From contig CAYHEW010000020.1 in NCBI GenBank assembly GCA_964355715.1, forward strand, positions 5,529 to 69,528: a stretch of 64,000 nt of DNA, in the 5' to 3' direction. Both the position numbers and the translations under genes were made by a program. The notes under the pieces were generated by a model, which saw only the letters and a list, made by a program, of their open reading frames with translations, had not been told where the DNA came from and searched no databases. Shown here piece by piece: positions 1 through 64,000 of the stretch. Numbering within the stretch: position 1 is the first letter of the stretch; each line of letters opens with the position of its first letter. This DNA is from an uncultured Opitutaceae bacterium. GTDB lineage: Bacteria; Verrucomicrobiota; Verrucomicrobiia; Opitutales; Opitutaceae.

Positions 1-1
1 C

Positions 2-187
2 GCCGTCACGCTGATCGAGACCGCCCGCAACCACACGAGCGTCAAGGCCGTGAAGCGCATCCTCTACCCCTCGGACTACCAGGTCCGCGCCGACGCCATG
101 GTCGAGGCCCGCCGCACGGTTGGCGGCGTCGAGATCGAGAAGAACGAGGACCTCGCGGCCAAGCCCGCCAAGCGCGCCAAGAAGTAA
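2..187 (+). CDS. 3' end of an unidentified CDS (partial, enters from window start)
   Basis: Frame is open from the window edge to TAA at 185-187. Third positions are GC-rich like the neighbours. Ends in a Lys/Ala-rich tail (...AKPAKRAKK). No family recognised. Confidence 0.4.
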   Translation, partial: AVTLIETARNHTSVKAVKRILYPSDYQVRADAMVEARRTVGGVEIEKNEDLAAKPAKRAKK

Positions 188-198
188 TTCTCCTCCCC

Positions 199-1260
199 AT
201 GAAGGAATCCGCCGAACTCGTCCGCCAGGCCTGCGCCGGCCGCCGCCCCGCGCGCACGCCCATCTACGACATCCTCGCCAACGACGCCGTCATCAGCCAT
301 TTCGCGGGCCATCCGCTCGATGGCACCGACGACTTCGGCCACCTCTGCCGCGGCATCGGCGCAGGCATCGACGCGACGCGCTTCCTGATGACGCCCGCCG
401 TCGTCGGGTCCACGACCGTCGACCGCTTCGGCAACACGCACACGCACGAGCGGTGGACCAACTGGGTCTCCCACCACGCGCGCACCGACGTCGACGAATG
501 GATCGCCTGGCTCCCCGGCGAGATCGAGCGCCTCGAAAGCCAACCCGCCCCGACTGCCGCCGAGCGGGCCGCCGCCCGCACCGAGCAGGCCGGCATCCTC
601 GCCCGCCTCAACGGCTCCGTCCACATCGCCTGCACGCCCTCGACGGCCGTGAACGAGGCGCTCTTCGGCTATCACTGCGGGCTCGAGGCTCTGAGCTATC
701 TCTGGGCCGACGCCCCCGACCTCATGCTGCGCTGGTTCCGCGCCATCGAGCGCGCGCAGCAGCGTTACATCCAGCGCACCGCCCACCCCGACCAGGCCGA
801 TCTCGCCGTCATCTACAGCGACGTCGCCTTCAAGGGCCGCCTCATGTTCTCCCTCGATACCTTCCGCGCCTGGGGCTTCTTCGACGACGTCGCCCGCATC
901 TGCGCCGAGTGCCACCGGAACGGGCTGAAGGTCATCTTCCACTCCGACGGCTACATCATGGACATCTTGCCCGACCTCGTCGCCGCCGGCATCGACGGGC
1001 TCAACCCGATCGAGAAGGCCGCGGGCATGGACATCTACGAGATCCGCAAGCAGTACCCGAAGCTCATCCTCGCCGGTGGCGTGGACGTCACCCACCTCCT
1101 GCCGTTCGGCACGCCCGAGGAGGTGCGTCGCGAGACCCGCCGCATGATCGCCGAGACCGGCTCCGAGGGCCGCCTCCTCATCGGCAGTTCCACCGAGGTC
1201 GGCAACGACGTCCCCCTCGCCAACTTCCTCGCCTTCCGCGACGAGGTCTTCGCGCGGTGA
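199..1260 (+). CDS. uroporphyrinogen decarboxylase (URO-D) family protein, not HemE
   Basis: 353-aa ORF with ATG at 199. C-terminal half is typical of URO-D/MtaA-like TIM barrels (VIFHSDGYIMDILPDLVAAGIDGLNPIE, ILAGGVDVTHLLPFGTPEEVRRETRRMI, LIGSSTEV). The HemE N-terminal WxMRQAGR motif is absent. Confidence 0.8.
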   Translation: MKESAELVRQACAGRRPARTPIYDILANDAVISHFAGHPLDGTDDFGHLCRGIGAGIDATRFLMTPAVVGSTTVDRFGNTHTHERWTNWVSHHARTDVDEWIAWLPGEIERLESQPAPTAAERAAARTEQAGILARLNGSVHIACTPSTAVNEALFGYHCGLEALSYLWADAPDLMLRWFRAIERAQQRYIQRTAHPDQADLAVIYSDVAFKGRLMFSLDTFRAWGFFDDVARICAECHRNGLKVIFHSDGYIMDILPDLVAAGIDGLNPIEKAAGMDIYEIRKQYPKLILAGGVDVTHLLPFGTPEEVRRETRRMIAETGSEGRLLIGSSTEVGNDVPLANFLAFRDEVFAR

Positions 1261-1271
1261 GGGTTCGAACC

Positions 1272-2330
1272 ATGGCCCAATCTCCCTCCAAACGCGACGT
1301 CGTCGCCACGGTCCTCCGCGGCGAACGGCCGCCGTATGTCCCGTGGTCGTTCTGGTTCACGGCCGAGGCGGCGGAGAAGCTTTGCCACCATTACGGCATC
1401 GACGCCGCCGACCTCGACCAGCACGTCAACAGCCACATCCTCGGCCTCGGCAGCCAGATGCCAGTCGTCGAACATCTGGGCCACGACCGCATCCGCGATC
1501 GCTTCGGCGTCGTCTGGGACCGCTCGCAGGACAAGGACATCGGCATGGTCGAGGGCTGCGTCCTCCCCGAGCCCACGCTTGACGGCTACCAGTTCCCGTC
1601 GGCCCGCGACCCACGCATCTTCGGGCCCATCGCCACGGATATCGCCCGGCAGCCGGACCGCTTCCGCATGTTCGCGATCGACTTCTCGCTCTTCGAGCGC
1701 GCCTGGTCGCTGCGCGGCATGGAGAACCTGCTGATGGATTTCATCGAACAGCCGCAATTCGTCCACGACCTGCTCGACGCCATCACCGATCACAACCTCG
1801 AGCTCATCCGTCACGCCCTTGAGTACGACATCGACGCCGTGTACTGCGGCGACGACTGGGGCCAGCAGCACGGCCTGATCATGGGCGCCGCCGCCTGGCG
1901 CACCTTCATCGCGCCGCGACTCAAGCGCGTCTACGCGGCGGTGCGCGGCGCCGGGAAGTTCCAGGTCATCCACTCCTGCGGCGACGTGGACGAGCTCTTC
2001 GAGGATCTCGCCAAGCTTGGCGTGAATCTTTTCAACCCGTTCCAGCCCGAGGTCATGGACGTCCGCGCCCTCCTCGACCGCCACCGCGGCCGGCTGTCGT
2101 TCTGGGGCGGGCTCTCGACGCAGATCACCCTCCCGAAAAAGAGTGTCGCCGAGGTCCGCGCCGAATCCCGTGACCTCCTCACCCGCGGCGCCGCGGGGAG
2201 TTACGTCTTCGCCCCGTCGCACGCGGTCGAGGGCGACGTGCCGCTGGAAAACATGCTGGCCTTCATCGAGGAGGCCCACCGCCAGCCCGGCTGCGCGGGC
2301 ATCCTCGAGGTGCCGCGCCCGCGGACCTGA
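1272..2330 (+). CDS. URO-D family protein (paralog 2)
   Basis: Starts at ATG 1272 (MAQSPSKRDVV...). The track ORF 120..2330 carries a spurious Arg/Pro-rich extension that overlaps the previous gene. Motifs: HSCGDVDELFEDLAKLGVNLFNPFQPEVMD and FWGGLSTQ. Confidence 0.8.
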   Translation: MAQSPSKRDVVATVLRGERPPYVPWSFWFTAEAAEKLCHHYGIDAADLDQHVNSHILGLGSQMPVVEHLGHDRIRDRFGVVWDRSQDKDIGMVEGCVLPEPTLDGYQFPSARDPRIFGPIATDIARQPDRFRMFAIDFSLFERAWSLRGMENLLMDFIEQPQFVHDLLDAITDHNLELIRHALEYDIDAVYCGDDWGQQHGLIMGAAAWRTFIAPRLKRVYAAVRGAGKFQVIHSCGDVDELFEDLAKLGVNLFNPFQPEVMDVRALLDRHRGRLSFWGGLSTQITLPKKSVAEVRAESRDLLTRGAAGSYVFAPSHAVEGDVPLENMLAFIEEAHRQPGCAGILEVPRPRT

Positions 2331-2332
2331 CC

Positions 2333-3400
2333 ATGGGTGCTCCCGACCAGGCCAGCCTGCTTCCCCGCGCGGTCGAGGCGGCGCTGCGCAACTGGTGGGA
2401 TGGCGGCAGCCAGGAATATCCGCTGATTCTCGCGACCGCGCTCCGGCCGGGCGCGGTCCTGCCGGCGACCGACGACCTGAACCGCCACTGGCTCGACCGG
2501 GATTTCATCATCGAGCGCAAGCTGCGGGAGATCGAGGCCACGGAGCATTACGGCGTCGCGGTGCCCTATCATTACGTGGATCACGGTTCGAGCGCGATGG
2601 CGGGGGTTGTCGGATGCCCGCTGGTGTTCGTGGACCCGGAGACCATCTGGGCGAACCCGCGCTTCGAGACTCTCGACCAGGTGCTCGACACGGACTTTAC
2701 CCTCGACTCCCCGATCTACGCCCACATCCGCGAGCTCACCCGACGCAGCGTGGCCCACGCCCGCGGGCACCATTTTGTCGCGCCGTTCGCCCTCGAGGGT
2801 ATGAGCGACCTCATGGCGGCGCTCTACGGCGGCGAGAATTTCATGATGGACCTGATCGACCGGCCGGCGGACGTCGCGCGGGCGATGACCCGATTGAAGG
2901 CGCTCTGGCTCCGGGCCTTTGCCGACATCAGCAACCTCATCAAGACGTCCGGCAACCCCGGCGGCATCGGTTGGGTGGGCGTCTGGGCCCCGGGCACGAC
3001 CTTCCCGCTGCAGGAGGACGTGTCGTACAGCATCTCGGTTGAGATGTTTCGGCAGTTCCTGATCCCGCACATCCGCGATCAGATTGCGGCGATGGATTAC
3101 TCGTTCTTCCACGTCGACGGCCTTGGCATGATCCCGCATCTCGACGCGTTGCTGGAGATCCGCGAGCTCCGCGCGATCCAGTGGCAACCCGGTGCGGGCC
3201 ACGAGCGCCTCGACCAATGGTACGACCTGCTCCGCAAAATCCTCGCCGCCGGCAAGTCCCTACAGGTCTACGCCCGCGCCGAGGAAGTCGAAGCGCTCGT
3301 GCGCAATGTCGGCGCCGACCGCCTCCTCGTCATCGTCCGCGATTCCACCCGCGACGAGATCCGGCGGCTGGTGGACCGCTACCCGCTGACGAAATCGTAG
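2333..3400 (+). CDS. URO-D-like protein (divergent paralog 3)
   Basis: 355-aa ORF beginning 2 nt after the previous stop. Layout resembles a URO-D barrel (FFHVDGLGMIPHLDALLEIRELRAIQWQPG). Similarity was judged by eye only. Confidence 0.55.
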   Translation: MGAPDQASLLPRAVEAALRNWWDGGSQEYPLILATALRPGAVLPATDDLNRHWLDRDFIIERKLREIEATEHYGVAVPYHYVDHGSSAMAGVVGCPLVFVDPETIWANPRFETLDQVLDTDFTLDSPIYAHIRELTRRSVAHARGHHFVAPFALEGMSDLMAALYGGENFMMDLIDRPADVARAMTRLKALWLRAFADISNLIKTSGNPGGIGWVGVWAPGTTFPLQEDVSYSISVEMFRQFLIPHIRDQIAAMDYSFFHVDGLGMIPHLDALLEIRELRAIQWQPGAGHERLDQWYDLLRKILAAGKSLQVYARAEEVEALVRNVGADRLLVIVRDSTRDEIRRLVDRYPLTKS

Positions 3401-3419
3401 AGCCGCCCACCAATCCCCG

Positions 3420-3470
3420 CTACGGTAGGCCGCCCGCTTGCGGGCGCTGCTTGGCGGGCGCACGCCGTAG
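3420..3470. repeat. GC-rich REP-like palindromic element (family B)
   Basis: Outer inverted repeat is CTACGG (3420-3425) / CCGTAG (3465-3470). It encloses the perfect palindrome CGCCCGC-TT-GCGGGCG (3431-3446). Related copies lie at 21816-21865 and 28609-28665. Confidence 0.55.
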
Positions 3471-3473
3471 AAG

Positions 3474-3542
3474 CTCTCGCGGAGCCGCGGAGGTCGCGGA
3501 GCGATTGGCGTCAACTCCGCGGCCTCCGCGCCTCCGCGAGAG
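3474..3542. repeat. GCGGAG-module hairpin repeat (family A, single module)
   Basis: Left arm ctctcgcggagccgcggaggtcgcggag, 13-nt loop, right arm ctccgcggcctccgcgcctccgcgagag. Lies between convergent 3' ends. The right arm nearly matches the 28-mer at 20191-20218. Confidence 0.75.
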
Positions 3543-3556
3543 ACAAAGGACCGAAC

Positions 3557-5047
3557 CTACCTGGCGGGAAGCGAGACTGCCGCCGCCTGTCGCTGCCACC
3601 GCCGCAGCAGGCCCAGCGCCGCCAGCGCGGTTAGGAACCAGGTGCTCGGGGCGCCGCCACCACCACCGCCTCCTCCGCCGCCGGTCGTGGGAGTTGTGAC
3701 GATGACAGTCGGGTTGACGGTCAGCTGCACGGTGCTGCTGGTGACTGAGCCGTAGAAGTTTGAGACGACGACGTGGTAGCTGCCGGCGTTGGCGGACTGG
3801 GCGCTGGCGATCGTGTAGTCGGGGCCGGTCGCGCCCGTGATGGCGCTGCCGTTGAAGTACCATTGGTAAGTCAGGATTCCACCGGTGGCGGTCACGCTGA
3901 AGGTCGTGCCGGTGCCGGCGGTCACCGTGCGCGCGACCGGCTGCGTCGTGATGGTCGGCGCAGTGCCGGCAACCGCGGCCAGCGCGAGGTTGAGGGTGAC
4001 CTGGCCGAAGAGTGAATCCCAGCCGTCCACGGCGAGGTAATAGGTCGTGCCGGCGGTGACGTCGAAGGTGATGGTGCTCGTGCGGATGCGATCGTCGCGG
4101 GGGTTCTGCTGGGGCGTCTCGGCATCGTCATTGCCGGCGAGCCCGGTCAGGCTGCCCACCGCCGTGCCCGTGTAGGCGGCCAGCAGCGTGTCGAAGTTGC
4201 TGCCAAGGGTCGTGACGGTCAACTTGCCCGCGGCCGGGGCGGTGAAGCGCCACCAGACGGAGCGACCACCGGTGCTTGAGGCGTGGTTGGGCTCGCCGAG
4301 TTCCTTGCTCCCTTGAATATTGGTGCCCGTGACCGAGACGCTCGCGCTCGTGACGGCGACGGTGACCGCGTTCGCGAAGCTGTCGTTGGCCGGGATGCTC
4401 GCCGGCGCGCCGTAAAGCGTGCGGGCGCCGGTGATGTCGTCGGTCTGCAGCTCGTAAAGGTTGCCGATGCGGCTGTTCATGACCGCGGTCACCGTCTGCC
4501 CGGCCTCGTCGGGATGGCCGAGACCCAGCACGTGCCCCAGCTCGTGCAGGGCGACGCGCTGGATGTCGTAGGCGTCGGACCGGATCTGCCCGCGGTAGGA
4601 GTCGAAGGTGTAGGCGGAGTTGAAAACAATGTCGGATTCGACCCGGTTGTCGCCGATCGTGTACGAGACGGTCACGGCCAGCGTATTGGCCGGGAAATCC
4701 TCGCCGCCCACCTTGTCGGACGAGGCAATCTCATTGAGGCGGTTGCCCTCGGTGTGGGCGCCGGCGAGCTGGACCGAAGAGGTGAACTGGACGGTGCCGA
4801 CGATGCCGTTCCAGGTCTGCAGCGCGGCCTGCGCGCTCGCGTTGTAGGAGGAGGCGCCGTCGGTGAGGGTGCGGGTGGGCGCCGGCAGCTTGAGCTGCAT
4901 GGCGATGGTGCCCTGTTCCCAGGCGATCACGTAGGGGGTGTTGTCCCCGGTGATCAGGTCAAAGGCCGCCAGCGGTGCGGCGGCGAGGGCCGCGAGAACC
5001 AGCGGCAGGCCGAGCCGGCAAAAACGGAGGCGGTACGGCGCGTTCAT
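3557..5047 (-). CDS. secreted zinc metalloprotease (M10/matrixin-like) with PPC-like and Ig-like domains and a GlyGly-CTERM-type tail
   Basis: Signal peptide MNAPYRLRFCRLGLPLVLAALAAAPLAA. Zincin motif HELGHVLGLGHPDE. Pre-peptidase-C-like segment (NDSFANAV...WWRF...LAAY...GNDD). Ig-like segment (YQWYFNGSAITGATGPDYTI...AGSYHVVVSN). Tail is G10-APSTWFLTALAALGLLRRWQRQ. Confidence 0.85.
   Translation of the reverse strand: MNAPYRLRFCRLGLPLVLAALAAAPLAAFDLITGDNTPYVIAWEQGTIAMQLKLPAPTRTLTDGASSYNASAQAALQTWNGIVGTVQFTSSVQLAGAHTEGNRLNEIASSDKVGGEDFPANTLAVTVSYTIGDNRVESDIVFNSAYTFDSYRGQIRSDAYDIQRVALHELGHVLGLGHPDEAGQTVTAVMNSRIGNLYELQTDDITGARTLYGAPASIPANDSFANAVTVAVTSASVSVTGTNIQGSKELGEPNHASSTGGRSVWWRFTAPAAGKLTVTTLGSNFDTLLAAYTGTAVGSLTGLAGNDDAETPQQNPRDDRIRTSTITFDVTAGTTYYLAVDGWDSLFGQVTLNLALAAVAGTAPTITTQPVARTVTAGTGTTFSVTATGGILTYQWYFNGSAITGATGPDYTIASAQSANAGSYHVVVSNFYGSVTSSTVQLTVNPTVIVTTPTTGGGGGGGGGGAPSTWFLTALAALGLLRRWQRQAAAVSLPAR
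3560..3682 (-). other. C-terminal sorting signal (poly-Gly + hydrophobic helix + basic cluster), GlyGly-CTERM-like
   Basis: Ten consecutive Gly codons at 3653-3682, using mixed GGC/GGA/GGT. They are followed by STWFLTALAALGLL and RRWQRQ. Confidence 0.65.
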
Positions 5048-5670
5048 CGGCGGTAGGCGCGGCGAGCGCTTTTGATGGCTTGGACGAACTGTTCCGGCGT
5101 GAGCGCCTGCCCCGGATCGCGCAGGCGGCGGAGACGTTCGGCCAGGTCCCCCTGCGCCATCGGCATCGCGACCTCGTCGGCGGTGAGCAACGGCACGAGG
5201 TTGCTGCGGTTCATATACCGGCGGCCGGTGCGCTTCGCGTCGGCCATCACCGGGTACTGCCCGTGCATCATCGCGTAGAGCGGACTGAAGGCGCGGCCGT
5301 TGCCCTTGATGAAGAGGACGTCCTCGGCGCCGACGTAAAAGACCGGCGCGCCCTGCACCGTGAGCTTCCGGTCGCCGACCTGCCCGCCGAGCATCGTGAG
5401 CACCAACGGTTCCGGCGGCTGGCCGGCGATGACCTCCAGGACCTCAAGCTCGACCTTGGTATGGATGAGCTCCTTCCCGTCCTTGACGCTGGCTTCGGCG
5501 GTGACCGCCTTGACCCTAGCCCGAACGACGTAATCCGAGCCGTTCACCAGCTCCGGAAATTCCGGTGGTACCACCGTGGTGGCCGCGAGGCGGCTGCCGG
5601 TGAGGCCCCAGCCGACGAGGGCGGCGAAGAGCAGGAGGCGCAGCGCTGGTCCGGGAGTCGTGGAAGTCAT
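5044..5670 (-). CDS. hypothetical secreted protein, translationally coupled to the metalloprotease
   Basis: Starts at ATG 5670 (MTSTTPGPALRLLLFAALVGWGLTG, a signal peptide). Its stop overlaps the protease start as ATGA (5044-5047). The upstream part of track ORF 5044..6096 is antisense to gspD. No family recognised. Confidence 0.7.
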   Translation of the reverse strand: MTSTTPGPALRLLLFAALVGWGLTGSRLAATTVVPPEFPELVNGSDYVVRARVKAVTAEASVKDGKELIHTKVELEVLEVIAGQPPEPLVLTMLGGQVGDRKLTVQGAPVFYVGAEDVLFIKGNGRAFSPLYAMMHGQYPVMADAKRTGRRYMNRSNLVPLLTADEVAMPMAQGDLAERLRRLRDPGQALTPEQFVQAIKSARRAYRR

Positions 5671-5820
5671 GCCGGGAACAAAAGGGCCATGGAGGAGCCT
5701 AGGTTGACCCGCCAGCGTGCCTTTCGGTTCCGGCCAAGACAAGCCATGGCTTGTCATGCACCGGGGATGGGATTTGATCCCTGCCAAGGTCCGAGTCACC
5801 GGCACCCGTCCCAGGCACCC

Positions 5821-7814
5821 ATGAAATTCCCCTTCCCCACGCGCGGCTGCTCCTGCCTCCTGCTGGTCCTGGCCCTCGCCGGCACCGATCCTCTCGCTGC
5901 GCAGGCCCCCGCCGGTCGCACGCTGGCGTCCACCGACCTCGTCGGGCCGCTCACCATCCCCGGCGGCAGCCTCGACGACATCCTCGGCGCCGTCGAGCTC
6001 CTCACCGGCCGCACGATCCTGCGCCCGCAGAACCTCCCCGCGGTGACCCTCTCGCTGAACCTCAAGGAAAAGGTCTCCCGCCAGGAGGCCATCCAAGCCG
6101 TTGAAACCCTGCTCAACCTCAACGGCATCGCCATCACCCCGCTCGGCACGCGCTTCCTGAAGGTCACGCCGCTCAACGCCGCGAAGTCCGAGGCCCCCGA
6201 CTTCATCGAGGGGTCCACCCTCGACCTACCCCCGAGCGGCCGCACCGCGAGCAAGCTCTTCCAGCTCGAGTTCCTCCGCGTCGGCGAATTCATGCCGCAG
6301 ATCGGCGGCCTGCTCAACCCCGCCGCCGGCTCCCCGCCCGTCGTGTTCGACAAGAGCAACGCCGCCCTCATCACCGACTCCGTCAGCAACCTCCAGCGCA
6401 TCGAGACCCTCGTCGCCAAGCTCGACCAGCCGCTCCTCGCCGGCCTGAAGCCCAAGTTCTACTCGCTGCAGTCCGCCAAGGCCAGCGACGTGGTCAACAA
6501 GATGCGCGCCATCCTCACCGGCCCGCTCCAGACCCAGCTCGGCTCCGCGACGTCGTACAACCCCGACGACCGCACGAACCAGATCATCCTCATCGCCGAC
6601 CCGCGCCAGCACGGTTTCTTCGACGAACTGATCGCCAAGCTCGACGTGCGCGCCGACCCCAACACGCGCAACGAGGTCCTCTTCCTCAAGCACGCCGCCG
6701 CCAAGGACGTCGCCACCATCCTCACCCAGCTCGTCACCGGCCAGAACAACGCCGCCCGCCAGCAGGGCGCCGAGACTCCGCGCGTCGCCGGGGCCACGCC
6801 CGCCGCCACCTCCCCGGCCGCCGCAACGCCCGCGATATCGGTCGCCGCGCTCGGCCTCGCGATCGAGTCATCCAACCAGTTCAGCGCGCTCCTCACCATC
6901 CTGCCCGAGGAACGCAGCAACTCGCTCGTCGTCTCCGGCACGGTGGACGACATCCGCCTCATCAACGACCTCGTCGCCAAGATCGACGTCCTCCTCGCCC
7001 AGGTGCGCATCGAGGTCGTCATCGCCGAGGTCACCCTCACCGACGCCAACTCGTCCGGCATCAGCACCCTCGGCCTGCGCCTCGAGGGCAGCAAACTCGT
7101 CGGGTTCTCCGGCACTGGCGCCGGCACGAGCGTGACCGAGGCCGTGTTCTCGCGGCCCACGCCGGGCGAAACCGACCTCGCGGCCACCATTGCCCTCTCG
7201 ACCACGCCGCGGAAGTCCAACGCCACCATCCTCTCGCAGCCCAACATCATCACCACCCACAACAAGGAGGGCCGCATCTTCGTCGGCGAGCAGCGCCCCG
7301 TCATCAGCAGCTACCTCAACGACGGCTCCACCACCTCCTCCGGCAACATCGTCGGCACCGGCTACCGCAGCACCGTCGGCCAGCAGAAGATCGGCATCGA
7401 GCTGGTCGTGAAGCCGCTCATCGGCACCGACGGCTCGGTGCAGCTCGACATCAAGCAGGTCGTGGACGACGTGCTTGGCGAGATCACCATCGACGGCAAT
7501 CCGCAGCCGCGCGTCGGCAACCGCGAGACCGAGTCCTTTGTCAGCGTCCGCAGCGGCGAGATCATCGTGCTCGGCGGCCTCCAGCGCACCTCCGACACGA
7601 AGAGCAGCAACCGCCTCGGCCCGATCCCGATCATCGGCGACCTCCTCGGCGGCCGCTCGAAGGAAGTCTCCCGCACCGACCTCGTGTTCTTCCTGCGCCC
7701 AACGATCCTGACCAACACCCCGGCCGACAACGCCCCCGCGCTCCGCCAGATCGAGCAGCTCCCGGAAAAGCAGCGCGCCCGCATCGAATCCGCCCTCCAG
7801 CCGCCGGCCGCCAA

Positions 7815-7818
<4 letters not shown>
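5821..7818 (+). CDS. gspD: type II secretion system secretin GspD
   Basis: 665 aa from ATG 5821 with a signal peptide. Has N-domain repeats and secretin-domain motifs (ILSQPNIITTHNKEGRIFVGEQRPV, VKPLIGTDGSVQLDI, SGEIIVLGGL, PIPIIGDLLG...DLVFFLRPTIL). Confidence 0.9.
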
Positions 7819-9512
<1,694 letters not shown>

Positions 9513-9515
9513 TTG

Positions 9516-9642
9516 CAGATAGCGGATACCGGAGACCGGAAAGAACCGACCCAAAGCCTCCGCCCTATCCGGTTTCCGGTATCCTCAATCCGCAATCCGC
9601 CCTCCGCCCTATCCGGTTTCCGGTATCCGCAATCCGCAATTC
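9516..9642. repeat. hairpin plus 44-bp tandem duplication filling the gspE-gspF spacer (family A-like modules)
   Basis: Left arm ggataccggagaccgga (9524-9540). Two right-arm copies tccggtttccggtatcc (9568-9584 and 9612-9628) sit inside a direct repeat cctccgccctatccggtttccggtatcc starting at 9557 and 9601. caatccg sub-repeats are also present. Confidence 0.75.
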
Positions 9643-9646
9643 CACC

Positions 9647-10870
9647 ATGCCTTCCTTCGCCTACACCGCGCGCAACGCCGACGGCCAGACCGTGAGCGCT
9701 GTGCTCGACGCGCCCTCGCGGCGCGAGGCCGCGCGGGTGCTGGCCGCGCGCGGGTTGCAGCCGATCAGTCTGGCGGAGGCGAGCGAGGCCAATGGCGGGG
9801 GCACCCCACGCGCCGCGCGCCGGTCAACGCGGGCCTTCGGCGCCGACCTGCAACTCCCGTTCCTCCAGGCGCTGGCCGACCTCACCGGCAGCGGCATGCC
9901 GGCGGGCGAGGCGGTGCGCCTGCTCGGCCGCCGCCTCCAGGAACCGCGCCTGCGCGCGCTGTGTGGTTTTCTTTGGGAGCGCCTGAGCGAGGGCCTGCCG
10001 CTGTCGTTGGCGCTGCAGTCGCAACCGGCGGTTTTTCCAAGCCACACGGTCAGCCTGGTCGCCGCCGGCGAGGCGACGGGTAATCTTCGCGAGGTCCTCA
10101 CGCGGTTGATCCAGCACTACACCGCCCGCGAGGAGATGCGGCGCCTCATCGTCACGGCGCTCGCCTACCCCCTCCTCATCTGCGGCGTCGCGATCGGCGT
10201 CATCCTGTTCTTCATTTTCTTCCTGCTGCCGCGGCTGCAGACGCTCCTGAACTCGCTCGGCGGGCAACTGCCCTGGGCGACACGGCTGCTCGTGGGCCTG
10301 TCCGACGCCGTGCTGCACTACGGCCTGCCCGCGCTGATCCTCGGCGCGCTCGGGGCGGCCGCGCTCTGGCGCTGGCGCCTGACGCCCGCCGGACGGCTGC
10401 GCACCGATGCGCTCCTGCTGCGCGTGCCGTTCGTCGGTCGGTTTGTCACCTCCGCGACCGTTCATAATTTCAGCCAGACCCTGGCGGTTCTCCTCGAAAA
10501 CGGCATCACGACCGCCGAGGCGCTGCGCATGACCGAGCGCACCATCCCGAACCGGGCGCTGCAGGCGGCCTTCGGCACGGCCACCAGCCGCGTGCTCGAG
10601 GGCGAGAGCCTCTCCCAAGCGCTGGGCCGCACCGGCTGCTTCCCGCCGCTGGTCATCGACCGCCTCGCCGTCAGCGAAAGCACCGGCCACCTCGCCCCGG
10701 GCCTGCGCGGCATCGCGCAGAACTACCAGGACGAACTCAGCCGGCAGGTCCGCGCCTTCACCCAGATCATTTCCACCGGCGTCCTCCTCGCCGCCTTCGC
10801 CTTCGTCGCCTTCATCGCCTACGCGATCGTGTCGGCGGTCTTCCAAGTCAGTACGAGCTTCAAATTTTAG
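9647..10870 (+). CDS. gspF: type II secretion inner-membrane platform protein GspF
   Basis: 407 aa from ATG 9647 (MPSFAYTARNADGQTVSAVLDAPSRREAARVLAARGLQPISL). Has the two GspF-type repeats and TM segments. The upstream part of track ORF 9290.. is read-through of gspE and the repeat. Confidence 0.9.
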   Translation: MPSFAYTARNADGQTVSAVLDAPSRREAARVLAARGLQPISLAEASEANGGGTPRAARRSTRAFGADLQLPFLQALADLTGSGMPAGEAVRLLGRRLQEPRLRALCGFLWERLSEGLPLSLALQSQPAVFPSHTVSLVAAGEATGNLREVLTRLIQHYTAREEMRRLIVTALAYPLLICGVAIGVILFFIFFLLPRLQTLLNSLGGQLPWATRLLVGLSDAVLHYGLPALILGALGAAALWRWRLTPAGRLRTDALLLRVPFVGRFVTSATVHNFSQTLAVLLENGITTAEALRMTERTIPNRALQAAFGTATSRVLEGESLSQALGRTGCFPPLVIDRLAVSESTGHLAPGLRGIAQNYQDELSRQVRAFTQIISTGVLLAAFAFVAFIAYAIVSAVFQVSTSFKF

Positions 10871-10997
10871 GGCCGGAGCCGGCCAAGGGTAAGGCAGAAG
10901 GCCGAGGCGACTTGGCAAAGTCGGGCTTGGCCCATTATTGCCGGTTTCACGATGCCGTCTTGAACTAGCGACACCGGTCGTGCTCCACTTTCACCCC

Positions 10998-11324
10998 ATG
11001 ACCAAACCGACCTGCCCTGCCTGCACGATGACCGATGTGCTCAGCCATCCCGATCACTGGGAGTGTGGCACCTGCGGACACGAGTGGCCCAAGGCAGCCG
11101 CTCCCGACACACCTCAAATCGTGAAGGACGCCCACGGCAATGTGTTGGTTGACGGAGACAACGTCGTCTTGATCAAGGACCTCAAGCTGCGCGGCTCATC
11201 CGGCGTCCTCAAACAAGGCACCAAGGCGAAAAACATCCGGTTGGTCGACGGTGACCACGAGATCGACTGCAAGATCGAGGGTGCAGCCATGGCGCTCAAA
11301 GCGTGCTTCGTGAAGAAGGCCTGA
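10998..11324 (+). CDS. phnA: PhnA/YjdM zinc-ribbon protein
   Basis: 108 aa with CPAC...CGTCGHEW. The C-terminal block IVKDAHGNVLVDGDNVVLIKDLKLRGSSGVLKQGTKAKNIRLVDGDHEIDCKIEG...FVKKA closely mirrors E. coli PhnA. Confidence 0.85.
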   Translation: MTKPTCPACTMTDVLSHPDHWECGTCGHEWPKAAAPDTPQIVKDAHGNVLVDGDNVVLIKDLKLRGSSGVLKQGTKAKNIRLVDGDHEIDCKIEGAAMALKACFVKKA

Positions 11325-11445
11325 GCACACCGCTTTCCTCACTGGCGATAGGTCGCGTCCGAATTTCTGCCCAACGTTCAGTGAAGAGCCATGGCGGGAC
11401 GCAGCCCCGACATTGGCTCTGGGCGCTTGTTCGGCGGAAATGGAG

Positions 11446-11922
11446 TCATGCGACGAGAATATAGAGTAACTCCTCTACGCGGGCACCGCTCGGTGCGGAA
11501 AATGCATCTTCACCGACGCGAGCGAACCCTGCTTTCTCGAGCACGCGAATCGAACCGAGATTGTGCTTAGCGACGCGGGCACTGAGTGGCCGCGTCGACT
11601 CAAAGCGAAGGAACTGCGCCATCGCCGCGGAGGCGATACCTCGGCCCCAGAACTCACGACCGATCCAATAGCATATGAGCCGGTCGTTGGATGCGGCATC
11701 GGTCCATGCGCCAATGTTTCCGGCAACTTGGGCGCCCGCGAGAATGGTGCGGCTTACGGCCGCGGGATTGCCGAGGATATTGGTGGTCCAATGGGTGAAA
11801 AACGCATCTCGATCCCTTGAGGGGAATGCGGCGAGCTTGGTGGCCTCGGGATCGAGCTGATGAACGAAGAAGATCGAGAGATCGTCAGCTTCAACAGGAC
11901 GGATTGATACTCGGTCTTTCAT
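11446..11922 (-). CDS. GNAT family N-acetyltransferase
   Basis: Core sequence (VSIRPVEADD..., WIGREFWGRGIASAAM, ARVAKHNLGSIRVLEKAGF) fits GNAT. Start chosen at ATG 11922 (MKDRV...). A longer form from ATG 12057 or GTG 12060 would abut the rhomboid stop (TGATG) but adds low-complexity sequence. Confidence 0.7.
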   Translation of the reverse strand: MKDRVSIRPVEADDLSIFFVHQLDPEATKLAAFPSRDRDAFFTHWTTNILGNPAAVSRTILAGAQVAGNIGAWTDAASNDRLICYWIGREFWGRGIASAAMAQFLRFESTRPLSARVAKHNLGSIRVLEKAGFARVGEDAFSAPSGARVEELLYILVA

Positions 11923-12056
11923 TTTGCCGAACGGTTCAGACCCGACACGCGGGCCGAGCGAGAACTTAGTTTCGGATGCGGATGAATCATGCCGACTGGT
12001 GCCATAGGGGAGTGATTCATGGTGCCTAGTTCTGTCTGGGGCGGAAGCGTCACCCA

Positions 12057-12701
12057 TCACCGGCCGCTCCGCTTCCTGACGACTCGGTCAACGATCCAGG
12101 CGGCCAAGGCGTACGCTGCCGCCGCGAGGTGGGCGCTGGTTGCTACTCGGACGGTCGGGTCGTCGAAGCCGATCATGCCCCCACCCTGGCCGCCGTGGGC
12201 GATCTCGAGGACGACCTCGCCAACGTAAATCACGACGACCGCGGGCCAGAACCAGTCGGTCCACTTGCGCTCCCAATTCTGGACCGCGAAGAGCAGCAGC
12301 AGGCCGAGGTCGACCGCGCTGAGTCCGCCGTATCGACCCATCGCCGGATCGAACCAATAGATCACCGCGGCGATGAACGGCGGCATCAGGACGAAGCCCA
12401 ACCGGCTCGCCCACGGATGCTTCGCACCAAACGCCCACCCGAGGAGGAGCAGCAGGCCCGTGTCGGCGAGAAAATGCGGCCAGCCGAAATGCACGAGATG
12501 CCCCGTCCACAGGCGCCACCATTCGCCGGCGGCGAGCGCCCCGCGCTCGTAGATCAGGACGTTGCGCCAGCCCGGGTTCAGCTGGATCACCAGCGTCGCG
12601 AGCCCCAGCGCCGGAAAGATCACCGGCACTTGCCGCAGCTGCCGCCCGTAAGCGCCAAGCGGGGACGCGAATCTGGATCCGGTGGTGTCCACGCGGCGCA
12701 T
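12057..12701 (-). CDS. rrtA: rhomboid-family intramembrane serine protease, rhombosortase-like
   Basis: 214 aa from ATG 12701. Motifs: GEWWRLWTGHLVHFGWPHFLADTG, catalytic-Ser context YGGLSAVDLG, C-terminal TM His in TSAHLAAAAYALAAW. Lies 40 nt downstream of a gene ending in a poly-Gly sorting tail. The track ORF start at 12857 overlaps that gene. Confidence 0.65.
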   Translation of the reverse strand: MRRVDTTGSRFASPLGAYGRQLRQVPVIFPALGLATLVIQLNPGWRNVLIYERGALAAGEWWRLWTGHLVHFGWPHFLADTGLLLLLGWAFGAKHPWASRLGFVLMPPFIAAVIYWFDPAMGRYGGLSAVDLGLLLLFAVQNWERKWTDWFWPAVVVIYVGEVVLEIAHGGQGGGMIGFDDPTVRVATSAHLAAAAYALAAWIVDRVVRKRSGR

Positions 12702-12741
12702 TGGAGGGATGACGCCGGCACCGCGCAACGCCGGAACGAAC

Positions 12742-14328
12742 CTAGCTCGCCTTTGGCTTCGCCTTGCGGTCGGACAGTTTCTTGAGCGCGAGCAGCGCAC
12801 CAGCGGCGCCGAGGCCCCAGAGCGAGACCGCACCGCCGCCACCACCACCGCCACCACCCACGGTCGAGATCGCCGGCGGGGTCGTCGGCGTCACCGTGGC
12901 ACCGCCCGTCACCGGGGTCGAGGCGCCGTATAGCCCCAGCTCCGGCCGACCGCCGAAACGGCTGCTGAAGGCCGGGAGTACGTAGTTGAGGTCGCTGTCG
13001 CCGACGCCGAACCATTTCAGCATGTCGCGCGCATACTCGTCCACCGCGACCCCGGGAATCAACCGGCCCTGGCCGGTGTCGATCTGCGCGAGGTTCTGGA
13101 AGTCGGGATAGTAGCCCTGGTCCTTGTTGCCGTAGACGTTGCCGCCCTTCACCGCGCCGCCGAGGACGAAGTGGTTGCCGCCCCAGGCGTGGTCGGAGCC
13201 GTTGCCGTTCGACTTGAGGGTGCGGCCGAAGTCGGACGCGGTGAACAGCGTGACGTTGTTCTGGAGGCCGACCTCGCCCAGCGCCTGCCAGAACGTGTCC
13301 ACGGCCTGGCTGACGGTGCGCAGCATGGTGGTCTGGTTGTTGATCACCTCGTTGTGGTGGTCCCAGCCGCCAAACTGCACGAAGAATACCTGCCGTCGCG
13401 CCCCGAGGCGCCCGCCGGCCGCGGCGGTGCGGGCCACCATCGCGAGGTTCGAGGCCACGCTGTTGCCGGTCGGCACCGGCGTCGTGAGCGTCGAGCCGGC
13501 CAAGGCCGCGGCAAATTCGTAGTAGGCATCCACGGCGTCACGCGACGAGTTGCCGAAGGATTTCTCGAAGATGCGGCGGTAATCGGCCTCGAGCAGGCTG
13601 TCCACCGCAGCCGAGCGCAGCGCAGTGAGGCTGTTGGCGGCCATGGGATTGTAGCCGGTGAGGGCGGTCGCCCCGCTGGAGTTGATGCTGTAGGTGAAGA
13701 CCTGCTGGCCGGTGAGGAAGATGCTCTGGCCGGAAAGCGAGATGTTCATCGACACGACGCCCGGGGTGTTGAGGGAGCGGATGATGTCGGCGGCGCGTCC
13801 GCCCCAGCCGATGGCGGTACGCTGGTCCGGGATGCAGGTCTGCCACTGCTTGATCTGGTCGGCGTGCGAGTAGAGCGAGACAGGCCGGTAGCGGCCGGCC
13901 GTGTAGTCGGCCAGGGTGGTCGGGCGGACGAGCGAACCGACATTGGACACGAACGCGAGGCGGCCTGCGTTGAACAGGTCGCGCACCTCGGTCATCGAGG
14001 GATGGATGCCGAGCGTGCGCCCGCCGAGGTTGCCGGGCGTGACCTGCAGCAGCGACTCGCGCGCGAGCGCCAGCCCGCTGCGGGCCGCGGCGTAGGCGTT
14101 GTATTCGGCCGAGGTCGTCGGCACGAGCATGTTGAACGAGTCGTTGCCACCGGCGAGGAAGAGGCAGACGAGCGCCTTGTAGTCCGAGGGCGCAGTCTGC
14201 GCCGCGAGCGAGTTTGCCAGCCGCAGGCTGAGGAGGGTCGAGAAGAGGGCGGTGGCCCCCACCCCGGCGCAACTGGCCTGGCCGATGAACTCGCGGCGGG
14301 AGAGCGGAGGGGTGGCGGGAGGCTTCAT
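12742..14328 (-). CDS. DUF1501 (sulfatase-like) protein with Tat signal and GlyGly-CTERM-type tail
   Basis: Twin-arginine motif SRREFIGQASCAGVGATALF. DUF1501 hallmarks GGNDSFNMLVP, FGGWDHH, GSDHAWGG. Tail is G9-AVSLWGLGAAGALLALKKLSDRKAKPKAS. Confidence 0.85.
   Translation of the reverse strand: MKPPATPPLSRREFIGQASCAGVGATALFSTLLSLRLANSLAAQTAPSDYKALVCLFLAGGNDSFNMLVPTTSAEYNAYAAARSGLALARESLLQVTPGNLGGRTLGIHPSMTEVRDLFNAGRLAFVSNVGSLVRPTTLADYTAGRYRPVSLYSHADQIKQWQTCIPDQRTAIGWGGRAADIIRSLNTPGVVSMNISLSGQSIFLTGQQVFTYSINSSGATALTGYNPMAANSLTALRSAAVDSLLEADYRRIFEKSFGNSSRDAVDAYYEFAAALAGSTLTTPVPTGNSVASNLAMVARTAAAGGRLGARRQVFFVQFGGWDHHNEVINNQTTMLRTVSQAVDTFWQALGEVGLQNNVTLFTASDFGRTLKSNGNGSDHAWGGNHFVLGGAVKGGNVYGNKDQGYYPDFQNLAQIDTGQGRLIPGVAVDEYARDMLKWFGVGDSDLNYVLPAFSSRFGGRPELGLYGASTPVTGGATVTPTTPPAISTVGGGGGGGGGAVSLWGLGAAGALLALKKLSDRKAKPKAS
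12745..12858 (-). other. C-terminal sorting signal (poly-Gly + hydrophobic helix + basic cluster), GlyGly-CTERM-like
   Basis: Nine Gly codons at 12832-12858 (mixed GGT/GGC), then SLWGLGAAGALLAL, then KKLSDRKAKPK. Confidence 0.65.
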
Positions 14329-14332
14329 GGCG

Positions 14333-16051
14333 TCACTTACTCACGGCGGCGTCCGGCGAGGTCGCCACGAGATACACGGCCAGCCGGGCCTTGGTCTGGT
14401 TGAGGGTGCTGCCCGAGGGCACCATGGCGGTGGTCACGCCGTTCACGGCCGCCAGCACGGCGTTGCGCGTGGCGTCGCTAATCGTGCCGTGGGCCAGCAG
14501 GAGGTTGAGGTTGTCGAGCAACGCGGCGGAATTGGCTGCGAGCGTCTCCTGTTCCGCGAGGTTGAGGGCGAACCGCCCCGCCCCAGTCTGCGTGAGGGTG
14601 TAGAGCGCGTTGGGCAGCGTGACCGCGAAGACCGAGGTCAGGATCTGGTATTCGGGTCCGACGAGGCCGGCATCGCCGATCGGGCCCGGCGGCCGGTGAT
14701 CCGGCAGGTAGAAGTTGAAGACCGAAGGCGACGCGAGCGGGAACTGGCCGATGGTTGATTCGGAAATGGTCGAGCCGAAGTCGTAGGGCAGCGTGCCGTC
14801 CTGCACCGTGTAGCGCATCGCCCGCAGCAGGCCGGTGACGCGCAGGAAGGGCTCCTTCAGTTTGCCGGAGTTGGCCTGCGCGATCGACGACAGGTTCCTT
14901 GCCTCGGAATCAAGGAGGATGGCGCGGACGACCGCGAGCAGGTCGCCGCGCTGCCCGGCGCCGTTGTTCACGAAAACCGCGGCCACGCGCCCGACGTAGG
15001 CCGGGCTGGGATTCGAGGTGACGAGCCGCTGGATAAGCTGGCGCGAAATAAAGGGCGCGGTGCTCGGATGCTCGATGAGGTTGTCGAGCGCGTCGGCCAC
15101 GTCCTGCACGCCGCCCTGGTTGGCCGGCAGGACCGGCTTGCGGGCACCCGCATACGCCAGGAGTGTCTTGCTGCCCTGATCGTGCTGGAGCTCCCACATC
15201 AGCATGGGCTGCGTGTAGTTCTGCGCCGCCGAAGGGAAATCCGTCCGCCCGGTGCCGGTGCCGACGGCGTTGGCATTGTTGTTCTCATCGGTGAACCCGG
15301 TGAAGACCCGGGCGAACTCCGAGATGTTGGGATTCGTGTAGGTCTCGACCGGGCGCCCGCTGGCATCGGTGACGATGGTCCCATCCGCAGTCAGCTGGTA
15401 GAGCCCGATGGTGAAGAGCTGCATCACCTCGCGGGCGTAATTCTCGTCCGGCTGGGTGCCCGCGGTGGGGTTGGCCTTGCGGTTTTTATAGTGAGTCAGG
15501 TACCGGCCCATCATCGGATGGCGGGTGACGTCCATCAGCAGGGTGCGAAAACTGCCGAGGGCGTTGCGCGCGAGCAGGTCGTAGTAGCTGCTGGATCCCT
15601 CCTGGCCGTTGGTAATCGCCGATTCGAAGTCGGAGATGACCATGATCTGGCTGAGGGCGTAGGCCACGCGCTGCCGCAGTTGGTCGGACCCGGCGAGCAT
15701 GACCTGGGTGCGGGCGCGGCGGTTGGTGGCACGGTCGAAGGTGGTGATCTGGCCGGCGTTCTTGGCGGCCTGCAGCAGGGCGACGGCGGAGCTTGCCGGC
15801 TTGGCGGCCTCGAGGTCGATCCACCGGCTGTAATCGTAGCCCAGGCCACGGAGTTCGGCGATGGACTCAGGCGTGGCGCCGAAGGTGGCCTGGGAGAGAA
15901 AGCGGGACGCCTGCTGGTCGGCCGTCAGGCTCGTCGCCGGATCCACCGCGGCGAAAAGTCCGCTCGCGCCGGCCAACAAAGCGAAACCCAGGCAGAGGGT
16001 TTGCAGGCGGGGTACGGGGGGAACCACGACTGAAGATGGGGCCAAACGCAT
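14333..16051 (-). CDS. DUF1800 domain protein (usual partner of DUF1501)
   Basis: 572 aa with a signal peptide. Motifs: FLSQATFGATPESI and ENYAREVMQLFTIGLYQL. Lies 4 nt upstream of the DUF1501 gene. Confidence 0.85.
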   Translation of the reverse strand: MRLAPSSVVVPPVPRLQTLCLGFALLAGASGLFAAVDPATSLTADQQASRFLSQATFGATPESIAELRGLGYDYSRWIDLEAAKPASSAVALLQAAKNAGQITTFDRATNRRARTQVMLAGSDQLRQRVAYALSQIMVISDFESAITNGQEGSSSYYDLLARNALGSFRTLLMDVTRHPMMGRYLTHYKNRKANPTAGTQPDENYAREVMQLFTIGLYQLTADGTIVTDASGRPVETYTNPNISEFARVFTGFTDENNNANAVGTGTGRTDFPSAAQNYTQPMLMWELQHDQGSKTLLAYAGARKPVLPANQGGVQDVADALDNLIEHPSTAPFISRQLIQRLVTSNPSPAYVGRVAAVFVNNGAGQRGDLLAVVRAILLDSEARNLSSIAQANSGKLKEPFLRVTGLLRAMRYTVQDGTLPYDFGSTISESTIGQFPLASPSVFNFYLPDHRPPGPIGDAGLVGPEYQILTSVFAVTLPNALYTLTQTGAGRFALNLAEQETLAANSAALLDNLNLLLAHGTISDATRNAVLAAVNGVTTAMVPSGSTLNQTKARLAVYLVATSPDAAVSK

Positions 16052-16136
16052 TCAGGATGCAAGACGCCAGCGGCCGGCGAGCCGTTACACGAAATTTCGA
16101 ACGGGTGAACTAACCGCAAAGGCCACTCAAACCGTT

Positions 16137-16197
16137 TTACGGGAGGTAACAGAGGTCACAGAGAGCGATCCTCCGTTTCCTCCGTTACCTCCTGTAA
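16137..16197. repeat. AGGAGG/CCTCC-module hairpin repeat (family A, single module)
   Basis: ttacgggaggtaacagaggtcacagag, 7-nt loop, ctccgtttcctccgttacctcctgtaa. The same module forms the innermost arms of the 45588-45928 composite. Confidence 0.7.
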
Positions 16198-16246
16198 GAC
16201 GGATCGGGGTTCGCACATCTTCGCGGTGCAACTGCATGGTTCCGGA

Positions 16247-16768
16247 TTAACGCACGAGCTCAGCCGCGACGACCCGGAAGGTGGCGTTGACCTGGCCCGG
16301 CGCACCGCGGTCGTTCGTGAGCGTCATCTGCTCGATCCCCACGTACGGGGAACGATCCGCCAGCGTCTCGTAGAAGCGCACCAGGGCACCGAGGTCGGCG
16401 CGGCGGAAGCTCACCTGCGCCGAGTGAAACGAAAACTGGGCCGTGCGCTCGGTGCGCTGACCGGAAACTTCCGCGGAAAGGGCGGCGGCGGTCGCGAGGC
16501 GGTTGAGTTCGCCCACGAGGCGCGTGCCGTTGAGCGTCTGGGCCGGCTCAAGCTGGTGCACGGCGGCCGCAGCGCGTTCCTCGATCGCCTCGCGGTTGGC
16601 GAGCCAGGCCGCCTGCGTCTCCTGCCCGGCCCGCAGCGAACGGTACTCCAGCCACCGGTCGCGAACGCGGCCGACGCCGCCGAACAGCCAGGCGCCGGCG
16701 GCGAGCAGCACAAAGGCCAGCACGAGAACCTGCTCGCGCACGGTGCGGGTGAGAAAATACCTCTTCAT
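16247..16768 (-). CDS. T2SS assembly protein, GspM/PilO-like
   Basis: 173 aa with a single N-terminal TM (VLVLAFVLLAAGAWLF) and a periplasmic domain. It is the last gene of the pseudopilin operon. Its start overlaps the upstream stop (ATGA at 16765-16768). Confidence 0.55.
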   Translation of the reverse strand: MKRYFLTRTVREQVLVLAFVLLAAGAWLFGGVGRVRDRWLEYRSLRAGQETQAAWLANREAIEERAAAAVHQLEPAQTLNGTRLVGELNRLATAAALSAEVSGQRTERTAQFSFHSAQVSFRRADLGALVRFYETLADRSPYVGIEQMTLTNDRGAPGQVNATFRVVAAELVR

Positions 16769-17901
16769 GGCTTGTCCTCCCCTACCAACGCCTCCGGCTT
16801 GAAGGTCGCCGTGAATTGAAACGTGGTCACGCCCTCGCGCAGGCGGACGTCGCGCACCTCGGCCGCCGCCAGCACGGGCAGCGCCTTGAGCGCGGCCTCG
16901 AAGGTCCCGACGCTGGCGGCGTCGGCCGCCTGACCCTCGACTTCCAAAGTGGTCAGCCCCGCCGTGCTACAGCGCACGAACCGCACGGCCGGCGGGCGCA
17001 CGTCATTGACCAGGGCCAGCATTTCCATCGGCCGCAGCCGCCGCGCCGTCATCTCCTCGATCCGGGTGCCCAGGGCCTGCGCCGTCTCGATGCGGCTCAC
17101 CTCGCCGGCGCGCCCCGCCTGCTCGGCACTCCAGCGCGCAAAGACCCGGTCGGTCGCAAACAAGCCGGCCTCCAGCACCGCACCCGCCGCCAAGCCGATC
17201 AGGCAAGCCACGAGCGTGCGCCACAGGATGACCTCCCGCCGAAGCGCCTGCCGCCGCGTCGCCAGCACGGTCTTGTCACGAACATCCATTGAAGCCAGCG
17301 CTTCCGGCGCGAGTGCGGTACGCAACGACCGCCCGGTGCCCCGGCCGGCGAGAGTCAACTCCCAGCCGCGGTCCGACGGCAGCGGCTTCACGGTCACGGG
17401 GCCGGCAAATTCGTCCACTTCGGGCCGCCGGCCGCCGAGGCGCTGCACGACTTCGTCAAGCAAAGCCGCCCGGACGACCGCCTCGTCCTCAGTGGCGACC
17501 GCGCGCGCCAACACGAGATTGGGCAGGGCAGACCGCCCATCCCAGGCCGCGGCCATCACGCATCCCGGCGCCTGCCAGAGGCGCACGCGCTCCGCCCCGG
17601 GCGGTTCGCCGAGCAGGGCTGCGAAAACGGGCAGCACGACACCCGCCTGCGGCCAGCCATCGCCGGGGAACAGGCGCCGGTGCGTCGCAAAGGCGAGCGC
17701 GCTCCGGCCGTCGGGCGCCGCGTGGTAGCCGTAGTAAAGCTGCTCGAGCGCAAAGGGGGCAGCGATCTCCAAGCCCAATTCCACCTGCGCCGGCGCCGGC
17801 GCGATCGGGTCCAGCGTCACGCGCCGCACGAAAAACGCCTCCGCCGGCAGCCAGACGAGGGCGTCCGCCGGGGAGCGGGAGGATTGGGCGGGCGGGTTCA
17901 C
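16765..17901 (-). CDS. T2SS assembly protein, GspL-like (cytoplasmic domain + TM + PilN-like periplasmic domain)
   Basis: 378 aa with a central TM (ILWRTLVACLIGLAAGAVLEAGLF). Position between the gspK-like and gspM-like genes supports the call. GTG start overlaps the upstream stop (GTGA). Confidence 0.5.
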   Translation of the reverse strand: MNPPAQSSRSPADALVWLPAEAFFVRRVTLDPIAPAPAQVELGLEIAAPFALEQLYYGYHAAPDGRSALAFATHRRLFPGDGWPQAGVVLPVFAALLGEPPGAERVRLWQAPGCVMAAAWDGRSALPNLVLARAVATEDEAVVRAALLDEVVQRLGGRRPEVDEFAGPVTVKPLPSDRGWELTLAGRGTGRSLRTALAPEALASMDVRDKTVLATRRQALRREVILWRTLVACLIGLAAGAVLEAGLFATDRVFARWSAEQAGRAGEVSRIETAQALGTRIEEMTARRLRPMEMLALVNDVRPPAVRFVRCSTAGLTTLEVEGQAADAASVGTFEAALKALPVLAAAEVRDVRLREGVTTFQFTATFKPEALVGEDKP

Positions 17902-18986
17902 AGGGCGGGAGACGGCATTTCCGAGGGGTCGGGATCCTCGCGAATCTCCAACACCGCCAACGGGTAGTCCAATCTTTTGCGTTCAGTGGGCGGCGCCGCG
18001 TTGCCATCCGCCGGGGCGCTCTCCCCCGCCCGCTCCGGCGCAACCGCCGCACCCGGGGCGGCGACGACCGCCAAAATCCGATAGGCGATCGCGCCCTGCC
18101 GGATGGTGATTCCGATGCGCCAGGCCGCCACCTCCGCGCCGAAACGGGTGCCGTCGGCCGCCGCCCCAATCACCGACCCCGCCTCCGCCACGGAGCGGAA
18201 GTATCCCGGGGCCTCAGGATCCAGCGGCCGCGCGCGGTGCTCCGCCAGGGCCGTCACCTCCGCCGCACCCAGACCGAGCGTCAGCAACACGCTCGGGGTG
18301 GCTGTGTTCAGATTCGTCACGTTGAAGGCATGCAGCGAAAAATCGTCGCGGAACGCGCGGAACGCCGCCGTGGGCGATCCATCCGCCAAAAAGAACACCG
18401 GCCGGTCGAGCTGCACCGCCGCCAATTCGCCCCAACTCCGCAAGGCGCGCCGGGCCGGGCGATAGGCCGGGTCCTCGCCCGCATAGTCAGGCGCCTCGGC
18501 CACCGGCGGCTCGTCCGCCCGCCCGGCGCGGATCCAGTCCCGCAGCACCACCGCCATCCGCTCAGCCTCCGCCGGCACCACCCCGGCGCCTTCCAGCGCG
18601 GTCTGCAGGGTGACGGCATCGGCGCGCGGGAGGGAGATCTTGGCGGACTCGTCCGCCAGCACGATCTCGAGCGTGCGTCCGACCGCGGGCGCATACACGC
18701 CGGCCTCGAGCAGGGCCGCCCAGCGCGGATCGGGCTGATGCCACGCGCCGGCCTCGGCCCGATCGGCCGCCAGGATGGCGATAAGCGACTCCAGCGCCGA
18801 ATACGCCTCGGCCCGCAATTGCCTCCGCTCCGCCGCGCGTGCGTCCGCCAGCAGCTCGGTGCCGGTGCGACGGATGAAGGCCGCGAGCAAAAATGAAGCG
18901 AGCAGCAGCGTGACCAACACGAGCACGATGATGGCCCCGCGGCGCGGATCGTGTCCTGGAAGGGTCATTTCGGCGCGCGGCTTCAT
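17898..18986 (-). CDS. gspK: T2SS minor pseudopilin GspK-like
   Basis: Starts at ATG 18986 (MKPRAEMTLPGHDPRRGAIIVLVLVTLLLASFLLAAF), 2 nt after the upstream stop. Has the GspK-like segment ADESAKISLP...LRSWGELAAV and helix-hairpin-like repeats. Confidence 0.65.
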   Translation of the reverse strand: MKPRAEMTLPGHDPRRGAIIVLVLVTLLLASFLLAAFIRRTGTELLADARAAERRQLRAEAYSALESLIAILAADRAEAGAWHQPDPRWAALLEAGVYAPAVGRTLEIVLADESAKISLPRADAVTLQTALEGAGVVPAEAERMAVVLRDWIRAGRADEPPVAEAPDYAGEDPAYRPARRALRSWGELAAVQLDRPVFFLADGSPTAAFRAFRDDFSLHAFNVTNLNTATPSVLLTLGLGAAEVTALAEHRARPLDPEAPGYFRSVAEAGSVIGAAADGTRFGAEVAAWRIGITIRQGAIAYRILAVVAAPGAAVAPERAGESAPADGNAAPPTERKRLDYPLAVLEIREDPDPSEMPSPAL

Positions 18987-18988
18987 GC

Positions 18989-19633
18989 TCAGAAATGCGA
19001 CAGCGGTCCCGGGGCCGCTGGCAGGGTGACGGTCGTCTCGGCTTTCATCTCGCCGTGGACAAAGCCCAAGCGCAGGCGCGCCGGCAGCGCCCAGCGTCCG
19101 CCGCTGTCGCGCTGCAGGTTGTCCTGCCGTCGCCAGGCGCCCCCGTTCGGATCCCGGTATTCGAACGCCAGCGTCCGCACAAATGGCGTCATGACCCACG
19201 GCCGCGGCGTCGCGTCGGCGAATTTCTCCTCCAGGCGCGACTGCCAGTAGAGCACAAGCCCGGCGGGTTCGACCACGAGCGAGCAGACGACATCGGGCAG
19301 GGCCGCACCCGGCCAGGGCAACCGCGGGCTGCCCTCGGACAATTCAAAGCTGAGCGCCGCCTCACGCCGGCCGCTGGCCAGCCGGATCTCCCGGGCAAAG
19401 ACCGTCGGATCCGCCGCCAGCGGCGGCAGGGCGCCGCGGCGGATGAGTTCCTCGACCTCGCGCGTCACCGCGCGCACATGCTGCTCGAACAGGCGCCGCT
19501 CCGCCCCGCGGCCCCAGATCTCGGCCATGGAGAAGACGAAGAAATTCAGCGCCAGCAGCAGGGCGCCGAGCAACGCCGCCGCCAGCAGGGTCTCGATCAG
19601 CGTGAAGCCGCGGACTGGACGCATCCGGGTCAT
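18989..19633 (-). CDS. T2SS minor pseudopilin GspJ-like
   Basis: Prepilin leader MTRMRPVRG/FTLIETLLAAALLGALLL. ATG 19633 overlaps the upstream stop (ATGA at 19630-19633). Confidence 0.65.
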   Translation of the reverse strand: MTRMRPVRGFTLIETLLAAALLGALLLALNFFVFSMAEIWGRGAERRLFEQHVRAVTREVEELIRRGALPPLAADPTVFAREIRLASGRREAALSFELSEGSPRLPWPGAALPDVVCSLVVEPAGLVLYWQSRLEEKFADATPRPWVMTPFVRTLAFEYRDPNGGAWRRQDNLQRDSGGRWALPARLRLGFVHGEMKAETTVTLPAAPGPLSHF

Positions 19634-20157
19634 GGCCGCTCGGCCTCCTCGCGGCGTTCGTTCCACTGGACGCGGAGCTGTTCGCGCCGGGTCGGGTCCG
19701 ACCACGTGGGACGCAGCAGGTTCACGGTCTGGGTGAATTCCTCCGGCTCCTTCGCGCCATCAATGCGGCCGCGCACTTCCACCCGAAACAGGTCCGGCAC
19801 GGGCAATTCCTCGAGCGTGGCGGTCCATTGCAGCTGTCGGCCATCGGGCAGCGGCACGCTGCCGCCCTGCTCCACTTTGGTGCGGTCGGGTTCGTTGAGG
19901 ATCGCCTCGCGCAGGTATTCCATGCCCGGCCCGTCCACTGCGCGCCGGGCCACCGCAGCATGGGCCGACATCGTGTTGACGTAGGCCGCGCCGAGCACGA
20001 CCGCCGCCATGGCAAGGATCGCGATGCCGACGAGCACCTCGAGGAGGGTGAACGCGTTTTGTTTCCAGACGGGCTCTCGCGCCTGCCCTCCGTAGGCCTT
20101 GCGAAGGAGGGGAGGCGCGGAGGGCGCGGAGGAGGAACCAGTGAACTCTGATTTCAT
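19630..20157 (-). CDS. T2SS minor pseudopilin GspI-like (start ambiguous: 20157 or 20241)
   Basis: Prepilin motif ...WKQNA/FTLLEVLVGIAILAMAAVVLG. The only in-frame start codons are ATG 20157 (35-aa leader) and ATG 20241 (63-aa leader, ATGA overlap with the gspH stop). Both leaders are partly encoded by a repeat element. Confidence 0.6.
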   Translation of the reverse strand: MKSEFTGSSSAPSAPPLLRKAYGGQAREPVWKQNAFTLLEVLVGIAILAMAAVVLGAAYVNTMSAHAAVARRAVDGPGMEYLREAILNEPDRTKVEQGGSVPLPDGRQLQWTATLEELPVPDLFRVEVRGRIDGAKEPEEFTQTVNLLRPTWSDPTRREQLRVQWNERREEAERP

Positions 20158-20218
20158 CCCTATTTTTGAGTCCAGTTCAGAGGTCTTTAGCTCCGCGCCC
20201 TCCGCGCCTCCGCGAGAG
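20111..20218. repeat. GCGGAG-module inverted repeat (family A) inside the gspH-gspI junction
   Basis: Left arm ggaggcgcggagggcgcggagg (20111-20132). Right arm ctccgcgccctccgcgcctccgcgagag (20191-20218). The right arm differs from 3515-3542 at one position (gcgcc versus gcggc). Confidence 0.75.
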
Positions 20219-20237
20219 AAAAATAACGTCCCGAAAT

Positions 20238-20765
20238 TCATTGTGCTGCCTTTTCCGGGCTGAGGGCGCAGGTCCAGGGGTCGGCCTGCCAGATGCGCGC
20301 CGGGGCCTTGTCGAGTTGCAGGCGGACGCGGAACGGATCGCAGGTGCCGTCGGCGAAGAAGCGGATGCGGCGCAGCTCGTCGGTCTCCACCGCCTGGCCG
20401 CCGAGCAAAATCACCGCGCCAGTCGCCGGCGGGAGGAGCGCGACCTGGCTGCCGGTTTCGAACACCAGATCGGACACCGCGGCGTTGTCGGCGCGGAGCG
20501 CGCGCCGCTCCGCATCGTAGGTGAGCGTGACGGTTTTCCCGGACTCGAGCGCGGCGCCGCGGGCAGCGAGAACGGTTTCGGCGAGGGTTTGCTCCGGTCC
20601 GCGTTCGTTGATCTGGCGCAGGATCGAATTCACCCCCGGGATGAACAGCGCCGAGAACAGCGCGAGGAGGGCGAGGACAAGGAGGATCTCGATGAGGGTG
20701 AAGCCGCCGGCGGGTGGCCGGGCGCTACCCAAATCTGCGCTGCGCGACTGCCGGGACTTCACCAA
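20238..20765 (-). CDS. T2SS minor pseudopilin GspH-like
   Basis: Leader ...SARPPAGG/FTLIEILLVLALLALF. Start is TTG 20765 or GTG 20762 (GTGA overlap with the gspG stop). Confidence 0.65.
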   Translation of the reverse strand: MVKSRQSRSADLGSARPPAGGFTLIEILLVLALLALFSALFIPGVNSILRQINERGPEQTLAETVLAARGAALESGKTVTLTYDAERRALRADNAAVSDLVFETGSQVALLPPATGAVILLGGQAVETDELRRIRFFADGTCDPFRVRLQLDKAPARIWQADPWTCALSPEKAAQ

Positions 20766-21184
20766 TTGCCGACGTCGTCTTCCGTGCCGTCGGTCTTGTC
20801 GGGGCCGACGGAATACAGGTCGTAGCCGCCAGAGTTCTTCGTGCCGGGGAAGCGGTAGCGGTAGGCTTCACCCCAGGGGTCGGTCGGCACCCGGTTGCCG
20901 GGCACCTCGATATAGGGTCCGCGCCAGCGCTCGGCCTTGCCGGCGGGGGCCGCGAGGAGGGCGGCGAGGCCCTCGTTGGTCGACGGGTAGTCGCCGAGGT
21001 CGATGCGGTAGCGCACGAGGGAGGTCTTGAGGGAGTCGCGCACGAAGACGCGGGCGACGGCCTCCTGGCTCTGGCCGAAGATCTTGTCGCTGTTGCTGAT
21101 GGCGAGGCCGGCGAGGAGGCCGACGATCGCGAGCGCAACGAGGATCTCGAGGAGGGTGAAGGCGTAGATGCGGGCGGTGGACAT
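20759..21184 (-). CDS. gspG: T2SS major pseudopilin GspG
   Basis: MSTARIYA/FTLLEILVALAIVGLLAGLA. C-terminal GspG hallmarks are present: WRGPYI, DPWGEAYRYRFPG, GGYDLYSVGPDKTDGTEDDVGNW. Confidence 0.9.
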   Translation of the reverse strand: MSTARIYAFTLLEILVALAIVGLLAGLAISNSDKIFGQSQEAVARVFVRDSLKTSLVRYRIDLGDYPSTNEGLAALLAAPAGKAERWRGPYIEVPGNRVPTDPWGEAYRYRFPGTKNSGGYDLYSVGPDKTDGTEDDVGNW

Positions 21185-21186
21185 GG

Positions 21187-21735
21187 CTAGGGTTTGCGGA
21201 GAGGTGGGGCGGGCGCGGCGGTGCCAGGCGGGGGCGCGGCCTGCTGGCGCAGGGCGCGGCGACGGCGGATCTCGGCGGCAAGGTCGGCGAGGCGCTTAGC
21301 CTCGGCGGAGTCGGTCGCGGCAACCGTGGCGGGCGTCGGTATCACGGTTCCAGTCGGGGCCGGAGCCGGGGCCGCGGGGCCGGCGGCGACCATCGGCGCC
21401 TTGCTGAGGCTGAGGGTGAGGCTGCGGCCCTTGAATTCTGCGACGATGGTCTGCGCGCCCTCGTCGTAGCTGCGGACGAAGAACTCCTGACCGGCCTCGT
21501 TGAGCGCGACCCAGACCGAGGCCCGGGTGGCGGGGTTGAAGACGCTGAAGAAATGCTCACCCTGGTCCATGAAGACGCCGCGGAACTCGAGCGGGGCGGT
21601 GTTTCCGGCCTGGCCGGGCGTCCCTGCCGGGGCGAAGGGCGAATTGGCCACGAGCCGCTGCAAGTCCACCGCGAGCGCGGGAGCGGCCGCGAGGGACGCG
21701 GCGGACAGGAAGAGCATGATGCGGGGAAAACCCAT
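21187..21735 (-). CDS. secreted/anchored protein upstream of gspG, possible GspC-HR/PilP-like
   Basis: Starts at ATG 21735 (MGFPRIMLFLSAASLAAAPALA). The beta-rich block LEFRGVFMDQGEHFFSVFNPATRASVWVALNEAGQEFFVRSYDEGAQTIVAEFKGRSLTLSL resembles the HR/PilP pattern. Followed by a Pro/Ala linker and a basic tail. Stop lies 3 nt before the gspG start. Confidence 0.45.
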   Translation of the reverse strand: MGFPRIMLFLSAASLAAAPALAVDLQRLVANSPFAPAGTPGQAGNTAPLEFRGVFMDQGEHFFSVFNPATRASVWVALNEAGQEFFVRSYDEGAQTIVAEFKGRSLTLSLSKAPMVAAGPAAPAPAPTGTVIPTPATVAATDSAEAKRLADLAAEIRRRRALRQQAAPPPGTAAPAPPLRKP

Positions 21736-21815
21736 GGCGCCTTGGCGGTGCACATTGCCATGACGCCGGGGCAAGCCAATCGGAAACAAGCGGGATGGAC
21801 GGATTACGCTGGAGC

Positions 21816-21865
21816 TGTAGCCGGCCTCGCTGAGGCCGGGCGCGGGGTCGGCGACCCCGGCTACA
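21816..21865. repeat. GC-rich REP-like palindromic element (family B)
   Basis: Outer TGTAGCCGG / CCGGCTACA encloses two inner palindromes: CCGGCCTC-gct-GAGGCCGG (21821-21839) and GGGGTCG-g-CGACCCC (21844-21858). Confidence 0.65.
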
Positions 21866-21874
21866 ACCCCACTC

Positions 21875-23824
21875 TCATCCTTCCGCGCGGCGGCGGGCGT
21901 CGGCCTCGATCAGCTGGACGATGGCGTCGAGGGTGGCGCGCGTCTGCGCCTTGACGGCCGGAAGGTCGGCGGCGGTGGCGACCTTGGCGCTGGCGAAGAC
22001 GTAGAACTTCATCTTCGGCTCGGTGCCGCTGCCGCGCGCGGCGAAGGTATAGCCGTTGCCGAGGGTGACGAAGTAGAGGTCCTGCTTCGGGATGAGCTCC
22101 CCGTCGGCGTCGCGGATGTCCTGGCGGCCGAAGTCCTCGAACTTGGTCACCGCCACGTCGCCGAACGCCTGGGGCGGAGATGCGCGGTAGGTGTCGAGGA
22201 TGCGGCGGATCTTCGCGTTGCCGCTCGCGCCCTCGTAATAAAGGTTGATCACGCCCTCGAGGAAGTAGCCGCACTTGAGGTAGATCTCGTCGAGGTACTC
22301 GGGCACGGTGAGGCCGCGGGCCTTCACGGCGGCGCAGAGCTCGGCGAACATGAGGCAGGCGGAGTTGCCGTCCTTGTCGCGCAGGGCGTCGTTGGGCAGG
22401 TAGCCGTAGCTCTCCTCGTTGCCGAGGACGTAGAACGAACCGTGCTGCTGCTGGAGCCGCGCCTTCTCGGCGAGCGGAGCGGCATCGTAGTCGAAATTGG
22501 GACCCATCGCGGCGCGCACCTTCTCCTCGTAGCCGCGCATCTTGGCGGCGATCCACTTGAAACCGGTGAGGGTGTTGATGACCTTCACGCCGTGCGCGCG
22601 GGCGATGGCGTCCTGCAGCTGGGTGGTGACGAAGGTCTTGATGACGCAGACGCGGTCGGAGCCGCCGGCCGGGATGAGGCCGAGCTCCTTGTACTTCGCG
22701 AGGCGGTAGTCGGTGAGGAGCGCGCCCACTTGGTTGCCCGTGAGCAGCTCGAATTTCCCGTCGCGCCGGCGCACGGCGGCCGCCATGCGGTCGGCGTCGG
22801 GATCGGTGGCAAGCACGAGGTCGGTGCCCTGGCGTTCCGCCTGGGCCACGGCGAGCGCCAGGGCCTCGCGGTTCTCGGGGTTGGGTGACTTCACGGTCGG
22901 GAAGCGCGCGTCGAAATCGAGCTGCGCATTCACCGCGTGCACGTCGGCACCGGCATGCAGGAGCAGCGGCACCGTGTGGATCGCGCCGGTGCCGTGGATG
23001 TTGGTGTAGGTGACCTTGACCTTGGCCCGGCGGAAGACGGAGGGATCGACCGCGCCCGTCGCGGCGATGTCGAGGTAGGCGTCGTCGGCCTCGCGACCGA
23101 GGGTGACGACGCGCGCCAGGTCCGTGGCCAGATACGCCGGCAGGTCACCGAGCGGGACGGCGTTGACCTCGTTGACGATGCCCTGGTCGTGCGGCGGCAC
23201 GACCTGCGCACCGTCGCCGAAGTAGGCCTTGAAGCCGTTGTCGTGGGGCGGGTTGTGGCTCGCAGTGATGACGACGCCGGCGTGGGCCTTGAGCCAGCGC
23301 ACGGAGAAGCTCAGCTGCGGCGTGGGCCGCGGCCCGTCGAAGATCCACGCGTCGCCGCCGAGGCGGCACCAGGTGGAGGCGGCGAGCTCGCAGAAGTGGC
23401 GGGAGAAGTGGCGGACGTCGTGCGCGATGACGAGCCGGGGCGCGTCCTTCACGCCGGTGTTGCACAAATGCTTTTGCGTGTACCGGAAAAGCCCGATGAC
23501 GGCGCGCAGGAGGGTGAGGTCGTTGAGGAGGTTGCTGCCGATGGCCGCATGCTCGGGCGAGCCGAGCAGACCGGGCGTGCCCTTTTCCGCCGCGGTGGTG
23601 ACGACGCCGATGGTGCGGCCGCGCATGCCGCCGGTGCCGAACTCGAGGTAGCGGTAGAAGCGGTCGTTGAGCTCGCCCCATTCGCCGCGGGTCACGAGTT
23701 CCGCGATGCTCGCACTGGCCCAAGCGGGCAGCGGCGCGGCAAGAAACGTGGCGATGTTTTCCGCGGCCGCGGGCAGGAGTTTGCCATCACGGGTCGCCTG
23801 TTGGATCGCTGCGGAGGTCGTCAT
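21875..23824 (-). CDS. alpha-D-phosphohexomutase (phosphoglucomutase/phosphomannomutase family)
   Basis: Active-site loop ITASHNPPHDNGFK, FGTGGMRG, metal loop ATDPDADR. Start at ATG 23824 (MTTSAAIQ). The track start at 23839 is a TTG that overlaps the upstream stop. Confidence 0.85.
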   Translation of the reverse strand: MTTSAAIQQATRDGKLLPAAAENIATFLAAPLPAWASASIAELVTRGEWGELNDRFYRYLEFGTGGMRGRTIGVVTTAAEKGTPGLLGSPEHAAIGSNLLNDLTLLRAVIGLFRYTQKHLCNTGVKDAPRLVIAHDVRHFSRHFCELAASTWCRLGGDAWIFDGPRPTPQLSFSVRWLKAHAGVVITASHNPPHDNGFKAYFGDGAQVVPPHDQGIVNEVNAVPLGDLPAYLATDLARVVTLGREADDAYLDIAATGAVDPSVFRRAKVKVTYTNIHGTGAIHTVPLLLHAGADVHAVNAQLDFDARFPTVKSPNPENREALALAVAQAERQGTDLVLATDPDADRMAAAVRRRDGKFELLTGNQVGALLTDYRLAKYKELGLIPAGGSDRVCVIKTFVTTQLQDAIARAHGVKVINTLTGFKWIAAKMRGYEEKVRAAMGPNFDYDAAPLAEKARLQQQHGSFYVLGNEESYGYLPNDALRDKDGNSACLMFAELCAAVKARGLTVPEYLDEIYLKCGYFLEGVINLYYEGASGNAKIRRILDTYRASPPQAFGDVAVTKFEDFGRQDIRDADGELIPKQDLYFVTLGNGYTFAARGSGTEPKMKFYVFASAKVATAADLPAVKAQTRATLDAIVQLIEADARRRAEG

Positions 23825-23835
23825 GAGAGGAGAAA

Positions 23836-25257
23836 TCAACCGAGATAGAGGCCGTCGGCAATCGCCGGTTTCGGCTGGAGGCGCGCCCAGGCATCGGCGA
23901 ACGAGTCCTCATCGTAGCCGAAGAGCGGGCTGACCTCGATGGCGGCGGCCGGGAGCCCGGTGGCGTCGACGGGCACGGCCGCGCCGTTGGCCTGCAGCCA
24001 GCGCGCGAACTGGCGCAACTGGTCGGCGCGGCAGGTCGCGGGTGAGTCGAGGCCCTCGGCGTTCTTCACGGGCGAAAAATCGTCGGCCCGGTGCGTCTCG
24101 ATCACCACCGGGTTGCGGGCGAACGGCAGGGCGTCGAAGACGAACATCTCGAACTTCACGCCGTTGGCCTTGGCGGGCTTCACGGGCTGGCCCGCGGCGT
24201 CGATGGTCGGGATCTTCTTGTCGGCGCGGTGGAACGGCAGCGCCGCGCCCTCCCCGCCCCGGGCCACGCGGCGGATGAATTCGCGGTCGAGGATGTGGAT
24301 CGCGATGCTGCCGGCGATGAAGCGCAACTGGCCGGCGGCGTCGGTCTCCTCCTGCATTTTCATCGGGAGGTCGGAGTATTCGACGACCACGAGGCGGCCG
24401 TCCTGGATGCAGAAGTGGCCGACTTTTTCCGCGGCGTAGGCCTTCGGCACCATCTTGCTGCTCATCTCGGAACCGCGGCGCAGGTGCCAGCCGATGAATG
24501 CGGGGTCGATCCCGCGCACGAGCGGGTTGTCGACCTGGAAGTAGCTCAGGGTGTCGATGCCCTCGCGCGCCATCAGGTCGAGCGCCCCGCTGCGGTCGAG
24601 GGCGCGGAGCGAGCCGCCGTGGCCGTCGGGGCTGAGCGCGATGGCATCGCGGGCCTCAAGCATGATTTTCCCGGTGTAGTCCACGGCCGGCATGCGGCCC
24701 TGCCGGAAGCAATGCACCCGGGCCGGATCGAGCCCGAAGTGGCGGTGTTCCGCGAAGAAGGCCTCGGTCGCCGCGTGGTTCTGGTGGCTGGTCATGATGA
24801 ACCAGTGCAGCGGGCGGCCGTAGCGGCGGCCGGCGGCAAGGATCTTTTCGGCGAAGACCTGGAACAGCGGTTTCCGGCGCAGCGGGGTGACGGCGAAGGT
24901 GCCCTTGGGCCCGTCGTAGCCGAGGCGCGTCCCCTGCCCGCCCGCGACGGTGAAGGCCGCGACGCGCCCGGCGCGGAGGGCCGCCTCGCCCGCGGATTTA
25001 GCCGCGGCCCAGTCGGCCGCGACCCCGCCGTCTTCCGGCCGGCGCTCGTACGGCGCGGGCTGGAGGCCGGAGAAGTCGGCCCCGGCCGTGCCGGCGTGCA
25101 GCAGTGTGCGCGTCAGTCGCTCGACCTCGGCGAGGTCGATTTCCGCCGCCTCGGCCAGCAGGCGCTCGCGGCCGGCGGGCGGCAGGGCGTCGAAATGGGC
25201 GAACACCTGGCCTTGGCCGGCGTGGCGGAACTGGGCGAGGAGCGGGGGCGTGGACAT
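23836..25257 (-). CDS. UDP-sugar pyrophosphorylase (UDPGP family, UAP-like)
   Basis: 473 aa. Motifs: VAGGQGTRLGYDGPKG and YFQVDNPL. Confidence 0.8.
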   Translation of the reverse strand: MSTPPLLAQFRHAGQGQVFAHFDALPPAGRERLLAEAAEIDLAEVERLTRTLLHAGTAGADFSGLQPAPYERRPEDGGVAADWAAAKSAGEAALRAGRVAAFTVAGGQGTRLGYDGPKGTFAVTPLRRKPLFQVFAEKILAAGRRYGRPLHWFIMTSHQNHAATEAFFAEHRHFGLDPARVHCFRQGRMPAVDYTGKIMLEARDAIALSPDGHGGSLRALDRSGALDLMAREGIDTLSYFQVDNPLVRGIDPAFIGWHLRRGSEMSSKMVPKAYAAEKVGHFCIQDGRLVVVEYSDLPMKMQEETDAAGQLRFIAGSIAIHILDREFIRRVARGGEGAALPFHRADKKIPTIDAAGQPVKPAKANGVKFEMFVFDALPFARNPVVIETHRADDFSPVKNAEGLDSPATCRADQLRQFARWLQANGAAVPVDATGLPAAAIEVSPLFGYDEDSFADAWARLQPKPAIADGLYLG

Positions 25258-25267
25258 GGCGGCGGTC

Positions 25268-25588
25268 TCAGTCTTTGAAGCGGAAAATGTATTCTTCGGG
25301 CTTGGCGTAAAAGAGCCGGCGGCGGATGACCATTTCCACGTAGGCCGGGTCGTTGCGCAGGCGGTCGAGGATGCGCTCCTGTTCCTTCAGCCGGGCCTCG
25401 GCCTCGGCCAGGCGCCGGCGGGTGTCGGCCTCGAGGCGGCGCAGGCGGCCGTATTCCTCGCGGGCCTGCCACAGGAAATAGCCGGACGTCGCCCCTGCGC
25501 CCAGGAAGAGCACAAGGTAGAGGCAGATGATGACGCGGCGCAGATTCACGGGCGCCTGAGATAAACGGCGCGCGCATTTTCCGCGCAA
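25268..25588 (-). CDS. ftsB: septum formation initiator FtsB/DivIC family
   Basis: One TM (VIICLYLVLFLGAGATSGYFLW), a coiled coil, then NDPAYVEMVIRRRLFYAKPEEYIFRF. Start is TTG 25588 or GTG 25549. Confidence 0.7.
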   Translation of the reverse strand: MRGKCARRLSQAPVNLRRVIICLYLVLFLGAGATSGYFLWQAREEYGRLRRLEADTRRRLAEAEARLKEQERILDRLRNDPAYVEMVIRRRLFYAKPEEYIFRFKD

Positions 25589-25669
25589 ATCTTTTCAGGG
25601 TGCGGCCGCGGGGCCCGGGGTGGTTTTTGGCGTGCCTTTTGATGCGGACGGGCCAATTTGCCCCCACGC

Positions 25670-26485
25670 ATGTATCAGAGCTTTTACGGGTTCAAGGAGA
25701 TGCCCTTCAACATCACCCCTGATCCGAAATTCCTGTATCTCAGCCCCACCCACCAGGAAGCCCTGCAACACCTGAAATACGGCGTGCAGGAGAAGAAAGG
25801 CTTCATCGTGCTCATCGGCGAGGTCGGCTGCGGCAAGACCACGCTGTGCCGGCGTTTCCTGAACGAGCTGGACAGCGCACATTTTGACACGGCGCTGATC
25901 CTCAACCCGCGCGTCACCGAGACGCAGATGCTCAAGGCCATCCTCACCGAGCTCGGCGAGACCAAGCTGGCCCGCAGCCAGGTCGACCTCGTGGCGCAGA
26001 TGAACAAGGTGCTCCTCGAGCGCATCGAGCGCGGCCGCGACATCGTCCTCATCATCGACGAGGCCCAGAACCTCTCCTTCCACGTCCTCGAGCAGATCCG
26101 CCTGCTTTCCAACCTCGAGACCGACAAGCAGAAGCTCCTGCAGATCGTGCTCATGGGCCAGCCCGAGCTGAAGGAGGTCCTCGGCCGCGACGAACTGCGC
26201 CAGCTCCGGCAGCGCATCCTGGTGCACTACGAGCTGTACCCGCTCTCGCACCATGATATGGTGCACTACATCCAACACCGCCTCACCCTCGCCGGCGGCT
26301 CCGGCCGGCCCGCCTTCACCAAGTGGGCCCTCAAGGCCATCCACCGCGCCAGCAAGGGCATTCCGCGCGTGGTGAACAATCTCTGCGACAAGGCCATGCT
26401 CTCGTCCTACATCCGCGGCTCCGACGAGGTGAACTACTGGGACGCCCGCCGCGCGATCCGCGACACCGCCAACCTCACGTCGTGA
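25670..26485 (+). CDS. gspA: ExeA/GspA-like AAA ATPase (MshM-like, ATPase domain only)
   Basis: Opens MYQSFYGFKEMPFNITPDPKFLYLSPTHQEAL. Walker A GEVGCGKTT, Walker B VLIIDEAQNL. 271 aa from ATG 25670. No peptidoglycan-binding C-domain. Confidence 0.8.
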   Translation: MYQSFYGFKEMPFNITPDPKFLYLSPTHQEALQHLKYGVQEKKGFIVLIGEVGCGKTTLCRRFLNELDSAHFDTALILNPRVTETQMLKAILTELGETKLARSQVDLVAQMNKVLLERIERGRDIVLIIDEAQNLSFHVLEQIRLLSNLETDKQKLLQIVLMGQPELKEVLGRDELRQLRQRILVHYELYPLSHHDMVHYIQHRLTLAGGSGRPAFTKWALKAIHRASKGIPRVVNNLCDKAMLSSYIRGSDEVNYWDARRAIRDTANLTS

Positions 26486-26492
26486 CGCGCCC

Positions 26493-27251
26493 ATGAGCCT
26501 GATCAACGAAGCCCTCAAGCGCGCCCAACGCCAGCGCAAGGCCGACGACGCCGGCTACGCGCCGCCTGTGCCGGGCCAGACCGGCGGCCACACCGTCGCG
26601 CACCGGGGCAAGCCCATGTCGTCGCAGACGCTCATCCTGATCGTCGCCGGCGCCGCCGCCCTCATCGTGCTCTCCGTCGTCGCAACCGTCTATCTCTTGC
26701 GCGACGACGCCGCACCAGCACCCGCCGCACCCACGACCCTTGCCCAGATCCCGGTCGCACCGGCCCCGGCCAAGGAGACGACCCCGCAGGTGGTGCTCTC
26801 CATTCCCACGCCCGCCGAGAAAACGGCCGAGGCCCAGCCGGCCGAGACCAAACCCGCGCCGGCCCCGGTTCCGGTCCAAGCCGCCGTCCCCGCCAAGACG
26901 CCAGCCGCGGTCGCCACCCCGGTCGCCCCCGCTCCGGTGGTCCCGACGCCGACGGCACCCGTCGCCGCCAAGCCCGCGCCGGTGAAACCCGATCCGCTGC
27001 CGGCTACCCCGTCGCCTGCGGCCGTCACGCCAGCGGTCACGCCCGACCAGCAGGTGCTCGTCTTTCTCGACAACCTCCGCATCATGGGCGTGCGCTTCTC
27101 CGGCCTCGACAGCAAGGTCCTCATCGGTGACCGGGTCTACCGCGTCAATGACGTGATCGAGCGGAATTTCGGCCTGAAGCTCGTCGAGGTGCAGCCCGAC
27201 CGCCTCTTCTTCGTCGACGCCCGTGGCGTCACCTACGCCAAGAACCTCTAG
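26493..27251 (+). CDS. gspB: GspB/ExeB-like protein
   Basis: N-terminus MSLINEALKRAQRQ resembles GspB (MSYILDAL-type). Has a single TM, a long Pro/Ala-rich linker and a C-terminal domain (VFLDNLRIMGVRFSG...VLIGDRVYRVNDVI...LKLVEV). Begins 8 nt after the exeA-like gene. Confidence 0.6.
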   Translation: MSLINEALKRAQRQRKADDAGYAPPVPGQTGGHTVAHRGKPMSSQTLILIVAGAAALIVLSVVATVYLLRDDAAPAPAAPTTLAQIPVAPAPAKETTPQVVLSIPTPAEKTAEAQPAETKPAPAPVPVQAAVPAKTPAAVATPVAPAPVVPTPTAPVAAKPAPVKPDPLPATPSPAAVTPAVTPDQQVLVFLDNLRIMGVRFSGLDSKVLIGDRVYRVNDVIERNFGLKLVEVQPDRLFFVDARGVTYAKNL

Positions 27252-27270
27252 CCGGCGTCGCCCCCGAGCC

Positions 27271-28592
27271 GTGCTGACCCGCCCGCAACAATCCCGCACC
27301 CACTTCTGGCAGCTCGCCGACGGCCTGCTCTGCGCCCTCGCCCTCGCCCTCGCCTACGCGCTGCGTTCGCGGTTCCCGTTCCTCGATCTGCCCGAGCTTC
27401 AGGGCTTCGGCGACTATGTCTGGCTGCTCCTGCTCGCCGGCATCGCCGGGCCGGTCTTCCTGCAGCAACAGGGCTTTTACGACGCAGCCCGGCCCGGCGG
27501 TCGCGGGGCCACGATCCTGCTCATCATGCAGGGCTGCACCTATGCCGTGCTCGCCGTGGTGATCTTCCTCTTCATCGTGCGCGTCCAGTTCGCGCGGTCC
27601 GTCATCATTCTCGGCGGGGCCTTCGCCGCGTTGCTGATCTACGCGCGCTCTGGGCCGGCACGCCGGAGGCGATCGCCCGCCTGCAGCAGGGCCTCACTCC
27701 CGCCGAGCGCGAGCTGCTCGTCACCACCGCGGAGATTGACCCGCGCCCGCCCGACGCCGCCGGCCGCCTGCGGACCGCCCTGCACGCCTACTCAGTCAAC
27801 GTCGTCATGCTCAGCCTCCAGGGCCTCGACGAGCCGCAGGTCGAGACCGTCCTCGCCGCCTGCGACGAGGAAGGCGTCGAGGTCGTGATCCACCCGGGCC
27901 TTGCCGTCGCCTCCCCCTTCCGCCTCACCGTCGACCAACTCGGCGGGATGCCCGTGCTCTACTACCACGCCCAAAGCGCGCGCCCCGGCCACCTGCTGGC
28001 CAAGCAGGTCCTCGACTACGTCGGCGCGGCCGCACTGCTGATCCTGCTCGCGCCGCTCTTCCTCCTGACCGCCCTGGCCGTGCGGGTCTCGTCGCGCGGG
28101 CCCCTGATCTACCGCCAGGAGCGCGCCGGGCTGAACGGCCGGCCATTCACGCTCTACAAGTTCCGCACGATGCGGGTCGACGCCGACGCCCTGAAGGCCG
28201 GTCTCGCCAGCCGGAACGAGATGAGCGGCCCGGTCTTCAAGATCACCAACGACCCGCGCGTCACCGGGCTGGGCCACGTCCTCCGCCGGCACAGCCTCGA
28301 CGAGCTGCCCCAGCTCTGGAACGTGCTGCGCGGCGAGATGAGCCTCGTCGGGCCGCGTCCGCTGCCGGTCGAGGAGGTCCACCGCTTCACCGCCACCGCC
28401 CACCGCCGCCGCCTGAGCGTGAAGCCCGGTCTCACCTGCCTCTGGCAAATCCGCGGCCGCAACGACATCGCCAGCTTCGAGGACTGGGTGCGGCTCGACC
28501 TCGAGTACATCGACCAGTGGTCGCTGTGGCTCGACGTGAAGATCCTGCTGGCGACGGTGCCCGTGGCGCTGTTCGGCCGCGGCGGCCGGTAG
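27271..28592 (+). pseudogene. polyprenyl glycosylphosphotransferase (WbaP/EpsB-type bacterial sugar transferase), frameshifted
   Basis: The N-terminal TM region is in frame 1 (GTG 27271 ...FAALLIYAR). The remainder is in frame 3 (LWAGTPEAIARLQQ... through [41 protein letters not shown]). The frames switch at about 27643-27651 next to a gcgcgc run. Total length is 3n+2. Confidence 0.7.
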
Positions 28593-28608
28593 GTTGCCAG
28601 GAAGGCAT

Positions 28609-28665
28609 CCGTAGGCAGCCCGCATGCGGGCGCGGTTCGAGCGCGAGCGAGCTCGCGGCCTACCG
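28609..28665. repeat. GC-rich REP-like palindromic element (family B)
   Basis: Outer CCGTAGGC / GCCTACCG encloses GCCCGC-at-GCGGGC (28618-28631) and CGCGAGC-ga-GCTCGCG (28642-28657). Confidence 0.6.
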
Positions 28666-28687
28666 AGGCAAAATATCCCTACGCGCC

Positions 28688-29758
28688 CTAGTACCCCCCG
28701 TACTTCCACGCTGTCTCGTACATCGCCAGCACGTTTTCCGTCGGCGAGTTGTCCTGCAGCATGTGCGTCGGGGCGAAGCAATAGCCGCCGCCGGGCATCA
28801 TGATCTCGAGCGTGCGCCGGCAGTAGTCGGCCGTTTCCGCCGCCGTGCCGTACGCGACCGGGCCGGCGGTGCTGATGCAGCCGTGGAAGGCGAGGCGGCC
28901 GCCGAATTTCTGCTTCAGGTAGGCCGGTGCCATGTTCGTCGCCTCAGGCTGGAGCGTGTCGACCACGCCGACGCCCATCGCAATGAAGTCCTCGAAGGCC
29001 CAGCTGCTCGATCCGCAGGAATGCACCATCACCGGCACGTCGTACGCCTTCCCCAGGTCGACGAACCGCTGGTGCAACGGCCGCAGCTGGCGGCGATAAA
29101 GATCCAGGCTCAGCGTCGGTCCGATCTGCGTGCCGAGGTCCTCGCCGAGCCAAAGGAAATCGATGCCGCCCCGCGCCGCCTCGAATGTCCGGCGCAGGAT
29201 CTCGAACTGGATGTCGAGTTTCCGGCGCACCAAGAGCAGGCCGGCCGGTTCGTCCGAGATCAGGTCCACCAGGATCTGCTCCATCGTCCGCAGCATCCCG
29301 CACATGTTGATCACGTCGGGCACGCCGGCGTGGCCGGTGTAGACGCCGAACTCGCGGTGCCGCTCGCACTCCGCGCGCACGCCGCTGTAGTCGTAGTCGT
29401 CGGGCGACGGGAGCGGCCACGCCGCGACTTCCGCCTCGGTCGCGTCGCGCAGCGGGAAGTCGCAGTAGTCCCAGTAGCCGCCCGAGGCGTGCCCGACCCA
29501 GGTGCGGCGGATGCCCCACTCATCGGTCAGGATGCCTCGCTCCGGGATGTCGGGGTGAAGCTTCGGACCGCGGTACGGCGGGTGCACGGCGCGGATGTCC
29601 ACCCGCAGCGCGCGCAGGAGTCCCTCGTGGTCGTCGGCCGCGAGGCCAAAGTGCGCCTTGAGGCGCGCGTCGATGCCGGCGTTGCCGAGGTAGTTGATCG
29701 GCACGCGATCGGGAATACCCCGGGCGAAAGTGGTGCGGACGCGTTGCTTGGAATTCAT
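28688..29758 (-). CDS. URO-D family protein (paralog 4)
   Basis: 356 aa from ATG 29758 (MNSKQRVRTTFARGIPDRVPINY). Motifs: VMVHSCGSSSWAFEDFIAMGVGVVDTLQPEA and FHGCISTAG. No HemE N-terminal motif. Confidence 0.8.
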   Translation of the reverse strand: MNSKQRVRTTFARGIPDRVPINYLGNAGIDARLKAHFGLAADDHEGLLRALRVDIRAVHPPYRGPKLHPDIPERGILTDEWGIRRTWVGHASGGYWDYCDFPLRDATEAEVAAWPLPSPDDYDYSGVRAECERHREFGVYTGHAGVPDVINMCGMLRTMEQILVDLISDEPAGLLLVRRKLDIQFEILRRTFEAARGGIDFLWLGEDLGTQIGPTLSLDLYRRQLRPLHQRFVDLGKAYDVPVMVHSCGSSSWAFEDFIAMGVGVVDTLQPEATNMAPAYLKQKFGGRLAFHGCISTAGPVAYGTAAETADYCRRTLEIMMPGGGYCFAPTHMLQDNSPTENVLAMYETAWKYGGY

Positions 29759-29906
29759 GGGAGCAGGGGAAGTGAAGCGCGAAAGGTCCGCCAGGACGCA
29801 CCACGAAACACGGCGCCCGGACGAATTGAGCAAATGTGCTGGCGGGGATTACGCGGCCTCATGCCTAACCTTTCCCACGTTCGGTGATCGTTGCCCCAAT
29901 CCGTCT

Positions 29907-29971
29907 CACGCGGAGGCGCAGAGGGCGCGGAGTGCGCCAGATCGCCTCCGCGCCCTCCGCGGCTCCGCGTG
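29907..29971. repeat. GCGGAG-module hairpin repeat (family A, single module)
   Basis: cacgcggaggcgcagagggcgcggagtgcg, loop, cgcctccgcgccctccgcggctccgcgtg. Preceded by caatccgtct, which resembles the left edge of the 45588 element. Confidence 0.7.
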
Positions 29972-30094
29972 CGCAAGTGAACGATGAGCGCGTGAAAACG
30001 GCGGCGGCATGATCATTCGGAGTCCGTTCTGATTTTTACTTTTGCGCAACTGTCCCGCGCCGCGTATCCACGGAACCTTCGTTCCCCGCCCCCT

Positions 30095-32068
30095 ATGCCA
30101 TCCCTCAGTGTGACCGATCTGGTCATCATCGGCAGCTACTTCCTGGTGACCCTTGTGGTCGGCGTCATCATGACGCGGAAGGCCAGCCGGAACCTCGACG
30201 AATACTTCCTCGGCGGCCGTTCGCTGCCCTGGTACCTGCTCGGCATGGCCGGCATGGTGAGCTGGTTCGACCTCACCGGCACGATGATGATCACGTCGTT
30301 CCTCTACATGCTCGGGCCGCGCGGCCTGTTCATCGAGTTCCGCGGCGGCGTGGCGCTGATCCTGCCCTTCATGATGGCGTTCACCGCCAAATGGCACCGG
30401 CGCTCCGGCTGCATGACGGCGGCGGAGTGGATGACCTACCGCTTCGGCCACAGCCGCGCCGCGAACTGGATGCGCCTGCTGACAGCCCTGATGTACATCC
30501 TGCTCAGCATCGGCATGCTCGCGTACCTCATCCGGGGCACGAGCCTCTTCGTGGGCCTCTTCGTCCCGTACCCGCCGATGCTCGTCACGGCCGTCCTCAT
30601 CGCGATCTGCGCGGTCTACACGATGCTGTCGGGCTTCTACGGCGTGGTGCTCACCGACCTCGTGCAGGGCCTCATCATCGTCGCGGCGGCCTTTCTCATC
30701 GGCTTCATCGCCTGGCAGGCGACGCCCGACCTGGCCACGCTCAACGCGCTGGCCGAGCGCGTGACGGGCAACGCCTACTGGACCTCGAGCGTGCCGCACG
30801 TGCGCACCACGATGCCGCGGGGCTACGAGATGTACGAGACGCTGCTGATGTTCGCCATGTTTTACCTGCTGCGCAACGTGATCGGCGGACTCGGCACCGG
30901 CGCCGAGAGCCGCTACTTCGGCGCCCGCAGCGACCGCGAGTGCGGGCTGCAGTCGATGATGCAGGGCCTGCTGATCGCCTTCCGCTGGCCGCTGATGATC
31001 AGCTTCGCGGTGCTGGGGCTCTTCCTCGTGGAGCGGTTCTTCCCGCGGCCCGCGTTGCTCCAGGAGGCGGCGGCGGTGGTGCACCGGCACTATCCCGACA
31101 CGCCGCCGGCCTACTGGCACGACGTGACCAGCGACATCGTCCACCGGCCCGAGGCCGCCCCGGCCGTCGCCGCCGAGCTGGCCACGGTACTCGGACCGAC
31201 CTGGAAGGAAAAGCTGCCCATGGTCAGCGTCTACGGCACCATCAATCCGGAGCAGATCCTGCCAGCCGTTCTCATCAACAGCGTCCCCGCTGGCCTGCGC
31301 GGTTTCTTCCTCGTCGCCATGCTCGCCGCGATGATGTCCACCCTCACCGGCACCGTGAACCAGGCGGCGGCCATGATGGTGCGCGACATCTATCAGGACC
31401 GCCTCCGACCCGCCGCCGGCAACCGCGAGCTGCTCTTCGCCTCCTACGGTTCCGCGGCCCTCATTCTGGTCCTGGGCTTCTGGATGGGCGTGAACGCCGG
31501 CAGCATCAACGACCTCTGGGGCTGGCTTTCGATGAGCCTCACGGCCGGCATGTTCGCGCCGCAGGTCCTGCGCCTCTACTGGTGGCGCTGCAACGGCTGG
31601 GGGGTCGTCGGCGGCACCGCCTTCGGCTGCCTCGGCGCGATCCTGCAGCGGATCTTCCTGCCCACGCTCGTCGAGTGGCAGCAGCTCCTCGCGATGACGG
31701 CCCTCTCCTTCGCGAGCACGATCATCTGCTCGCTCCTCACCGCTCCCACCGCGCCTGAGACGCTGCGCCACTTCTACCGCACCACGCGCCCCTTCGGCGC
31801 CTGGGGCCCGCTCCGCGCCGAACTGCCGGCGGCCGAGCGCGCCGCCAACGACCGCGAACACCGCAACGACCTGCTCTCCATCCCCTTCATCATGCTCGCG
31901 CAGGTCGCGCTGTTCCTGATGACGATGCAGTTCATGATCCGCTCCTGGACCGCCTTCGCGTGGACCGCCGCCCTGCTGGCCGTCGGCGTCGCCGGCACCT
32001 ACCGCTACTGGTGGAAGAACCTCGCGCCGGCGGACAACCCGGGCACGGACCTCGCGGAAAAGAGCTGA
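30095..32068 (+). CDS. sodium:solute symporter (SSS) family transporter
   Basis: 657 aa and polytopic. N-terminus LVIIGSYFLVTLVVGVIMTRKASRNLDEYFLGGRSLPW is typical of the SSF family. Confidence 0.85.
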   Translation: MPSLSVTDLVIIGSYFLVTLVVGVIMTRKASRNLDEYFLGGRSLPWYLLGMAGMVSWFDLTGTMMITSFLYMLGPRGLFIEFRGGVALILPFMMAFTAKWHRRSGCMTAAEWMTYRFGHSRAANWMRLLTALMYILLSIGMLAYLIRGTSLFVGLFVPYPPMLVTAVLIAICAVYTMLSGFYGVVLTDLVQGLIIVAAAFLIGFIAWQATPDLATLNALAERVTGNAYWTSSVPHVRTTMPRGYEMYETLLMFAMFYLLRNVIGGLGTGAESRYFGARSDRECGLQSMMQGLLIAFRWPLMISFAVLGLFLVERFFPRPALLQEAAAVVHRHYPDTPPAYWHDVTSDIVHRPEAAPAVAAELATVLGPTWKEKLPMVSVYGTINPEQILPAVLINSVPAGLRGFFLVAMLAAMMSTLTGTVNQAAAMMVRDIYQDRLRPAAGNRELLFASYGSAALILVLGFWMGVNAGSINDLWGWLSMSLTAGMFAPQVLRLYWWRCNGWGVVGGTAFGCLGAILQRIFLPTLVEWQQLLAMTALSFASTIICSLLTAPTAPETLRHFYRTTRPFGAWGPLRAELPAAERAANDREHRNDLLSIPFIMLAQVALFLMTMQFMIRSWTAFAWTAALLAVGVAGTYRYWWKNLAPADNPGTDLAEKS

Positions 32069-32266
32069 GTGCGACCGCGGAGTTTTTAACCACGGATTAC
32101 ACGGATTGCACGGATCCGATCCCAGACCACGATCCGGGTTAACCACTTATTCACACTGATCATCACTGATCCCAATCAGTGCTCATCAGTGTATATCAGT
32201 GGTTTTATAGGATTGGATCCGTGGTATCCGTGTAATCCGTGGTTTAAGATCGATGACCGCGGTCAC
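32069..32266. repeat. composite nested palindrome (family A: GCGG + CACGGAT + CACTGAT modules)
   Basis: Outer arms are gtgcgaccgcggag.../...gaccgcggtcac. Middle arms are aaccacggattacacggattgcacggatcc / ggatccgtggtatccgtgtaatccgtggtt. Inner arms are aaccacttattcacactgatcatcactgat / atcagtgctcatcagtgtatatcagtggtt around a ccca loop. Lies between convergent genes. The right edge overlaps the permease stop codon. Confidence 0.8.
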
Positions 32267-33207
32267 AGTTTCACCGCGCCGCTGGTTATGCCGCGGATGA
32301 AGGGCTTGGTGGCGTAGATGAACATCAGGAGCAGCGGAATGCTGCTCAGCACGTAGGCGGCGTACATCGTGCTCGAGCTCGAGGCCACGCCGGAGCGGGC
32401 CATGGTGTAGAGGCCGGAGGCAACGACCTGGTGTTGGTCATTGGTGTTCACGATGAAGGGCCACAAGAAATTGTTCCAGGTGCCGAGGATGTTCATGATG
32501 ATCACGACCGAGAAGACCGGACGCGACAACGGCAGGACGATGTTCCAGTACAGGCCCCAGTGGCCGGCGCCGTCGAGCCGGGCGGACTCGAAGAGCTCCT
32601 CAGGCAGGCCGGTGAAAAAGCTCCGAAAAACGAAGATCGCGAACACCTGCCCGCCCGCGACGTACGGCAGGACCATCGCCCAGTAGGTGTTCAGGAGCCC
32701 CAACTGCTTCACGAGGAGAAAACTGGGCACCAGCGTCAGCACCCCGGGGAAGATCATCGTCGCCAAAATGAACCCAAAGATAAAGTCGCGCCCAAGGAAC
32801 CGGTACCGCGCAAGCAGGTAGGCGGTCCCGGATCCGAGCGCCGCCACACCCAGAGCCGTGAGTCCGGACACAACGAAGGAATTGAACAGATACGGCCGCA
32901 GCACCGTCCAGGCCCGGCGGATGCCCAGCGTGAGCTTGTCCCAGTGATGCGCCGCAGCCGCGCCCGGAGTCATGGACCTGACCTCGCCGCTCTCGAGTTG
33001 GACCGACAGCGGACGATCATCACCCGTCACCTGTCGCCAGCCGGCCCGCCCGATTCCGATCAATGCATCCGGCGGACCGAAGAACGTACGGTTATACTCG
33101 AAATTATCGCGGAGCGCGTTGTTTACCACGAAGACGAACGGCAGCAGCGTCAGCGCGGCGGTGCACACGAGCACCGCATGGATGGCGAAGAGCCGGGCGC
33201 GGCTCAT
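32263..33207 (-). CDS. carbohydrate ABC transporter permease (MalG-like)
   Basis: 314 aa from ATG 33207 (MSRARLFAIHAVLV...). EAA-type loop ESARLDGAGHWGLYWNIVLPLSRP. The start overlaps the upstream stop (ATGA). Confidence 0.85.
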   Translation of the reverse strand: MSRARLFAIHAVLVCTAALTLLPFVFVVNNALRDNFEYNRTFFGPPDALIGIGRAGWRQVTGDDRPLSVQLESGEVRSMTPGAAAAHHWDKLTLGIRRAWTVLRPYLFNSFVVSGLTALGVAALGSGTAYLLARYRFLGRDFIFGFILATMIFPGVLTLVPSFLLVKQLGLLNTYWAMVLPYVAGGQVFAIFVFRSFFTGLPEELFESARLDGAGHWGLYWNIVLPLSRPVFSVVIIMNILGTWNNFLWPFIVNTNDQHQVVASGLYTMARSGVASSSSTMYAAYVLSSIPLLLMFIYATKPFIRGITSGAVKL

Positions 33208-34124
33208 GACGACCCTCCCTGCACTTCCTCTGCCGAGCGGAAATAGCGGAGGTTCAGCAGCGTCAGGCCCAAGATCGCGACGAACAGCAGCACGCCGATG
33301 GCGCAGGCATAGCCCATGCGCTGGAAGGAGAAGGCGTTGTAGTACATCCACAGGCCCGGGACCATTGTCTCGAAGCCCGGCCCGCCCTGCGTCAGGACGA
33401 GGATGCCCTCGAAACCCTGCAGCCCGCCGATGACCGTGAGGACCAGAATGAGCTTCAGCTGGCTGAGCACGAGCGGCACGTCGATGCGGAGAAATTTGCT
33501 CACGCCCGTGCAACCCTCGAGCGCCGCGGCCTCGTTGACGCTCTCCGGGATCGCGGAAAGCCCGGCGTAGTAGATGAGCACCTCGAAGCCGCCGGCGAAC
33601 GGAAAGCCGAAGCACATCAGCGCCAGGAGCGCGGTCTCCGGGTCGTTGAGCCACGCGTGGGCCCAGTCTGCCAAACCGACGGTCCGGAGGAACTCGTTGA
33701 TCAGGCCGTAGTCGGCGTAGATCATCCGCGACCACAGGAGCTGCACCGCCACGCCGGGAACGACGATCGGGATGAGGAAGACGAGGCGGTAGATATACCG
33801 CGTGCGCTCGAACGGCAGCGAATGGATCAACTTCGCCACCACGAGCGGGAAGGTCAGCCGCACCGCCACGCCAACCGCGGTGAGGAGGAACATGGTCAGC
33901 ACCGACGGCCAGGTGGGCGGATCGGCGAAGAGGTACTCGTCGTAATTGGCGAGGCCCACAAAGCGCGCCGGGCTGCCGACCTCGAATTCGTAGAGCGATT
34001 TGACGAACGCCCACGTGACCGGCACGTACACAAACGTCAGGAGCAGCAGCACGCTCGGCAGCAGGAGGGCATGGCAGCCCGCGGCGAAGCGCAGGCGGGC
34101 GGGATTGAGATTGGACGCCTTCAT
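33204..34124 (-). CDS. carbohydrate ABC transporter permease (MalF-like)
   Basis: 306 aa. EAA loop NEAAALEGCTGVSKFLRIDVPL. Has a 4-nt overlap with the upstream gene. Confidence 0.85.
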   Translation of the reverse strand: MKASNLNPARLRFAAGCHALLLPSVLLLLTFVYVPVTWAFVKSLYEFEVGSPARFVGLANYDEYLFADPPTWPSVLTMFLLTAVGVAVRLTFPLVVAKLIHSLPFERTRYIYRLVFLIPIVVPGVAVQLLWSRMIYADYGLINEFLRTVGLADWAHAWLNDPETALLALMCFGFPFAGGFEVLIYYAGLSAIPESVNEAAALEGCTGVSKFLRIDVPLVLSQLKLILVLTVIGGLQGFEGILVLTQGGPGFETMVPGLWMYYNAFSFQRMGYACAIGVLLFVAILGLTLLNLRYFRSAEEVQGGSS

Positions 34125-35737
34125 CGGTCAGGCGGCGGGGTTGGCAGATCGCTGAAGCCGGCCCGCACCGACGCCATGCGCTCCCACTCCTGTTGCAGCG
34201 GCGCGAAGTCGAATCTCATCCGCTGCACGAAATTGCCGCTCGCAGTCGCGACGTTGCCCTCCTGCCAGCGCATGAACTCGTCCAGCGTGATCGCGCCGGT
34301 CAGGTACAGGTGCAGCGTGCGCTTGAGGATGTCGGTGAAGCGCAGGTCGAACGAATACACCCACTTGGTCGTCGTATAGCGCCGCTTCAGGATCTCGACG
34401 AACGGATCGAGCTGCGGGTGGGCCGGCACCCCGACGATATTGGGCACGAACGCCTGGAACTCGTTCACGATGCGGGCGGTATTCTCCGGCAGGCAGATGA
34501 ACTGCAGGAGCGCCACCACGCGCTGCAACCGCTGGGAACGCACCATGCGCTCGGCGAACGGCAGCGCCGGATCGGTGTCGCTGAGCGCCGAGTTGGTCAC
34601 CTCCAGCTGGTTGCCCACGCCGCCGATCACGCACATCGGCAAGCCCGACGCATACGGCGAGTCGGCCGGAAACATCGGGGGCGGATAAAAGACGCCCCAG
34701 TCGAAGCCGAGCTGCTTGTCCGCATGCAGGCGGTAGACGAACCAGCTGCCGTTCCAGATCATCGCTGCCTGCTGCGTCACGAACTCGCGCACGAAATCCT
34801 GGTTGTTGATGTCCTTGGTCAGGTAGGGCCGCAGTTCTCCCAGCTTGCGCCACACCTCGACATAGCGCGGATCGCGCCGGGTGAAGAAGCCTTGGCGCTG
34901 CAGAAAGGCGAGTTCCTCGGGATCCAGGTAGCCCTGCAGGTAGGCCGCCCGCACCGGGTCGTCTTTCTTCACGTCGATGCCGGGCAGCAGGTCGCGGTAG
35001 AATTGATCGAAGACGAGGTCCGAGCCCCAGTCGGCGAGGCAGTCGACATTCGTGAGCAAAGGCGTCAGCCCGAGCTCCTGCGCGCGCTGCAGCAGGGCAA
35101 TGAACTCCGACCAGCTCTCCGGCGGTCGAAGGCCATGCGCGTCGAACAGGGTCTTGTTGTAGAAGATGCCGGTCTCGACCATGTCGAGACTGATGCAGTA
35201 GTTGTTGCCGTCCGGCGCCGCCTTGCCGCGCGTGATCGCCTGGTAGACAAACATGTCCCACCACTGCCGGGCACCCGGTGCCCGGGGATCGCCCTTGGCC
35301 ACCACGAAGGGATTGGGCTGCTCAAGAAAGCGGTCGAGCGGTACATACCACTGTTTCTGCGCGTCGACCCACACGTCCTCGACGTTGACGGCCACGATGT
35401 CGGGCGCCGCACCACCGCTGAGCTGGGTGACGAGAAACTCCCGCTCGATCGGCACCGCAATGATCTCCACCCGCGTGTCCGGAAACCGGGCCTCGAAGTC
35501 CGCCACCACCTGCGCCAGCCCCTGCAGCGGCTGCCCCACGCCCTGCGGCAGTGAGCCCGGCAGGTAGGACTGGGGCGCCGCCAGCCGCAGCACATAGGCG
35601 TGCTCCACAGGTGCAGCGGACGCCTCCACGCCGGCCGCAGCCGGCGGCCGTTCGGGCCAGAACAGGACCACGGCCGCCCCGAGGATCACCACGAGGGAAA
35701 GACGGCGGATCAGCCGGACTGCAGGGGGGCGGGGCAC
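34121..35737 (-). CDS. extracellular solute-binding protein (large, family-1-like)
   Basis: SBP-like layout with a hydrophobic N-terminal anchor (LIRRLSLVVILGAAVVLF). No ATG lies close to the anchor. GTG 35737 is proposed as the start. The maximal ORF extends to 35902. Confidence 0.65.
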   Translation of the reverse strand: MPRPPAVRLIRRLSLVVILGAAVVLFWPERPPAAAGVEASAAPVEHAYVLRLAAPQSYLPGSLPQGVGQPLQGLAQVVADFEARFPDTRVEIIAVPIEREFLVTQLSGGAAPDIVAVNVEDVWVDAQKQWYVPLDRFLEQPNPFVVAKGDPRAPGARQWWDMFVYQAITRGKAAPDGNNYCISLDMVETGIFYNKTLFDAHGLRPPESWSEFIALLQRAQELGLTPLLTNVDCLADWGSDLVFDQFYRDLLPGIDVKKDDPVRAAYLQGYLDPEELAFLQRQGFFTRRDPRYVEVWRKLGELRPYLTKDINNQDFVREFVTQQAAMIWNGSWFVYRLHADKQLGFDWGVFYPPPMFPADSPYASGLPMCVIGGVGNQLEVTNSALSDTDPALPFAERMVRSQRLQRVVALLQFICLPENTARIVNEFQAFVPNIVGVPAHPQLDPFVEILKRRYTTTKWVYSFDLRFTDILKRTLHLYLTGAITLDEFMRWQEGNVATASGNFVQRMRFDFAPLQQEWERMASVRAGFSDLPTPPPDR

Positions 35738-35928
35738 GACAGGAAAGGCCCTGAGTGAATGCAGGCCCCACGGCAGCGCACGCCAATTCTCTGCGCGTGG
35801 ATTGGCGTCACTCGCCCGATACCCGGCAGGTAGTCGAACTGTCCCCTCCGCCACCCGGTTGCGCGCAGCGCCGGATCGTCCGAGGTTGACCCGACAACGC
35901 ACCTCCGTGCGCCCAACCCCTCCCGCGT

Positions 35929-37320
35929 ATGATCGCTCCCCCGCCCCGTCTTGCCATGACCCTGCTGCTTGCCTCCCTGGCCGCCCTGCCTGCCGCCGGC
36001 CGCATCGGTGACCGTTTCCCGTCGGAAAAGAAGGTCGTCATCGACCCCGTGACCGGCGTGCCCTTGACGTTTTTGACGAGCACCGCCAACGGCGACTCGA
36101 AGATCTACCAGACTCACCGCCAGTGGACCGCCGACGGCCAGTGGCTCGTCTTCCGCTCCAGCCGCGTGCGCGGCCAGGCCATGGCCGTGCACGAGGAGAG
36201 CGGCGTCATCGTGCAGGTGACCGAGCACGGCTACGCCGGCATGCTCTGCCTCGCCGCCAAGTCGAACAAACTCTACTTCCTCCGCCCGCAGCTCCTCGCC
36301 GCCCCCGCCGCCGTCACCGGTGCCGAGCCGGCCACCGGCGCCGCCCCGACGGCCAAGAACGCGCGCGGTCCCTCGCAGATCATCGAGGTCGACCTGGACA
36401 AGCTGTTCGCCGACAGCGCCGCCGGCACCGTGCAGGCGGCCGAGGTCTATGAACGCGTCTGCGGCACCATCCCGCTCGCCTGGGGCGCCGGCGGCGACAT
36501 GGCACTCGACGCCGACGAGCAGGTCGCGTTCTTCCGCGTCGGCCCCGAGGAATCGGCCAAGCACCTCCCAGCCGGAACGAAGATCGAGGCGAACTTCGGT
36601 CCGCGCAACATGGGCGCCGGTCCGAACGGACTCGGGCGCATGGACCTCCGCACGGGCGAGGTCTCGTTTGTCGTCGCCGTGCCCTTCCAGATCGGCCACG
36701 TGCAGACGAATCCCTGGGTGCCAGGCGAAATCGTCTTCTGCTGGGAAACCGGCGGAAAATCGCCGCAGCGCACCTGGACCGTGCGCGGCGAGGGCACCGG
36801 GCTTCGGCCGCTCTATCCCGAGGCGGATTTCGAATGGGTCACCCACGAGGCCATCATCACGCCCGCCGAGGTGGCTATCGCCATCATGGGTCACCGCGAC
36901 CCCGACCTGACCGATGCGTGGGGCAAGTGCGGTTCGCGCGAGAAGCCCACCGGCCTCGGCATCGTCAACCTGCGTACGCGCGAGATGCGCATCGCCGGCC
37001 AGACCAAGAGCGGCAGCGGTCTCTGGCACGTCCACGGTTCGCCCGACGGACGCTGGGCTGTCGGCGACGACTTTGCCCGCAGTCTCTACCTGATCGATCG
37101 CACCAACGACGAGGTGATCCTCCTCTCCGCCGGCCACAAGGCCACCGCCGCGGACCACCCGCACCCGACCTTCAGCCCCGACGGCACGCGCATCCAGATC
37201 CAGTCCGCCATGATCTCTGAAGACGGTCGCGACATGAACATCTGCATCATCCCGGTGCCGGAAAAACTGCTCAAGCGCACCTACCCCGCGCCCGCACCGA
37301 CGGTGCTGGCGAAACCGTAA
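35929..37320 (+). CDS. secreted TolB-like beta-propeller protein, oligogalacturonide-lyase (PL22)-like
   Basis: Signal peptide, then propeller-type repeats (HRQWTADGQWLVFRS; HVHGSPDGRWAV; HPHPTFSPDGTRIQIQS). The PL22 assignment was made by eye only. Confidence 0.45.
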   Translation: MIAPPPRLAMTLLLASLAALPAAGRIGDRFPSEKKVVIDPVTGVPLTFLTSTANGDSKIYQTHRQWTADGQWLVFRSSRVRGQAMAVHEESGVIVQVTEHGYAGMLCLAAKSNKLYFLRPQLLAAPAAVTGAEPATGAAPTAKNARGPSQIIEVDLDKLFADSAAGTVQAAEVYERVCGTIPLAWGAGGDMALDADEQVAFFRVGPEESAKHLPAGTKIEANFGPRNMGAGPNGLGRMDLRTGEVSFVVAVPFQIGHVQTNPWVPGEIVFCWETGGKSPQRTWTVRGEGTGLRPLYPEADFEWVTHEAIITPAEVAIAIMGHRDPDLTDAWGKCGSREKPTGLGIVNLRTREMRIAGQTKSGSGLWHVHGSPDGRWAVGDDFARSLYLIDRTNDEVILLSAGHKATAADHPHPTFSPDGTRIQIQSAMISEDGRDMNICIIPVPEKLLKRTYPAPAPTVLAKP

Positions 37321-37358
37321 TTGCCGCGGGTCGGGCGCTGCCCAAAGCCAATCGATCC

Positions 37359-37760
37359 ATGAACCAAATTCCCCAACCCGTCCCCGGCTATCCCATCGAG
37401 CGCTGCGTAAATGCCTATCACCCCGACCGGGCCGAGCCGGTGCCCGTCGGTCATCAGTACTGGTTCGCCGACCGGAATTTCGCCGGCGGCAACACCGTAA
37501 AGCTCAGTGCGGTCCGTCCCGGCCAGCGCATGCACGAGCCGCACCGCCACGCCGAGGACGAATTCATGTTCGTCCTCGAGGGCACGGGCGAATTCACGCT
37601 CGACGACGATCGCCGCGTCGTCGGCCCCCTCACCAGCCTCTACTGCCCCTCCTGGCACCTCCACGGCCTCCGCAACTGCGGCGACACCGTCCTCAAATAC
37701 CTCGTCTTGCGGAAGGAACCCAGTCCCGCCGACCCAAGTGCATTGTCACGCGGTACGTGA
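37359..37760 (+). CDS. cupin domain protein
   Basis: 133 aa. Cupin motifs HRHAEDEFMFVLEG and YCPSWHLHGLRN. Confidence 0.75.
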   Translation: MNQIPQPVPGYPIERCVNAYHPDRAEPVPVGHQYWFADRNFAGGNTVKLSAVRPGQRMHEPHRHAEDEFMFVLEGTGEFTLDDDRRVVGPLTSLYCPSWHLHGLRNCGDTVLKYLVLRKEPSPADPSALSRGT

Positions 37761-37779
37761 CAAGACACACTTCGCCGTT

Positions 37780-38712
37780 TTGCCGTTTCCCTTGCACCAG
37801 GGCTTTTGGAGTTCGCTCGCCGTTCTGACGGTGGTGGGGCCGGTGGTGCTGTCGGCCGATGAGCATGTGGCCGTCAGCGCCAGTGCCGATGCGGCCTACA
37901 CCCAGCGCAAGTTCGACGGGCCCAAGGTGCGCACCGAGAGCTACGTCTTCATGGAGGGCACTTTTGTCGCGGGGCAGACGGTGGACCGCTCGATCGAGCG
38001 CATGCCCTTCCGCCGCGTCGCCGAGTTTCTCGCGCCGGAGCTGGCGCGGCAGCAGTTCTTCCCCGCGCCGGACGCCCAGGGCGCCGACCTGCTCATCGTG
38101 GTGCACTGGGGCACGACCACGCCGCGTACCAGCGCCGCCGAGATGCAGGGGCAGGTCACGCTCTCGCTCGACCAGTCACAGGAGCGCGCGCTCCAGAACG
38201 AGACCAAGAGCCAGACCGATGGCACCGCCGCGTGGCTGGGGGCCGGCAGCGAGATCGACCGGCAGCTTGGCTTCGAGCAGACGGAGCGCTTCACCGACAC
38301 GCTCGACAGCGACTACGCGACCGCGAACAGCGCCAAACTGCTCGGCTACACGAAGAGCCTCAAGCAGTACGAGCAGCGCATCTTCGGCAGCGCAGAGGAA
38401 ACCACGCTGCGCTCCGACCTGAGCACCGAGCGGTACTTCGTCATCCTCAAGGCCTACGACCTGAAGGCGCCGCTGGCGCCGGGCGAGAAACGCCGGGCGG
38501 TGTGGACGGCCCACCTCAACGTGCGCTCGCCGGGCAACAACTTCGGCACGGCGCTCAAGCGCATGGGCTTGGTCGGCGCCGACTATTTCGGCCGGTCCAC
38601 CGCCACCGTCGAGACCCAGCGGCCGAAGGTCCGGGAGGGTCGCGTGATCCTCGGGCCGCTCGTCATCATCGAGGATGATGCGGAAACCGACCCGGCGCCT
38701 TCCCCCCGCTAG
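37780..38712 (+). CDS. hypothetical secreted protein
   Basis: This is the C-terminal two thirds of track ORF 37507..38712; the N-terminal part overlaps the cupin gene in another frame. Candidate TTG starts at 37780 and 37792 precede the signal-like FWSSLAVLTVVGPVVLSA. Codon usage is coherent. No family recognised. Confidence 0.5.
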   Translation: MPFPLHQGFWSSLAVLTVVGPVVLSADEHVAVSASADAAYTQRKFDGPKVRTESYVFMEGTFVAGQTVDRSIERMPFRRVAEFLAPELARQQFFPAPDAQGADLLIVVHWGTTTPRTSAAEMQGQVTLSLDQSQERALQNETKSQTDGTAAWLGAGSEIDRQLGFEQTERFTDTLDSDYATANSAKLLGYTKSLKQYEQRIFGSAEETTLRSDLSTERYFVILKAYDLKAPLAPGEKRRAVWTAHLNVRSPGNNFGTALKRMGLVGADYFGRSTATVETQRPKVREGRVILGPLVIIEDDAETDPAPSPR

Positions 38713-38734
38713 ATCGGTTTCGAAAAGATCCCGC

Positions 38735-40981
38735 CTACACCGTCGTCTGCGCGCTCAGCACCTGCAGCGTCAGGTCGCGGCAGCCCTTGAGGTCGAGCTT
38801 GCCGGTGCCGAGCACCGGGATGTGTTCAACCTTGAAGATGCGTTTCGGGATCCAGAGTGCCGGAAGGCCGGCGGCGAGGAGCTTCTCGCGGATCTCGTCG
38901 CTGGTCACGTCGCGGGTGGTCAGCACGACCAGGGCCTCGCCCTTGGCGGTGTCGGGCACGCCCATGACCACGGTGCTGTAGCCCTCGTTTTCGTCCCAGC
39001 CAAAGGTTTCCGCGATCTTCTGCTCCACGGTTCCGTGTGGCACCATCTCGGCGCCGATCTTCGAGAAGCGGGAAATGCGGCCCTCGATGAACAGGAAACC
39101 CTCGTCGTCGAGCCGGCCGAGGTCGCCGGTGACGAACCAGCCGTTCCGGAAGGCCGCCTGCGTCTTGTTCGGGTCGTCGAGGTAGCCGCTGAAGACATTC
39201 GCCCCCTTGAACCACACGATGCCCTGGTCGCCCGTGGGCACCTCCTCGCCGGTCTCGGGATGGACGATGCGCACGGTCATGCCGGGCAGCAGGCGGCCGG
39301 TGGAGCCGGTGCGCTTGCCGATCTGCGGCTCGGCCGTGGCGGTCGTGATCGGCGGGTGCGGCTGGTTGATGTTGCTCGCCGGCGTGGTCTCGGTGAGGCC
39401 GTAGCCCTGCATGATCTCGATGTGGAAGCGCTCGAGGAACTCCCGGTAGAGGTCGTCCGGCAATTTTTCCGCCCCTGTGACCACGAGCTCCAGCGAGCGC
39501 AGCTCGCCCGGCTGGGCCTTGCGCAAAATGGGCCGGATGAAGGTCGGCGCACCCAGCAGCACGGTGGCGCCCTCGTCGCGGATGGCCTCGATGATGCGGC
39601 GGGTGTCGAGCGGGCTCGGCACGGTGACGACCCGGCACCCGCGGATGAGCACGTACCACAGCGTGACGGTGAAGCCCATGCTGTGGAACAGCGGCAGGCA
39701 ACCGACCATCGAGGCGTCCTCGGGCAAAATCGAGAGCGACGAGATCTGCGTGCAGTTGGCGAGGATGTTGCGGTGCGAAAGGGCGACGCCCTTCGGTTCG
39801 CCGGAGCTGCCGCTGGTGAAGAGCAACCCCGCCTCCTCGCGGTCGCCCACCTTCGGCAGGCCGAGGAGCGAGGCGAACCATTGGTTGGGCAGAATCCAGG
39901 CGAGGACCAGCCAGGGCAAAATCGCCTTCTTGCCGCCCATCTCGGCGATCACCACGCGCAGATCGAGCGTGCGCTCGGGCCAGGGGAAATTGGGCACCTT
40001 CTGGCGGACGGCATCGGCCGACAGGACGGTGACGACCCCGGCGATCTTCATGCTGGCCTCGAGCGCGGTGCGGCCGGCGGTGAAGTTCAGGTTGACCGGG
40101 ATCTTGCCGGCGCAGAGCACGGCGAGATTGGCGATGAAGGCGCCGGCGCCGGGGGGCAGCACGATGCCGACGCGCTTTTCCGGGATGGTGCGGCGGAGGT
40201 GGCGCGACAGGGCCGCCGCCGCCGCGACGAGCTGGCCGGCCTTGACCGGCTTGCGCTCGGCCGTGCGGTCCACGATGGCCAGCCGGCCGGGACGCTTGAC
40301 CAGTGCGCGCACGCACTCGCGACCGAGGTGCCGGCGCAGCACCGGCCGCTCGTCGAACGCCTCGGCCCCGAGGTCGAGCAGCAGTTTCCGCGCATGGGCC
40401 GGCGTGGCCTGCTCCAGCGGGATCGGCGCGCCGAACTGTACGAACACAGGCGTCGGCATGAGCCGCGGGGATTTCCAGAGGTAGGAATTGCCGGCAAAGG
40501 AAAAGACCGAACCCCACACGCCGTCGATGTAGGCCGGGATGATCGGGACGTTGGCCTTCCGGGCGATCACCTCGAAGCCGCGGCGGATCCCCATGAGCTG
40601 GCCGGTGCGCGAGATCTGGCCCTCGGGAAAGACCGCCACGATCTCGCCGGCCTCCACGGCCTTGATGGCCAGCCGGATCGCCTCCGCCGGCTTGCCGGCC
40701 GAGATGGTGAGGGCACCGCTCAGGCGGAAAACCCAGTCGAAGAACCGATTCGATCGCAGGCTCTTGTGTCCGATGAACCGAATCGGACGCGGACACGCCA
40801 GTTGCAGCAACACCGGGTCGACGTACGACAGGTGATTGGCGATGATGACCGCGCCGCCCTTGGCCGGGATGTGCTCGTGGCCGCGGAAGCGGACCCGGTA
40901 AAGCAGGCGGGCGATGAGCGAGGCGATGACTTCCCAGAAGACGGGCAGATAGGAACGCCGGGGCTTTAGCGGGGGGATCAT
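38735..40981 (-). CDS. aas: bifunctional acyltransferase / acyl-ACP synthetase (Aas-like)
   Basis: 748 aa from ATG 40981 (MIPPLKPRRSY...). N-terminal PlsC motifs IIANHLSYVDP and VAVFPEG. C-terminal AMP-binding motifs LLFTSGSSGEPKGV, YGLTE, GWFVTGDLG. Same domain order as E. coli Aas. Confidence 0.75.
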   Translation of the reverse strand: MIPPLKPRRSYLPVFWEVIASLIARLLYRVRFRGHEHIPAKGGAVIIANHLSYVDPVLLQLACPRPIRFIGHKSLRSNRFFDWVFRLSGALTISAGKPAEAIRLAIKAVEAGEIVAVFPEGQISRTGQLMGIRRGFEVIARKANVPIIPAYIDGVWGSVFSFAGNSYLWKSPRLMPTPVFVQFGAPIPLEQATPAHARKLLLDLGAEAFDERPVLRRHLGRECVRALVKRPGRLAIVDRTAERKPVKAGQLVAAAAALSRHLRRTIPEKRVGIVLPPGAGAFIANLAVLCAGKIPVNLNFTAGRTALEASMKIAGVVTVLSADAVRQKVPNFPWPERTLDLRVVIAEMGGKKAILPWLVLAWILPNQWFASLLGLPKVGDREEAGLLFTSGSSGEPKGVALSHRNILANCTQISSLSILPEDASMVGCLPLFHSMGFTVTLWYVLIRGCRVVTVPSPLDTRRIIEAIRDEGATVLLGAPTFIRPILRKAQPGELRSLELVVTGAEKLPDDLYREFLERFHIEIMQGYGLTETTPASNINQPHPPITTATAEPQIGKRTGSTGRLLPGMTVRIVHPETGEEVPTGDQGIVWFKGANVFSGYLDDPNKTQAAFRNGWFVTGDLGRLDDEGFLFIEGRISRFSKIGAEMVPHGTVEQKIAETFGWDENEGYSTVVMGVPDTAKGEALVVLTTRDVTSDEIREKLLAAGLPALWIPKRIFKVEHIPVLGTGKLDLKGCRDLTLQVLSAQTTV

Positions 40982-41025
40982 GTCCGAGGGGTAGGTTTCT
41001 ACAGTGGGGCCGGCTGGCAAGGATA

Positions 41026-43872
41026 TCAATCGGACTTTGGCGGCGGATCGTCCGGCCCGTCCGGGCTCGCGATAAGGTGACGGAACCGGTGGTAGGAGAA
41101 TCCAACCCACAGCAGCACGAGACCGAGCGCCACGAATGCGACGATGCGGTAAAGCGTCGAATCGAGGTCCACGAAGAACATCCGCGGCACACACAGCGCC
41201 AGGCCGGCGAGGCCGGTGAGCCTGTAGGCACGTTCGCGGGCGAAGAGGCCGACCACAAAGATCGCGATCGCCACCCCGCCCCACAGCACGGTCGCGTAGG
41301 GCGCCAGCGCATCGCGGCGCGCGAGGGCCACCCAGAACAGGAGACCCAGTACGCCGATGGCATGCAGCCAGCGCGCCCGCGCGCGCCAGGTCGGAGCATC
41401 GGTTTCGGGCCGGTCGCGACCCACGACCGGCTGGGCGAGCGCCACCGCCGCGAGCAGGACGACCGCGCCGGTGCCGGCCAGCCCCGGATGCACGAGCCAA
41501 CCCGCCGACCCCGCCAAAGCCAGGGCCATCCAGCCGGCTCCCGCCAGCAGCATCACCGAAGCCGCCGTGAACGCAGGACGCAAGCCCAGCCGCCAGCCCA
41601 GCACGAAGACTGCGAGCGCCTCGACGGCCACCACGGCCGGCAGGGCCGGGCCCGAGAAGTTCGCGCGCAGGGCCTGCAGGCTGAACCACGTCGCCAACCC
41701 GGTCAGCAGCCAGCCGAGGAACCGGCGCTGACGCGGCGTGGCCAGCAATTCCTGGCGGCGCGACGAAAGATGCCAGATGACCGGCAGCGCCCAGGCACCG
41801 GTGGCCGCCAGCAGCAGCCAGGTGTCGTCGACGCGCACCTTCAACGGGCGGTGCTGCACCCAGCCGAGCACCAGGCCGATCGCCGCCCCGGGCACCAGCG
41901 GCCAGATCGGCAACCGCGGACTCACCGCCAGGAGCATGAGCGCCACGCCGACCGTTGCCGCCAGCGCCTCACCCTTGGCGAGGCCGGCGAACAGCACGCG
42001 CTGCAGGACGAGGATGGCGAGGAGGGTCGTGACGAAACGCAGCAAGGGCCCCAACCCGGTGCCGTCGACGATTGCCGCCCGCAGGGTCAGGACCGCGCCG
42101 ATGGCCAACACGCCCACCAGCAAGGCCGCCTCGTTGCCCCAGAGCCACGCGATCGGATACTGGTGCACCGGAAAGACGAACATCGACAGATGCGCGGCCA
42201 GGGCGACAAAGCCCGCCGCCACCGCCGGTCCGCGCCAGCCGCGGCTGACGGCACCCGCCGCCCCGAACAGGAGCGCAACGCCCATGAAAATCGCCGGCAG
42301 CCAGCCGGCGGGCAGGTTGGCCCGCACCGCATAACCGGCCGCCACACCGAGGACCGCACCCGCCACGAGGCTGAACCCCCGCGGCGCGCCGAGCCAGCGC
42401 TGGTCGTAACCGAGCAACGCCGCCGCGAAGGTGAGGTACACCAGCAAGGGCGCTTCGGTCAGCGCCCCGCCGCCGATCAGCGAGCGGATCAGCAACAGCA
42501 GCGAGAGCGCCCAAACGACCCGGGTCATCGTACGCAGTCCGCGCACCTCGGTCACCCGCGCGGCCGTGAGCAACACGAACGCCTGCATCAGCAACGCCAG
42601 CCAGCGCAGGTGTCCGCTGTATTCCGTGATCACGCCCAGCGCAATCAGGCCGGCAGCCTTGCAGGCCACCACCGGTACCAGGGAACCCGGCTGTCTCAGC
42701 AGCCACCAGAAGGCCGCCAGGGCGAGCATCACGCCCCCGCCCCAAAACCAGAGCACCGCCAGCTGATGCATCTGCAGGATGCGCGGGGCAACCAGCAGGG
42801 CGGCGGCAATGGCGACGCTGGTGTTGAGATTCTGCAACACCCGGTCGTCGTGCTTCAGCTCCACGCCGCGCACGGCGGCATGGGCGTCCGGCAGCAGGAA
42901 AATCGTCAGCAAGATCAGCAAGGGCTGCCAGATCACCGCGGCCTCCGGCCCGGGCCGCATGGCCACCCAGACCGTGAAGCCCTGCACCACGTACACCGCA
43001 TAGGCCAAAGGCAGGGCGATGAGCATCGGGCTGCGCCAGCCCGTCATGAATCGCAGGCCGGCCGAGCCGGCGGCGAGCGCGACCGCCGACCAGAGGGAAA
43101 AATCCTCCAGCCCGCTGTAGCCGGAGAAGAACGCCGTCACAAAGCCCAGCCCCACGGCCATCCCGGCGGTGGTTTCGGAACGACGCCAGCCGGCAAAGCC
43201 CAGGACCAGAGCCACGACCACGAACTGCGCGATCGTCGCCGTCAGTGGATCGCCGATGACCTTGACCGCCGGCACCGCGTAGGCGGCAAAAGCCGCGAAA
43301 TAGAGCAGCGCGAGCCCGGCTCCGGCCACGACCGGGCCGAAACGCGGCCAACGGAGACCGAGCCGCAGGCCTGAGCCGAAGACCGCCAGCGCCACCACCA
43401 CGAGCTCGGCCAGCTTCACCACCGGCGGTGTGTTGCGTGAAACATAGATGCCGAAGAACACGACGCCGATGACGGCCAGCAATGCGCCCAGGCGCGTAGC
43501 CCACCAGGCACCCAGCCGGGCCTCGGTGTTGGCATCGCCGGTCGGCGGCCAGAGACCAAATCCCTCCAGCCAGACCCGCAACCCGCTGGGAGCCGCTGAC
43601 GACGCTTGCTTGACGGGAGCGAAGGCCGGCGCCGGAGGTGTCGCCGCCGTCAGCAGCGGCGGCAGCAAGGGCGGCTCTGCGGCGGACGCCAGTGTCGCCG
43701 GAGGGGCGACGACGGCTGCAATCCGTTCCGGTTCAACCGGTGACTCCGAGGTGGACGGCGCCGCGATGCTCGCCGTCGTCAGCCGCTCCAGCAGGCGGCG
43801 GGCATCGGCCAGCTCGGCCTCGAGCCGCCCGAGTTTGCGCTGCAGCTGTTCCAGATCGTATTCGTGCGGCAT
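41026..43872 (-). CDS. DUF2339-like large polytopic membrane protein
   Basis: 948 aa. N-terminal coiled coil (LEQLQRKLGRLEAELADARRLLERL), a Pro/Ala linker, then more than 20 hydrophobic segments. Confidence 0.7.
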   Translation of the reverse strand: MPHEYDLEQLQRKLGRLEAELADARRLLERLTTASIAAPSTSESPVEPERIAAVVAPPATLASAAEPPLLPPLLTAATPPAPAFAPVKQASSAAPSGLRVWLEGFGLWPPTGDANTEARLGAWWATRLGALLAVIGVVFFGIYVSRNTPPVVKLAELVVVALAVFGSGLRLGLRWPRFGPVVAGAGLALLYFAAFAAYAVPAVKVIGDPLTATIAQFVVVALVLGFAGWRRSETTAGMAVGLGFVTAFFSGYSGLEDFSLWSAVALAAGSAGLRFMTGWRSPMLIALPLAYAVYVVQGFTVWVAMRPGPEAAVIWQPLLILLTIFLLPDAHAAVRGVELKHDDRVLQNLNTSVAIAAALLVAPRILQMHQLAVLWFWGGGVMLALAAFWWLLRQPGSLVPVVACKAAGLIALGVITEYSGHLRWLALLMQAFVLLTAARVTEVRGLRTMTRVVWALSLLLLIRSLIGGGALTEAPLLVYLTFAAALLGYDQRWLGAPRGFSLVAGAVLGVAAGYAVRANLPAGWLPAIFMGVALLFGAAGAVSRGWRGPAVAAGFVALAAHLSMFVFPVHQYPIAWLWGNEAALLVGVLAIGAVLTLRAAIVDGTGLGPLLRFVTTLLAILVLQRVLFAGLAKGEALAATVGVALMLLAVSPRLPIWPLVPGAAIGLVLGWVQHRPLKVRVDDTWLLLAATGAWALPVIWHLSSRRQELLATPRQRRFLGWLLTGLATWFSLQALRANFSGPALPAVVAVEALAVFVLGWRLGLRPAFTAASVMLLAGAGWMALALAGSAGWLVHPGLAGTGAVVLLAAVALAQPVVGRDRPETDAPTWRARARWLHAIGVLGLLFWVALARRDALAPYATVLWGGVAIAIFVVGLFARERAYRLTGLAGLALCVPRMFFVDLDSTLYRIVAFVALGLVLLWVGFSYHRFRHLIASPDGPDDPPPKSD

Positions 43873-43900
43873 GGGCGGATGAAGGGTTGGACGTGGCGCT

Positions 43901-44554
43901 TCAGGTTACGTTCGAAGGCGGTGTACCCCAGCTGCGCAGGTCCCGGGCCAGGGCGCCGAAGCCATCCGGAAAATCCGCCTCCAGCCGCCGCGGGTCGCGG
44001 CGGTGCCGCTGCACCTCGCGCAGCGCGCAGCTGATCGTGAGCGGCAGCGACGGCCGGTCGGTGCCGTAGACGCGCATCTTGAGCTCGGCCCGCGTGTAGG
44101 GCACCCGTCCCCGCTCCTGTCCGCGGAGCCAGGCGGCCTCGGTGACCTGGTCGTCGCGCCCGCACAGATACCAGGCCTCGATGGCCGGCACGGCAACGCC
44201 GATGCACCGCAGGACGCGCTTGCGTCCGCGGGCCGGCGGCAGGCGCTTCACGGTCTGCCGGTAAGTGGCCCGCAGCTGGCAGAGCCGGCATTGCGGATGG
44301 AAGTAACCCGGCGCCTCGTGCCCGGCCGTGTGCACGACGCTGTCGTCCGTGTCCACCACCACAACGAGCCCGGCGGCATCCGTGTTGAAATGCAGGTGGC
44401 GCAAGACCGGCGGCAGCACCTGCGCGACATTGGGCCAGCCACGCGCGCGGAGGCCCGGGTGCACCTGGGTGATGGGGCGACCTAGAACCGACTCCACGAG
44501 CACGCGGACGGCAACCTCGTCCGCCGGGGATTCGCTGAGGAGCGCGACCTTCAT
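43901..44554 (-). CDS. Toprim-like small protein (RloB/DUF4276/AriB-like class), partner of upstream ATPase
   Basis: 217 aa from ATG 44554; the start overlaps the ATPase stop as ATGA. N-terminal strand plus acidic residues MKVALLSESPADEVAV. Hydrophobic strand ends in an acidic cluster, LVVVVDTDDS. CxxC at HPQCRLCQ. Fold assignment is by motif pattern only. Confidence 0.45.
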   Translation of the reverse strand: MKVALLSESPADEVAVRVLVESVLGRPITQVHPGLRARGWPNVAQVLPPVLRHLHFNTDAAGLVVVVDTDDSVVHTAGHEAPGYFHPQCRLCQLRATYRQTVKRLPPARGRKRVLRCIGVAVPAIEAWYLCGRDDQVTEAAWLRGQERGRVPYTRAELKMRVYGTDRPSLPLTISCALREVQRHRRDPRRLEADFPDGFGALARDLRSWGTPPSNVT

Positions 44555-45549
44555 GGTTCGTCCGGCACGCCGCCCAGAATGCCGCTGAACCACATGTCGC
44601 CGAGCGAACCCTCGCTGAGGAGACCCGGCAGGTCCGGCCGGTCGGCCAGTCGCTCGAAGCCGGCCTGGTTGCCGTGCTTGTGGGTGATGACGATCTCCTC
44701 GGGATGGTCGCGAAAAAGGTCGAGCAGGTACGGCGAGTGCGTCGTGGCGATCACCTGCACGGGCGGCCGTTTCTCCCCGAACGAGGCCGGGTAGCTCAGG
44801 CGGTACAGGTGATCGCGCACCTCGCGCAGCAGGCGCGGATGGATGCCGCGGTCGATCTCCTCGATGCAGATCACGGGCGGCGGGGTCGGATCGAAAACGA
44901 GGCTCAGCATGCCGAGCAGGTAAAGCGTGCCCTGCGAAAGATTCTCCGCGCGCACGAGCTCCGAGTCGTCGGCCAGGCGCAGCGCAAACTCGATGCTCGT
45001 GCGGCTCGGCGCGTCGAATTCGATGCGGCCGAATTCGGGGATGATGCGCACGAGTTCGGCCTGCAGCCGGGCGAAGGCCGCCGGCGCGTCCGCCTGCAGG
45101 CGGTGCAGCACGGCGGCCAGGTTGCCGCCGTTGGCGTCGAGCTCGGCGCCGTCGGCCCGCGCACCCGGTTGGTACATCGCATGATGGTCGAAATGGTAGC
45201 CGCGGATGGCGGTCAGCTGTCGGCGCAGCGCCGCGCTGCCGGATGCCCGCGTCGGCGTGATCTCCAGGAGGTTGCAGGTCTCATCATCCACGCAGCGGAG
45301 CCGCACGCGGAGGCGCGCGTAGGGTCGATTGAACTTGAAAACGAGTTCGGATGAACCGGCCGGCGACGCCCGATGCCGGCTCCGGGTGGAGTCCGGCTTC
45401 GCCACGGCGAGGTCGCGGAGTCGCAGCACTGCCTGGATCAGGCTCGTCTTGCCGCTGCCGTTGGGTCCGATGAGGAGATTGAACGGCTGCAGCGCCAGCC
45501 GCGCTCCGCGCAACGCCCTGTAATTCCGGAATGCGACCGAGGCGATCAC
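44551..45549 (-). CDS. ABC/SMC-type AAA ATPase (AAA_21-like, OLD/AbiL/PARIS-type ATPase class)
   Basis: Proposed GTG start at 45549 (VIASVAFRNYRAL...). Walker A GPNGSGKTS, signature-like NLSQGT, Walker B VICIEEIDRGIHP, H-loop IATTHSPYLLD. The track ATG at 45630 lies inside the repeat element. Confidence 0.8.
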   Translation of the reverse strand: MIASVAFRNYRALRGARLALQPFNLLIGPNGSGKTSLIQAVLRLRDLAVAKPDSTRSRHRASPAGSSELVFKFNRPYARLRVRLRCVDDETCNLLEITPTRASGSAALRRQLTAIRGYHFDHHAMYQPGARADGAELDANGGNLAAVLHRLQADAPAAFARLQAELVRIIPEFGRIEFDAPSRTSIEFALRLADDSELVRAENLSQGTLYLLGMLSLVFDPTPPPVICIEEIDRGIHPRLLREVRDHLYRLSYPASFGEKRPPVQVIATTHSPYLLDLFRDHPEEIVITHKHGNQAGFERLADRPDLPGLLSEGSLGDMWFSGILGGVPDEP

Positions 45550-45587
45550 ACCGCAGGGTGACACCGCCGGGAGCAAGCCGTCAATCC

Positions 45588-45928
45588 GGCTCACGCGGAG
45601 ACGCGGAGAGCGCGGAGCATATTTAACCACGGATTACACGGATTTCACGGATACCAAGCTGGCGAATGGAGCGTGATAGGATGGCCACAAAAGGCACAAG
45701 AGGCACAGAAGGACCCAATCAAATTACAGGAGGAAGCAGAGGAAGCGGAGATTAGGATGCAGACCGTCTGTTTCCTCCGCTACCTCCTGTCATATGCCTT
45801 GGTCCGATTTTGTGCTTTTTGCGCCTCTTGTGGCTATACCCGTGGGCAGCATCCGCGTTTTAGCTATCCGTGTGATCCGTGAAATCCGTGGTTAAAAACT
45901 CCGCGGGCTCCGCGTCTCCGCGTGAGCC
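45588..45928. repeat. 341-bp composite nested palindrome (family A, four module types)
   Basis: Mirror-ordered arms are listed from outside in.
- ggctcacgcggagacgcggagagcgcggag / ctccgcgggctccgcgtctccgcgtgagcc
- aaccacggattacacggatttcacggata / tatccgtgtgatccgtgaaatccgtggtt
- gccacaaaaggcacaagaggcacagaaggacc / ggtccgattttgtgctttttgcgcctcttgtggc
- acaggaggaagcagaggaagcggag / ctccgctacctcctgt
The centre is near 45760. Confidence 0.85.
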
Positions 45929-45943
45929 AATCCAAGCCACGCT

Positions 45944-47038
45944 TCACTCAGCGTGCACAATCACGAGGTCGTCGAAATGCAGCCCGCAGAACACGCGGTC
46001 GCCCTCGTGGAAGGCCTCGTTCATGGCGCTTTCGTTGGCCACGAGGGCCTGGAGGCGCGTGCCCTGGTCGGTGACGAGGCGGAGCTGGTCGGTCGCACCC
46101 TGGAAGATCTCCTCCTCGATGCGGGCCTCGAAGACGTTCTCGGTCTGCGGCCGCGAACGGGAGATGTGGATCTTCTCGGGGCGGATCGAGACGAGGGCCG
46201 TCGTCGCATCGGCCGGGAGCTCGAGCGCCGAGACGGTCAACTCGAGGCCGCCGTCGAGGCGGACGTGCGCCGTGAGCCCATGACGGGCAACGACGGCGCC
46301 GCTGAGCAAATTGGCCTGGCCGATGAAGTCGGCGGCAAAGGGCGTGCGCGGGCGGTGGTAGATCTCGGTGGCGGTGCCGAGCTGCTCGATGCGGCCGCGG
46401 TTGATGACGGCGATGCGGTCGCTCATCGTCAGGGCCTCCTCCTGGTCGTGAGTGACGAAGACAAAGGTGATGCCCAGGCGGCGCTGGAGGTGCTTGAGCT
46501 CGAGCCGCATCGTGTGGCGGAGCTTGGCATCGAGGGCCGAGAGGGGCTCGTCGAGGAGGAGCACCTTGGGCCGGCAGACGATGGCACGGGCCAGCGCGAC
46601 GCGCTGGCGCTGGCCGCCGGAGAGTTGGTCGGGCTGGCGCGCGGCGACCTCGCCCAGGGAAACCATGCCGAGCGCGTCGCGGATGCGCGCCTCGGCCTCG
46701 GCGGCCGGGACCCGTTGCATGCGCAGGCCAAAGCGGACGTTCTCGCGCACGGTGAGGTGCGGAAACAGCGCGTAACTCTGGAAGACCTGGTTGACGTTGC
46801 GCCGGTACGGCGGCTGGCAGGTGACATCGGCGCCATCGAGGAGGATGGCGCCGGCATCGGGAAACTCGAAGCCGGCGAGGAGACGCAGCAGCGTCGTCTT
46901 GCCGCAGCCGGAGGGTCCAAGGAGCGTCAGGAACTCGCCGGCACGCACGGAGAGGCTGACGTCGTCGACGGCGGTAAAGTCACCGAAGCGCTTGGTCACG
47001 CCGCGGACCTCGATCATGGCGGGCCGTTCGGGACTCAT
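45944..47038 (-). CDS. potA: spermidine/putrescine ABC transporter ATP-binding protein PotA
   Basis: Walker [10 protein letters not shown], signature LSGGQRQR, Walker [16 protein letters not shown]-like C-terminus. ATG 47038 overlaps the potB stop (ATGA). Confidence 0.9.
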
Positions 47039-47928
47039 TCGTGGATCCGCGCCCCGCGGCGCTGCAGGAGCAGGTAGGTGACGGCGAACATGAGCATGAA
47101 GACGACGCCGAGCGCGGCCCCGAAGGGCCAGTCGCGGGCCTGCATGAACTGGTTCTGGATCACGTTGCCGATCATGGGCACCTTGGCCCCGCCCATCAAG
47201 TCGGTGATCGCGAACATGCCGATGGCGGGCACGAACACGAGCAGCGTGCCGGCGGCGATGCCGGGCATCGTGAGCGGGATGATGACGCTGGCGAAGGCGC
47301 GGAGCGGCCCGGCCCCGAGGTCGTAGGCCGCCTCGACCAGGGAGTGGTCGAGTTTCTCGGCGCTGCTGTAGATGGGCAGAATCATGAATGGAAGGTAGGC
47401 GTACACGAGACCGATGACCACGGCGGCGGGGGTGTACATCAGCGACAACGGCGAGGTCGTGAGCTGCATCGCCTGCAGCAGGCCGTTGAGCAGGCCCTCC
47501 TGCTTGAGGATCGTGATCCAGGCATAGGTGCGGATCAGGAAGCTGGTCCAGAACGGCACCATGACCAGGAGCAGGAGCTGGTTGCGGCGCGCCTCGGGGG
47601 CCCGCGCGATGTAATACGCCATCGGATAGCCGATGATCACGCAGATGAGCGTGGTGATGCCGGCGTACCCGATGGAGCGGACAAAGATGCGCAGGTAAAC
47701 CGGGTCGAAAACCCGCGCGTAGTTGTCGAGGGTGAAGCTGAAGACCACCCCACCCACTTCGTCGCGCTCGCAGAAGCTGTAGACGAAGAGGATGACGGTG
47801 GGGACGACGACGAAGAGCGCGAGCCAAGCCACCATCGGTGCGAGCAGCGCCCAGGCCCGCCAGCCGGGCTGGCGACGGTCGTGGCCCGTCGTGGCGGGAT
47901 GGGTGCTCTGCGCGTCGGGCGCGTTCAC
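47035..47928 (-). CDS. potB: spermidine/putrescine ABC transporter permease PotB
   Basis: 297 aa with six TM segments and a PotB-like EAA loop ([22 protein letters not shown]). The GTG start overlaps the potD stop. Confidence 0.85.
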
Positions 47929-48947
47929 TGCGCGCTCTTCAGGTCGGTGACGAGCTGGTCAATGTCGGCGGCCAGCCGACCGATGTCGCGGAAGGTCTCG
48001 AGCTTGCCCTCCTTCGGGTAGCTGGCGGGGTTCGCCAGCTCGTCGGAGCTCAGCAGCTTGCGCGCGGCGAGGTTCGGGTTGGTGTACGGGAACTTGGCCG
48101 AGATGAGCTTCGAGACCTCCGGGCGGAGGATGTAGTTGATGAGCGCGTGCGCCTCGGCCTGGTTCTTCGCATCGGCCGGGATCGCGAGCACGTCGATGAA
48201 CTGGTGAGCGCCCTCGGCGGGGAGGACGTACTGAAACTTGCGGTCCTCGTTCCAGAGGATGGCCGCCTCGCCGCTCCAGACGATGCCGAGGTCGACGTCG
48301 CCGTTGAGCAGCGCGGTCTTGGGGCTGTCGGAGTCGAAGACCTTCACGAGCTTCACCCACTCGGCCACGACCGGGCGGGCCTTCGCCAGGGTCGCCGGGC
48401 TGATGTCGTTCGCGGAGTGACCCAGCGAGTACAGGGCCCAGGTGACGAGTTCGCGGTTGTCGTTGAGGACGACGAGGCGATCCTTGTGCTGCGGCGCGAA
48501 GACGTCCTTGTAGCCGCGGATGGGGGTCTTGACCTTCTCGGTGTTGACGACGATGCCGACGGTGCCGGTCATGTAGGGCACGGTGTACTGGCCGGCCGGG
48601 TCGTGCGGGAGCTTCATCAGCGCCGGGTCGATGTTGCCGAGGTTGGTGAGCTTGGCGAGGTCGAGTGGGGCGAGCATCTTGCGCCGGATCATGACCTCGG
48701 CGGTGTAGTCGGAGGGCTGCACGAGGTCGTACGCCGAGCCGCCAGCGACGAGCTTGGAGAGCAGTTCCTCGTTCGAGGCGTAGGTCTCGAAGTTGACCTT
48801 GATGCCGGTCTCCGCGGTGAAGCCGTCGAGGACCTCCTGCGGGATGTATTCGGACCAGCCGAAGAGGTTGAGTTCACCCTTGGCCAGCAGGCCGGCGGAG
48901 CCGATCAGGGCGGACAAGGCGACGAGGGCGGTTTTGAGCAGGTTCAT
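47925..48947 (-). CDS. potD: spermidine/putrescine-binding periplasmic protein PotD
   Basis: 340 aa with a signal peptide. PotD-like blocks: [41 protein letters not shown], and IVWSGEA. Confidence 0.85.
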
Positions 48948-48959
48948 GGTGGGAGGGGA

Positions 48960-49784
48960 TCAGCGCGGGTTCAGTTTTTTCAGGTAGGCGGAGAAAAGCA
49001 CGAAGGCCACGGTCGCCAAAATGAAGACCGCGGACAGCGCGTTGAGCATCGGGTTAAGCCCAACGCGTGCCAACCCATACACCTGAATCGGCAAGGTGGT
49101 GGAGGCGGCGCTGCGGATGAAATAGGTCACGATCAGCTCGTCCATGGACAGCGTGAAGGCCATGAGCGCGCCGGCCACGATGGCGGGCCGCAGGCTGGGG
49201 ATGATGACGAACCAGAAGGCCTTGAATGGCGTCGCCCCGAGGTCGAGCGCCGCCTCCTCGAGGGCCGGGTCCAGGCCCTGGAGCCGCGCCTGGACGGCGA
49301 CCAGCACGAACGGAAAGCAGAACGTGACGTGGCCGATGATGACGCTCGTGAATCCGAGGCGCATCCCGGCCGAGGCGAAGAGGATAAGCAGGCTGATGCC
49401 CATCAGGATCTCCGGCATGACCATCGGGATGGCCACGAGCGTCTGGATGCCGCGGGCGAACCGGTAACGGTAGCGATGGAGCAGCCAGGCGCCGGCAGTG
49501 CCGAGGACGACCGACAGGGCGGTGCTGACCCCGGCGATGATGAGGCTGTTCTTGGCCGCCTTGATCAGCGGCCCGTTGGCCCAGAGGCGGGCGTACCAGT
49601 CGAGGGTGAAACCCTCCCAGACGATGTTCAGACGGGAGGAGTTGAACGAATAGACGACGAGGACCGCGATCGGCAGGTAAAGGAACCCCAACCCGAGCAG
49701 GGTCCAGACGCCCAGCGCGCGATTGAGCACGGTGATGCCGGAGGGCAGAAAGGGGCGCGACGAGGTCGGGGACGACGAAGCCAA
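48960..49784 (-). CDS. potC: spermidine/putrescine ABC transporter permease PotC
   Basis: PotC-like LYLPIAVLVVYSFNSSR...WEGFTLDWY and EAA loop EEAALDLGATPFKAFWFVIIP. The track start is TTG 49784. GTG 49730 gives a more typical N-terminus. Confidence 0.85.
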   Translation of the reverse strand: MASSSPTSSRPFLPSGITVLNRALGVWTLLGLGFLYLPIAVLVVYSFNSSRLNIVWEGFTLDWYARLWANGPLIKAAKNSLIIAGVSTALSVVLGTAGAWLLHRYRYRFARGIQTLVAIPMVMPEILMGISLLILFASAGMRLGFTSVIIGHVTFCFPFVLVAVQARLQGLDPALEEAALDLGATPFKAFWFVIIPSLRPAIVAGALMAFTLSMDELIVTYFIRSAASTTLPIQVYGLARVGLNPMLNALSAVFILATVAFVLFSAYLKKLNPR

Positions 49785-49852
49785 GATGACATCGTTTCAG
49801 TGGATTGACCCGGGCAAGGCAAGCGGTTTGGCACCGCGCGAATGCGCCGGGC

Positions 49853-52843
49853 TTACTTCCCGCCGCCGAGGAGCTTGTTGAGCAGGTCGCCGGCGCCGGA
49901 CTTTTCCAGGGCGAGGGCGGTGAGCGTGCGGTTGATTTCGCTCGTATCGGGCGCCCGCAGGGTGCCGCCGATGCGCAGCGGGAGATTGCAACCGGTGTAG
50001 CCAAGCACGTCCGGCTCACCCTCGAGCGTGCCGAGATATTTCAGCAGGTGCGCCGCCCGCCCGCGGGCCCGCAGCTTGAATTCCATGGCGAGCGCCCCAT
50101 CGAGAATCGACGCGCCCGGCTGGACCGCGGCCCGGCCGTCCCCGGAAAGGCGCAACTCGGGCGAGATGAGGGTAAACTCCTCGAGCAGGGCGGTGCGGGC
50201 ATCATCGCGCGTGACCTTCACGCTAAGCTGGTCGTACGGAATTGCCGCGAGGAGCCGGGAAACCTCTGATACCGCCTGCGCACGGTTGGCGATGTCGGCA
50301 TATTCCTTCTTGCCGGTGACGGATCCCAGCAGGCTGCCGACCGCGGCCACGCCGGCGGCGATGCGGCTGGTGGACTCGGCCTTGCTCGCCACGTTGACGG
50401 GCAGGCCGTGAAAGGTACCCCCCTTGCTGGTAAGTTGGACGGCACCGTGGGCTGACCCGAGGACCTCCGGCAGGGTCGCCGCGCGACCGGTCAGGTGGCT
50501 GAAAAGGTCGAAGCGGCCGTCAACCGTGGCCGCCTGCCCGGAGCCGAGCGAGGCGAACAGCGGGCGCGGGTTGAAGTCGTGCACGCTGAGGTCACCGTCG
50601 AGTACGTACGGCTGGTTGGAGGCGGGTTCGAAGGCGAGGCCTCCCGCCATCTTGGCCGTCCCCTCCTGCCCCAGCCCCAGCTGGATCTCCGGGACTTTCA
50701 GTGAACCGGGCTCGAGCCGCACGGTGCCCGTGACGTTGCTCACCTCGAACTGGTCGAGGAAATGGAGCCGTTGCAGCGCCAGCTCGATCCGGCCACCGAA
50801 GCCGGCCCAGAACGGCTGGGGTTCGGTGCCACCGCCCGCCGGCGTCGAGGCCGCCTCGGACGTCGCGGCGGTGATCGCGGCCAGCACCTGAACATCCTCG
50901 AGAAAAACCTCGCGACTCGTGACCCGGGCCTCGACCTGATGACTGTCGCCCTGGGCCTGCAATGATCCGGCGACGGTCAGATCGGACTGACGGGATCGGG
51001 CCGCTTGGCTGATGACGAGCGGAAGATTGAATGCGGTCCGACCATCGGCCGCGGTGTCGGCGCGGAGATCGGCGGAGATTGTCGGCAGGCTCTCACCCGT
51101 CGAAACGGCCAACTCGTCAAAGCGCAGGTTGGCCTGCAATTCCCGGCTGCTACCCAGGCTGACCGTGAAGTCACCCTGCCCGCGACCGCCCGTGAGGTTG
51201 GCGGTGCCCTGCAGGATCGGTTGCTGCAGCAGAGCCGGAAGCAGTGCGCTCCAGCGGCCGGTGGCCTTGATGGGCTGGTCGGCGCCGGCGCGCCGGCCGG
51301 CCTTGGCCGCAAGCGTCAGCCAGGGCGTCGCACCCAGACCGAAGCGCAGCGCGGACAGGTCCACCTGCCAGCCGAGGGGCGAATACTCCGCGCTGGCCTC
51401 GGCTTCGACATCGAGATTGGCGAGCAACGGCCGCTGGTGGTCGGCCAGGGCCAGGCCGTCGAGGCGCAGCGGCGTGCGGGTGCGCACGACTAGGCCGCCG
51501 CCGGCGGCACCAGCGGTGAGTTCGCCGCGGATCGCCCCGCCCGTGAGCACGTAGGGTTGCGCAAAGGGCGCCAGCCAGCGCACCGGCAGGTCCTGGAGGC
51601 GGATGACGACGAGGTCGGCCGACGGATTGGCGACCTTGAGCTCGCCCGTGCGCGGCTTGAATTCGAAGGCCTGCTGCGATTGGACAGCGAGGACGGGCTC
51701 CGGGCGGCTGACATTGAGGAGGAGGCGATCGACGCGCACGGCGCCCTGATGGAGCGTGACGTCGAATTCGCTGAACAGGCCGACGACGCCGACGACTTCG
51801 AGCTCCGGACGGAAGATGCCGAGGCGGCTGGCCGACGACTGGAGCCGGCCCGCGGCGTGAACGACATCGAAGGCCGTGTCCGACTCGAACATGCCCGCAC
51901 CCACGGCCTCGAAGGCCGGGAGCAGCCGCCCGAGGGCGAACGGTGCGAGATCGGTGTCGCGCACATCGAGCTTCCACACGCCGCCGAAGCGGGCGCTCTC
52001 GGCCGGGTAGTTGGCCTGGAGGTCGACGAGGCGCTTGCCGAGCGACTGCACGTTGAGGGTGTAGTTTTCTCCGCCGGGCACGCGCGCGGCGATGACCTCG
52101 GCGGTGAGCTGTACATCCGACGACAGCGCGGGTCCGGCCGCCCGGGCATTAAAACGGGCGCCGAGGCGGGTGAAGGTCCGGGGCGTGTCCATGGTCGCCT
52201 CGAAGCGTCCATTGACCTCGAGCGAACGGACCGGCGAGTCCGCCCCGGCGAGCGCGAAGCGGGCGGCAAAGGTGAAGGCGCCTTCCCGGCCGCCGGCGAG
52301 TCCCCCACCCTGCACGGTGACCTGGGCGCGCGTGGCCGGTTGGCCGGGCGGGCCGGGCAAGATGACCTCGCCGGCGAGGTCCACCCCGTCGACCGCGAGG
52401 TCGGCCGGGAGGCGCAGGTCGGTGAAGATGCCGCGGAAAACCAAGGCGACCGCAGTGGCCGCAGCCTCGGGCGTCGCCGGTGCGGCGCCGGCGGCTGGCG
52501 TCGCGCCGTTCACCGCCGTGAGGTCGAGGATCCAACCGCGGGCGACGAGGCGCCGGATGACGAGCCGGTCGCGGCCGATGGCGTCGATGACCGCGAGATC
52601 GGCCGTCGCGGCCGGCAGGTTCAGGACGGCGCCACCGGACTGGAAGCGCACGGACTCGAGCTGCACCTGCTGCAGGCCCGCGGCCACGCGGCCGAGGGTG
52701 ACCTGGTAACCCGGTTGGTTGGCCAGGGCGCGGCGCGCGGCCCAGGTCTGGACGGCCGGCGTGAAGGCCAGGAGCGTGGCGATCACCAACAACCCGGCAA
52801 GGGTGACCAAGCCGATCAGGACGAAGCGGAGGAGCCTATTCAT
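49853..52843 (-). CDS. AsmA/TamB-like outer-membrane biogenesis protein
   Basis: 996 aa. N-terminal anchor LRFVLIGLVTLAGLLVIATLLAF, a long beta-rich repetitive body, and a C-terminal AsmA-like motif NLPLRIGGTLRAPD. Confidence 0.6.
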   Translation of the reverse strand: MNRLLRFVLIGLVTLAGLLVIATLLAFTPAVQTWAARRALANQPGYQVTLGRVAAGLQQVQLESVRFQSGGAVLNLPAATADLAVIDAIGRDRLVIRRLVARGWILDLTAVNGATPAAGAAPATPEAAATAVALVFRGIFTDLRLPADLAVDGVDLAGEVILPGPPGQPATRAQVTVQGGGLAGGREGAFTFAARFALAGADSPVRSLEVNGRFEATMDTPRTFTRLGARFNARAAGPALSSDVQLTAEVIAARVPGGENYTLNVQSLGKRLVDLQANYPAESARFGGVWKLDVRDTDLAPFALGRLLPAFEAVGAGMFESDTAFDVVHAAGRLQSSASRLGIFRPELEVVGVVGLFSEFDVTLHQGAVRVDRLLLNVSRPEPVLAVQSQQAFEFKPRTGELKVANPSADLVVIRLQDLPVRWLAPFAQPYVLTGGAIRGELTAGAAGGGLVVRTRTPLRLDGLALADHQRPLLANLDVEAEASAEYSPLGWQVDLSALRFGLGATPWLTLAAKAGRRAGADQPIKATGRWSALLPALLQQPILQGTANLTGGRGQGDFTVSLGSSRELQANLRFDELAVSTGESLPTISADLRADTAADGRTAFNLPLVISQAARSRQSDLTVAGSLQAQGDSHQVEARVTSREVFLEDVQVLAAITAATSEAASTPAGGGTEPQPFWAGFGGRIELALQRLHFLDQFEVSNVTGTVRLEPGSLKVPEIQLGLGQEGTAKMAGGLAFEPASNQPYVLDGDLSVHDFNPRPLFASLGSGQAATVDGRFDLFSHLTGRAATLPEVLGSAHGAVQLTSKGGTFHGLPVNVASKAESTSRIAAGVAAVGSLLGSVTGKKEYADIANRAQAVSEVSRLLAAIPYDQLSVKVTRDDARTALLEEFTLISPELRLSGDGRAAVQPGASILDGALAMEFKLRARGRAAHLLKYLGTLEGEPDVLGYTGCNLPLRIGGTLRAPDTSEINRTLTALALEKSGAGDLLNKLLGGGK

Positions 52844-52921
52844 GCGCGCTGGGCAAAGACACCGGGGGGCGACAGGAGTTGCGGCAAACGCAACCGGCGG
52901 CGGCGCGCCCGCGCCACCGCA

Positions 52922-54280
52922 CTAGAGCAGCGGATCGGGGTCGCCGAGGGCCTTGCGCATGGCGGCGAGCGCGACGTTGTGGTTGTAGAAGGCGATGAGC
53001 TGGTTCAGCCGGGCGTCGGTCAGCGCGACCTGACTGGTGAGGACGTCGAGCTGGGTGGCCGTGCCCGCACCGTAGCGGACATTGGCGAGGCGGAGGGCCT
53101 CGGTGGCCTGCTCGACGACCTTGCCGGAGGCCTCGACGAGTTCCCACGCCTCGGTGAGGGCGGAATGGGCGCGGCGGACCTCGACGTCGATGGCCAGGGT
53201 GGTCTCGTCGAGCGCGAGCTTGGTCTGCATCAGGCGGGATTTCGCCTGGGCGACGCGGCCGGCGGTGGCGCGGCCGTCAAATACATCCCAGGAGGCCTGT
53301 ACGCCGGCGGTCCAGCCGTCGCGCCGGTCGCTCCAGCCGGTGGAGGGGCCGCCGCGCACCCAGTCGTAGCGCCCGAATGCGGCGACCTGCGGGACATAAT
53401 TGGAGCGGGCGACGACGACCTGCTGCTCGCCGGCCTCGTCGAGGCGGGCGAGACGCTGGAGCTCGGGCCGCTGGGCGCGGGCGCGGGCCAGGGCATCGCG
53501 GAGGTCATACGCGGGCTGCGCGCCGGCCTCGAGCGTGCCCACGAACTGCGGAACCTTCGTGACGTTGGAGCCGCTGGCGTTGGCGAAACCGAGAACCTGG
53601 CGCAGTTCCTCGATCGCGACGCGGTAGGAATTGCGGGCGGTGATGAGCGCCGGGCGGCCGTTGGCGAGGGCGACCTCGGCCCGGAGGACCTCGAAGTTGG
53701 AGGTGGCCCCGGCCTCGAAGCGGTTGCGCGCGTCCTTGAGCTGCTCCTCGAGCAGCTTGACGTTCTCCTCCTGGACGCCGATGCGCTGCTGCGCGAGCAG
53801 CACCGAATAGAAACGCTGGCGGACGAGGAGGAGCTGCTCGTTGATGACGCCCTGGAGCTCGAGGGCGGCGGCCTCGCGGGCGAGCTTCGAGCCCTTGACG
53901 GAGGCGGCGACCCCGCCGCCGGCGTAGATCACCTGCGTGGCCTGCACGCCGACGCCCCAGTCGCGGGTCTGCGCGGGCATGGACGCCGAGACGTCCTTGG
54001 CGTTGCGGGTGTAGTCGGCGCTGGCGCTGAGGTTCGGGATCTGCGCCGAGCGGACCTCGAGGATGATGCCCTCCTGTTCGCGGATACGCTCCTGCGCCTG
54101 GCGGATGGCGTAGTTGTTATCGAGCGCGAAGGAGAGCGCGTAGGTCAGGCTGAGCTCCTCCGGCACCGCGAAATCGGGATCGGGCTGGCCATCACGCTGG
54201 AAGGGCGGCGTCTCGGCCGCCAGCGGTAGGCTGGCGGCCAGCATCAGGGCGGCGAGCAGGGTGGTTGGGACGGATTTCAT
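52922..54280 (-). CDS. TolC-family outer membrane efflux protein
   Basis: 452 aa from ATG 54280 (MKSVPTTLLAALMLAASLPLAA). Two OEP repeats. Lies directly downstream of the RND pump. Confidence 0.85.
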   Translation of the reverse strand: MKSVPTTLLAALMLAASLPLAAETPPFQRDGQPDPDFAVPEELSLTYALSFALDNNYAIRQAQERIREQEGIILEVRSAQIPNLSASADYTRNAKDVSASMPAQTRDWGVGVQATQVIYAGGGVAASVKGSKLAREAAALELQGVINEQLLLVRQRFYSVLLAQQRIGVQEENVKLLEEQLKDARNRFEAGATSNFEVLRAEVALANGRPALITARNSYRVAIEELRQVLGFANASGSNVTKVPQFVGTLEAGAQPAYDLRDALARARAQRPELQRLARLDEAGEQQVVVARSNYVPQVAAFGRYDWVRGGPSTGWSDRRDGWTAGVQASWDVFDGRATAGRVAQAKSRLMQTKLALDETTLAIDVEVRRAHSALTEAWELVEASGKVVEQATEALRLANVRYGAGTATQLDVLTSQVALTDARLNQLIAFYNHNVALAAMRKALGDPDPLL

Positions 54281-54296
54281 AGGGCGAACGGGACAA

Positions 54297-57200
54297 TCAT
54301 TTGGCGACCGGGGCCGGGACCGGCACGGAAGCGGTTGCGTCCGCGCGGTCTTCGGCCTGGCGTTCCTTGGCAATCAGCATGTACAGGGCCGGGACCACGA
54401 AAAGCGCAAACGCGGTGCCGATGGTCATGCCGCCGACCAGGGTGAGGCCGATGGAATTGCGCGCCGCCGCGCCGGCACCCGAGACGAGGGTCAGCGGGAA
54501 GTGGCCGGCGACGGTCGCCGCGGTGGTCATGAGGATGGGTCGCAGGCGCGTCAGGGCGGCGTCGTGGACAGCCTCGTACTTCGAGGCGCCGGCCAGCTGG
54601 CGCTGGTTGGCGAACTCGACGATGAGGATGCCGTTCTTGGCGATCAGGCCGACGAGCGTGACCAGGCCGACCTGCGAGTAGATGTTGAACGTGGTCGTCC
54701 AGCCGTCGGTGAAGAACGGCACGTTCGGGGCCGGCATCTTCAGGAACATGAAGATCGAGGCGCCGAAGATCGCCAGCGGCACGGAGCCGAGGAGGATGAC
54801 CATGGGGTCGCGGAAGCTGTTGAACTGCGCCGCGAGCACGAGGAAGATGAGGATCGTGGCGAGACCCATCGTGGTCCAGAACTTGGCGTTTCCGCCCTCG
54901 ATGCGCAGCTGGCGCGATTCGCCGGTGTAGTCGATGTTGTAGCCTTTGGGCAGGATCTTGGCGGCCTCGTCCTCGAGCAGGCGCAGGGCCTGGTCGAGCG
55001 GCAGGCCGGCGACGCCGGAGATCTTGACCGCGTTGAGCTGCTGGAAGCGGTTGAGCGACCGCGGCACGACCTTGGTCTGGATGGTCGCGAAGGTGCTCAA
55101 CGGCACGAGCTGACCGCCCGGGCCGGTGACGTAGATGTCGGTGAGCTGGTCCGGGTTGAGCCGGTCCACGCGCTTGACCTGCGGGATGACCTTGTAGCTG
55201 CGGCCGGCGATGCTGAAGCGGTTGACGTAGTTACCGCCGATCGCGGAGGCCACGTCGGCGCCGACCTGCTGGAGGTTGAGGCCCATGTTCGCGACCTTCT
55301 CGCGGTCGATGATGAGCTCCGCCTCGGGCTGGTCGATCTTCACGTCGATGATCGGCGGGAAGTAGAACTTGCCGCTCTTCATCGCCGCTTCCTGGATCTG
55401 GTGGGCGAACTTGAGGATCTGTTCCGTGTCGGCCGTGGAGGCGATGACGAACTCGACCGGGAAGTCGCCGCCGCCGGGGAGAGCCGGGGGCGTGACCGGG
55501 AACATCTGGATGCCGGGGATCGCGGCCAGCTTGGCCTGCGCCTCGGGCATGATCTCGAAGACCGTCCGCTCGCGCTTTTCCCAGGGCTGGAGCACGAGGC
55601 CGCCGAAACCCTGGCTGGCGAAGGTGATCTGGAACATGAAGTCCTTCTCCGGGATCGTCTGGAGCGCCTCGTTGGCGGCGGCGGTGAACTTCGCGGTCTG
55701 GTCGAGCGTCGCGTTGGCCGAGGCGTCGACGATGCCGAAGATGATGCCCTGGTCCTCCGTGGGCGCGAGTTCGCCGGATGACTGGGTGATCATCGCGTAG
55801 CCGAGCAGGCCGAGCGTGATCCACACGGCGTAGACGTAGCGGCGGTTGGCGAGCGCGATGTCGAGCAGGCGGCCGTAGAAGGCCTTCAGCTTCTCGAAGT
55901 GGCGGTTGATCATGCCCGCGAAGCCGTGCTCCTCGTCGGAGGCGCGCAGGAGGCGCGACGACATCATCGGGGAGAGCGTGAGGGCGACGATGCCGGAGAT
56001 CGTGACGGCGCCGGCGAGGGTGAAGGCGAACTCGCGGAAGAGCGAGCCGGTGAGGCCGCCCTGCAGGCCGATCGGGGCGTACACCGCCGCGAGCGTGATG
56101 GTCATCGCGATGATCGGCCCGACGAGCTCGCGGGCGCCGAGGATGGCGGCATCCATCGGCGACTCGCCGCTGCGCAGGTGGCGCTCGACGTTTTCGACGA
56201 CGACAATGGCGTCGTCGACGACCAGACCGACCGAGAGCACGATCGCGAGCAGCGTCAGCAGGTTGATCGTGAATCCGAAGAGCTGCATCAGGAAGATCGC
56301 GCCGATAAGCGAGAGCGGGATGGCGATCACCGGGACGAGCACGGAGCGGAAGGTGCCCAGGAAGAGGAAGATGATGATCACCACGATGATCAGCGTGTCG
56401 ACCAGGGTGTGGACGACCTCGTTGATGGCGTTGTTGATGTAGTCCGTGGCGTCGTAGGCGATGACCGCCTGTACGCCGCTGGGCAGCTCCTTCTGGATCG
56501 ACTCCATCTCGACGCGGACGGCCTTGATGACATCGATCGAGTTGGCGTTCGGCAGGGCCCAGATGCCCATGAAGACGGCGGTCTGGCCGGAGAAGCGCAC
56601 GTCGGCGCTGTAGTCCTCGGCCCCGAGCACGACGTCGGCGATGTCGCCGAGGCGCACGACGCTGTCATTCTGTTCGCGGATGACGAGCTGCTTGAACTCC
56701 TCGACCGAGCGCAGGTCGGTGTTGGCCGTGAGGTTGACCTGCACGAGCGAGCCCTTGGTGCTGCCGACGGCGGCGAGGTAGTTGTTGGCCGCAAGGGCGG
56801 TGCGCACCTGGACGGGGCTGATGTTGAGCGCGGCCATGCGCTCGGGCTTGAGCCAGGCGCGCATGGCGAAGGTGCGGGCGCCGAGGATGTCGGCGCGCTG
56901 CACGCCCGTCACGGCGGAAAGCCGCGGCTGGATGGCGCGGACAAGGTAGTCGGTGATCTCGTTCTGCTCGAGGACGTCTGAGTTGAAGCTCAGGTACGCC
57001 GAGGCGAACCGGCTGTCGGCCGACTCGATGTTGATGACCGGCACCTCGGCCTCGGGCGGGAGCTCGCCGCGGACCTGGTCGACCTTGGACCCGATCTCCG
57101 CCAGGGCCTTGGTGGCGTCGTAGTTGAGCTTGAGGCGGGCGGTGATGGTCGAGACGCCCTGGCTGCTCTGCGACTGGATGTAGTCGATGCCGTCGGCCGC

Positions 57201-57416
57201 CGCGATGGCGCGCTCGAGAGGCGTGGTGATGAAGCCGCGGACGAGCTCGGCGCTGGCGCCGACGTACACCGTGGTGACGGTGACGGAGGCGTTTTCGCTG
57301 CGGGGATACTGGCGCACGTTGAGCGTGCGCATGGCCTGGAAGCCGGCGATGATGATCACGAGGTTGACCACGATCGCCAGCACCGGGCGACGGATGAAGA
57401 TGTCGGTAAATTTCAT
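54297..57416 (-). CDS. RND multidrug efflux transporter (AcrB/HAE1 family)
   Basis: 1039 aa. N-terminus MKFTDIFIRRPVLAIVVNLVIIIAG. Twelve-TM pattern with two large periplasmic loops. Confidence 0.9.
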   Translation of the reverse strand: MKFTDIFIRRPVLAIVVNLVIIIAGFQAMRTLNVRQYPRSENASVTVTTVYVGASAELVRGFITTPLERAIAAADGIDYIQSQSSQGVSTITARLKLNYDATKALAEIGSKVDQVRGELPPEAEVPVINIESADSRFASAYLSFNSDVLEQNEITDYLVRAIQPRLSAVTGVQRADILGARTFAMRAWLKPERMAALNISPVQVRTALAANNYLAAVGSTKGSLVQVNLTANTDLRSVEEFKQLVIREQNDSVVRLGDIADVVLGAEDYSADVRFSGQTAVFMGIWALPNANSIDVIKAVRVEMESIQKELPSGVQAVIAYDATDYINNAINEVVHTLVDTLIIVVIIIFLFLGTFRSVLVPVIAIPLSLIGAIFLMQLFGFTINLLTLLAIVLSVGLVVDDAIVVVENVERHLRSGESPMDAAILGARELVGPIIAMTITLAAVYAPIGLQGGLTGSLFREFAFTLAGAVTISGIVALTLSPMMSSRLLRASDEEHGFAGMINRHFEKLKAFYGRLLDIALANRRYVYAVWITLGLLGYAMITQSSGELAPTEDQGIIFGIVDASANATLDQTAKFTAAANEALQTIPEKDFMFQITFASQGFGGLVLQPWEKRERTVFEIMPEAQAKLAAIPGIQMFPVTPPALPGGGDFPVEFVIASTADTEQILKFAHQIQEAAMKSGKFYFPPIIDVKIDQPEAELIIDREKVANMGLNLQQVGADVASAIGGNYVNRFSIAGRSYKVIPQVKRVDRLNPDQLTDIYVTGPGGQLVPLSTFATIQTKVVPRSLNRFQQLNAVKISGVAGLPLDQALRLLEDEAAKILPKGYNIDYTGESRQLRIEGGNAKFWTTMGLATILIFLVLAAQFNSFRDPMVILLGSVPLAIFGASIFMFLKMPAPNVPFFTDGWTTTFNIYSQVGLVTLVGLIAKNGILIVEFANQRQLAGASKYEAVHDAALTRLRPILMTTAATVAGHFPLTLVSGAGAAARNSIGLTLVGGMTIGTAFALFVVPALYMLIAKERQAEDRADATASVPVPAPVAK

Positions 57417-57492
57417 GGGTGGGGGTCGCTTGCCGGCCTACGCCACGCGGGGACGCGCGGCCGGGAAACGGGCGTTGGTGTGGTGGCGGCCC

Positions 57493-58611
57493 TCAGGAAT
57501 CGTTCGGCTTGGGATCGAGCTTGAACTCGGGCGACAGGGCGTTGTCGACGGCGACAGCCGCGCCGTTGCGCAGCTTGAAGACGCCGGTGGTCACGACAGT
57601 CTCGCCGGCCTTGAGGCCCGACTTGACGGCCACGAAGTCGCCGCGAGTGACGCCCAGGCGGACGAACTGCTGGCGCACGACCTTGCCGCCGCCCTCCTTG
57701 GCGTCCTCGACGACGAACACGGAGTCGCCGTACGGCGCGTAGAGCACCGCCGTGGCCGGGATGGCGAGGACGGCATCGTTCGTCGGCAGCACCACGGCCA
57801 CGCTGGCGAACATGCCCGGCCGCAGGACGGCGGAGGGATTCGCGAGGGTCGCCTGGACGCGGACGTTGCGGGTGGCGGCGTCGACATCGGGGTTGATCGC
57901 CGTGATCTTGCCCTCAAAGGTCTGCCCCGGGGCCGCGTCGCTGGTCACACGCACCGTGAGGGCGAGGTTGAGGCGGGCGAGCTCCTGCTGCGGCAGGGTG
58001 AAGTTGATGAAGATCGGGTCGAGCGTCTGCAGGGAGACGATGGCCTCGCCCTCCTTGAGCGTCTGGCCGAGGTTGACGAGGCGGATGCCGAGGCGGCCGG
58101 AGAACGGCGCGCGGATCGTCTTCTTGGCGATGGTGGCCCTCACGTTGTCGGCCTGGGCCTGCGCCTGCTTGAACTGGGCGTCGGCGGCGTCGAGCTCGGA
58201 CTGGGCGATGGTGGCCTTGCCGATGAGTTCCTGGGCGCGGGCGAGGTTGACCTTGGCGAGGGCCATGCTCGCCTCGGCGGAACGGAGCATCGCCTCCTCG
58301 ATCGAGGTGTCCTGCTGGAGGAGGAGGTCGCCGGCCTGCACCGTCGCGCCGGGCTCGAAGTGGATGCCGACGACCTTGCCGGGCGACTCGGCCGCGACGG
58401 TCACGCCCTGCACGGCAGTGAGCGAACCCACGGCCTTGAGGGTGGGTTCCCAGCGATCCTCGGTCACCGCGATGGTGGTGACGACTTCGGGGGGCATCGA
58501 GGCATTCGCCCCGGAGGCAATAAGGGCGGCGATCTGCATGCCCTTGATTCCGCCAAGCAGGCCGACGATCAGGAGGAGCCCGCCGGCAGTGATGATGATT
58601 TTCTTGAACAT
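57493..58611 (-). CDS. RND efflux periplasmic adaptor (MFP)
   Basis: 372 aa. Lipoyl/hairpin/beta-barrel layout (VAAESPGKVVGIHFEPGATVQAGDLLLQQD..., IRAPFSGRLGIR). Confidence 0.85.
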   Translation of the reverse strand: MFKKIIITAGGLLLIVGLLGGIKGMQIAALIASGANASMPPEVVTTIAVTEDRWEPTLKAVGSLTAVQGVTVAAESPGKVVGIHFEPGATVQAGDLLLQQDTSIEEAMLRSAEASMALAKVNLARAQELIGKATIAQSELDAADAQFKQAQAQADNVRATIAKKTIRAPFSGRLGIRLVNLGQTLKEGEAIVSLQTLDPIFINFTLPQQELARLNLALTVRVTSDAAPGQTFEGKITAINPDVDAATRNVRVQATLANPSAVLRPGMFASVAVVLPTNDAVLAIPATAVLYAPYGDSVFVVEDAKEGGGKVVRQQFVRLGVTRGDFVAVKSGLKAGETVVTTGVFKLRNGAAVAVDNALSPEFKLDPKPNDS

Positions 58612-58654
58612 GGTGTGGTGGTTAGAAGCGGTGTGGGGTGAAAAAGTTTCAAAG

Positions 58655-59233
58655 TTACGTCGGCCGTGAGGCGGCAGCCAGGGTCGAGGCCTGTTGCTGT
58701 ACCTTGACGAGCAAGCGCACGAACGTCTTACGCTCGGCCTCCGAAAGAACGCCCATGATGGCTGAAGTGATCCGGAAATGGGTCGGGAGATAGCGGAGCA
58801 GGAATTCCTCGGCCTTGGGGGTCAGCTGCACGGTCATCATGCGGCGGTCGGCCGGGTCGGGTTCCCGCTTGACGAAGCCATCGCGCTCGAGGGTGTCGAT
58901 CAGCCCGGTCATCGTGGCGCGCGTGACGCCGCAGGCATCGGCCAGGCTCGCCGGGGTGCGCGGCCCGCAGTCGCCGGCCGCCGGTCCGGCCGCGCAACGG
59001 GTGCGGTCCCCGCGCCAGAGCAGCATCAGCACACTGAAACGCCCGGCTGAGATCCCATGGGCGGCCATGTTCCGCGCATTCAAGCCGTAGGCCTCGTCGC
59101 TGGTGCGCAGGAGCTGCAAAAAGGCCTCCGCCGCCGACGGATCGAGGTCGGGGAATTCGCGCGCCGCCTCGAGCAGGCACTCGTAGCGCGGGAGGTCTTT
59201 GAGGAGGAGATAAGGCATGGAATGGTCCGGCAT
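58655..59233 (-). CDS. MarR family transcriptional regulator
   Basis: Winged-helix core PASLADACGVTRATMTGLIDTLERDGFVKREPDPADRRMMTVQLT. Start is ATG 59233 or ATG 59218. First gene of the efflux operon. Confidence 0.8.
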   Translation of the reverse strand: MPDHSMPYLLLKDLPRYECLLEAAREFPDLDPSAAEAFLQLLRTSDEAYGLNARNMAAHGISAGRFSVLMLLWRGDRTRCAAGPAAGDCGPRTPASLADACGVTRATMTGLIDTLERDGFVKREPDPADRRMMTVQLTPKAEEFLLRYLPTHFRITSAIMGVLSEAERKTFVRLLVKVQQQASTLAAASRPT

Positions 59234-59235
59234 GA

Positions 59236-59271
59236 TAACTATCAGGAAGCTGATAGTTAGGATGCTAACTA
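59236..59271. promoter_or_regulatory. candidate MarR operator (two overlapping AT-rich palindromes)
   Basis: TAACTATCAG-gaag-CTGATAGTTA (59236-59259) overlaps TAGTTAG-gatg-CTAACTA (59254-59271). Lies immediately upstream of the marR start, in an otherwise GC-rich genome. Confidence 0.5.
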
Positions 59272-59310
59272 CTATTGCAAGTCCGGTTTGCGGAAATCCC
59301 CGAAATAACC

Positions 59311-61302
59311 TCAACCCAGCGAACGTGCCGCGGCCACGACCGCCGCGGTCGTCACGCCCAGCTCCTGGTAGACCTGGGGCGCGGGAGCACTGAGACCGAA
59401 GCGATCCAGGCCCACGACCTTGCCATCGAGGCCTGTGTACTTCGCCCAGAGTCCGGTGACGCCGGCCTCGACGGCCACGCGGGCACGGCAAGACGACGGT
59501 AGGACGCTTTCGCGGTACTCGGCGGACTGGCGATCGAAGCGGGAGAAGGACGGCAGGGAGACGACGCGGACGCCGGCGCCCAGTTCCTTGGCCGCCGCGA
59601 GGGCGAGCTGCAGTTCGCTGCCGGCGGCGAGGACGATGTGGGTGAGCGGAGCGGTTTCCTTCACGGCGATGTAGCCGCCGCGGAGGACGCCCTGGCGCCG
59701 CTGGTCAACCGGGATGTCGTTGAGCATCGGTACCGCCTGGCGCGTGAGGGCCAGCAGCGTGGGGCCGTCGGTGCGCTCGAGGGCGGCGGCGAAGGCGCCG
59801 GCCGTCTCTTCCGGATCGGCGGGACGGATGACATCGAGGTTTGGGATCAGGCGCAGGCCGGAGACGGTCTCGACCGGCTGGTGCGTCGGGCCGTCCTCCC
59901 CCACTCCGATTGAATCGTGCGTGTAGATGTAGACGACCGGCAGCTTCGAGAGGGCCGCGATGCGCATGGACGGACGCGAGTAGTCGGCGAAAACGAGGAA
60001 GGTGGCGACGGACGGACGGAAGAGGCCGTCGTAGGCGAGGCCGTTGGCGATGGCGGCCATGCCGTGCTCGCGGATGCCGAAGCGGATGTTGCGGCCGTTG
60101 CGATTGGTGGCGTCGAAATCCTTGTCAGCGGCGATGTAGTTGAGGGTCGAGCCGTAGAGGTCGGCGCTGCCGCCGATGAGGAGCGGCAGAGCGGCGGCGA
60201 CCGGCTGGAGCGCATCGCGGCCCGCGGCGCGGGTGGCGAGCTTCGCGTCGGCGGGGAACGCCGGGATCCTCGCGAGCAGGTCGGCGGCGACGGGGGCCTG
60301 GCTGGCGCTGTCAAGGAGCGCGGCCTGGGCCGGGTTGGCCTCGCGCCAGGCCTTGTAGGTCTTGTGCCACTTGTTGCAGGCGCGGATGAGGCGGGCCTTG
60401 TGGTTGGCGAAGTAGCCGCGGACGTCGTCGCTGACGTGGAAGTGCTCGTCGGCGGGGAGGCCGAGACCGGCGCGCGCGGTGGCGGAGAACTTCGCGCCGC
60501 CCTCACCGTGGCCCTTGGCGGTGCCGGCGACCTCGGGAATGCCGCGGCCAATCTGGGTCTTGGCGATGATGAGCTGCGGTTTGCCGCTCTTGGATTTCTT
60601 GGCCTTGTTGTAGGCCTTGAGGACGGCGGCGAGGTCGTGACCGTCGATCGTCTGCACATCCCAGCCGACGGCCTTGAAGCGGGCGGCGGCGTTCTCGCTC
60701 TGGGTGCGGTCCGCCATGGCGTCGAGGGTGACGTCGTTGGCGTCGTAAATGAGAATCAGGTTGTCGAGCTTCTGGTGGCCGGCGAACGCGACGGCCTCCA
60801 TGGCGACGCCCTCCTGCATGCAGCCATCGCCGGCGAGGCAGACGACGTGGTAGTCGAAGACCACGTGTTCCGCGGTGTTGAAACGCGCGGCGGCCATCTG
60901 GCCCGCGACGGCCATGCCGACGGCGTTGCCGATGCCCTGGCCCAGCGGGCCGGTGGTGCTTTCGACGCCGGGGGTCTCGCCGAACTCGGGGTGGCCCGGG
61001 GTGATGCTGTGCAGCACGCGGAACTTCCTCACCTCATCGAGCGGGACGGCGTAGCCGCTGAGGTGGAGCCACGAGTAGAGGAACATGCTGCCGTGGCCGG
61101 CGGAGAGGATGAAACGGTCGCGGTTGAGCCAGCGCGGGCGATCGGGGTTGTGGACGAGGGCGTGACCGAAAAGGACGGCGCCGATCTCGGCGGCGCCGAG
61201 CGGTAGGCCGAGGTGGCCGGAGGAGCAGGCGTGGACGGCGTCGATCGCGAGACCGCGGGCCTGATTGGCGGCCTTGGCCAGGAGGTGGGTTTGCAGGGTC
61301 AT
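59311..61302 (-). CDS. tkt: transketolase
   Basis: 663 aa. Motifs: [21 protein letters not shown], and [17 protein letters not shown]. Confidence 0.9.
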
Positions 61303-61361
61303 GGGAATCTTGCCCCCGACCTTACGACGCGCCCGACCGCGGGGAAGCAGATTCTGGCGAC

Positions 61362-61392
61362 AAAAAAACGCGAACCCCGGGAGGGTTCGCGT
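61362..61392 (-). terminator. rho-independent terminator downstream of rplS
   Basis: On the minus strand: 10-bp stem ACGCGAACCC / GGGTTCGCGT, 5-nt loop, then a T7 run (plus-strand A-run at 61362-61368). Lies 25 nt after the rplS stop. Confidence 0.7.
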
Positions 61393-61416
61393 CGAAAGGA
61401 AGAACGAGCGGTGTGC

Positions 61417-61794
61417 TTAGCTGGCGGGCGTCGCGGCCTTGTGGGTGAGGCGCTTTCCCTTGATGGCCATGGCGGCCTTGCCGGTGCGGCTGCGCAGGTA
61501 GTAGAGGCGGGCCTTCATGGGCTCGGACTCGCGGTCGACCTCGATCTTCTCGATCATGGGCGAGTTCACGGGGAACACGCGCTCGACGCCCTCGCCGTAG
61601 CTGATGCGGCGGACGGTGAAGGTTTCATGGATGCCGTGGCCCTTGATGGCGATGACGATGCCGGCGAAAATCTGGATGCGCTCTTTGTCGCCCTCGCGGA
61701 CCTTGGTGTGCACCTTCACGCCGTCGCCGACGCGAAACGCCGGGTTGTCTTTCTTAACCTGCGCGGAGGTGATTTCTTTGATGATCGGGTTCAT
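61417..61794 (-). CDS. rplS: 50S ribosomal protein L19
   Basis: 125 aa from ATG 61794. [49 protein letters not shown]...[18 protein letters not shown]. Confidence 0.9.
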
Positions 61795-61804
61795 GGCTTT
61801 GCGG

Positions 61805-62473
61805 TTATTTGAGTAAATCGGGTCGGACCTGACGGGTTTTTTCCACCTGACGCGCGTGCCGCCACTTCTCGATTTCGGCATGGTTTCCGGAGAGCAGGAC
61901 TTCCGGAACGGACATGCCCCGGTATTCGGCGGGACGCGTGTATTGAGGAAAGTCGAGCAACTTGCTGGTGAAGCTTTCGTGCGTCAATGACTTTTCCTCC
62001 CCGAGTACACCGGGGATGAAACGGGCCAGCGCATCGATCAAAACCGCGGCCGCCAGGGTGCCATTTGTGAGCACATAATCGCCGATGCTGACCTCCTGGT
62101 CGATGACCTGATCGCGGATCCGCTGGTCAATGCCCTCATAGTGGCCGCTGAGCAAAATGAGGTGCTGTTGGCGGGACAGTTCCTCGGCCAGAGCCGGGGA
62201 CAGCGGCACGCCATCCGGTGTGAGGTAAATGCGGCGGCAGCCGGGGGTTTGGAGTTGTTCGATGGCCGCGAAGACGGGCTCGGGCTTCATCACCATCCCC
62301 GCCCCGCCCCCGAACGGACGGTCGTCGGCGGTGCGGTGCTTGTCGGTGGTCCAGGCGCGCAGGTCGTGGACCTTTACCGCCAGCCGGCCGGACTCGATGC
62401 CCTTGCCCAGAATGCTCTCGTTGAGAAAGCCGTCCAGCATGCCGGGAAAGAGCGTCAGGACATCGATGTGCAT
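61805..62473 (-). CDS. trmD: tRNA (guanine37-N1)-methyltransferase TrmD
   Basis: [52 protein letters not shown]. Confidence 0.9.
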
Positions 62474-62490
62474 GGGCGGGCAGAGGCCGG

Positions 62491-62529
62491 AAAATAAAAA
62501 TCGCCCAAGCCGGTGAAGGCGGGGCGATT
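62491..62529 (-). terminator. terminator/attenuator hairpin between rpsP and trmD
   Basis: On the minus strand: stem AATCGCCC...GGGCGATT with an inner GCC/GGC extension, followed by TTTTTATTTT (plus-strand aaaataaaaa at 62491-62500). Confidence 0.55.
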
Positions 62530-62552
62530 CGGTGCGAAAACTCGGGAGGGGA

Positions 62553-62813
62553 TCAGGCCGTCGTCGCGGCGGCGGCGCGGCGGGCGCGCTTGATCATGGC
62601 GTGCAGCGTATCGGTGGGCTTGGCGCCCTTGCTGAGCCAGTAGTCCACGCGGGCGAGGTCGACATTGAAGCCGCGGGCCTTGGCGCGGGGATCGTAGGTG
62701 CCGATCGACTCGACCGGATCGCCATCACGACGCGAACGGGCTTCGGCGACGACCACGCGGTAATGCGGCTGATGGGTGGTGCCTACGCGAGTGAGACGGA
62801 TTTTGAGTGCCAT
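62553..62813 (-). CDS. rpsP: 30S ribosomal protein S16
   Basis: 86 aa from ATG 62813. MALKIRLTRVGTTHQPHYRVVVAEARSRRDGDPVESIGTYDP. Confidence 0.9.
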   Translation of the reverse strand: MALKIRLTRVGTTHQPHYRVVVAEARSRRDGDPVESIGTYDPRAKARGFNVDLARVDYWLSKGAKPTDTLHAMIKRARRAAAATTA

Positions 62814-62917
62814 GTGCGGTTGATTTCTATGCGTTGCTTGATTGGAAAAGCCGTGGAGCAGACCGCCCGACAAATAGCTTGTCAAGCCCCGAGTCCCCCG
62901 GCTCCTTCAACCCCTTT

Positions 62918-64000
62918 ATGAAAGCCGGTATCGTCGGTCTCCCGAACGTGGGCAAGTCCACGCTTTTCAACGCCCTCACCCGTTCCCGCAAGGCGGAAGC
63001 GGCCAATTACCCGTTCTGCACGATCGATCCCAACGTCGGCGTCGTCACGGTGCCCGACGATCGCGCCTACGTCCTCCAGAAGATCGCCAAGACCAACGTG
63101 GTCATCCCCGCGGTCATCGAGTTCGTCGACATCGCCGGCCTGGTCGCCGGCGCCAGCAAAGGCGAGGGCCTCGGCAACCAGTTCCTGGCCAACATCCGCG
63201 AGGTGGACGCCATCGTGCAGGTCGTCCGCTGCTTCGAGGATCCCGACGTGGTCCACACCATGGGCAGCGTCGACCCCGTGCGCGACATCGAGGTCATCAC
63301 GACCGAGCTCGTCCTCGCCGACCTCGAGGCCGTCGCGAAGCGCATCGACAAGACCCAGAAAAAGGCCAAGTCCGGCGACAAGGAGGCGATCACGGAAATG
63401 GCTCTCCTGGAGAAACTTTCGCCGCACCTGAACTCCGGCAAGACCGCCAACACGCTCACGGCGACGCCCGAGGAACAGGCCCTGATGAAGCTCTTTCAGC
63501 TTCTCACCGCCAAGCCCGTCCTTTTCGCCTGCAATGTGGCCGAGAGCGATCTCGCCAATGCCGAGGCGGTCCCGTTCGTCCAGCAGGTCGCGAAATACGT
63601 CCAGACCCACCACGACGCCGCCTACGTGCCGATCAGCGCCCGCATCGAGGCTGAGCTGATCGACCTCTCGCCCGACGAGGCGAAGGAGTTCCTCAAGGAC
63701 CTCGGGGTCTCCGACTCCGGCGTCTCCAATCTCATCAAGGCCAGCTACGAGCTGCTCGGCCTGCAGACCTATTTCACCGCTGGCGAGAAGGAAGTCCGCG
63801 CCTGGACGATCCACAAGGGCTGGAAGGCCCCGCAGGCCGCCGGCGTGATCCACACGGATTTCGAGAAGGGTTTCATCAAGGCCGAGATTGTCTCCTATGC
63901 CGACCTCACCCGCCTCGGCAGCGTGGCCGCCGCGCGCGAGGCCGGGAAGTACCGCCTCGAGGGCAAGGACTACGTCTTCCAGGACGGCGACGTCGCGCTG
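62918..64000 (+). CDS. ychF: ribosome-binding ATPase YchF (3' end beyond window)
   Basis: ATG at 62918. G1 motif [21 protein letters not shown], then [22 protein letters not shown] and a TGS-like end ...[12 protein letters not shown]. The frame is open to the window edge. Confidence 0.9.

Follow-up and report, generated by a model that had tools for sequence, protein, structure and literature searches.

The window (the whole stretch of DNA that was analysed, 64 kb) carries genes for a type II secretion system (T2SS), a rhomboid protease of the rhombosortase type and two candidate cargo proteins with poly-glycine C-termini (Table 1). As originally predicted, secretion machine, sorting protease and both cargo genes are physically linked, and the linkage recurs in relatives. 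The earlier gene list placed every gene correctly but left out the DUF1800 gene before the DUF1501 gene. It also overlooked p218, which intervenes between gspD and the M10 protease gene, described at the time as directly divergent. The DUF1800-DUF1501 pair is kept in other genera.

Table 1. Features annotated at the locus (positions in the window)
Feature	Position	Strand	Evidence or remark
M10 protease (candidate cargo 1), secreted matrixin-type zinc protease	3557-5047	-	Pfam Peptidase_M10 PF00413 47.8 bits (cut-off 24); also PPC, Ig_3
p218, predicted TIMP-fold partner gene, 208 aa	5044-5670	-	between gspD and M10 protease
gspD, secretin	5821-7818	+	TIGR02517 276.5 bits; Pfam Secretin, Secretin_N; divergent from p218-M10 pair
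gspE, secretion ATPase	7815-9512	+	TIGR02533 526 bits; Pfam T2SSE 446 bits
gspF, inner-membrane platform protein	9656-10870	+	TIGR02120 275 bits; Pfam T2SSF, two stretches
Rhombosortase by curated model (RrtA/RssP-type rhomboid intramembrane serine protease), divergent Opitutaceae form	12057-12701	-	TIGR03902 and motifs
DUF1501 protein (candidate cargo 2), 528 aa	12742-14328	-	Pfam PF07394 119 bits
DUF1800 gene, usual upstream partner of DUF1501, no tail	14333-16051	-	PF08811 277.6 bits
gspG-H-I-J-K-L-M operon	16247-21184	-	
gspM	16247-16768	-	weak T2SS match
'gspL'	16765-17901	-	no family match; name from position only
gspK	17898-18986	-	weak T2SS match
gspJ	18989-19636	-	weak T2SS match
gspI	19630-20241	-	weak T2SS match
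gspH	20238-20765	-	weak T2SS match
gspG	20759-21184	-	TIGR01710 109.7 bits (cut-off 88.85)
'GspC/PilP-like' ORF, first of pseudopilin operon, in gspC position	21187-21735	-	name positional only

The rhomboid had been predicted to be bracketed by T2SS genes, which held for gspD-E-F and gspG-M, while 'gspL' and the 'GspC/PilP-like' ORF lacked family support. A T2SS model was the top match for gspD, gspE and gspF alike, yet the scores stayed under the equivalog cut-offs (351, 630 and 424, respectively). Prepilin N-methylation motifs were reported alongside the weak matches of gspH, gspI, gspJ, gspK and gspM. The 'GspC/PilP-like' ORF gave no Pfam or NCBIfam match; a homologue holds the same place in relatives. 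Order and content of gspG-M were kept in four relatives' loci (L001, L007, L009 and L068).

All six frames of the 64 kb were scanned for a run of at least four glycines with a hydrophobic helix and a basic cluster behind it. Only two tails were retrieved, one on the M10 protease and one on the DUF1501 protein, exactly the two that had been proposed from their G10 and G9 runs. Both end long ORFs with high GC3. The M10 protease is built from a signal peptide, a catalytic domain (HELGHVLGLGH), PPC and Ig domains, a Thr/Pro linker, G10, APSTWF with the hydrophobic helix, and RRWQRQ, its C-terminus reading G10-APSTWFLTALAALGLL-RRWQRQ.... Among solved sequences, vertebrate MMP-1, -12 and -13 are closest to its catalytic domain. 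The DUF1501 protein begins with a Tat-like SRREF signal (TIGR01409 13.7 bits, under the 16.7 cut-off) and ends in G9-AVSLWGLGAAGALLAL-KKLSDRKAKPKAS, where AVSLW opens the hydrophobic helix.

Both tails were conserved. The M10 consensus (G5-11-APS-x-W-F-helix-R..RR) was kept across 19 genome loci, and 112 of 120 DUF1501 orthologues (68-100% identity) had a run of at least four glycines within the last 55 residues; in the orthologue tails printed out, the run was followed by a helix and then a KK or RQKR cluster. An HMM of relatives' M10 tails matched the window M10 tail with 38.6 bits, the sole match in the window with E <1. At a threshold of 10 bits this HMM also detected 36/120 DUF1501 orthologue tails and 0/120 shuffled controls, indicating that the two families have one homologous signal in common; the window DUF1501 tail itself scored only 8.2 bits. 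The same tail was found on other cargo. In L025 it belongs to a GH26 mannanase, and in L023 to an M12-like protease encoded immediately upstream of rhombosortase. Sequence comparison thus supports conserved domains resembling sorting signals on two unrelated cargo families.

On the GlyGly-CTERM, PEP-CTERM and MYXO-CTERM models, both window tails stayed under the cut-off. The M10 tail scored 15.0 on TIGR03501 (GlyGly-CTERM; cut-off 15.5) and 19.6 on MYXO-CTERM (cut-off 20), the DUF1501 tail did not match TIGR03501, and ten relatives' tails gave at most 14.4 on that model. The tails had been called 'GlyGly-CTERM-like'; their likeness to a conserved sorting signal stood, but not a score above the TIGR03501 cut-off. 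Beyond the helix there are 13-15 residues in the window tails and up to ~25 in DUF1501 orthologues, against 0-5 in classical GlyGly-CTERM (PMC3237569).

The rhomboid, which starts 40 nt past the DUF1501 stop codon, scored 99.4 bits on TIGR03902 (equivalog cut-off 84), and no other NCBIfam model matched. WRxxT, GLS(A) and AH motifs were found together with the catalytic Ser and His, as expected from the rhombosortase-type motifs first noted. The enzyme is a divergent one. Position Ser+4 is Leu rather than the hallmark His that Haft and Varghese (2011, PMC3237569) describe for 'virtually all rhombosortases'; Asp replaces Asn in HxxxN, and AHxxAxxxA is read where AHxxGxxxG is expected. Relatives' enzymes are publicly annotated as 'rhombosortase', and by the curated model the window protein is one as well.

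In Opitutaceae the unit p218-M10(tail)-rhombosortase was contiguous in ~20 of 27 genome loci, with an M10 tail of the form G5-11-APSxWF and the M10 gene directly upstream of the rhombosortase gene. Among unique complete M10 genes, rhombosortase lay at most 2.5 kb downstream of 24 of 32 with the tail and of none of the six tail-less paralogues; tailed M10 genes track rhombosortase in this set. T2SS genes were found next to the M10-rhombosortase unit in three or more different arrangements. In the window, L007 and L009 the order runs from gspC..M (followed by DUF1800-DUF1501 or not) to rhombosortase, gspF-E-D and p218-M10; in L001 and L002 rhombosortase directly follows gspM; in L024, L084 and L133 p218-M10-rhombosortase is divergent from gspD; and in L068, whose Gsp proteins share only 38-54% identity with those of the window, p218-M10-rhombosortase stands between gspJ-M and gspF. 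Cargo synteny is therefore kept in many relatives and T2SS synteny in a subset. The module is not 'self-contained', as had been suggested: most rhombosortase loci (Lacunisphaera / Opitutus sp. GAS368 type) had no T2SS gene within 10 kb, and in three other genera DUF1800-DUF1501 pairs with tails of the same type lay far from both rhombosortase and T2SS.

The p218 gene has a 4-nt overlap with the M10 protease start, and an M10 gene followed p218 in all 41 testable loci. Its product has a signal peptide and a conserved mature N-terminus (TTVVPPEF), of which TTVVPP mirrors CTCVPP of TIMP. Searches of p218 against Pfam and NCBIfam gave no match. With its AlphaFold2 model (pLDDT 90), the best 20 Foldseek hits in the PDB were all TIMP-1/-2 or agrin NtA (NTR fold); 1BR9 scored E 1.6e-4, and the NTR domain of PCOLCE ranked 22nd. 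BLASTP against TIMP-1 residues 1-22 aligned 9/22 identical positions gaplessly, with residue 1 on residue 1, while hhalign against N-TIMP-1 gave E 0.0097 at a probability of only 4%. Judged by the structural model, p218 has a TIMP fold, and it may act on the M10 protease in the periplasm as an inhibitor or chaperone. AprI is a bacterial precedent for a periplasmic inhibitor encoded next to its protease.

We favour, with a probability of about 0.65, the reading that Opitutaceae have their own form of the surface-sorting pathway of rhombosortase and GlyGly-CTERM, its genes lying among those of the T2SS. Export of the M10 protease would use Sec, and that of the DUF1501 enzyme probably Tat. The C-terminal helix would then keep either protein in the inner membrane, its basic cluster facing the cytoplasm. 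By analogy with Vibrio, rhombosortase would cleave both at the poly-glycine/helix junction and, as for VesB, might move the new glycine C-terminus onto a phosphoethanolamine lipid; the neighbouring T2SS would then take the product over the outer membrane, to remain on the cell surface. Within the periplasm, the free N-terminus of p218 (Thr-Thr-Val-Val-Pro-Pro) most likely plugs the M10 active site, though p218 may instead serve as a secretion chaperone.

Alternatively, the tails could be plain, uncleaved C-terminal inner-membrane anchors with a flexible poly-glycine linker, the proteins periplasmic and the clustering with T2SS genes a historical accident of one clade. Tat substrates with C-terminal anchors exist, and the Tat-like signal of DUF1501 would fit such an arrangement, as would the failure of the tails on every curated sorting-signal model, the long charged post-helix extensions of DUF1501 orthologues (unusual for GlyGly-CTERM) and the lack of a T2SS link at most loci. 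We nevertheless consider it unlikely, as unrelated M10, DUF1501, GH26 and M12-like cargo have the signal in common, including conserved residues where the glycines meet the helix, close adjacency to an enzyme that passes the rhombosortase model recurs from locus to locus, and the T2SS link outlasts at least three rearrangements, including that of the lineage with distant Gsp proteins.

Processing by an exosortase, with the rhomboid a neighbour for other reasons, appears very unlikely. The M10 tail came near the PEP-CTERM cut-off without reaching it (13.6 bits against 16), contrary to the outcome weighed beforehand in which the tails would score as PEP-CTERM, and 'APS' bears a loose likeness to 'PEP'; no PEP motif is present, however, and ten relatives' tails gave no PEP-CTERM match. 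An EpsH/EpsI exosortase lies two genes (1-3 kb) from rhombosortase in six loci of the Lacunisphaera / Opitutus sp. GAS368 type, but tblastn with the L003 exosortase matched neither the window nor other M10-rhombosortase loci. A TIGR03015-like XrtA/PEP-CTERM-associated ATPase (288 bits, cut-off 324.5) and an EPS sugar transferase were present at 25658-28592 in the window, whose major high-GC3 ORFs outside the region described here included no exosortase; a PEP-CTERM/exosortase system is probably encoded in the genome as well. The downstream position of rhombosortase specifically at tailed M10 genes likewise argues against this route. That the rhomboid is instead a general GlpG-like quality-control protease, scoring on TIGR03902 by chance and with no substrates among its neighbours, is also very unlikely, since despite the missing His at Ser+4 and the AHxxAxxxA sequence it exceeds the equivalog cut-off with no competing NCBIfam model and in most loci adjoins tail-bearing genes, the 'dedicated system' pattern that Haft and Varghese saw in 16/21 single-target genomes, O. 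terrae included (PMC3237569).

The rhombosortase pathway proposed for Opitutaceae has the same three components as RssP, VesB and the Eps T2SS of Vibrio cholerae (Gadwal et al. 2018, PMC6219818; Roberts et al. 2026 preprint), where VesB requires GlyGly-CTERM, rhombosortase and T2SS to arrive at the surface and is joined via an exposed Gly to glycerophosphoethanolamine (PMC6219818). Both have a TIGR03902 rhomboid, a Gsp-type T2SS and several cargo proteins per enzyme, these being proteases and other hydrolases with a Gly-rich motif, helix and basic tail after a disordered linker. In contrast to Vibrio, the Opitutaceae components are physically clustered, 5-11 glycines followed by APSxWF replace SGG/GG, the tails fall under the TIGR03501 cut-off, the enzyme has no His at Ser+4 and the phylum is Verrucomicrobiota. 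MYXO-CTERM/myxosortase (PMC11980579) and PEP-CTERM/exosortase likewise use a tripartite signal of motif, helix and basic cluster, and MYXO-CTERM surface display is believed to be T2SS-dependent (PMC11980579); the Opitutaceae tails have neither the invariant Cys of MYXO-CTERM nor the PEP motif, and their neighbour enzyme is a rhomboid rather than a CPBP-type myxosortase or an exosortase.

The system is not of a new kind. Rhombosortase sorting had been thought uncharacterised in the phylum, but besides the annotated relatives, Haft and Varghese (2011) listed one GlyGly-CTERM protein adjoining its rhombosortase in Opitutus terrae PB90-1, also of the Opitutaceae (PMC3237569). As in their dedicated pairs, the target gene here is immediately beside rhombosortase, and the M10-rhombosortase pair of ~20 loci is very probably the O. 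terrae pair. That account linked rhombosortase to no T2SS subclass, whereas here T2SS genes flank the unit; it listed one cargo, against at least two conserved families and others in single loci; and the TIMP-fold partner gene is absent from it. The physical link between rhombosortase unit and T2SS genes appears to be unreported.

The TIMP-like partner of the M10 protease is undescribed. TIMP-matrixin, serralysin-Inh/AprI and Listeria Mtz-Tim pairs likewise combine an M10-type metzincin with a small secreted OB/NTR-fold protein from a neighbouring gene, and the free p218 N-terminus T-T/S-V-x-P-P is in register with C-T/S-C-V-P-P of TIMP. Unlike TIMP, p218 has no cysteines or disulfides, with Thr in place of Cys1, and no Pfam TIMP match; it differs from the TIMP-type pairs in an additional helical C-terminal region and from the known inhibitor pairs in that its role is putative. 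Listeria Mtz-Tim is a bacterial precedent for a TIMP-like partner, although Tim is a lipoprotein cleaved by its own protease (PMC8235301). On the reading favoured here, the secrete-and-anchor pathway known from Vibrio appears in Opitutaceae as a conserved gene cluster.

The original prediction described T2SS genes, a rhombosortase-like rhomboid and two GlyGly-CTERM-like cargo genes linked within about 18 kb, and we found this cluster to be present. A six-frame scan of the window picked out exactly two glycine runs that lead, close to a stop codon, into a helix and a basic cluster. These are the two tails originally reported, so that the earlier observation is confirmed with three corrections. 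The M10 protease gene is divergent from gspD as described, but the two are not direct neighbours: the gene for p218, a 208-residue protein, lies between them. DUF1501 is indeed upstream of the rhomboid gene and is itself preceded by DUF1800, which had been omitted. The rhomboid carries the WRxxT motif and the catalytic Ser and His of rhombosortases, but not every motif of that family. The G+C content of the window is 68%. Metagenome-assembled genomes of Opitutaceae encode the closest counterparts of its proteins, two of which have exact copies on public contigs.

Genes of the T2SS-rhombosortase region, in window coordinates
Gene	Position	Strand	Remarks
M10 protease	3557-5047	-	Peptidase_M10, PPC and Ig domains
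p218 (208 aa)	5044-5670	-	predicted TIMP/NTR fold; no family model
gspD	5821-7818	+	T2SS model best match, below cut-off
gspE	7815-9512	+	T2SS model best match, below cut-off
gspF	9656-10870	+	T2SS model best match, below cut-off
yjdM	10938-11324	+	
GNAT acetyltransferase	11446-12060	-	start of longest ORF uncertain
rhomboid (rhombosortase)	12057-12701	-	TIGR03902
DUF1501	12742-14328	-	clear Pfam match
DUF1800	14333-16051	-	clear Pfam match
gspM, L, K, J, I, H, G	16247-21184	-	gspG above cut-off; gspL by position
first gene of the gspG-M operon ('gspC-like')	21187-21735	-	named by position

The interval between the rhombosortase gene and gspF is variable among close relatives. It is occupied by the GNAT gene and yjdM in the window (10900-12060, where G+C falls to 0.63) and by several kb of small unknown ORFs downstream of the rhombosortase gene in L001, L002 and L007 (L numbers denote loci of relatives, either genome loci or metagenome contigs). 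The longest ORF of the GNAT gene overlaps the rhombosortase stop codon by 4 nt. At 32000-34000, between genes for a sodium:solute symporter and for ABC transporters, G+C dips locally a second time, to 0.624, and AT skew is strongly positive. Every site found by a promoter and terminator scan of 3300-22000 was intragenic, and its single promoter-like site against 0.7 expected makes the scan uninformative on operon structure.

Both tails, at the extreme C-termini of secreted proteins, run from a Gly-rich motif through a hydrophobic helix that has an aromatic residue early on to a basic cluster. The M10 protease ends in G10-APSTWF...-RRWQRQ and the DUF1501 protein in G9-AVSLWG...-KKLSDRK. Neither scores as GlyGly-CTERM: the M10 tail reached 15.0 bits on TIGR03501 (cut-off 15.5) and 19.6 bits on the MYXO-CTERM model (cut-off 20), and the DUF1501 tail matched neither of these models nor PEP-CTERM. 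PEP-CTERM (TIGR02595), named at the outset as the alternative, was not passed by the M10 tail either (13.6 bits, cut-off 16). Among the tails of ten relatives none passed any of these models, with GlyGly-CTERM at 14.4 bits or less and no match to PEP-CTERM. While classical GlyGly-CTERM tails have 0-5 residues after the helix, those of the window have 13-15. The strongest alternative is that the tails are plain, uncleaved membrane anchors, especially in the case of DUF1501, whose orthologues have long charged extensions after the helix.

A sorting signal with its own sequence pattern is the reading we prefer, and the conservation of the tails argues that they form a genuine domain although curated models miss them. 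M10 orthologues from 19 genome loci end in S/T-G5-11-A/S-P-S-x-W-F, about 11 hydrophobic residues and R-x-x-R-R. A run of at least four Gly within the last 55 residues was found in 112 of 120 DUF1501 orthologues (68-100% identical; Lacunisphaera, Cephaloticoccus, Nibricoccus, Oleiharenicola and many MAGs), with mostly GGG in the remaining eight, and in the printed tails the Gly run is followed by the helix and then KK or RQKR. An HMM built from M10 tails only scored at least 10 bits on 36 of the 120 DUF1501 tails (maximum 34.5) and on none of 120 shuffled-tail controls (maximum 3.2), so that two unrelated enzyme families share a homologous tail; the DUF1501 tail of the window itself, at 8.2 bits, is a weaker form of it. 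Haft and Varghese reasoned likewise for GlyGly-CTERM as a domain (PMC3237569). Further tailed cargo was found in a Cephaloticoccus MAG (a 1194-residue GH26/CBM/NHL protein) and in a more distant verrucomicrobial genome, where an M12-like protease gene lies directly upstream of the rhombosortase gene. Both proteins have ahead of the tail the same Ig domain as the M10 protease (residues 361-452), whose closest PDB sequences are phage tail/decoration Ig-like repeats (9C2D, E 2.6e-35). The N-terminus of the DUF1501 protein is twin-arginine-like (LSRREFIG; TIGR01409 13.7 bits, cut-off 16.7).

The rhomboid could also, though improbably, be a generic one. The window enzyme scored 99.4 bits on TIGR03902, the model for rhombosortases of the RrtA/RssP type (equivalog cut-off 84), its sole NCBIfam match, as the original prediction had anticipated; public annotation pipelines already call the enzyme of relatives a rhombosortase. 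It is 86% identical to the rhomboid of 'Opitutaceae bacterium ACE_VER3'. The segments GGLSAVDL, SAHLAAAAYA and WWRLWT align with Rheinheimera rhombosortases, and the catalytic Ser in TM4 (GGLSA), the catalytic His in TM6 (SAHLA) and WRxxT are kept relative to the gammaproteobacterial enzymes. The 2011 study found at Ser+4 (SGxLH) a 'His in virtually all rhombosortases' and called it the most diagnostic residue of the family (PMC3237569). In the window enzyme this hallmark position is Leu (SAVDL). Throughout the Opitutaceae clade, L003, L023, L024, L028 and L032 included, Ser+4 is L or V and Ser+3 is N or D, Asp replaces the Asn of the rhomboid HxxxN, and the TM6 GxxxG reads AxxxA; the Asp is shared by a zetaproteobacterial homologue (L034). 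Judged by its sequence, the window enzyme is a divergent rhombosortase, and one may speculate that its altered active-site surroundings are tied to the altered tail.

Processing of the tails by an exosortase of the PEP-CTERM type still stands as a lesser possibility, given the exosortase genes near the rhombosortase gene in six relatives, but we set it aside as the main explanation, since other loci have no such gene and the tails lack a PEP motif. Neither the major high-GC3 ORFs of the window outside the cluster nor a tblastn search of the window with the L003 exosortase yielded an exosortase. The six loci (L003, L005, L006, L015, L017 and L019) are of the Lacunisphaera / Opitutus sp. GAS368 type and carry a gene for a fused EpsH/EpsI exosortase two genes beyond that for the rhombosortase, about 1-3 kb downstream, so that two different sorting enzymes are encoded close together. 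A conserved protein of about 494 residues with no Pfam match is encoded directly ahead of that exosortase. At 25658-28592 (+) of the window, an ExeA-like AAA ATPase matches best TIGR03015 (XrtA/PEP-CTERM-associated ATPase; 288 bits, cut-off 324.5). Next come an unknown gene and one for an EPS polyprenyl glycosylphosphotransferase that passes TIGR03025. These genes point to an exopolysaccharide locus, linked to PEP-CTERM/exosortase, some 4 kb away from the T2SS operon. Since ATPase and transferase are in the window and the exosortase in relatives, a PEP-CTERM system is probably present in the source genome, too.

We examined the linkage of cargo and rhombosortase genes by scanning one genome per species with the rhomboid query and placing the window proteins on the loci by tblastn. 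Synteny holds in relatives: p218, M10 and rhombosortase genes are consecutive on one strand at about 20 of 27 Opitutaceae loci, including those of Opitutus sp. GAS368, Lacunisphaera, Cephaloticoccus and Oleiharenicola. In the window, and again at about 20 of the 27 family loci, the gene immediately upstream of that for the rhombosortase encodes a tailed protein. A metagenome scan was anchored on p218 and hence did not select for the rhomboid. Wherever the sequence extended 1.5 kb or more beyond p218, which was so at 41 loci, the next gene was M10, part of these M10 genes being tail-less paralogues with other terminal domains. When all unique complete M10 genes were pooled, a rhombosortase gene was found within 2.5 kb downstream of 24/32 tailed but 0/6 tail-less genes (Fisher p = 0.001, indicative only, because genome loci were picked via the rhomboid). 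Tail-less p218-M10 pairs are found at L071, L075, L077, L093, L118 and L124, and these proteases terminate in '...VEVYxxP' or '...IVAPSNAxIxITVP'. The six tail-less proteases counted above are those whose downstream sequence was long enough for a rhombosortase gene to be looked for. Four contigs (L082, L137, L138, L141) each carry two p218-M10 pairs about 3 kb apart.

Of the T2SS genes in the window, the major pseudopilin gene gspG passes its equivalog cut-off; T2SS models are the best matches of the secretin, ATPase and platform genes gspD, gspE and gspF, all below cut-offs, and the minor pseudopilin genes gspH, I, J and K as well as gspM gave weak matches. The 'gspL' and 'gspC-like' ORFs had no match in NCBIfam or Pfam, and these names are therefore positional only. 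The region yielded no prepilin peptidase. The cluster occurs in four layouts. In the window, L007 and L009, gspC to gspM are followed by DUF1800-DUF1501 (not in L007), the rhombosortase gene and, on the opposite strand, gspF-E-D; the L009 contig stops after gspF and the L007 contig inside p218. Beyond gspF-E-D the window has the divergent p218-M10 pair. Shorter fragments of this layout were seen in L008 and L010. In the closest relatives, L001 and L002, gspM and the rhombosortase gene are separated by 35 nt, with no DUF pair between. In Oleiharenicola sp. Vm1 (L024) and the metagenome contigs L084 and L133, gspD is divergent from p218-M10-rhombosortase, and L024 has DUF1800 and a tailed DUF1501 on the far side, beyond gspF. 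Finally, L068 reads gspJ-K-L-M, p218-M10-rhombosortase, gspF, with Gsp proteins just 38-54% identical to those of the window.

Contrary to the original suggestion, the module is not self-contained, nor is its link to the T2SS universal. Loci of the Lacunisphaera / Opitutus sp. GAS368 type have no T2SS gene within 10 kb, and the DUF1800-DUF1501 pair lies in unrelated neighbourhoods in three genera (O. lentus, Nibricoccus, Lacunisphaera). These data rather fit a many-to-one system with scattered cargo.

The M10 protease matches PF00413 with 47.8 bits (cut-off 24), has the zinc motif HExxHxxGxxH as HELGHVLGLGH, and its catalytic domain is nearest in PDB sequence to MMP-1, -12 and -13. Its partner p218 had no match in Pfam (E up to 0.1) or NCBIfam. 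An alignment of 32 homologues showed an invariant stretch, T-T/S-V-V-P-P-x-F, directly after the signal peptide; because position -1 is always Ala or Gly, cleavage is likely to occur before Thr31, making this the probable mature N-terminus. In a Foldseek search of the PDB with the AlphaFold2 model (pLDDT 90), the top 20 matches were all TIMP-1/-2 or the agrin NtA NTR module, with the PCOLCE NTR at rank 22. The best was TIMP-2 (1BR9; E 1.6e-4, probability 1.00), with TM-scores of only 0.39/0.44. PDB searches with p218 as single sequence and as profile retrieved no TIMP, so the relationship is seen by fold comparison only. The mature N-terminus aligns without gaps with residues 1-22 of TIMP-1 (sequence confirmed against PDB 1D2B), residue 1 on residue 1, with 9/22 identities (pairwise E 6e-4) and TTVVPPEF in register with CTCVPPHP. 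hhalign of the p218 profile with N-TIMP-1 gave the same register weakly (E 0.0097), and at a probability of 4% we do not claim homology at the sequence level.

In its model, p218 thus has a TIMP/NTR fold and a wedge-like N-terminus; membership of the TIMP family is not claimed. TIMP (MEROPS I35) has Cys1 and conserved disulfides, whereas mature p218 is devoid of cysteine. The first residues of TIMP fill the matrixin active site, where the N-terminal amine binds zinc. Bacterial serralysin inhibitors act similarly, and their genes adjoin those of their M10 protease. For Listeria, a metzincin/TIMP-like pair has been described (PMC8235301). When 1.84 billion cluster representatives were searched with a profile, p218 matches numbered 12,013 at an E cut-off of 0.001 and 3,328 at 1e-10; of the 149 best, 128 have x-T/S-V-x-P-P-x-F. 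An Acinetobacter CpaB-type T2SS chaperone was also considered as a model for p218 and rejected, as no such structure was among the Foldseek matches. p218 offers a testable idea of how a matrixin in transit through the periplasm may be kept inactive. It would extend TIMP-like inhibitors, here putative, to Gram-negative environmental bacteria, and if its wedge truly acts as an inhibitor, animals did not invent the TIMP way of inhibiting matrixins.

The most far-reaching interpretation is tentative, with a probability of roughly 0.3. In it, Opitutaceae would have a T2SS-coupled rhombosortase subfamily, without the Ser+4 His and with Asp for the oxyanion-hole Asn, and a cognate poly-Gly-APSxWF tail. 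Its flagship cargo would be a matrixin-like protease controlled by a bacterial counterpart of TIMP, with the wedge in register, from a large unnamed family. In the explanation that we favour, a rhombosortase sorting pathway encoded among the T2SS genes, the processing and secretion steps are borrowed from the pathway of VesB, the GlyGly-CTERM protease of Vibrio cholerae. VesB depends on its own tail, rhombosortase and the T2SS; the cut exposes its second Gly, to which a glycerophosphoethanolamine moiety is then attached (PMC6219818). If the pathway is real, a folded, Tat-exported DUF1501 protein would pass to rhombosortase and then to the T2SS. Because poly-Gly tails evade every current sorting-signal model, the surface proteomes of soil and freshwater Opitutaceae are under-annotated, which a dedicated tail HMM would remedy. 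With Oleiharenicola, for example, as a relative that can be cultivated, the cluster is a tractable gene set for tests.

Systems of this kind are already known. Experimental tests of rhombosortase sorting come from V. cholerae, with VesB and other GlyGly-CTERM proteins, and our literature search found no such work in Verrucomicrobiota. The system is not new to the phylum, since it was recorded in silico for Opitutaceae in 2011: Opitutus terrae PB90-1 is listed with a dedicated pair, one of 16 among 21 single-target genomes to show the 'dedicated system' pattern (PMC3237569). The adjacency of cargo and rhombosortase genes in Opitutaceae is this pattern. New are the tail variant undetected by models, the divergent active-site signature, a second cargo conserved throughout the family (DUF1501), two more cargo types each seen at one locus (GH26 and M12-like), the predicted TIMP-fold protein paired with the protease, and the conserved, repeatedly rearranged T2SS linkage. 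While the 2011 study saw no genomic tie between rhombosortase and the T2SS (PMC3237569), at part of the Opitutaceae loci their genes are physically linked, and in more than one layout, providing independent comparative evidence that both machines cooperate.

Follow-up and report, generated by a model that had tools for sequence, protein, structure and literature searches.

A coupled ABC-type ATPase and probable Toprim-like nuclease pair as a vertically inherited, core-like module of Opitutaceae

Modules that join an ABC ATPase to a Toprim nuclease are nowadays almost automatically labelled phage defence, and all characterised bacterial modules of related architecture are, to our knowledge, defence systems, which counts against the cellular role proposed below for the pair described here. 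[quoted passage not shown] In PARIS (AriA/AriB; Class 4 OLD), the split ABC ATPase and Toprim nuclease are encoded by adjacent genes, and the sequestration of the nuclease by the ATPase provides the best-understood mechanistic model (PMC11464382). A third group is formed by AAA_21 + DUF4276 pairs, including Mad3/Mad4 of MADS, together with the RloA/RloB and AbiLi/AbiLii pairs; DUF4276 and RloB have been described as members of Toprim (PMC12065111). In Septu and retron Ec78, the ABC ATPase PtuA keeps hold of a partner nuclease. Finally, Cran1 (Class 5 OLD) of the Sulfolobales represents a lineage-restricted clade that mirrors the species tree, occupies a conserved non-defence neighbourhood and is essential for the cell cycle, not antiviral (PMC12796447).

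The pair analysed here lies in a window of Opitutaceae DNA (the whole 64,000-nucleotide stretch under study), and its features are collected in Table 1. A first-pass annotation, made from the letters and their open reading frames, had described an ATPase with the motifs GPNGSGKTS, LSQGT, ICIEEID and TTHSP that overlaps by ATGA with a small protein carrying an acidic N-terminal strand, VVVVDTDDS and a CxxC, and all of these elements were recovered. The small protein begins with MKVALLSESPADE, VVVVDTDDS corresponds to its residues 64-72 and the CxxC to CRLC at residues 89-92. For the ATPase, the GTG start was preferred over a longer ORF reaching 45630 because the N-termini of the homologues agree (consensus VIASVAFRNF..., length 326-363 aa). 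Both ORFs are taken as real genes, and not as chance ORFs of a GC-rich genome, because of their homologues (1974 and 2309 database sequences for the two genes), the Pfam match and purifying selection. The 4-nt overlap recurs in 33 of 78 Opitutaceae loci, the remaining gaps being at most 253 nt, and in most distant relatives of the pair.

Table 1. Positions in the window of the two genes, their motifs and the adjoining palindrome.
Feature	Position	Strand	Remarks
ABC-type (AAA_21/AAA_15) ATPase gene	44551-45549	minus	332 aa, GTG start (ORF and translation)
ATPase Walker A / P-loop GPNGSGKTS, residues 28-36	45442-45468	minus	sequence
ATPase middle segment, residues 51-200	44950-45399	minus	β-sheet and helical inserts of the ABC head (secondary structure from model)
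ATPase ABC signature-like motif LSQGT, residues 204-208	44926-44940	minus	sequence
ATPase Walker B and D-loop VICIEEID, residues 226-233	44851-44874	minus	sequence
ATPase H-loop TTHSP, residues 269-273	44731-44745	minus	sequence
ATGA stop/start overlap of the two genes	44551-44554	minus	TGA stop inside ATG-A; translational coupling
Gene of the small, probably Toprim-like protein	43901-44554	minus	217 aa, ATG start
Small protein, acidic motif E8-S-P-A-D12-E13 at the end of β1 (Toprim Glu position)	44516-44533	minus	after strand 2-7
Small protein, D68-T-D70-D71 (Toprim DxD position)	44342-44353	minus	after strand 62-68
Small protein, H75...H79...C89-x-x-C92, putative structural Zn site	44279-44332	minus	between β3 and the next helix
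Small protein, E126-A-W128, third acidic position, motif P-x-I-E-A-W	44171-44179	minus	after strand 116-122
Small protein, C-terminal helical domain, residues 139-209	43928-44140	minus	model and conservation
Palindrome, 341 bp	45588-45928		real

From the perspective of its Pfam scores, its motifs and its head fold, the larger protein belongs to the AAA_21/AAA_15 (OLD/SMC/Rad50-like) group of ATPases (AAA_21, 1.1e-27 and 98.3 bits against a cutoff of 27; AAA_15, 1.6e-16 and 61.4 bits against a cutoff of 32.1). Across 44 homologues, G28 and G31-S36 of the Walker A motif, Q206 and G207 of LSQGT, E230 and D233 of VICIEEID, and T269, H271, S272 and P273 of the H-loop are invariant, and S205, C228 and E231 are nearly so. 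The AF2 model (pLDDT 91.7) retrieves PtuA, an SMC head, Rad50 and TsOLD in Foldseek at E values of 1e-11 to 1e-9, the best matches being PtuA of Septu and of retron Ec78 (E ~1e-11, TMq 0.53-0.59). The protein is thus a compact Rad50/SMC/PtuA/OLD-like ABC head that has no long coiled coil and keeps all its catalytic motifs intact. Conservation per position is 0.63-0.91 in the catalytic blocks, mostly 0.7 or above, and 0.28-0.61 in the fast-evolving segment of residues 51-200, save one 10-residue block (141-150, 0.78). This segment is a candidate for a sensing or partner-specific surface.

Among the profiles of known systems, the best models for the ATPase all come from defence or candidate-defence systems. 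The top PADLOC model is HEC-01A PDLC04183 (1.3e-40, 137.7 bits) and five more HEC-01A models score below 1e-33 (range given as 1e-40 to 1e-34), along with PDC-M07A, Mad3, AbiLi (3.2e-18) and AriA (2.6e-27 and 4.6e-19, the 304-position model appearing to be a generic AAA_21-type profile). Together with the structural proximity to the PtuA proteins, these matches favour an alternative in which the pair is an actual abortive-infection system against phages or MGEs, of the HEC-01/PARIS/OLD kind, that reached fixation early in Opitutaceae and has been retained under lasting phage pressure; the insert of the ATPase would sense a phage cue and free the nuclease, tRNA or DNA would be cut, and growth would stop. 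The same reading gains from plasmid-borne relatives of the ATPase (25% identity), which adjoin DUF4276 in an SNF2 + methyltransferase (Hma-like) system, and from members of the small-protein family that match HEC-01B, Mad4 and AbiLii. We regard a defence function of this type as a serious possibility, if not a probable one, and its genomic context is considered below.

The small protein has no match in the Pfam (none at E ≤ 1), NCBIfam or PHROG families, and its AF2 model is confident (pLDDT 90, pTM 0.87). Its conservation was followed in 132 representatives of 50%-identity clusters, with identities of 37-69%. All members of this set carry E8, and at least 95% of them S9 and D12; D68 is invariant, and position 70 is Asp in 95 representatives and Asn in the other 37; E126 is present in 129 of the 132, and W128 in all of them. 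The pattern H75...H79...C89-x-x-C92, putatively a structural metal (Zn) site, occurs in 89 of the 132, its two cysteines being nearly always retained or lost jointly, and is not part of the DUF4276 consensus. The C-terminal domain comprises, according to the model, helices 139-147, 155-163, 170-182, 189-194 and 199-209, and conserves Y163, F195-P-x-G-F199 and the near-invariant E139 and K159.

For the definition of the Toprim domain, Aravind 1998 is reportedly a further source. As described in PMC12065111, the domain has an α/β core of three layers, a conserved Glu in the loop from β1 to α1 and, following β3, a DxD. The small protein presents these elements in the expected order, which is as far as the comparison goes, with E8 following strand 2-7 and D68-x-D/N70 ending strand 62-68, and the set E8...D68-x-D/N70...E126 on a β-α-β core probably provides its metal-binding or catalytic residues. 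Family-level matches point in the same direction. HEC-01B is matched by 45 of the 132 relatives (best 8e-6), Mad4 by 29 (best 6e-6), RloB by 10 (best 1.2e-4), DUF4276 by 8 (E 0.003 or worse) and AbiLii by 2 (E 0.025 or worse), and the recurrent matches to RloB, DUF4276, HEC-01B and Mad4 far exceed the ~13 random ones expected over 5027 models. The protein of the window reaches E = 0.022 (12.8 bits) with HEC-01B and E = 0.038 with Mad4, and a BFVD structure search returns an RloB-like protein (prob 0.97, E = 3e-3, TM 0.38). These weak but repeated matches place the small protein in a family undescribed in Pfam, NCBIfam or PHROGs that appears to be distantly related to HEC-01B, Mad4, RloB and DUF4276.

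Other comparisons were less informative. A Foldseek search of the model against the PDB, whose outcome speaks neither for nor against Toprim, gave no Toprim structure in the top 50, which contained only generic flavodoxin-like folds (lumazine synthase, PTS EIIA) at E 6e-3 or worse and TM ~0.3, and the sequence profiles (A1, A2) found only chance matches (BmdC, ARF1) among PDB chains. The hhalign comparison of the family profile with a 35-sequence DUF4276 alignment, a narrow one that is nearly all Gammaproteobacteria, was not significant (E = 0.21), and neither were those with single DUF4276 proteins (E 0.15-0.6 over the DUF4276 runs as a whole), in which the motif register alone is suggestive; in the non-significant comparison with the 35-sequence alignment the E126 motif is set opposite HEFEAL of DUF4276. 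Because neither Foldseek against the PDB nor hhalign against DUF4276 is significant, the assignment falls short of proof, and a Toprim-like nuclease is best described as the probable identity of the small protein. The Toprim-like fold proposed in the first-pass annotation thus holds as regards the Glu after β1, the DxD after β3, the further acidic residue after β4 and the family-level matches, and stays short of a significant PDB or DUF4276 match.

The same results bear on whether the small protein is a nuclease at all. It could instead be a Toprim-derived or unrelated α/β protein, acting as a Zn-binding adaptor or another hydrolase under the ATPase in a non-nucleolytic process; besides the lack of a significant match to any solved Toprim structure, to DUF4276 profiles or to a Pfam or NCBIfam family, the Asn at position 70 in part of the representatives, the HHCC site and a conserved C-terminal helical domain foreign to DUF4276 fit this view. 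However, the acidic set E8, D12, D68, E126 and E139 is kept together with K159 across very divergent members, which is typical of a metal-dependent active site, and the above-chance family matches and the RloB-like structural match also argue for a nuclease, so that a non-nucleolytic partner seems improbable.

None of the described systems accommodates the pair as a whole. HEC-01 is matched by the ATPase, and the acidic residues of the small protein lie at the positions of the HEC-01B metal-binding site (Payne et al.), judged by motif position alone. However, a significant adjacent HEC-01B and an Hma or defence-locus setting were not found: the pair stands alone in housekeeping surroundings and is vertically inherited, its ATPase, at 332 aa, falls ~70 aa short of the HEC-01A profiles (~400 aa), and its small protein carries the HHCC motif. 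Under rules like those of PADLOC it would probably not be classed as HEC-01. Nor is it PARIS, in which AriB is a 35-kDa DUF4435 protein and AriA a 55-kDa protein with coiled-coil inserts that build a hexamer, against an ATPase of 332 aa here; no DUF4435/AriB match was obtained for the small protein or in the family-level matches listed for the 132 relatives, and PARIS resides on phages and satellites, whereas the present pair was not recovered from the phages, plasmids or viral contigs searched. The AAA_21 + DUF4276, RloA/RloB and AbiLi/AbiLii pairs share its gene order, sizes (~330-370 + ~215 aa) and overlap, and the order of the E...D...E motifs is in register with DUF4276 in hhalign, without significance. 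Nevertheless, the pair remains below the family thresholds: ATPase identity is only ~25%, the small protein has nothing at E ≤ 1 for DUF4276 (PF14103) or RloB (PF13707) and no AbiLii match, and the ATPase scores 90.8 bits with NCBIfam MAD3 against a cutoff of 420. In addition, the known pairs of this group are found on plasmids and in R-M, MADS or Hma loci, and no methyltransferase or other MADS gene occurs in the neighbourhood in the window.

The fused OLD proteins of Classes 1-3 differ in that here two separate genes are present, with no Toprim_OLD Pfam match; the PADLOC Old model reaches only 4e-12 with the ATPase, its best stretch being the N-terminus, and no helicase or RT, the UvrD-like helicase and retron RT being class-specific neighbours of OLD, lies near the pair. 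PtuA resembles the ATPase as a nuclease-holding ABC protein, but its partner PtuB is an HNH nuclease and not Toprim-like, and PtuA has extra oligomerisation inserts and 13-17% identity to the ATPase of the window. Of the split OLD/AbiL/PARIS-like architecture put forward in the first-pass annotation, the AAA_21 ATPase and the Toprim hallmarks survive, and the attribution to PARIS (no DUF4435) or AbiL (model thresholds) does not.

Judged by its distribution, the pair is a chromosomal module of Opitutaceae that is passed on vertically, much as a core gene is. It was counted in at least 159 Opitutaceae species genomes, a number of carriers and not a fraction of the family, and 8 named genera are represented among its best 80 loci. 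Among the 78 informative Opitutaceae loci, 77 have the ATPase gene directly upstream of the small gene, as do all 11 representatives of distant clusters, often with the 4-nt overlap, and aas follows downstream on the same strand in 61 Opitutaceae loci. One locus (L017) has an intact small gene and no adjacent ATPase. Since identities to the window saturate near 70%, their correlation is uninformative and was replaced by an all-against-all Mantel test, in which both the small protein (r = 0.62) and the ATPase (r = 0.72) co-diverge with Aas (p = 0.001). Outside the family, relatives occur in bacteria that are mostly uncultured, among them a Planctomycetota MAG, the only one of 30 representatives placed by exact cluster look-up of distant relatives; the small-protein family comprises at least 634 clusters at 50% identity.

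Purifying selection acts on both genes. Relative to the close relative L001, dN/dS is 0.086 for the small protein, within the neighbours' range of 0.04-0.10, and 0.149 for the ATPase, which diverges faster than the neighbours, with the change concentrated in the middle insert. An immune sensor in an arms race would look much the same, with a fast-evolving insert next to a conserved effector, and this pattern adds to the arguments for defence, as do one distant relative that adjoins a ParE/HTH pair and another with an integrase 7 kb away. However, most aspects of the context speak against a defence system: the position is stable and inheritance vertical, the putative effector has a higher median identity to the window (72%) than the flanking housekeeping proteins Aas (65%) and PotA (67%), no copy was found on 72,556 plasmids, 50,697 phage records or IMG/VR contigs, and the pair is not surrounded by a defence island in the window, nor in the majority of the 11 distant contexts. 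The general hallmarks of defence, namely patchiness, variable neighbourhoods or islands and mobile elements, are therefore not those of a pair that is syntenic in nearly all loci and co-diverges with Aas. Moreover, HEC-01 itself gave no protection in assays (bioRxiv 2024.01.29.577857), and the small gene that stands without an adjacent ATPase would be odd for a toxic effector. The defence module proposed in the first-pass annotation is thus unsupported by its context, and the variable neighbourhood looked for as a sign of defence islands gave way to stable synteny. Universal conservation beside housekeeping genes with a clear metabolic role had been named there as evidence to the contrary; a conserved place was found, a metabolic role was not.

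Tight coupling of the two genes through the 4-nt overlap, the Pfam label of AAA_21 ('putative AbiEii toxin, Type IV TA system') and the relative next to ParE/HTH would also suit a selfish, TA-like addiction module, with the nuclease acting as toxin and the ATPase neutralising it; the module would persist because its loss is lethal and not because it is useful. Addiction modules are, however, patchy, multicopy and linked to mobile elements, whereas the pair occupies one syntenic place in each examined locus, is inherited vertically and is absent from the plasmids searched. Purifying selection on both genes over family-level divergence and the retention of the putative toxin without an adjacent ATPase in L017 point the same way, and addiction is considered very improbable.

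The preferred reading is that the two genes encode one machine, an ABC-type ATPase with a translationally coupled partner of ~215 aa. This partner would be a Toprim-like metal-dependent phosphodiesterase in which E8, D68-x-D70 and E126 serve as metal-binding or catalytic residues, the HHCC as a structural metal site, and a helical domain forms the C-terminus. PARIS, Septu, Gabija and OLD serve as models for how the pair may work: the ATPase is presumed to bind the nuclease, and ATP binding or hydrolysis may either hold it off or release or activate it once a cue, nucleic acid or protein, appears. Cleavage could be directed at DNA, nicked as by GajA or Cran1, or at tRNA/RNA, as for AriB, P2 Old or RNase M5. 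Given the vertically inherited, core-like status of the pair, a fixed cellular role is judged likelier than a mobile, variable anti-phage cassette. The complete proposal, an ATP-gated Toprim-like module that was domesticated and fixed in Opitutaceae for a cellular role in nucleic-acid surveillance, maintenance or processing, is put forward tentatively, as one that comes close to being probable without reaching it.

A more specific version takes its cue from Cran1, with which the Opitutaceae pair shares the evolutionary signature. The pair may be a bacterial counterpart of Cran1, split and derived from OLD/HEC-01/DUF4276 defence stock, that became a domesticated core and possibly essential factor for maintaining the genome or RNA in Opitutaceae, and perhaps across a wider range of PVC bacteria, with an undescribed effector family and its embedded HHCC. 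This version is a real possibility, if not a probable one. Cran1 is one fused archaeal polypeptide with a canonical OLD Toprim, whereas the pair consists of two bacterial genes and has a far more divergent Toprim-like part.

The locus is a clear bacterial case of an ABC-ATPase + Toprim-like architecture that behaves as a core gene, at a single syntenic position in at least 8 named genera. If a cellular role were true, what was found for Cran1 in archaea would apply to bacteria as well, housekeeping relatives would be present in defence catalogues (HEC-01, DUF4276 pairs), and an uncharacterised family of this breadth would gain a function. Should the pair turn out to act in defence, an immune module would have stayed fixed for as long as this bacterial family has existed, which is unusual. 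In both cases a separate family definition is warranted for the small protein.

The neighbours of the pair in the window are potCDBA, DUF2339, aas, transporters and transketolase, and the surrounding ±15 kb contain transporters, efflux genes and transketolase. A functional tie to aas or the polyamine genes, as synteny might suggest, was rejected, as it has no mechanistic rationale and distant relatives have other neighbours. An analogue of RecF/RecR (ABC ATPase and Toprim with a Zn site) was also considered, and the results neither favour nor contradict it: only the N-terminal P-loop region of the ATPase matches the RecF model, and the domain order of RecR is different. The palindrome had been taken in the first-pass annotation as a boundary of the cassette; it is real, but is missing from the two closest relatives (L001 and L002) and is therefore a recent insertion and no boundary feature. 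Promoter, terminator and Rfam scans of the locus returned only hairpin artefacts of this palindrome. The GC content was rightly described as native-looking (0.68-0.72 in the cassette, 0.64-0.74 in neighbouring genes). Regarding expression, no words of the locus were found in metatranscriptomes of the window's own habitat; in a soil metatranscriptome, two short perfect-match contigs cover part of both genes of a relative, a weak indication of transcription.

The ATPase and small-protein genes are read from the minus strand and are coupled by an ATGA at 44551-44554, in which the TGA of the upstream ATPase gene overlaps the ATG of the downstream small gene. The ORF pair, this overlap and all the motifs quoted in the first-pass annotation are seen in the sequence. 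For the ATPase, the 332-aa start is favoured over a longer ORF extending to 45630, because homologues begin at the same N-terminus. The GC content of the cassette (0.68-0.72) is like that of the neighbouring genes and agrees with its earlier description as native-looking.

Coordinates of the gene pair, its motifs and the adjacent palindrome
Feature	Position	Strand	Details
ATPase gene	44551-45549	minus	332 aa, GTG start
Small-protein gene	43901-44554	minus	217 aa, ATG start; N-terminus MKVALLSESPADE
ATPase Walker A	residues 28-36		GPNGSGKTS, read from sequence
ATPase signature-like motif	residues 204-208		LSQGT, read from sequence
ATPase Walker B/D-loop	residues 226-233		VICIEEID, read from sequence
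ATPase H-loop	residues 269-273		TTHSP, read from sequence
Small protein, acidic motif	residues 64-72		VVVVDTDDS, read from sequence
Small protein, Cys motif	residues 89-92		CRLC, read from sequence
Nested palindrome	45588-45928		341 bp, between potA and ATPase gene
Palindrome, outer arms	45588-45617 / 45899-45928
Palindrome, inner arms	45637-45652 / 45875-45890 and 45692-45710 / 45817-45835

The ATPase matches AAA_21 (1.1e-27) and AAA_15 (1.6e-16) in Pfam. Its top PADLOC models are those of HEC-01A (1.3e-40, and five others below 1e-33), below which rank PDC-M07A, AriA, Mad3, AbiLi, PtuA and Old; against the NCBIfam MAD3 model it scores 90.8 bits, far under the cutoff of 420. With 44 homologues as input, AlphaFold gave a confident model (pLDDT 91.7, pTM 0.90), whose PDB neighbours in Foldseek are PtuA of Septu and of retron Ec78/Eco7, SMC heads, Rad50 and Thermus OLD (E 1e-11 to 1e-9, TMq 0.5-0.6); the protein is therefore a compact ABC-type head with no long coiled coil. 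None of its catalytic residues varies among homologues. Sequence conservation across Opitutaceae lies in the P-loop, in the stretch running from the signature to the H-loop and in the C-terminal tail, and residues 51-200 are variable. In the complete genome of Oleiharenicola sp. Vm1 (L038 6950-8003), the last ~20 residues read ...GNPASATFGIAASSAARRTRH where the conserved tail is ...EGSLGDMWFSGILGGVP, which points to a sequencing error or a frameshift close to the 3' end.

The small protein has no family match in Pfam, NCBIfam or PHROG, and its sole PADLOC matches are HEC-01B (E = 0.022) and Mad4 (0.038). Its family is large: a profile search of a 50%-identity library gave 634 clusters at E <= 1e-3, of which 271 reach E <= 1e-30, nearly all of them full-length (~210 aa). 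Over 132 cluster representatives with 37-69% identity to the query, three residues (E8, D68 and W128) never change, S9, D12, G39, R90, P123, E126, E139, K159, Y163 and F195-P-x-G-F199 are near-invariant, and position 70 is D or N. H75, H79, C89 and C92 occur as HHCC in 89 of the 132, both cysteines being retained or lost jointly. The AlphaFold model (pLDDT 90, pTM 0.87) runs from β1 (2-7) through helix 10-24, a vestigial β2, helix 42-57 and β3 (62-68) to helices 77-80 and 90-102, β4 (116-122), helix 125-130 and a C-terminal helical bundle. β1 is followed by the invariant Glu and β3 by DxD, so the order is the one published as the signature of Toprim domains, DUF4276 and RloB among them (PMC12065111).

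When the 132 members were scanned one by one, HEC-01B was matched by 45 and 43 of them with two models (best 8e-6) and Mad4 by 29 (best 6e-6); other PADLOC matches were the PDC-M38B, PDC-M31B and PDC-M25B partners, and AbiLii in two members, and Pfam gave RloB in ten (best 1.2e-4) and DUF4276 in eight (best 3e-3). Because only ~13 random matches at E <= 0.1, spread over 5027 models, are expected in such a scan, the concentration on partners of ABC ATPases is not due to chance. An RloB-like phage protein ranked second when the model was compared with BFVD by Foldseek (prob 0.97, E = 3e-3). The Toprim-like nuclease fold proposed from the sequence alone is supported by motif and strand order and by family-level matches, but not by Foldseek against the PDB (no Toprim structure among the matches), by sequence profiles against the PDB (nothing found) or by hhalign with DUF4276, whose non-significant alignment (E = 0.21) put E8/E9, D68/D74 and E126/E122 in register. 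The small protein is probably Toprim-like, with a metal-dependent nuclease fold, and that it acts as a non-nucleolytic partner is unlikely. Its family forms a separate branch that has yet to be described and that carries an additional HHCC site.

In a one-genome-per-species collection, the small gene occurs in at least 159 species, and it is intact in all 80 of the best genome loci (best 80 of at least 159). Immediately upstream, in the same orientation, an ATPase match is present in 78 of the 80 (74 full-length and intact, three cut by contig ends, and a partial match in L075), with the ATGA overlap in 33 and gaps of at most 253 nt in the rest. The two other loci are L027, cut by a contig edge, and L017, which is truly without an upstream ATPase. 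In distant clusters, a 322-355-aa AAA_21 ATPase is immediately upstream in 11/11 representatives looked up, a Planctomycetota MAG among them, usually with a 4-nt overlap. The two proteins co-diverge (Mantel r = 0.70), and a physical complex between them can be strongly inferred. In such a complex, ATP-sandwich dimers or oligomers of the ATPase would bind the Toprim-like protein and serve as the gate for its metal-dependent DNA or tRNA/RNA cleavage; a candidate sensing surface is the variable insert of the ATPase. In the small protein, the insertion that separates β3 from the next helix is probably stabilised by the HHCC site. It is very improbable that the pair is an addiction module. In L017, a Verrucomicrobia MAG and the sole ATPase-less case among 78 informative loci, the intact small gene (4196-4849) is preceded by a divergently transcribed 914-aa gene (1257-4001, minus strand); either the ATPase has been relocated elsewhere or the small protein is able to exist alone.

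The best 80 loci all belong to Opitutaceae or Opitutales (identity 67-95%), with the genera Opitutus, Cephaloticoccus, Lacunisphaera, Nibricoccus, Oleiharenicola, Ereboglobus and Didemnitutus; Rariglobus was found among the ATPase matches. In 61 loci the pair is followed by a same-strand aas, mostly 100-250 nt away and often fused to an N-terminal LplT-like MFS domain (e.g., a 1190-aa ORF in L017), and potCDBA is upstream in ~23. The DUF2339 membrane-protein gene (window 41026-43872) separates the pair from aas only in the five closest relatives (L001-L005), most others having the small gene and then aas, and is therefore a later insertion into an older adjacency. The palindrome had been read as bounding the cassette; it exists, but since neither of the two closest relatives has it (L001 and L002, with a potA-ATPase spacer of ~60 nt) and since it is GC-poor (0.59 vs 0.69), it is a recent insertion outside the cassette, with the appearance of a MITE-like or hairpin element. 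It has no second copy in the window and no Rfam family.

Compared with the window, the small protein has a median identity of 72%, PotA of 67%, Aas of 65% and the ATPase of 54%. All-against-all distances in 55 genomes correlate with those of Aas (small protein r = 0.62, ATPase r = 0.72; Mantel p = 0.001), and dN/dS against the closest relative (L001) is 0.086 for the small protein, 0.149 for the ATPase and 0.04-0.10 for the neighbours. Searches of 72,556 plasmids, of 50,697 phage records and of IMG/VR contigs (the last with a single pattern) turned up no relative of the small protein. The window together with 15 kb on either side contains parts of ABC transporters, an RND efflux system and transketolase, and no defence or mobile genes. 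Distant relatives have mostly housekeeping neighbours (TIM, MetH, PGI, UDG, Hfq, thymidylate kinase), the exceptions being ParE/HTH, an integrase 7 kb away and SNF2 6 kb away. In distribution, synteny, conservation, co-divergence, selection and absence of mobility, the pair behaves like a core gene passed on vertically and unlike a gene of a defence island. This behaviour is the main departure from the first-pass annotation, whose defence-module reading finds no support in the single syntenic place, the co-divergence with Aas and the empty plasmid, phage and IMG/VR searches.

Among known systems, HEC-01 is an ABC ATPase and TOPRIM pair embedded in Hma systems, which gave no protection against any tested phage (bioRxiv 2024.01.29.577857); the window pair corresponds to it in the ATPase half and not in the other. 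PARIS, in which AriB is a DUF4435 protein, is the mechanistic paradigm of a split ATPase/Toprim pair (PMC11464382). The window pair belongs to none of PARIS, AbiL, MADS and the fused OLD classes. The first-pass interpretation is supported in part: the ABC-ATPase plus Toprim-like architecture is, and the defence module lacks contextual support. OLD classes 1-4 are all defence-linked (PMC10568477). One OLD clade, confined to Sulfolobales and studied for its 'atypical conservation', recapitulates the species tree, and its member Cran1 is an essential cell-cycle nickase without antiviral activity (PMC12796447); the Opitutaceae pair has the same evolutionary signature. A fixed role in the cell, in the surveillance, maintenance or processing of nucleic acids, is tentatively favoured, at a little under even confidence. 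A genuine but lineage-fixed Abi/defence system is a less probable, though serious, candidate: the faster evolution of the ATPase insert and the uniformly defence-related relatives speak for it, whereas the stability of the pair, the conserved effector and the lack of mobility speak against it. Whether cellular or defensive, the pair combines an undescribed effector family with core-gene behaviour across a bacterial family.

A contrasting context is found on the Aeromonas media plasmid pMC64A (NZ_CP047963.1 110780-117871), where an SNF2-related protein, an AAA ATPase, DUF4276 and a DNA methyltransferase are encoded consecutively, with genes for a WYL protein and an IS66 transposase on their flanks; the arrangement resembles an Hma-type system in which a HEC-01-type pair is embedded. 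For Opitutaceae bacterium EW11, soil-metatranscriptome contigs (runs X23, X24) match perfectly part of the ATPase gene, the small-gene 3' end and the spacer towards aas (L036 7730-7925, 8516-8765), which hints at low-level transcription continuing towards aas, DNA carry-over being possible. Long ORFs near the locus without a Pfam match at E <= 1e-5 (window 49853-52843, 29906-32146, 35710-37164 and 37507-38712) include one for a 996-aa protein upstream of the pot operon; this protein is conserved in relatives, with 27-86% identity. Finally, in two divergent lineages the pair is immediately preceded by polyamine-related genes: the potCDBA spermidine/putrescine transporter in the window (45944-49784) and ~23 Opitutaceae loci, and, in L093/L094 (5869-7935), where the small protein is ~45% identical to that of the window, a PAD_porph gene (probably agmatine deiminase) and a CN_hydrolase gene (probably N-carbamoylputrescine amidase). 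The resemblance may be due to chance or may reflect old synteny.

Follow-up and report, generated by a model that had tools for sequence, protein, structure and literature searches.

The window, a stretch of 64,000 nucleotides from an uncultured Opitutaceae bacterium, contains at positions 45588-45928 a near-perfect nested palindrome of 341 nt. This palindrome is probably a gene-less, four-layer member of a foldback-repeat family, inserted and dispensable at its site, with a CACGGAT layer that would correspond to the ends of a small cassette carrying a GxxExxY gene, and with a spread that would depend on nuclease break-and-copy.

The arms of the palindrome consist of tandem 8-9-nt units of four kinds. 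The initial annotation had described four modules in mirror order, each made of tandem units of ~9 nt, and both TRF and an inverted-repeat search reproduce this arrangement. In the outer layer, the left arm (45588-45617) reads ggctca followed by three CGCGGAG units (45594-45600, 45602-45608 and 45611-45617) with a period of 8-9 nt (TRF array 45593-45617, period 8, 3.0 copies). The right arm (45899-45928) is formed by three CTCCGCG units (45899-45905, 45908-45914 and 45916-45922) and tgagcc, and the two 30-nt arms are 93% complementary. The second layer begins on the left (45620-45653) with tatttaac and continues with three CACGGAT units (at 45628, 45637 and 45646; TRF array 45628-45652, period 9, 2.8 copies); it is of the GxxExxY-associated type, with the flank wTTTkAAC. 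Its right arm (45865-45898) comprises three ATCCGTG units (at 45866, 45875 and 45884) and gttaaaaa, and the CACGGAT arms are 100% complementary over 16 nt. Mirror arrays at 45866-45890 and 45899-45923 are reported by TRF as well. The third layer has three CACArArGG units on the left (45683-45712; units at 45686, 45695 and 45704; TRF array 45686-45712, period 9, 3.0 copies) and ccYtYtgtg units, less regular, on the right (45806-45835), with 84% complementarity between 45692-45710 and 45817-45835. The innermost left arm (45727-45750) is caGGAGGAAGCA GAGGAAGCG GAG, with units of the GAGGnnnCn type (TRF array 45730-45750, period 9, 2.3 copies) and a related solo hairpin at 16143-16192; the innermost right arm (45768-45789) is ctgtttcctccgctacctcctg. 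The central inverted repeat (45711-45749 / 45767-45805) is 77% complementary around a 17-nt loop (45751-45767, attaggatgcagaccgt). For GGCACA and GAGG, the arrays on the right are less regular than those on the left. At their feet the hairpins have the sequences ggctcaCGCGGAG and ttaaCCACGGAT.

Between the second and third layers lie two degenerate linkers (45654-45682 and 45836-45864), which are partly complementary to one another; the right one holds a terminator-like sub-hairpin (45841-45857) followed by TTTT. Pairing is interrupted here in the predicted folds, in agreement with the asymmetric bulge annotated initially. Folding of both strands, which had been proposed as a check, gives for each a single long RNA hairpin, of -210 and -214.8 kcal/mol, compared with about -115 kcal/mol for shuffled sequences (z = -19.7 and -20.2, respectively).

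The palindrome is not solitary in the window. CACGGATnnCACGGAT has 8 matches (0.01 expected), CGCGGAGnnCGCGGAG has 9 (0.56 expected) and the GAGG pattern has 4 (0.49 expected). Hairpins with tandem-unit arms, searched for by a k-mer chain method (pairing of TRF consensuses had missed irregular arms), give 9 pairings in the window versus 0-1 in 20 shuffles, and at least six more similar hairpins are present. A sister element at 32069-32262 combines a single GCGGAG-like foot, CACGGAT x3 arms (32091-32115 / 32217-32241) and an inner CACTTAT/CACTGAT hairpin; two relatives described below (L210 and L211) have this combination at their potA site. Solo CGCGGAG hairpins are found at 3477-3538 (three units, 13-nt loop, between convergent genes), at 20111-20214 (58-nt A+T-rich loop) and at 29907-29969 (between divergently oriented genes, with caatccgNctcacgcggag in common with the main element), and a solo GAGGTnACA hairpin at 16137-16200. 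Every copy that the initial annotation had listed (solo modules at 3474, 16137, 20111 and 29907, and a different combination at 32069) is thus accounted for. It had not included a hairpin of 7-nt CCGGA/GCGGAT-type units at 9518-9640, which carries a 44-nt tandem duplication. The modules recur not only in the window but also in hundreds of other genomes. The pentamer AATCC occurs on both sides of the main element (45583-45587 and 45929-45933). The doubt expressed earlier about its being a target-site duplication stands, with 4 of 5 nucleotides in L210 and one side missing in L211; AATCC may be the element's own, being part of the caatccgNctcacgcggag motif, also found at the 29907 copy.

The element lies between two genes on the minus strand, in the context described initially. 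The gene for a potA-like ABC ATPase (364 aa, 45944-47038, Pfam ABC_tran and TOBE_2) ends with a stop codon 15 nt from the element, and that for an ATPase of the AAA_15/AAA_21 type (332 aa, 44551-45549, Pfam) begins with a GTG 38 nt from it. Longer calls of the latter (start at 45630; 347 aa in the relative L209) begin within the palindrome. In the window, the call for this ATPase, downstream of the element, is too long by 15 codons. The false start at 45630, annotated as an ATG, does lie inside the element, and the codon is a GTG on the minus strand; the 69-aa false ORF (45673-45882) is likewise present, and also starts with GTG.

Relatives with the orthologous site were located from the potA protein P0001, which is near-identical to the window PotA, and they show that both the presence and the contents of the element vary. 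The window and L209, an ENA contig with an identical copy, have a spacer of ~394 nt between potA and the ATPase gene. In L210 (95% PotA identity) both pairs of outer arms are retained around a CACTGAT x3 hairpin, and L211 (98%) has the CACGGAT and CACTGAT layers with the left CGCGGAG arm missing. In L212 (98%) the sole remnant is ttggCTCCGCGAGAGACC, one unit, explicable by a deletion between the GGCTC repeats that stand at the foot of the hairpin. The gene order is the same in L213 and L214 (83%), which have spacers of 76 and 51 nt and no element. The comparison at orthologous loci proposed in the initial annotation thus finds the element absent, smaller or differently filled. Since same-order relatives carry only 51-76 nt at this site, the window element is, judging from these alignments, a dispensable insertion into a formerly short spacer and not a host signal. 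Between the window and L210 the cores are unchanged (0 of 84 positions) while the spacers are hypervariable (8 of 14 positions changed), at a potA third-codon divergence of 0.22; the turnover of modules is not necessarily fast, because the compared relatives are ~20% diverged at silent sites.

The same relatives weigh against a role for the palindrome as a host-serving RNA element at the potA 3' end (a terminator, an attenuator or an mRNA-stabilizing hairpin comparable to REP/BIME) with only incidental modularity, which we regard as unlikely. Such a role would agree with the position 15 nt past the potA stop codon on the transcribed strand, with the extremely good fold, with two small terminator-like sub-hairpins with T-runs inside the palindrome, and with the location of most solo hairpins 3' of one gene or more (18 of the 21 that could be classified; 6 of 7 in the window). 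The main stems, however, have a T-run before and an A-run after (TTTAACC...GGTTAAAAA), which is the reverse of an intrinsic terminator, and they lack the terminator pattern of a G+C-rich stem with a U-tract right behind it: on the potA strand ccggattgacgg comes after the outer stem and an A-run after the CACGGAT stem. Only the two minor internal sub-hairpins conform to the pattern. Further copies are found between divergent genes (29907) and within a histidine-kinase gene (locus L010), where the hairpin is in frame and the 9-nt period preserves the frame. Hairpins between divergent genes are not significantly rarer than expected (3 of 21, versus 25%), and mismatches between the arms show no sense-strand excess of G.U-compatible changes (58 versus 53). 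In the host, a predicted RNA hairpin of -210 kcal/mol between potA and the ATPase gene would likely, as a side effect, impede read-through or attract RNase III.

CACGGAT x3 occurs in more than 119 genomic stretches, in many of them as inverted pairs, and the family extends over Verrucomicrobiota, Planctomycetota, Acidobacteriota, Bacteroidota, Leptospirales, Chloroflexota and some archaea. The consensus of 53 hairpins has a common flank on both sides (wTTTkAAC|CACGGAT ... GTTmAAAw), matched in the window by tatttaaCC...GGttaaaaa, and the arrays follow one rule, with invariant 7-nt cores and 2-nt spacers free to vary. The window contains an inverted C[AG]C[AG]GAT array of the family type (2-4 units, 9-nt period) at 45628-45652 / 45866-45890. 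In L095, another Opitutaceae MAG, a CACArArGG module is nested within a CACGGAT hairpin. No window sequence matches Rfam 15 at the gathering score, and the matches from a permissive search all stay below threshold and are almost entirely to models of miRNA precursors, i.e. generic long hairpins. The literature searched holds analogues only, with no description of the repeat family or of its link to GxxExxY, which we therefore consider new; a full-text search for "CACGGAT" returned PCR primers only. Several other assignments were tried and rejected: DnaA boxes (TGTGGATAA and CACGGATTA agree at only 5-6 of 9 positions), a CsrA sponge (many units are without GGA, and the motifs lie in paired stretches), complementarity to SRP RNA or to the 3' end of 16S rRNA (nothing matched consistently) and a CRISPR-like array (no constant-length spacers).

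The unequal unit numbers of the two arms (3/2, 2/3 or 3/3), the hypervariable spacers, the resemblance of L212 to a slippage deletion and the formation of the same kind of hairpin from many unrelated unit sequences would all fit palindromes that grow in place, by replication slippage duplicating units in one arm and template switching copying them into the other, with neither a dedicated enzyme nor movement between sites. Such an origin is nevertheless quite improbable, as the same 7-mer core and flank consensus are found in different phyla and in genomes of 37% to 70% G+C, and a single gene family accompanies the arrays. In addition, the loop cactgatTTGGGatcagtg of L210 and L211 recurs as its reverse complement at position 32170 of the window, and the GCGGAG-TTTTTAACCACGGAT junction is present at three sites, in non-orthologous copies. 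Template switching also predicts complementary spacers, whereas only about half of the spacer positions match.

The gene family in question is GxxExxY, the only recurrent one to adjoin the arrays in genomic loci fetched by pattern. All eight GxxExxY homologs in 1.6 Mb of such DNA lie within 68 nt of an array, and in four of these loci the gene is inside the hairpin. In an independent sample of 79 loci, fetched by GxxExxY protein similarity alone, arrays (at least 4 units in the flanks) are present in 73, versus 5 of 198 control placements, and the arrangement with the gene in the loop is seen in 26-36. The association of the arrays with GxxExxY is thus statistically clear. The adjoining units are CACGGAT, CGCGGAT, CACAGAT and CGCAGAT; CGCGGAG units were never found in the flanks of the 79 loci. 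Proteins from Planctomycetota and Bacteroidota that share only 28-31% identity are flanked by the same core. The co-variation of unit type with protein clade is weak (the within-minus-between identity difference of 0.02 was reached by no permutation) and could be due to phylogeny. The initial annotation had suggested looking for a RAYT/IS200-type cognate; in other genomes the repeats recurrently flank GxxExxY and not a Y1 transposase. These neighborhoods suggest that the cognate gene of the CACGGAT arrays is the one for this small PD-(D/E)XK protein.

GxxExxY proteins have about 120-125 residues, were identified as TIGR04256 / PF13366 (PDDEXK_3), and form a family of 8163 clusters at 50% identity. 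The family is annotated as "function unknown" (PMC3424549). Their alignment has an invariant G-E-Y motif and invariant E37, D66 and K78. A PDB sequence search with GxxExxY found no relative. The structure model (pLDDT 93) matches the folds of lambda/LHK exonuclease, Cas4 SSO0001, splicing endonuclease and Hjc, and GxxExxY is accordingly predicted to be a minimal PD-(D/E)XK nuclease.

A gene-carrying Opitutaceae cassette (L086) has arms which match those of the window at 92-97%. The gene is present in 8 of the ~208 pattern-fetched loci (119 genomic and 89 viral), all eight of them genomic, so solo copies outnumber gene-carrying ones. Neither a GxxExxY gene nor a remnant was found in the 64-kb window (hmmsearch; tblastn best E 0.05), and on this basis the window copy is a gene-less, MITE-like derivative and not a complete cassette. 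Two queries found no GxxExxY in viral contigs, where CGCGGAG hairpins adjoin ordinary phage genes. With CGCGGAG units absent beside GxxExxY and near phage genes in viruses, the link to GxxExxY covers only one of the four layers. No second cargo family recurs beside non-GAT arrays or between inverted arrays of any kind; the matches obtained in that search are antisense shadows of GxxExxY, syntenic epimerase genes or phage genes. No pair of empty and filled cassettes, and no clean pair with a target-site duplication or insertion chemistry, was found among the loci compared. In L086 and L215 the cassette stays at one site while the flanks have diverged to 72-74% identity, and movement is therefore not frequent.

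Strict 7-nt cores with free spacers are typical of repeated protein-binding sites, most cores contain CGGA, and heptamer direct repeats have been proposed as regulator sites in other phyla (TAACTGA, PMC4679880). A host protein that binds DNA or RNA (for instance a nucleoid protein, or one of the CsrA type via GGA) could then recognize the arrays, with GxxExxY as a passenger. We give this reading very little credence: the family includes units without GGA (CACTGAT, CACAGAT, CACGAAT and CACArArGG), the motifs lie mostly in paired stems, orthologous sites can do without the elements, and the association is specific to one gene family. Finally, an assembly artefact (a chimeric or collapsed inverted repeat) is extremely improbable, for although mis-joins in short-read metagenomes can yield long perfect-looking palindromes and many GxxExxY contigs are very short, as where assemblers struggle, the arm imperfections are structured (differing spacers and the bulge), sister elements occur elsewhere in the window, L209 has an identical copy, and the independently assembled L210 and L211 (JGI, NCBI) have homologous elements at the same site.

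For the preferred reading, that of a dispensable foldback repeat derived from a nuclease-encoding cassette, the following mechanism may be proposed. The foldback arms are short tandem arrays with a conserved 7-nt core and 1-2 free nucleotides per unit, and the CACGGAT layer, like the CACTGAT layer that replaces the inner modules in relatives, would form the inverted terminal arrays of a small cassette, which when complete has the GxxExxY gene either within the loop or flanked by two hairpins of this kind. The repeated cores are candidate binding or recognition sites of the nuclease. We infer that GxxExxY acts on the arrays and that the spread proceeds by break-and-copy rather than by transposition: a cut at or near the hairpin or cruciform would be repaired by copying another member with the same arms, which would move or swap the content of the loop (a gene or a hairpin module), so that composites would grow by nesting. 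Long palindromes would be trimmed back through slippage between the short direct repeats. In a wider and more tentative reading, which we consider possible but rather doubtful, GxxExxY and the tandem-heptamer hairpins would be the two halves of an unrecognized cross-phylum selfish element spread by break-and-copy, with the nuclease recognizing cores in inverted arrays, perhaps as extruded cruciforms.

The initial annotation had recognized no named REP/BIME/MITE family, and this holds, as Rfam gives no match and the scheme in which a REP is an imperfect palindrome of 20-40 nt, tagged by GTAG or CGTC at one of its ends, does not fit (PMC3733652). REP/BIME and REPINs with their RAYT (TnpA-REP, HUH Y1) are alike in being dispersed intergenic short palindromes, mostly 3' of genes, single or clustered and dispensable at each site, with a small cognate nuclease-type gene flanked by inverted repeat copies. 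Here, in contrast, the arms are tandem 7+2-nt units without terminal GTAG/CGTC, the modules nest, the candidate enzyme is PD-(D/E)XK and not HUH, its gene is multi-copy and often in the loop, and the hosts center on PVC, Acidobacteriota and Bacteroidota, not Proteobacteria. With MITEs and foldback transposons the family shares non-autonomous copies that are barely more than two inverted ends, and gene-less copies far outnumbering gene-carrying ones. The ends of the window element recur in cassettes that encode a 120-aa protein of the PD-(D/E)XK type, a predicted nuclease. In eukaryotic foldback (FB-type) elements the inverted ends are themselves made of short tandem repeats, as they are here. 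Unlike for MITEs, there is no DDE or other recognized transposase. AATCC is ambiguous as a target-site duplication. A 2024 review of prokaryotic MITEs makes no mention of nested, tandem-unit or PVC elements (PMC10969869).

Intervening sequences of 23S rRNA, e.g. the Coxiella burnetii IVS with S23p, are selfish long stems with a small ORF (PMC4990558). They resemble the present family as long-stem insertions with room in the loop for a small ORF, its function unknown, and as plausible RNase III substrates; the family differs in not being in rRNA, in its protein family, in its tandem-array arms and in a window copy without an ORF. Rickettsia palindromic elements (RPEs) are palindromic repeats able to insert in frame into protein-coding genes, and are not known to have an associated gene. 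The in-frame insertion in the L010 kinase is comparable, while sequence, lineage and architecture differ. The STRR/TAACTGA heptamer repeats are intergenic 7-nt arrays in distant phyla, with no known transfer mechanism (PMC4679880). Their hosts are cyanobacteria, Beggiatoaceae and Bacteroidetes, and the likeness lies in intergenic 7-nt units shared across phyla, but they are direct and spacer-free, almost never inverted, mostly just upstream of start codons, and not tied to a nuclease gene. Integron attC sites (single imperfect palindromes of 57-141 nt that end in RYYYAAC / GTTRRRY and adjoin gene cassettes and an integrase) were rejected, given the 341-nt length, the tandem units and the lack of a cassette array. 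By eye, ttaac and gttaaat resemble the attC core sites.

In general, if the nuclease does not act on the arrays, an ordinary but well-documented repeat family remains. In Verrucomicrobiota, Planctomycetota and related genomes, the repeats would account for recurrent breaks in assemblies and for miscalled start codons. As the arms are short, portable and sequence-defined, the hypothesis is directly testable. If the selfish-element reading is true, the element spreads the gene itself, empty hairpins and nested hairpin cargo, and this would explain what a large orphan family does and where the odd palindromes found by the thousand in genomes of PVC, Acidobacteriota and Bacteroidota come from. The very large GxxExxY/PDDEXK_3 family would thus gain a role and a DNA or RNA partner, and a class of nucleases beyond the HUH and DDE enzymes would be found to drive small dispersed repeats.

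The nested palindrome reported in the initial annotation at 45588-45928 is real, its sequence matches that description, and the overall reading proved sound. Tandem Repeats Finder resolves arrays at 45593-45617 (ACGCGGAG, period 8, 3.0 copies), 45628-45652 (CACGGATTA, period 9, 2.8 copies), 45686-45712 (CACAAAAGG, period 9, 3.0 copies) and 45730-45750 (GAGGAAGCA, period 9, 2.3 copies), with mirror arrays at 45866-45890 and 45899-45923. In an inverted-repeat scan the layers (CGCGGAG, CACGGAT, CACArArGG and GAGG, from outside to inside) pair in nested order around a central 17-nt loop (45751-45767). Each strand folds into one long hairpin (-210 and -214.8 kcal/mol, shuffles ~-115, z ~-20). The units of the layers occur in the window far above chance (8 matches against 0.01 expected for the CACGGATnnCACGGAT pattern, 9 against 0.56 for CGCGGAGnnCGCGGAG, 4 against 0.49 for GAGG). 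A k-mer chain detector, which seeks hairpins with tandem-unit arms, finds 9 pairings in the window versus 0-1 in shuffled copies. The proposed copies at 3477, 16137, 20111 and 29907, and the different combination at 32069, are all genuine, and a further hairpin copy lies at 9518-9640. Within the latter, between two co-directional ORFs, a 44-nt unit is duplicated in tandem (9557-9640, 97% identical); it is built of 7-nt ATCCGG/ATCCGC units and pairs as a hairpin with 9518-9540.

The element was correctly placed between the potA 3' end and the ATPase cassette. Its two neighbours are minus-strand genes: the potA-like gene (ABC_tran + TOBE_2, 47038..45944), which stops 15 nt short of the element, and the AAA_15/AAA_21 ATPase, which starts at GTG 45549, 38 nt beyond it. 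By its PotA homologs the window falls within Opitutaceae, Verrucomicrobiota, with Lacunisphaera and Opitutaceae MAGs as the named relatives. The 45673-45882 ORF, called false, is indeed an artefact within the palindrome, and so is the false start at 45630, although its codon is GTG and not ATG. The window ORF from this GTG has 359 aa, and relatives back the 332-aa ATPase start at 45549; in a relative's locus, L209, the public gene call (347 aa, ENA record) puts the ATPase start 15 codons too early, within the outer arm (L209 5445-5490). Hairpins of this kind systematically mislead start-codon prediction. The gene pair beyond the element (43904-45549, minus strand) comprises the ATPase, which matches PADLOC HEC-01A (E 1e-40), PDC-M07A and AriA (E 3e-27) and, below the cut-off, an NCBIfam MAD3-like model, and a 217-aa protein with no match in Pfam (scanned as a 230-aa ORF), NCBIfam or PADLOC. 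Since the pair also follows potA in two Opitutaceae MAGs with 83% PotA identity (L213, L214), it is a conserved candidate two-gene defence-like module and not a recent island.

The potA locus was fetched from six relatives and the spacers between potA and the ATPase were compared, a presence/absence check that the initial annotation had proposed. The spacer of L209 (100% PotA identity) is identical to that of the window; in L210-L214 the element is absent, reduced or differently filled. In L210 (95%) both the CGCGGAG x3 and the CACGGAT x3 arm pairs are retained, and a CACTGAT x3 hairpin replaces the CACArArGG and GAGG layers. L211 (98%) has CACGGAT and CACTGAT/CACTTAT layers and the right CTCCGCG arm, with only 'agcggagc' on the left side. 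The 54-nt spacer of L212 (98%) holds only ttggCTCCGCGAGAGACC, which would be the expected leftover of a deletion between two GGCTC repeats at the hairpin foot. L213 and L214 have the same gene order and spacers of 76 and 51 nt with nothing similar. The site is thus polymorphic for insertion and turnover: the element is dispensable, has entered a short spacer, and gains, loses and exchanges layers. At third-codon positions of potA, the compared relatives diverge by 18-22%. Comparison of the window with L210 shows 0 of 84 core nucleotides and 8 of 14 spacer nucleotides changed, so selection or homogenisation keeps the cores constant, and the spacers change faster than silent sites. The element at window 32069 contains, in reverse complement, the same inner CACTGAT hairpin as L210 and L211, including the loop, and the junction GCGGAG-TTTTTAACCACGGAT is common to three sites; copies at different sites are therefore related by descent and not independently created.

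The modules are not confined to the window, and the element is a member of a widespread repeat family. A scan of species-representative genomes with CACGGATnnCACGGATnnCACGGAT gave at least 119 stretches with CACGGAT arrays. Among the matches listed, the genomes (37-70% G+C) belong to Verrucomicrobiota, Planctomycetota, Acidobacteriota, Bacteroidota, Leptospirales, Chloroflexota, Gemmatimonadota and some archaeal MAGs, most matches are the same hairpin, and a few are coding or simple tandem repeats (Streptomyces, Lachnospiraceae). In 53 clean hairpins the flank wTTTkAAC adjoins the first unit on both sides, the spacers are biased to TA, GA, AA, TT, GG and AG and match between arms at only 58-67% of positions, and the loops span 8 to 374 nt. 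The CAC arm comes first in 53 cases versus 6 of the other order. The same loci contain hairpins of other units (CACGGAG, CACGAAG, CACGAAT, CACAGAT, CGCAGAT, TGACAAGG, TGGTGAT and more), and different modules nest in either order outside the window: CGCGGAG-type arrays within CACGGAT arms (L014), the CACArArGG module within a CACGGAT hairpin as in the window (L095), and CGCGGAG arms around CGCGAAG and CACGAAG arrays (L324). On a Leptospirales chromosome (L020 3800-4400) a 316-nt segment with a CACGGAT/CACTGAT hairpin and a ~90-nt loop is present in three tandem copies. Among viral contigs, 89 stretches contain CACGGAT arrays and more than 120 contain CGCGGAG arrays; the latter have their own flank (TTCA|CGCGGAG...CTCCGCG|TGAA), and ordinary phage genes neighbour their hairpins. 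Viral nested composites with CGCGGAG outer arms (L324 2876-3521, L311 6464-6698, L357 4723-4957) enclose CGCGAAG and CACGAAG modules or unrelated GC-rich hairpins.

When the rare pairs with the GTG arm first were checked, the same small gene was found between arrays in two loci. It encodes GxxExxY (NCBIfam TIGR04256, E 1e-36; Pfam PF13366 PDDEXK_3, E 2e-34). Among the matches listed, clustering of all small ORFs within 150 nt of arrays left GxxExxY as the only family recurring across genomic loci (8 loci, 3 phyla), and when every ORF in the 1.6 Mb of pattern-fetched DNA was searched with a profile, exactly these 8 were returned, each at most 68 nt from an array. In four loci (L086, L085, L049, L073) the hairpin encloses the gene (TTGAAC-CACGGAT x3, few nt, gene, few nt, ATCCGTG x3-GTTCAA); L063 and L083 have a complete hairpin before its ATG and a solo arm over its stop. 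At L083 3100-3240, upstream of an epimerase gene, is a hairpin in which five GAGGCGT units precede AAACGTA units, with TTACGTT units as their mirror; this further unit type thus shares a genome with the GxxExxY cassette, which is 1 kb away.

Because these loci had been picked by DNA pattern, an independent sample of 79 metagenome loci was fetched by protein similarity only. A tandem array lies upstream of the gene in 70 and downstream in 68. An array test requiring four or more C[AG]CnnA[TG] units within 160 nt was passed by 73/79 loci versus 5/198 control placements, which were taken from the same loci at a distance of 700 nt or more; across the window, 51/1266 placements pass. The commonest layout is array-gene-inverted array (26 strictly, 36 by a looser rule), followed by hairpin-gene-hairpin. 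The units are CACGGAT (127), CGCGGAT (38), CACAGAT (8), CGCAGAT (6) and CACTGAT (3), and CGCGGAG never occurs in these flanks. GAT-type arrays are thus strongly and specifically associated with GxxExxY genes; no partner gene was identified for the CGCGGAG, CACArArGG and GAGG layers of the main element. Unit type and protein clade co-vary weakly. In 44/55 cases the upstream neighbour is co-oriented, and often 5-20 nt separate the end of the arm from the matched coding region, which suggests, from gene arrangement, that GxxExxY may be expressed by read-through. The 64-kb window has no GxxExxY gene or remnant, and both of its elements are matched by the arms of L086, an Opitutaceae cassette that carries the gene (92-97% over 28-38 nt). 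One thiolase/synthetase intergenic site holds the cassette in two organisms (L086 2685-3108, L215 1460-1900) whose flanks are only 72-74% identical, so cassettes can be inherited vertically for a long time and persist at one site. The loci compared included no clean empty/filled pair revealing the insertion chemistry.

In the protein, G-x-x-E-x-x-Y, E37, D66 and K78 are invariant even between members 28-31% identical. The structure model is confident (pLDDT 93) and matches lambda/LHK exonuclease, Cas4 SSO0001 (TM 0.60, rmsd 3.0), splicing endonucleases and an archaeal Holliday-junction resolvase; GxxExxY is accordingly a predicted minimal PD-(D/E)XK nuclease, and no solved structure related to it by sequence was found. 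PDDEXK_3 is listed as a family of unknown function with mixed bacterial/archaeal clades (PMC3424549). The GxxExxY family comprises 8163 clusters at 50% identity (E at most 1e-3), and many members are on contigs under 2 kb, as expected of assembly-breaking repeats. Relatives of ~250-390 aa (P0280, P0282, P0292, P0317 and others) have two stretches matching the 120-aa query, which suggests tandem domain fusions.

A canonical terminator was rejected, as the CACGGAT stem has a T-run before it and an A-run after it. In the window, one copy is located between divergent genes, and the genomic hairpins are found in co-directional (13), convergent (5) and divergent (3) contexts and within long ORFs (3). 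In a Planctomycetota histidine kinase (L010 2378-2465) the hairpin forms a clean in-frame 32-residue insertion (STTDDTDNTDKEEDGSGCPVSSLSVLSVSSVV) in the ATPase (ATP-binding) domain, the frame being kept owing to the 9-nt period and open in most frames. Selection for RNA pairing alone is not supported, since G.U-compatible changes on the sense strand show no excess among arm mismatches (58 vs 53) and mismatches in the spacers show the 2:1 transversion ratio typical of sequence under no constraint. Recognition units in inverted arrays fit the pattern better than a stem kept for its own sake.

The GxxExxY nuclease may recognise the arrays and drive the copying of loop contents between family members with shared arms. 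Such copying would explain why inner modules are exchanged while the outer arms stay constant, why modules nest, and why empty hairpins outnumber gene-carrying ones roughly tenfold or more. Slippage between short repeats may trim or remove long palindromes, as in L212.

The closest concept is REP/REPIN with RAYT, which shares dispersed palindromes and a cognate gene flanked by them but differs in repeat architecture, tag rule (PMC3733652) and enzyme fold. MITE and foldback elements share the 'two ends, little else' design, whereas here there is no evident transposase or duplication. Neither nested or tandem-unit elements nor these phyla feature in a 2024 review of MITEs in prokaryotes. ORF-bearing 23S rRNA intervening sequences likewise form a long stem with a small ORF in its loop (PMC4990558), and TAACTGA and STRR heptamer arrays are also short units spread across phyla with no known vector (PMC4679880). 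In the literature searched, which covered few subscription journals, we found no link between GxxExxY and repeats, so an earlier description is possible. For its host, the main element is an ordinary-looking selfish or neutral insertion. Its follow-up revealed a pairing, apparently undescribed, between a large orphan nuclease family and cross-phylum tandem-unit hairpins. We class this pairing with the small dispersed palindromic repeats that have a cognate nuclease gene.
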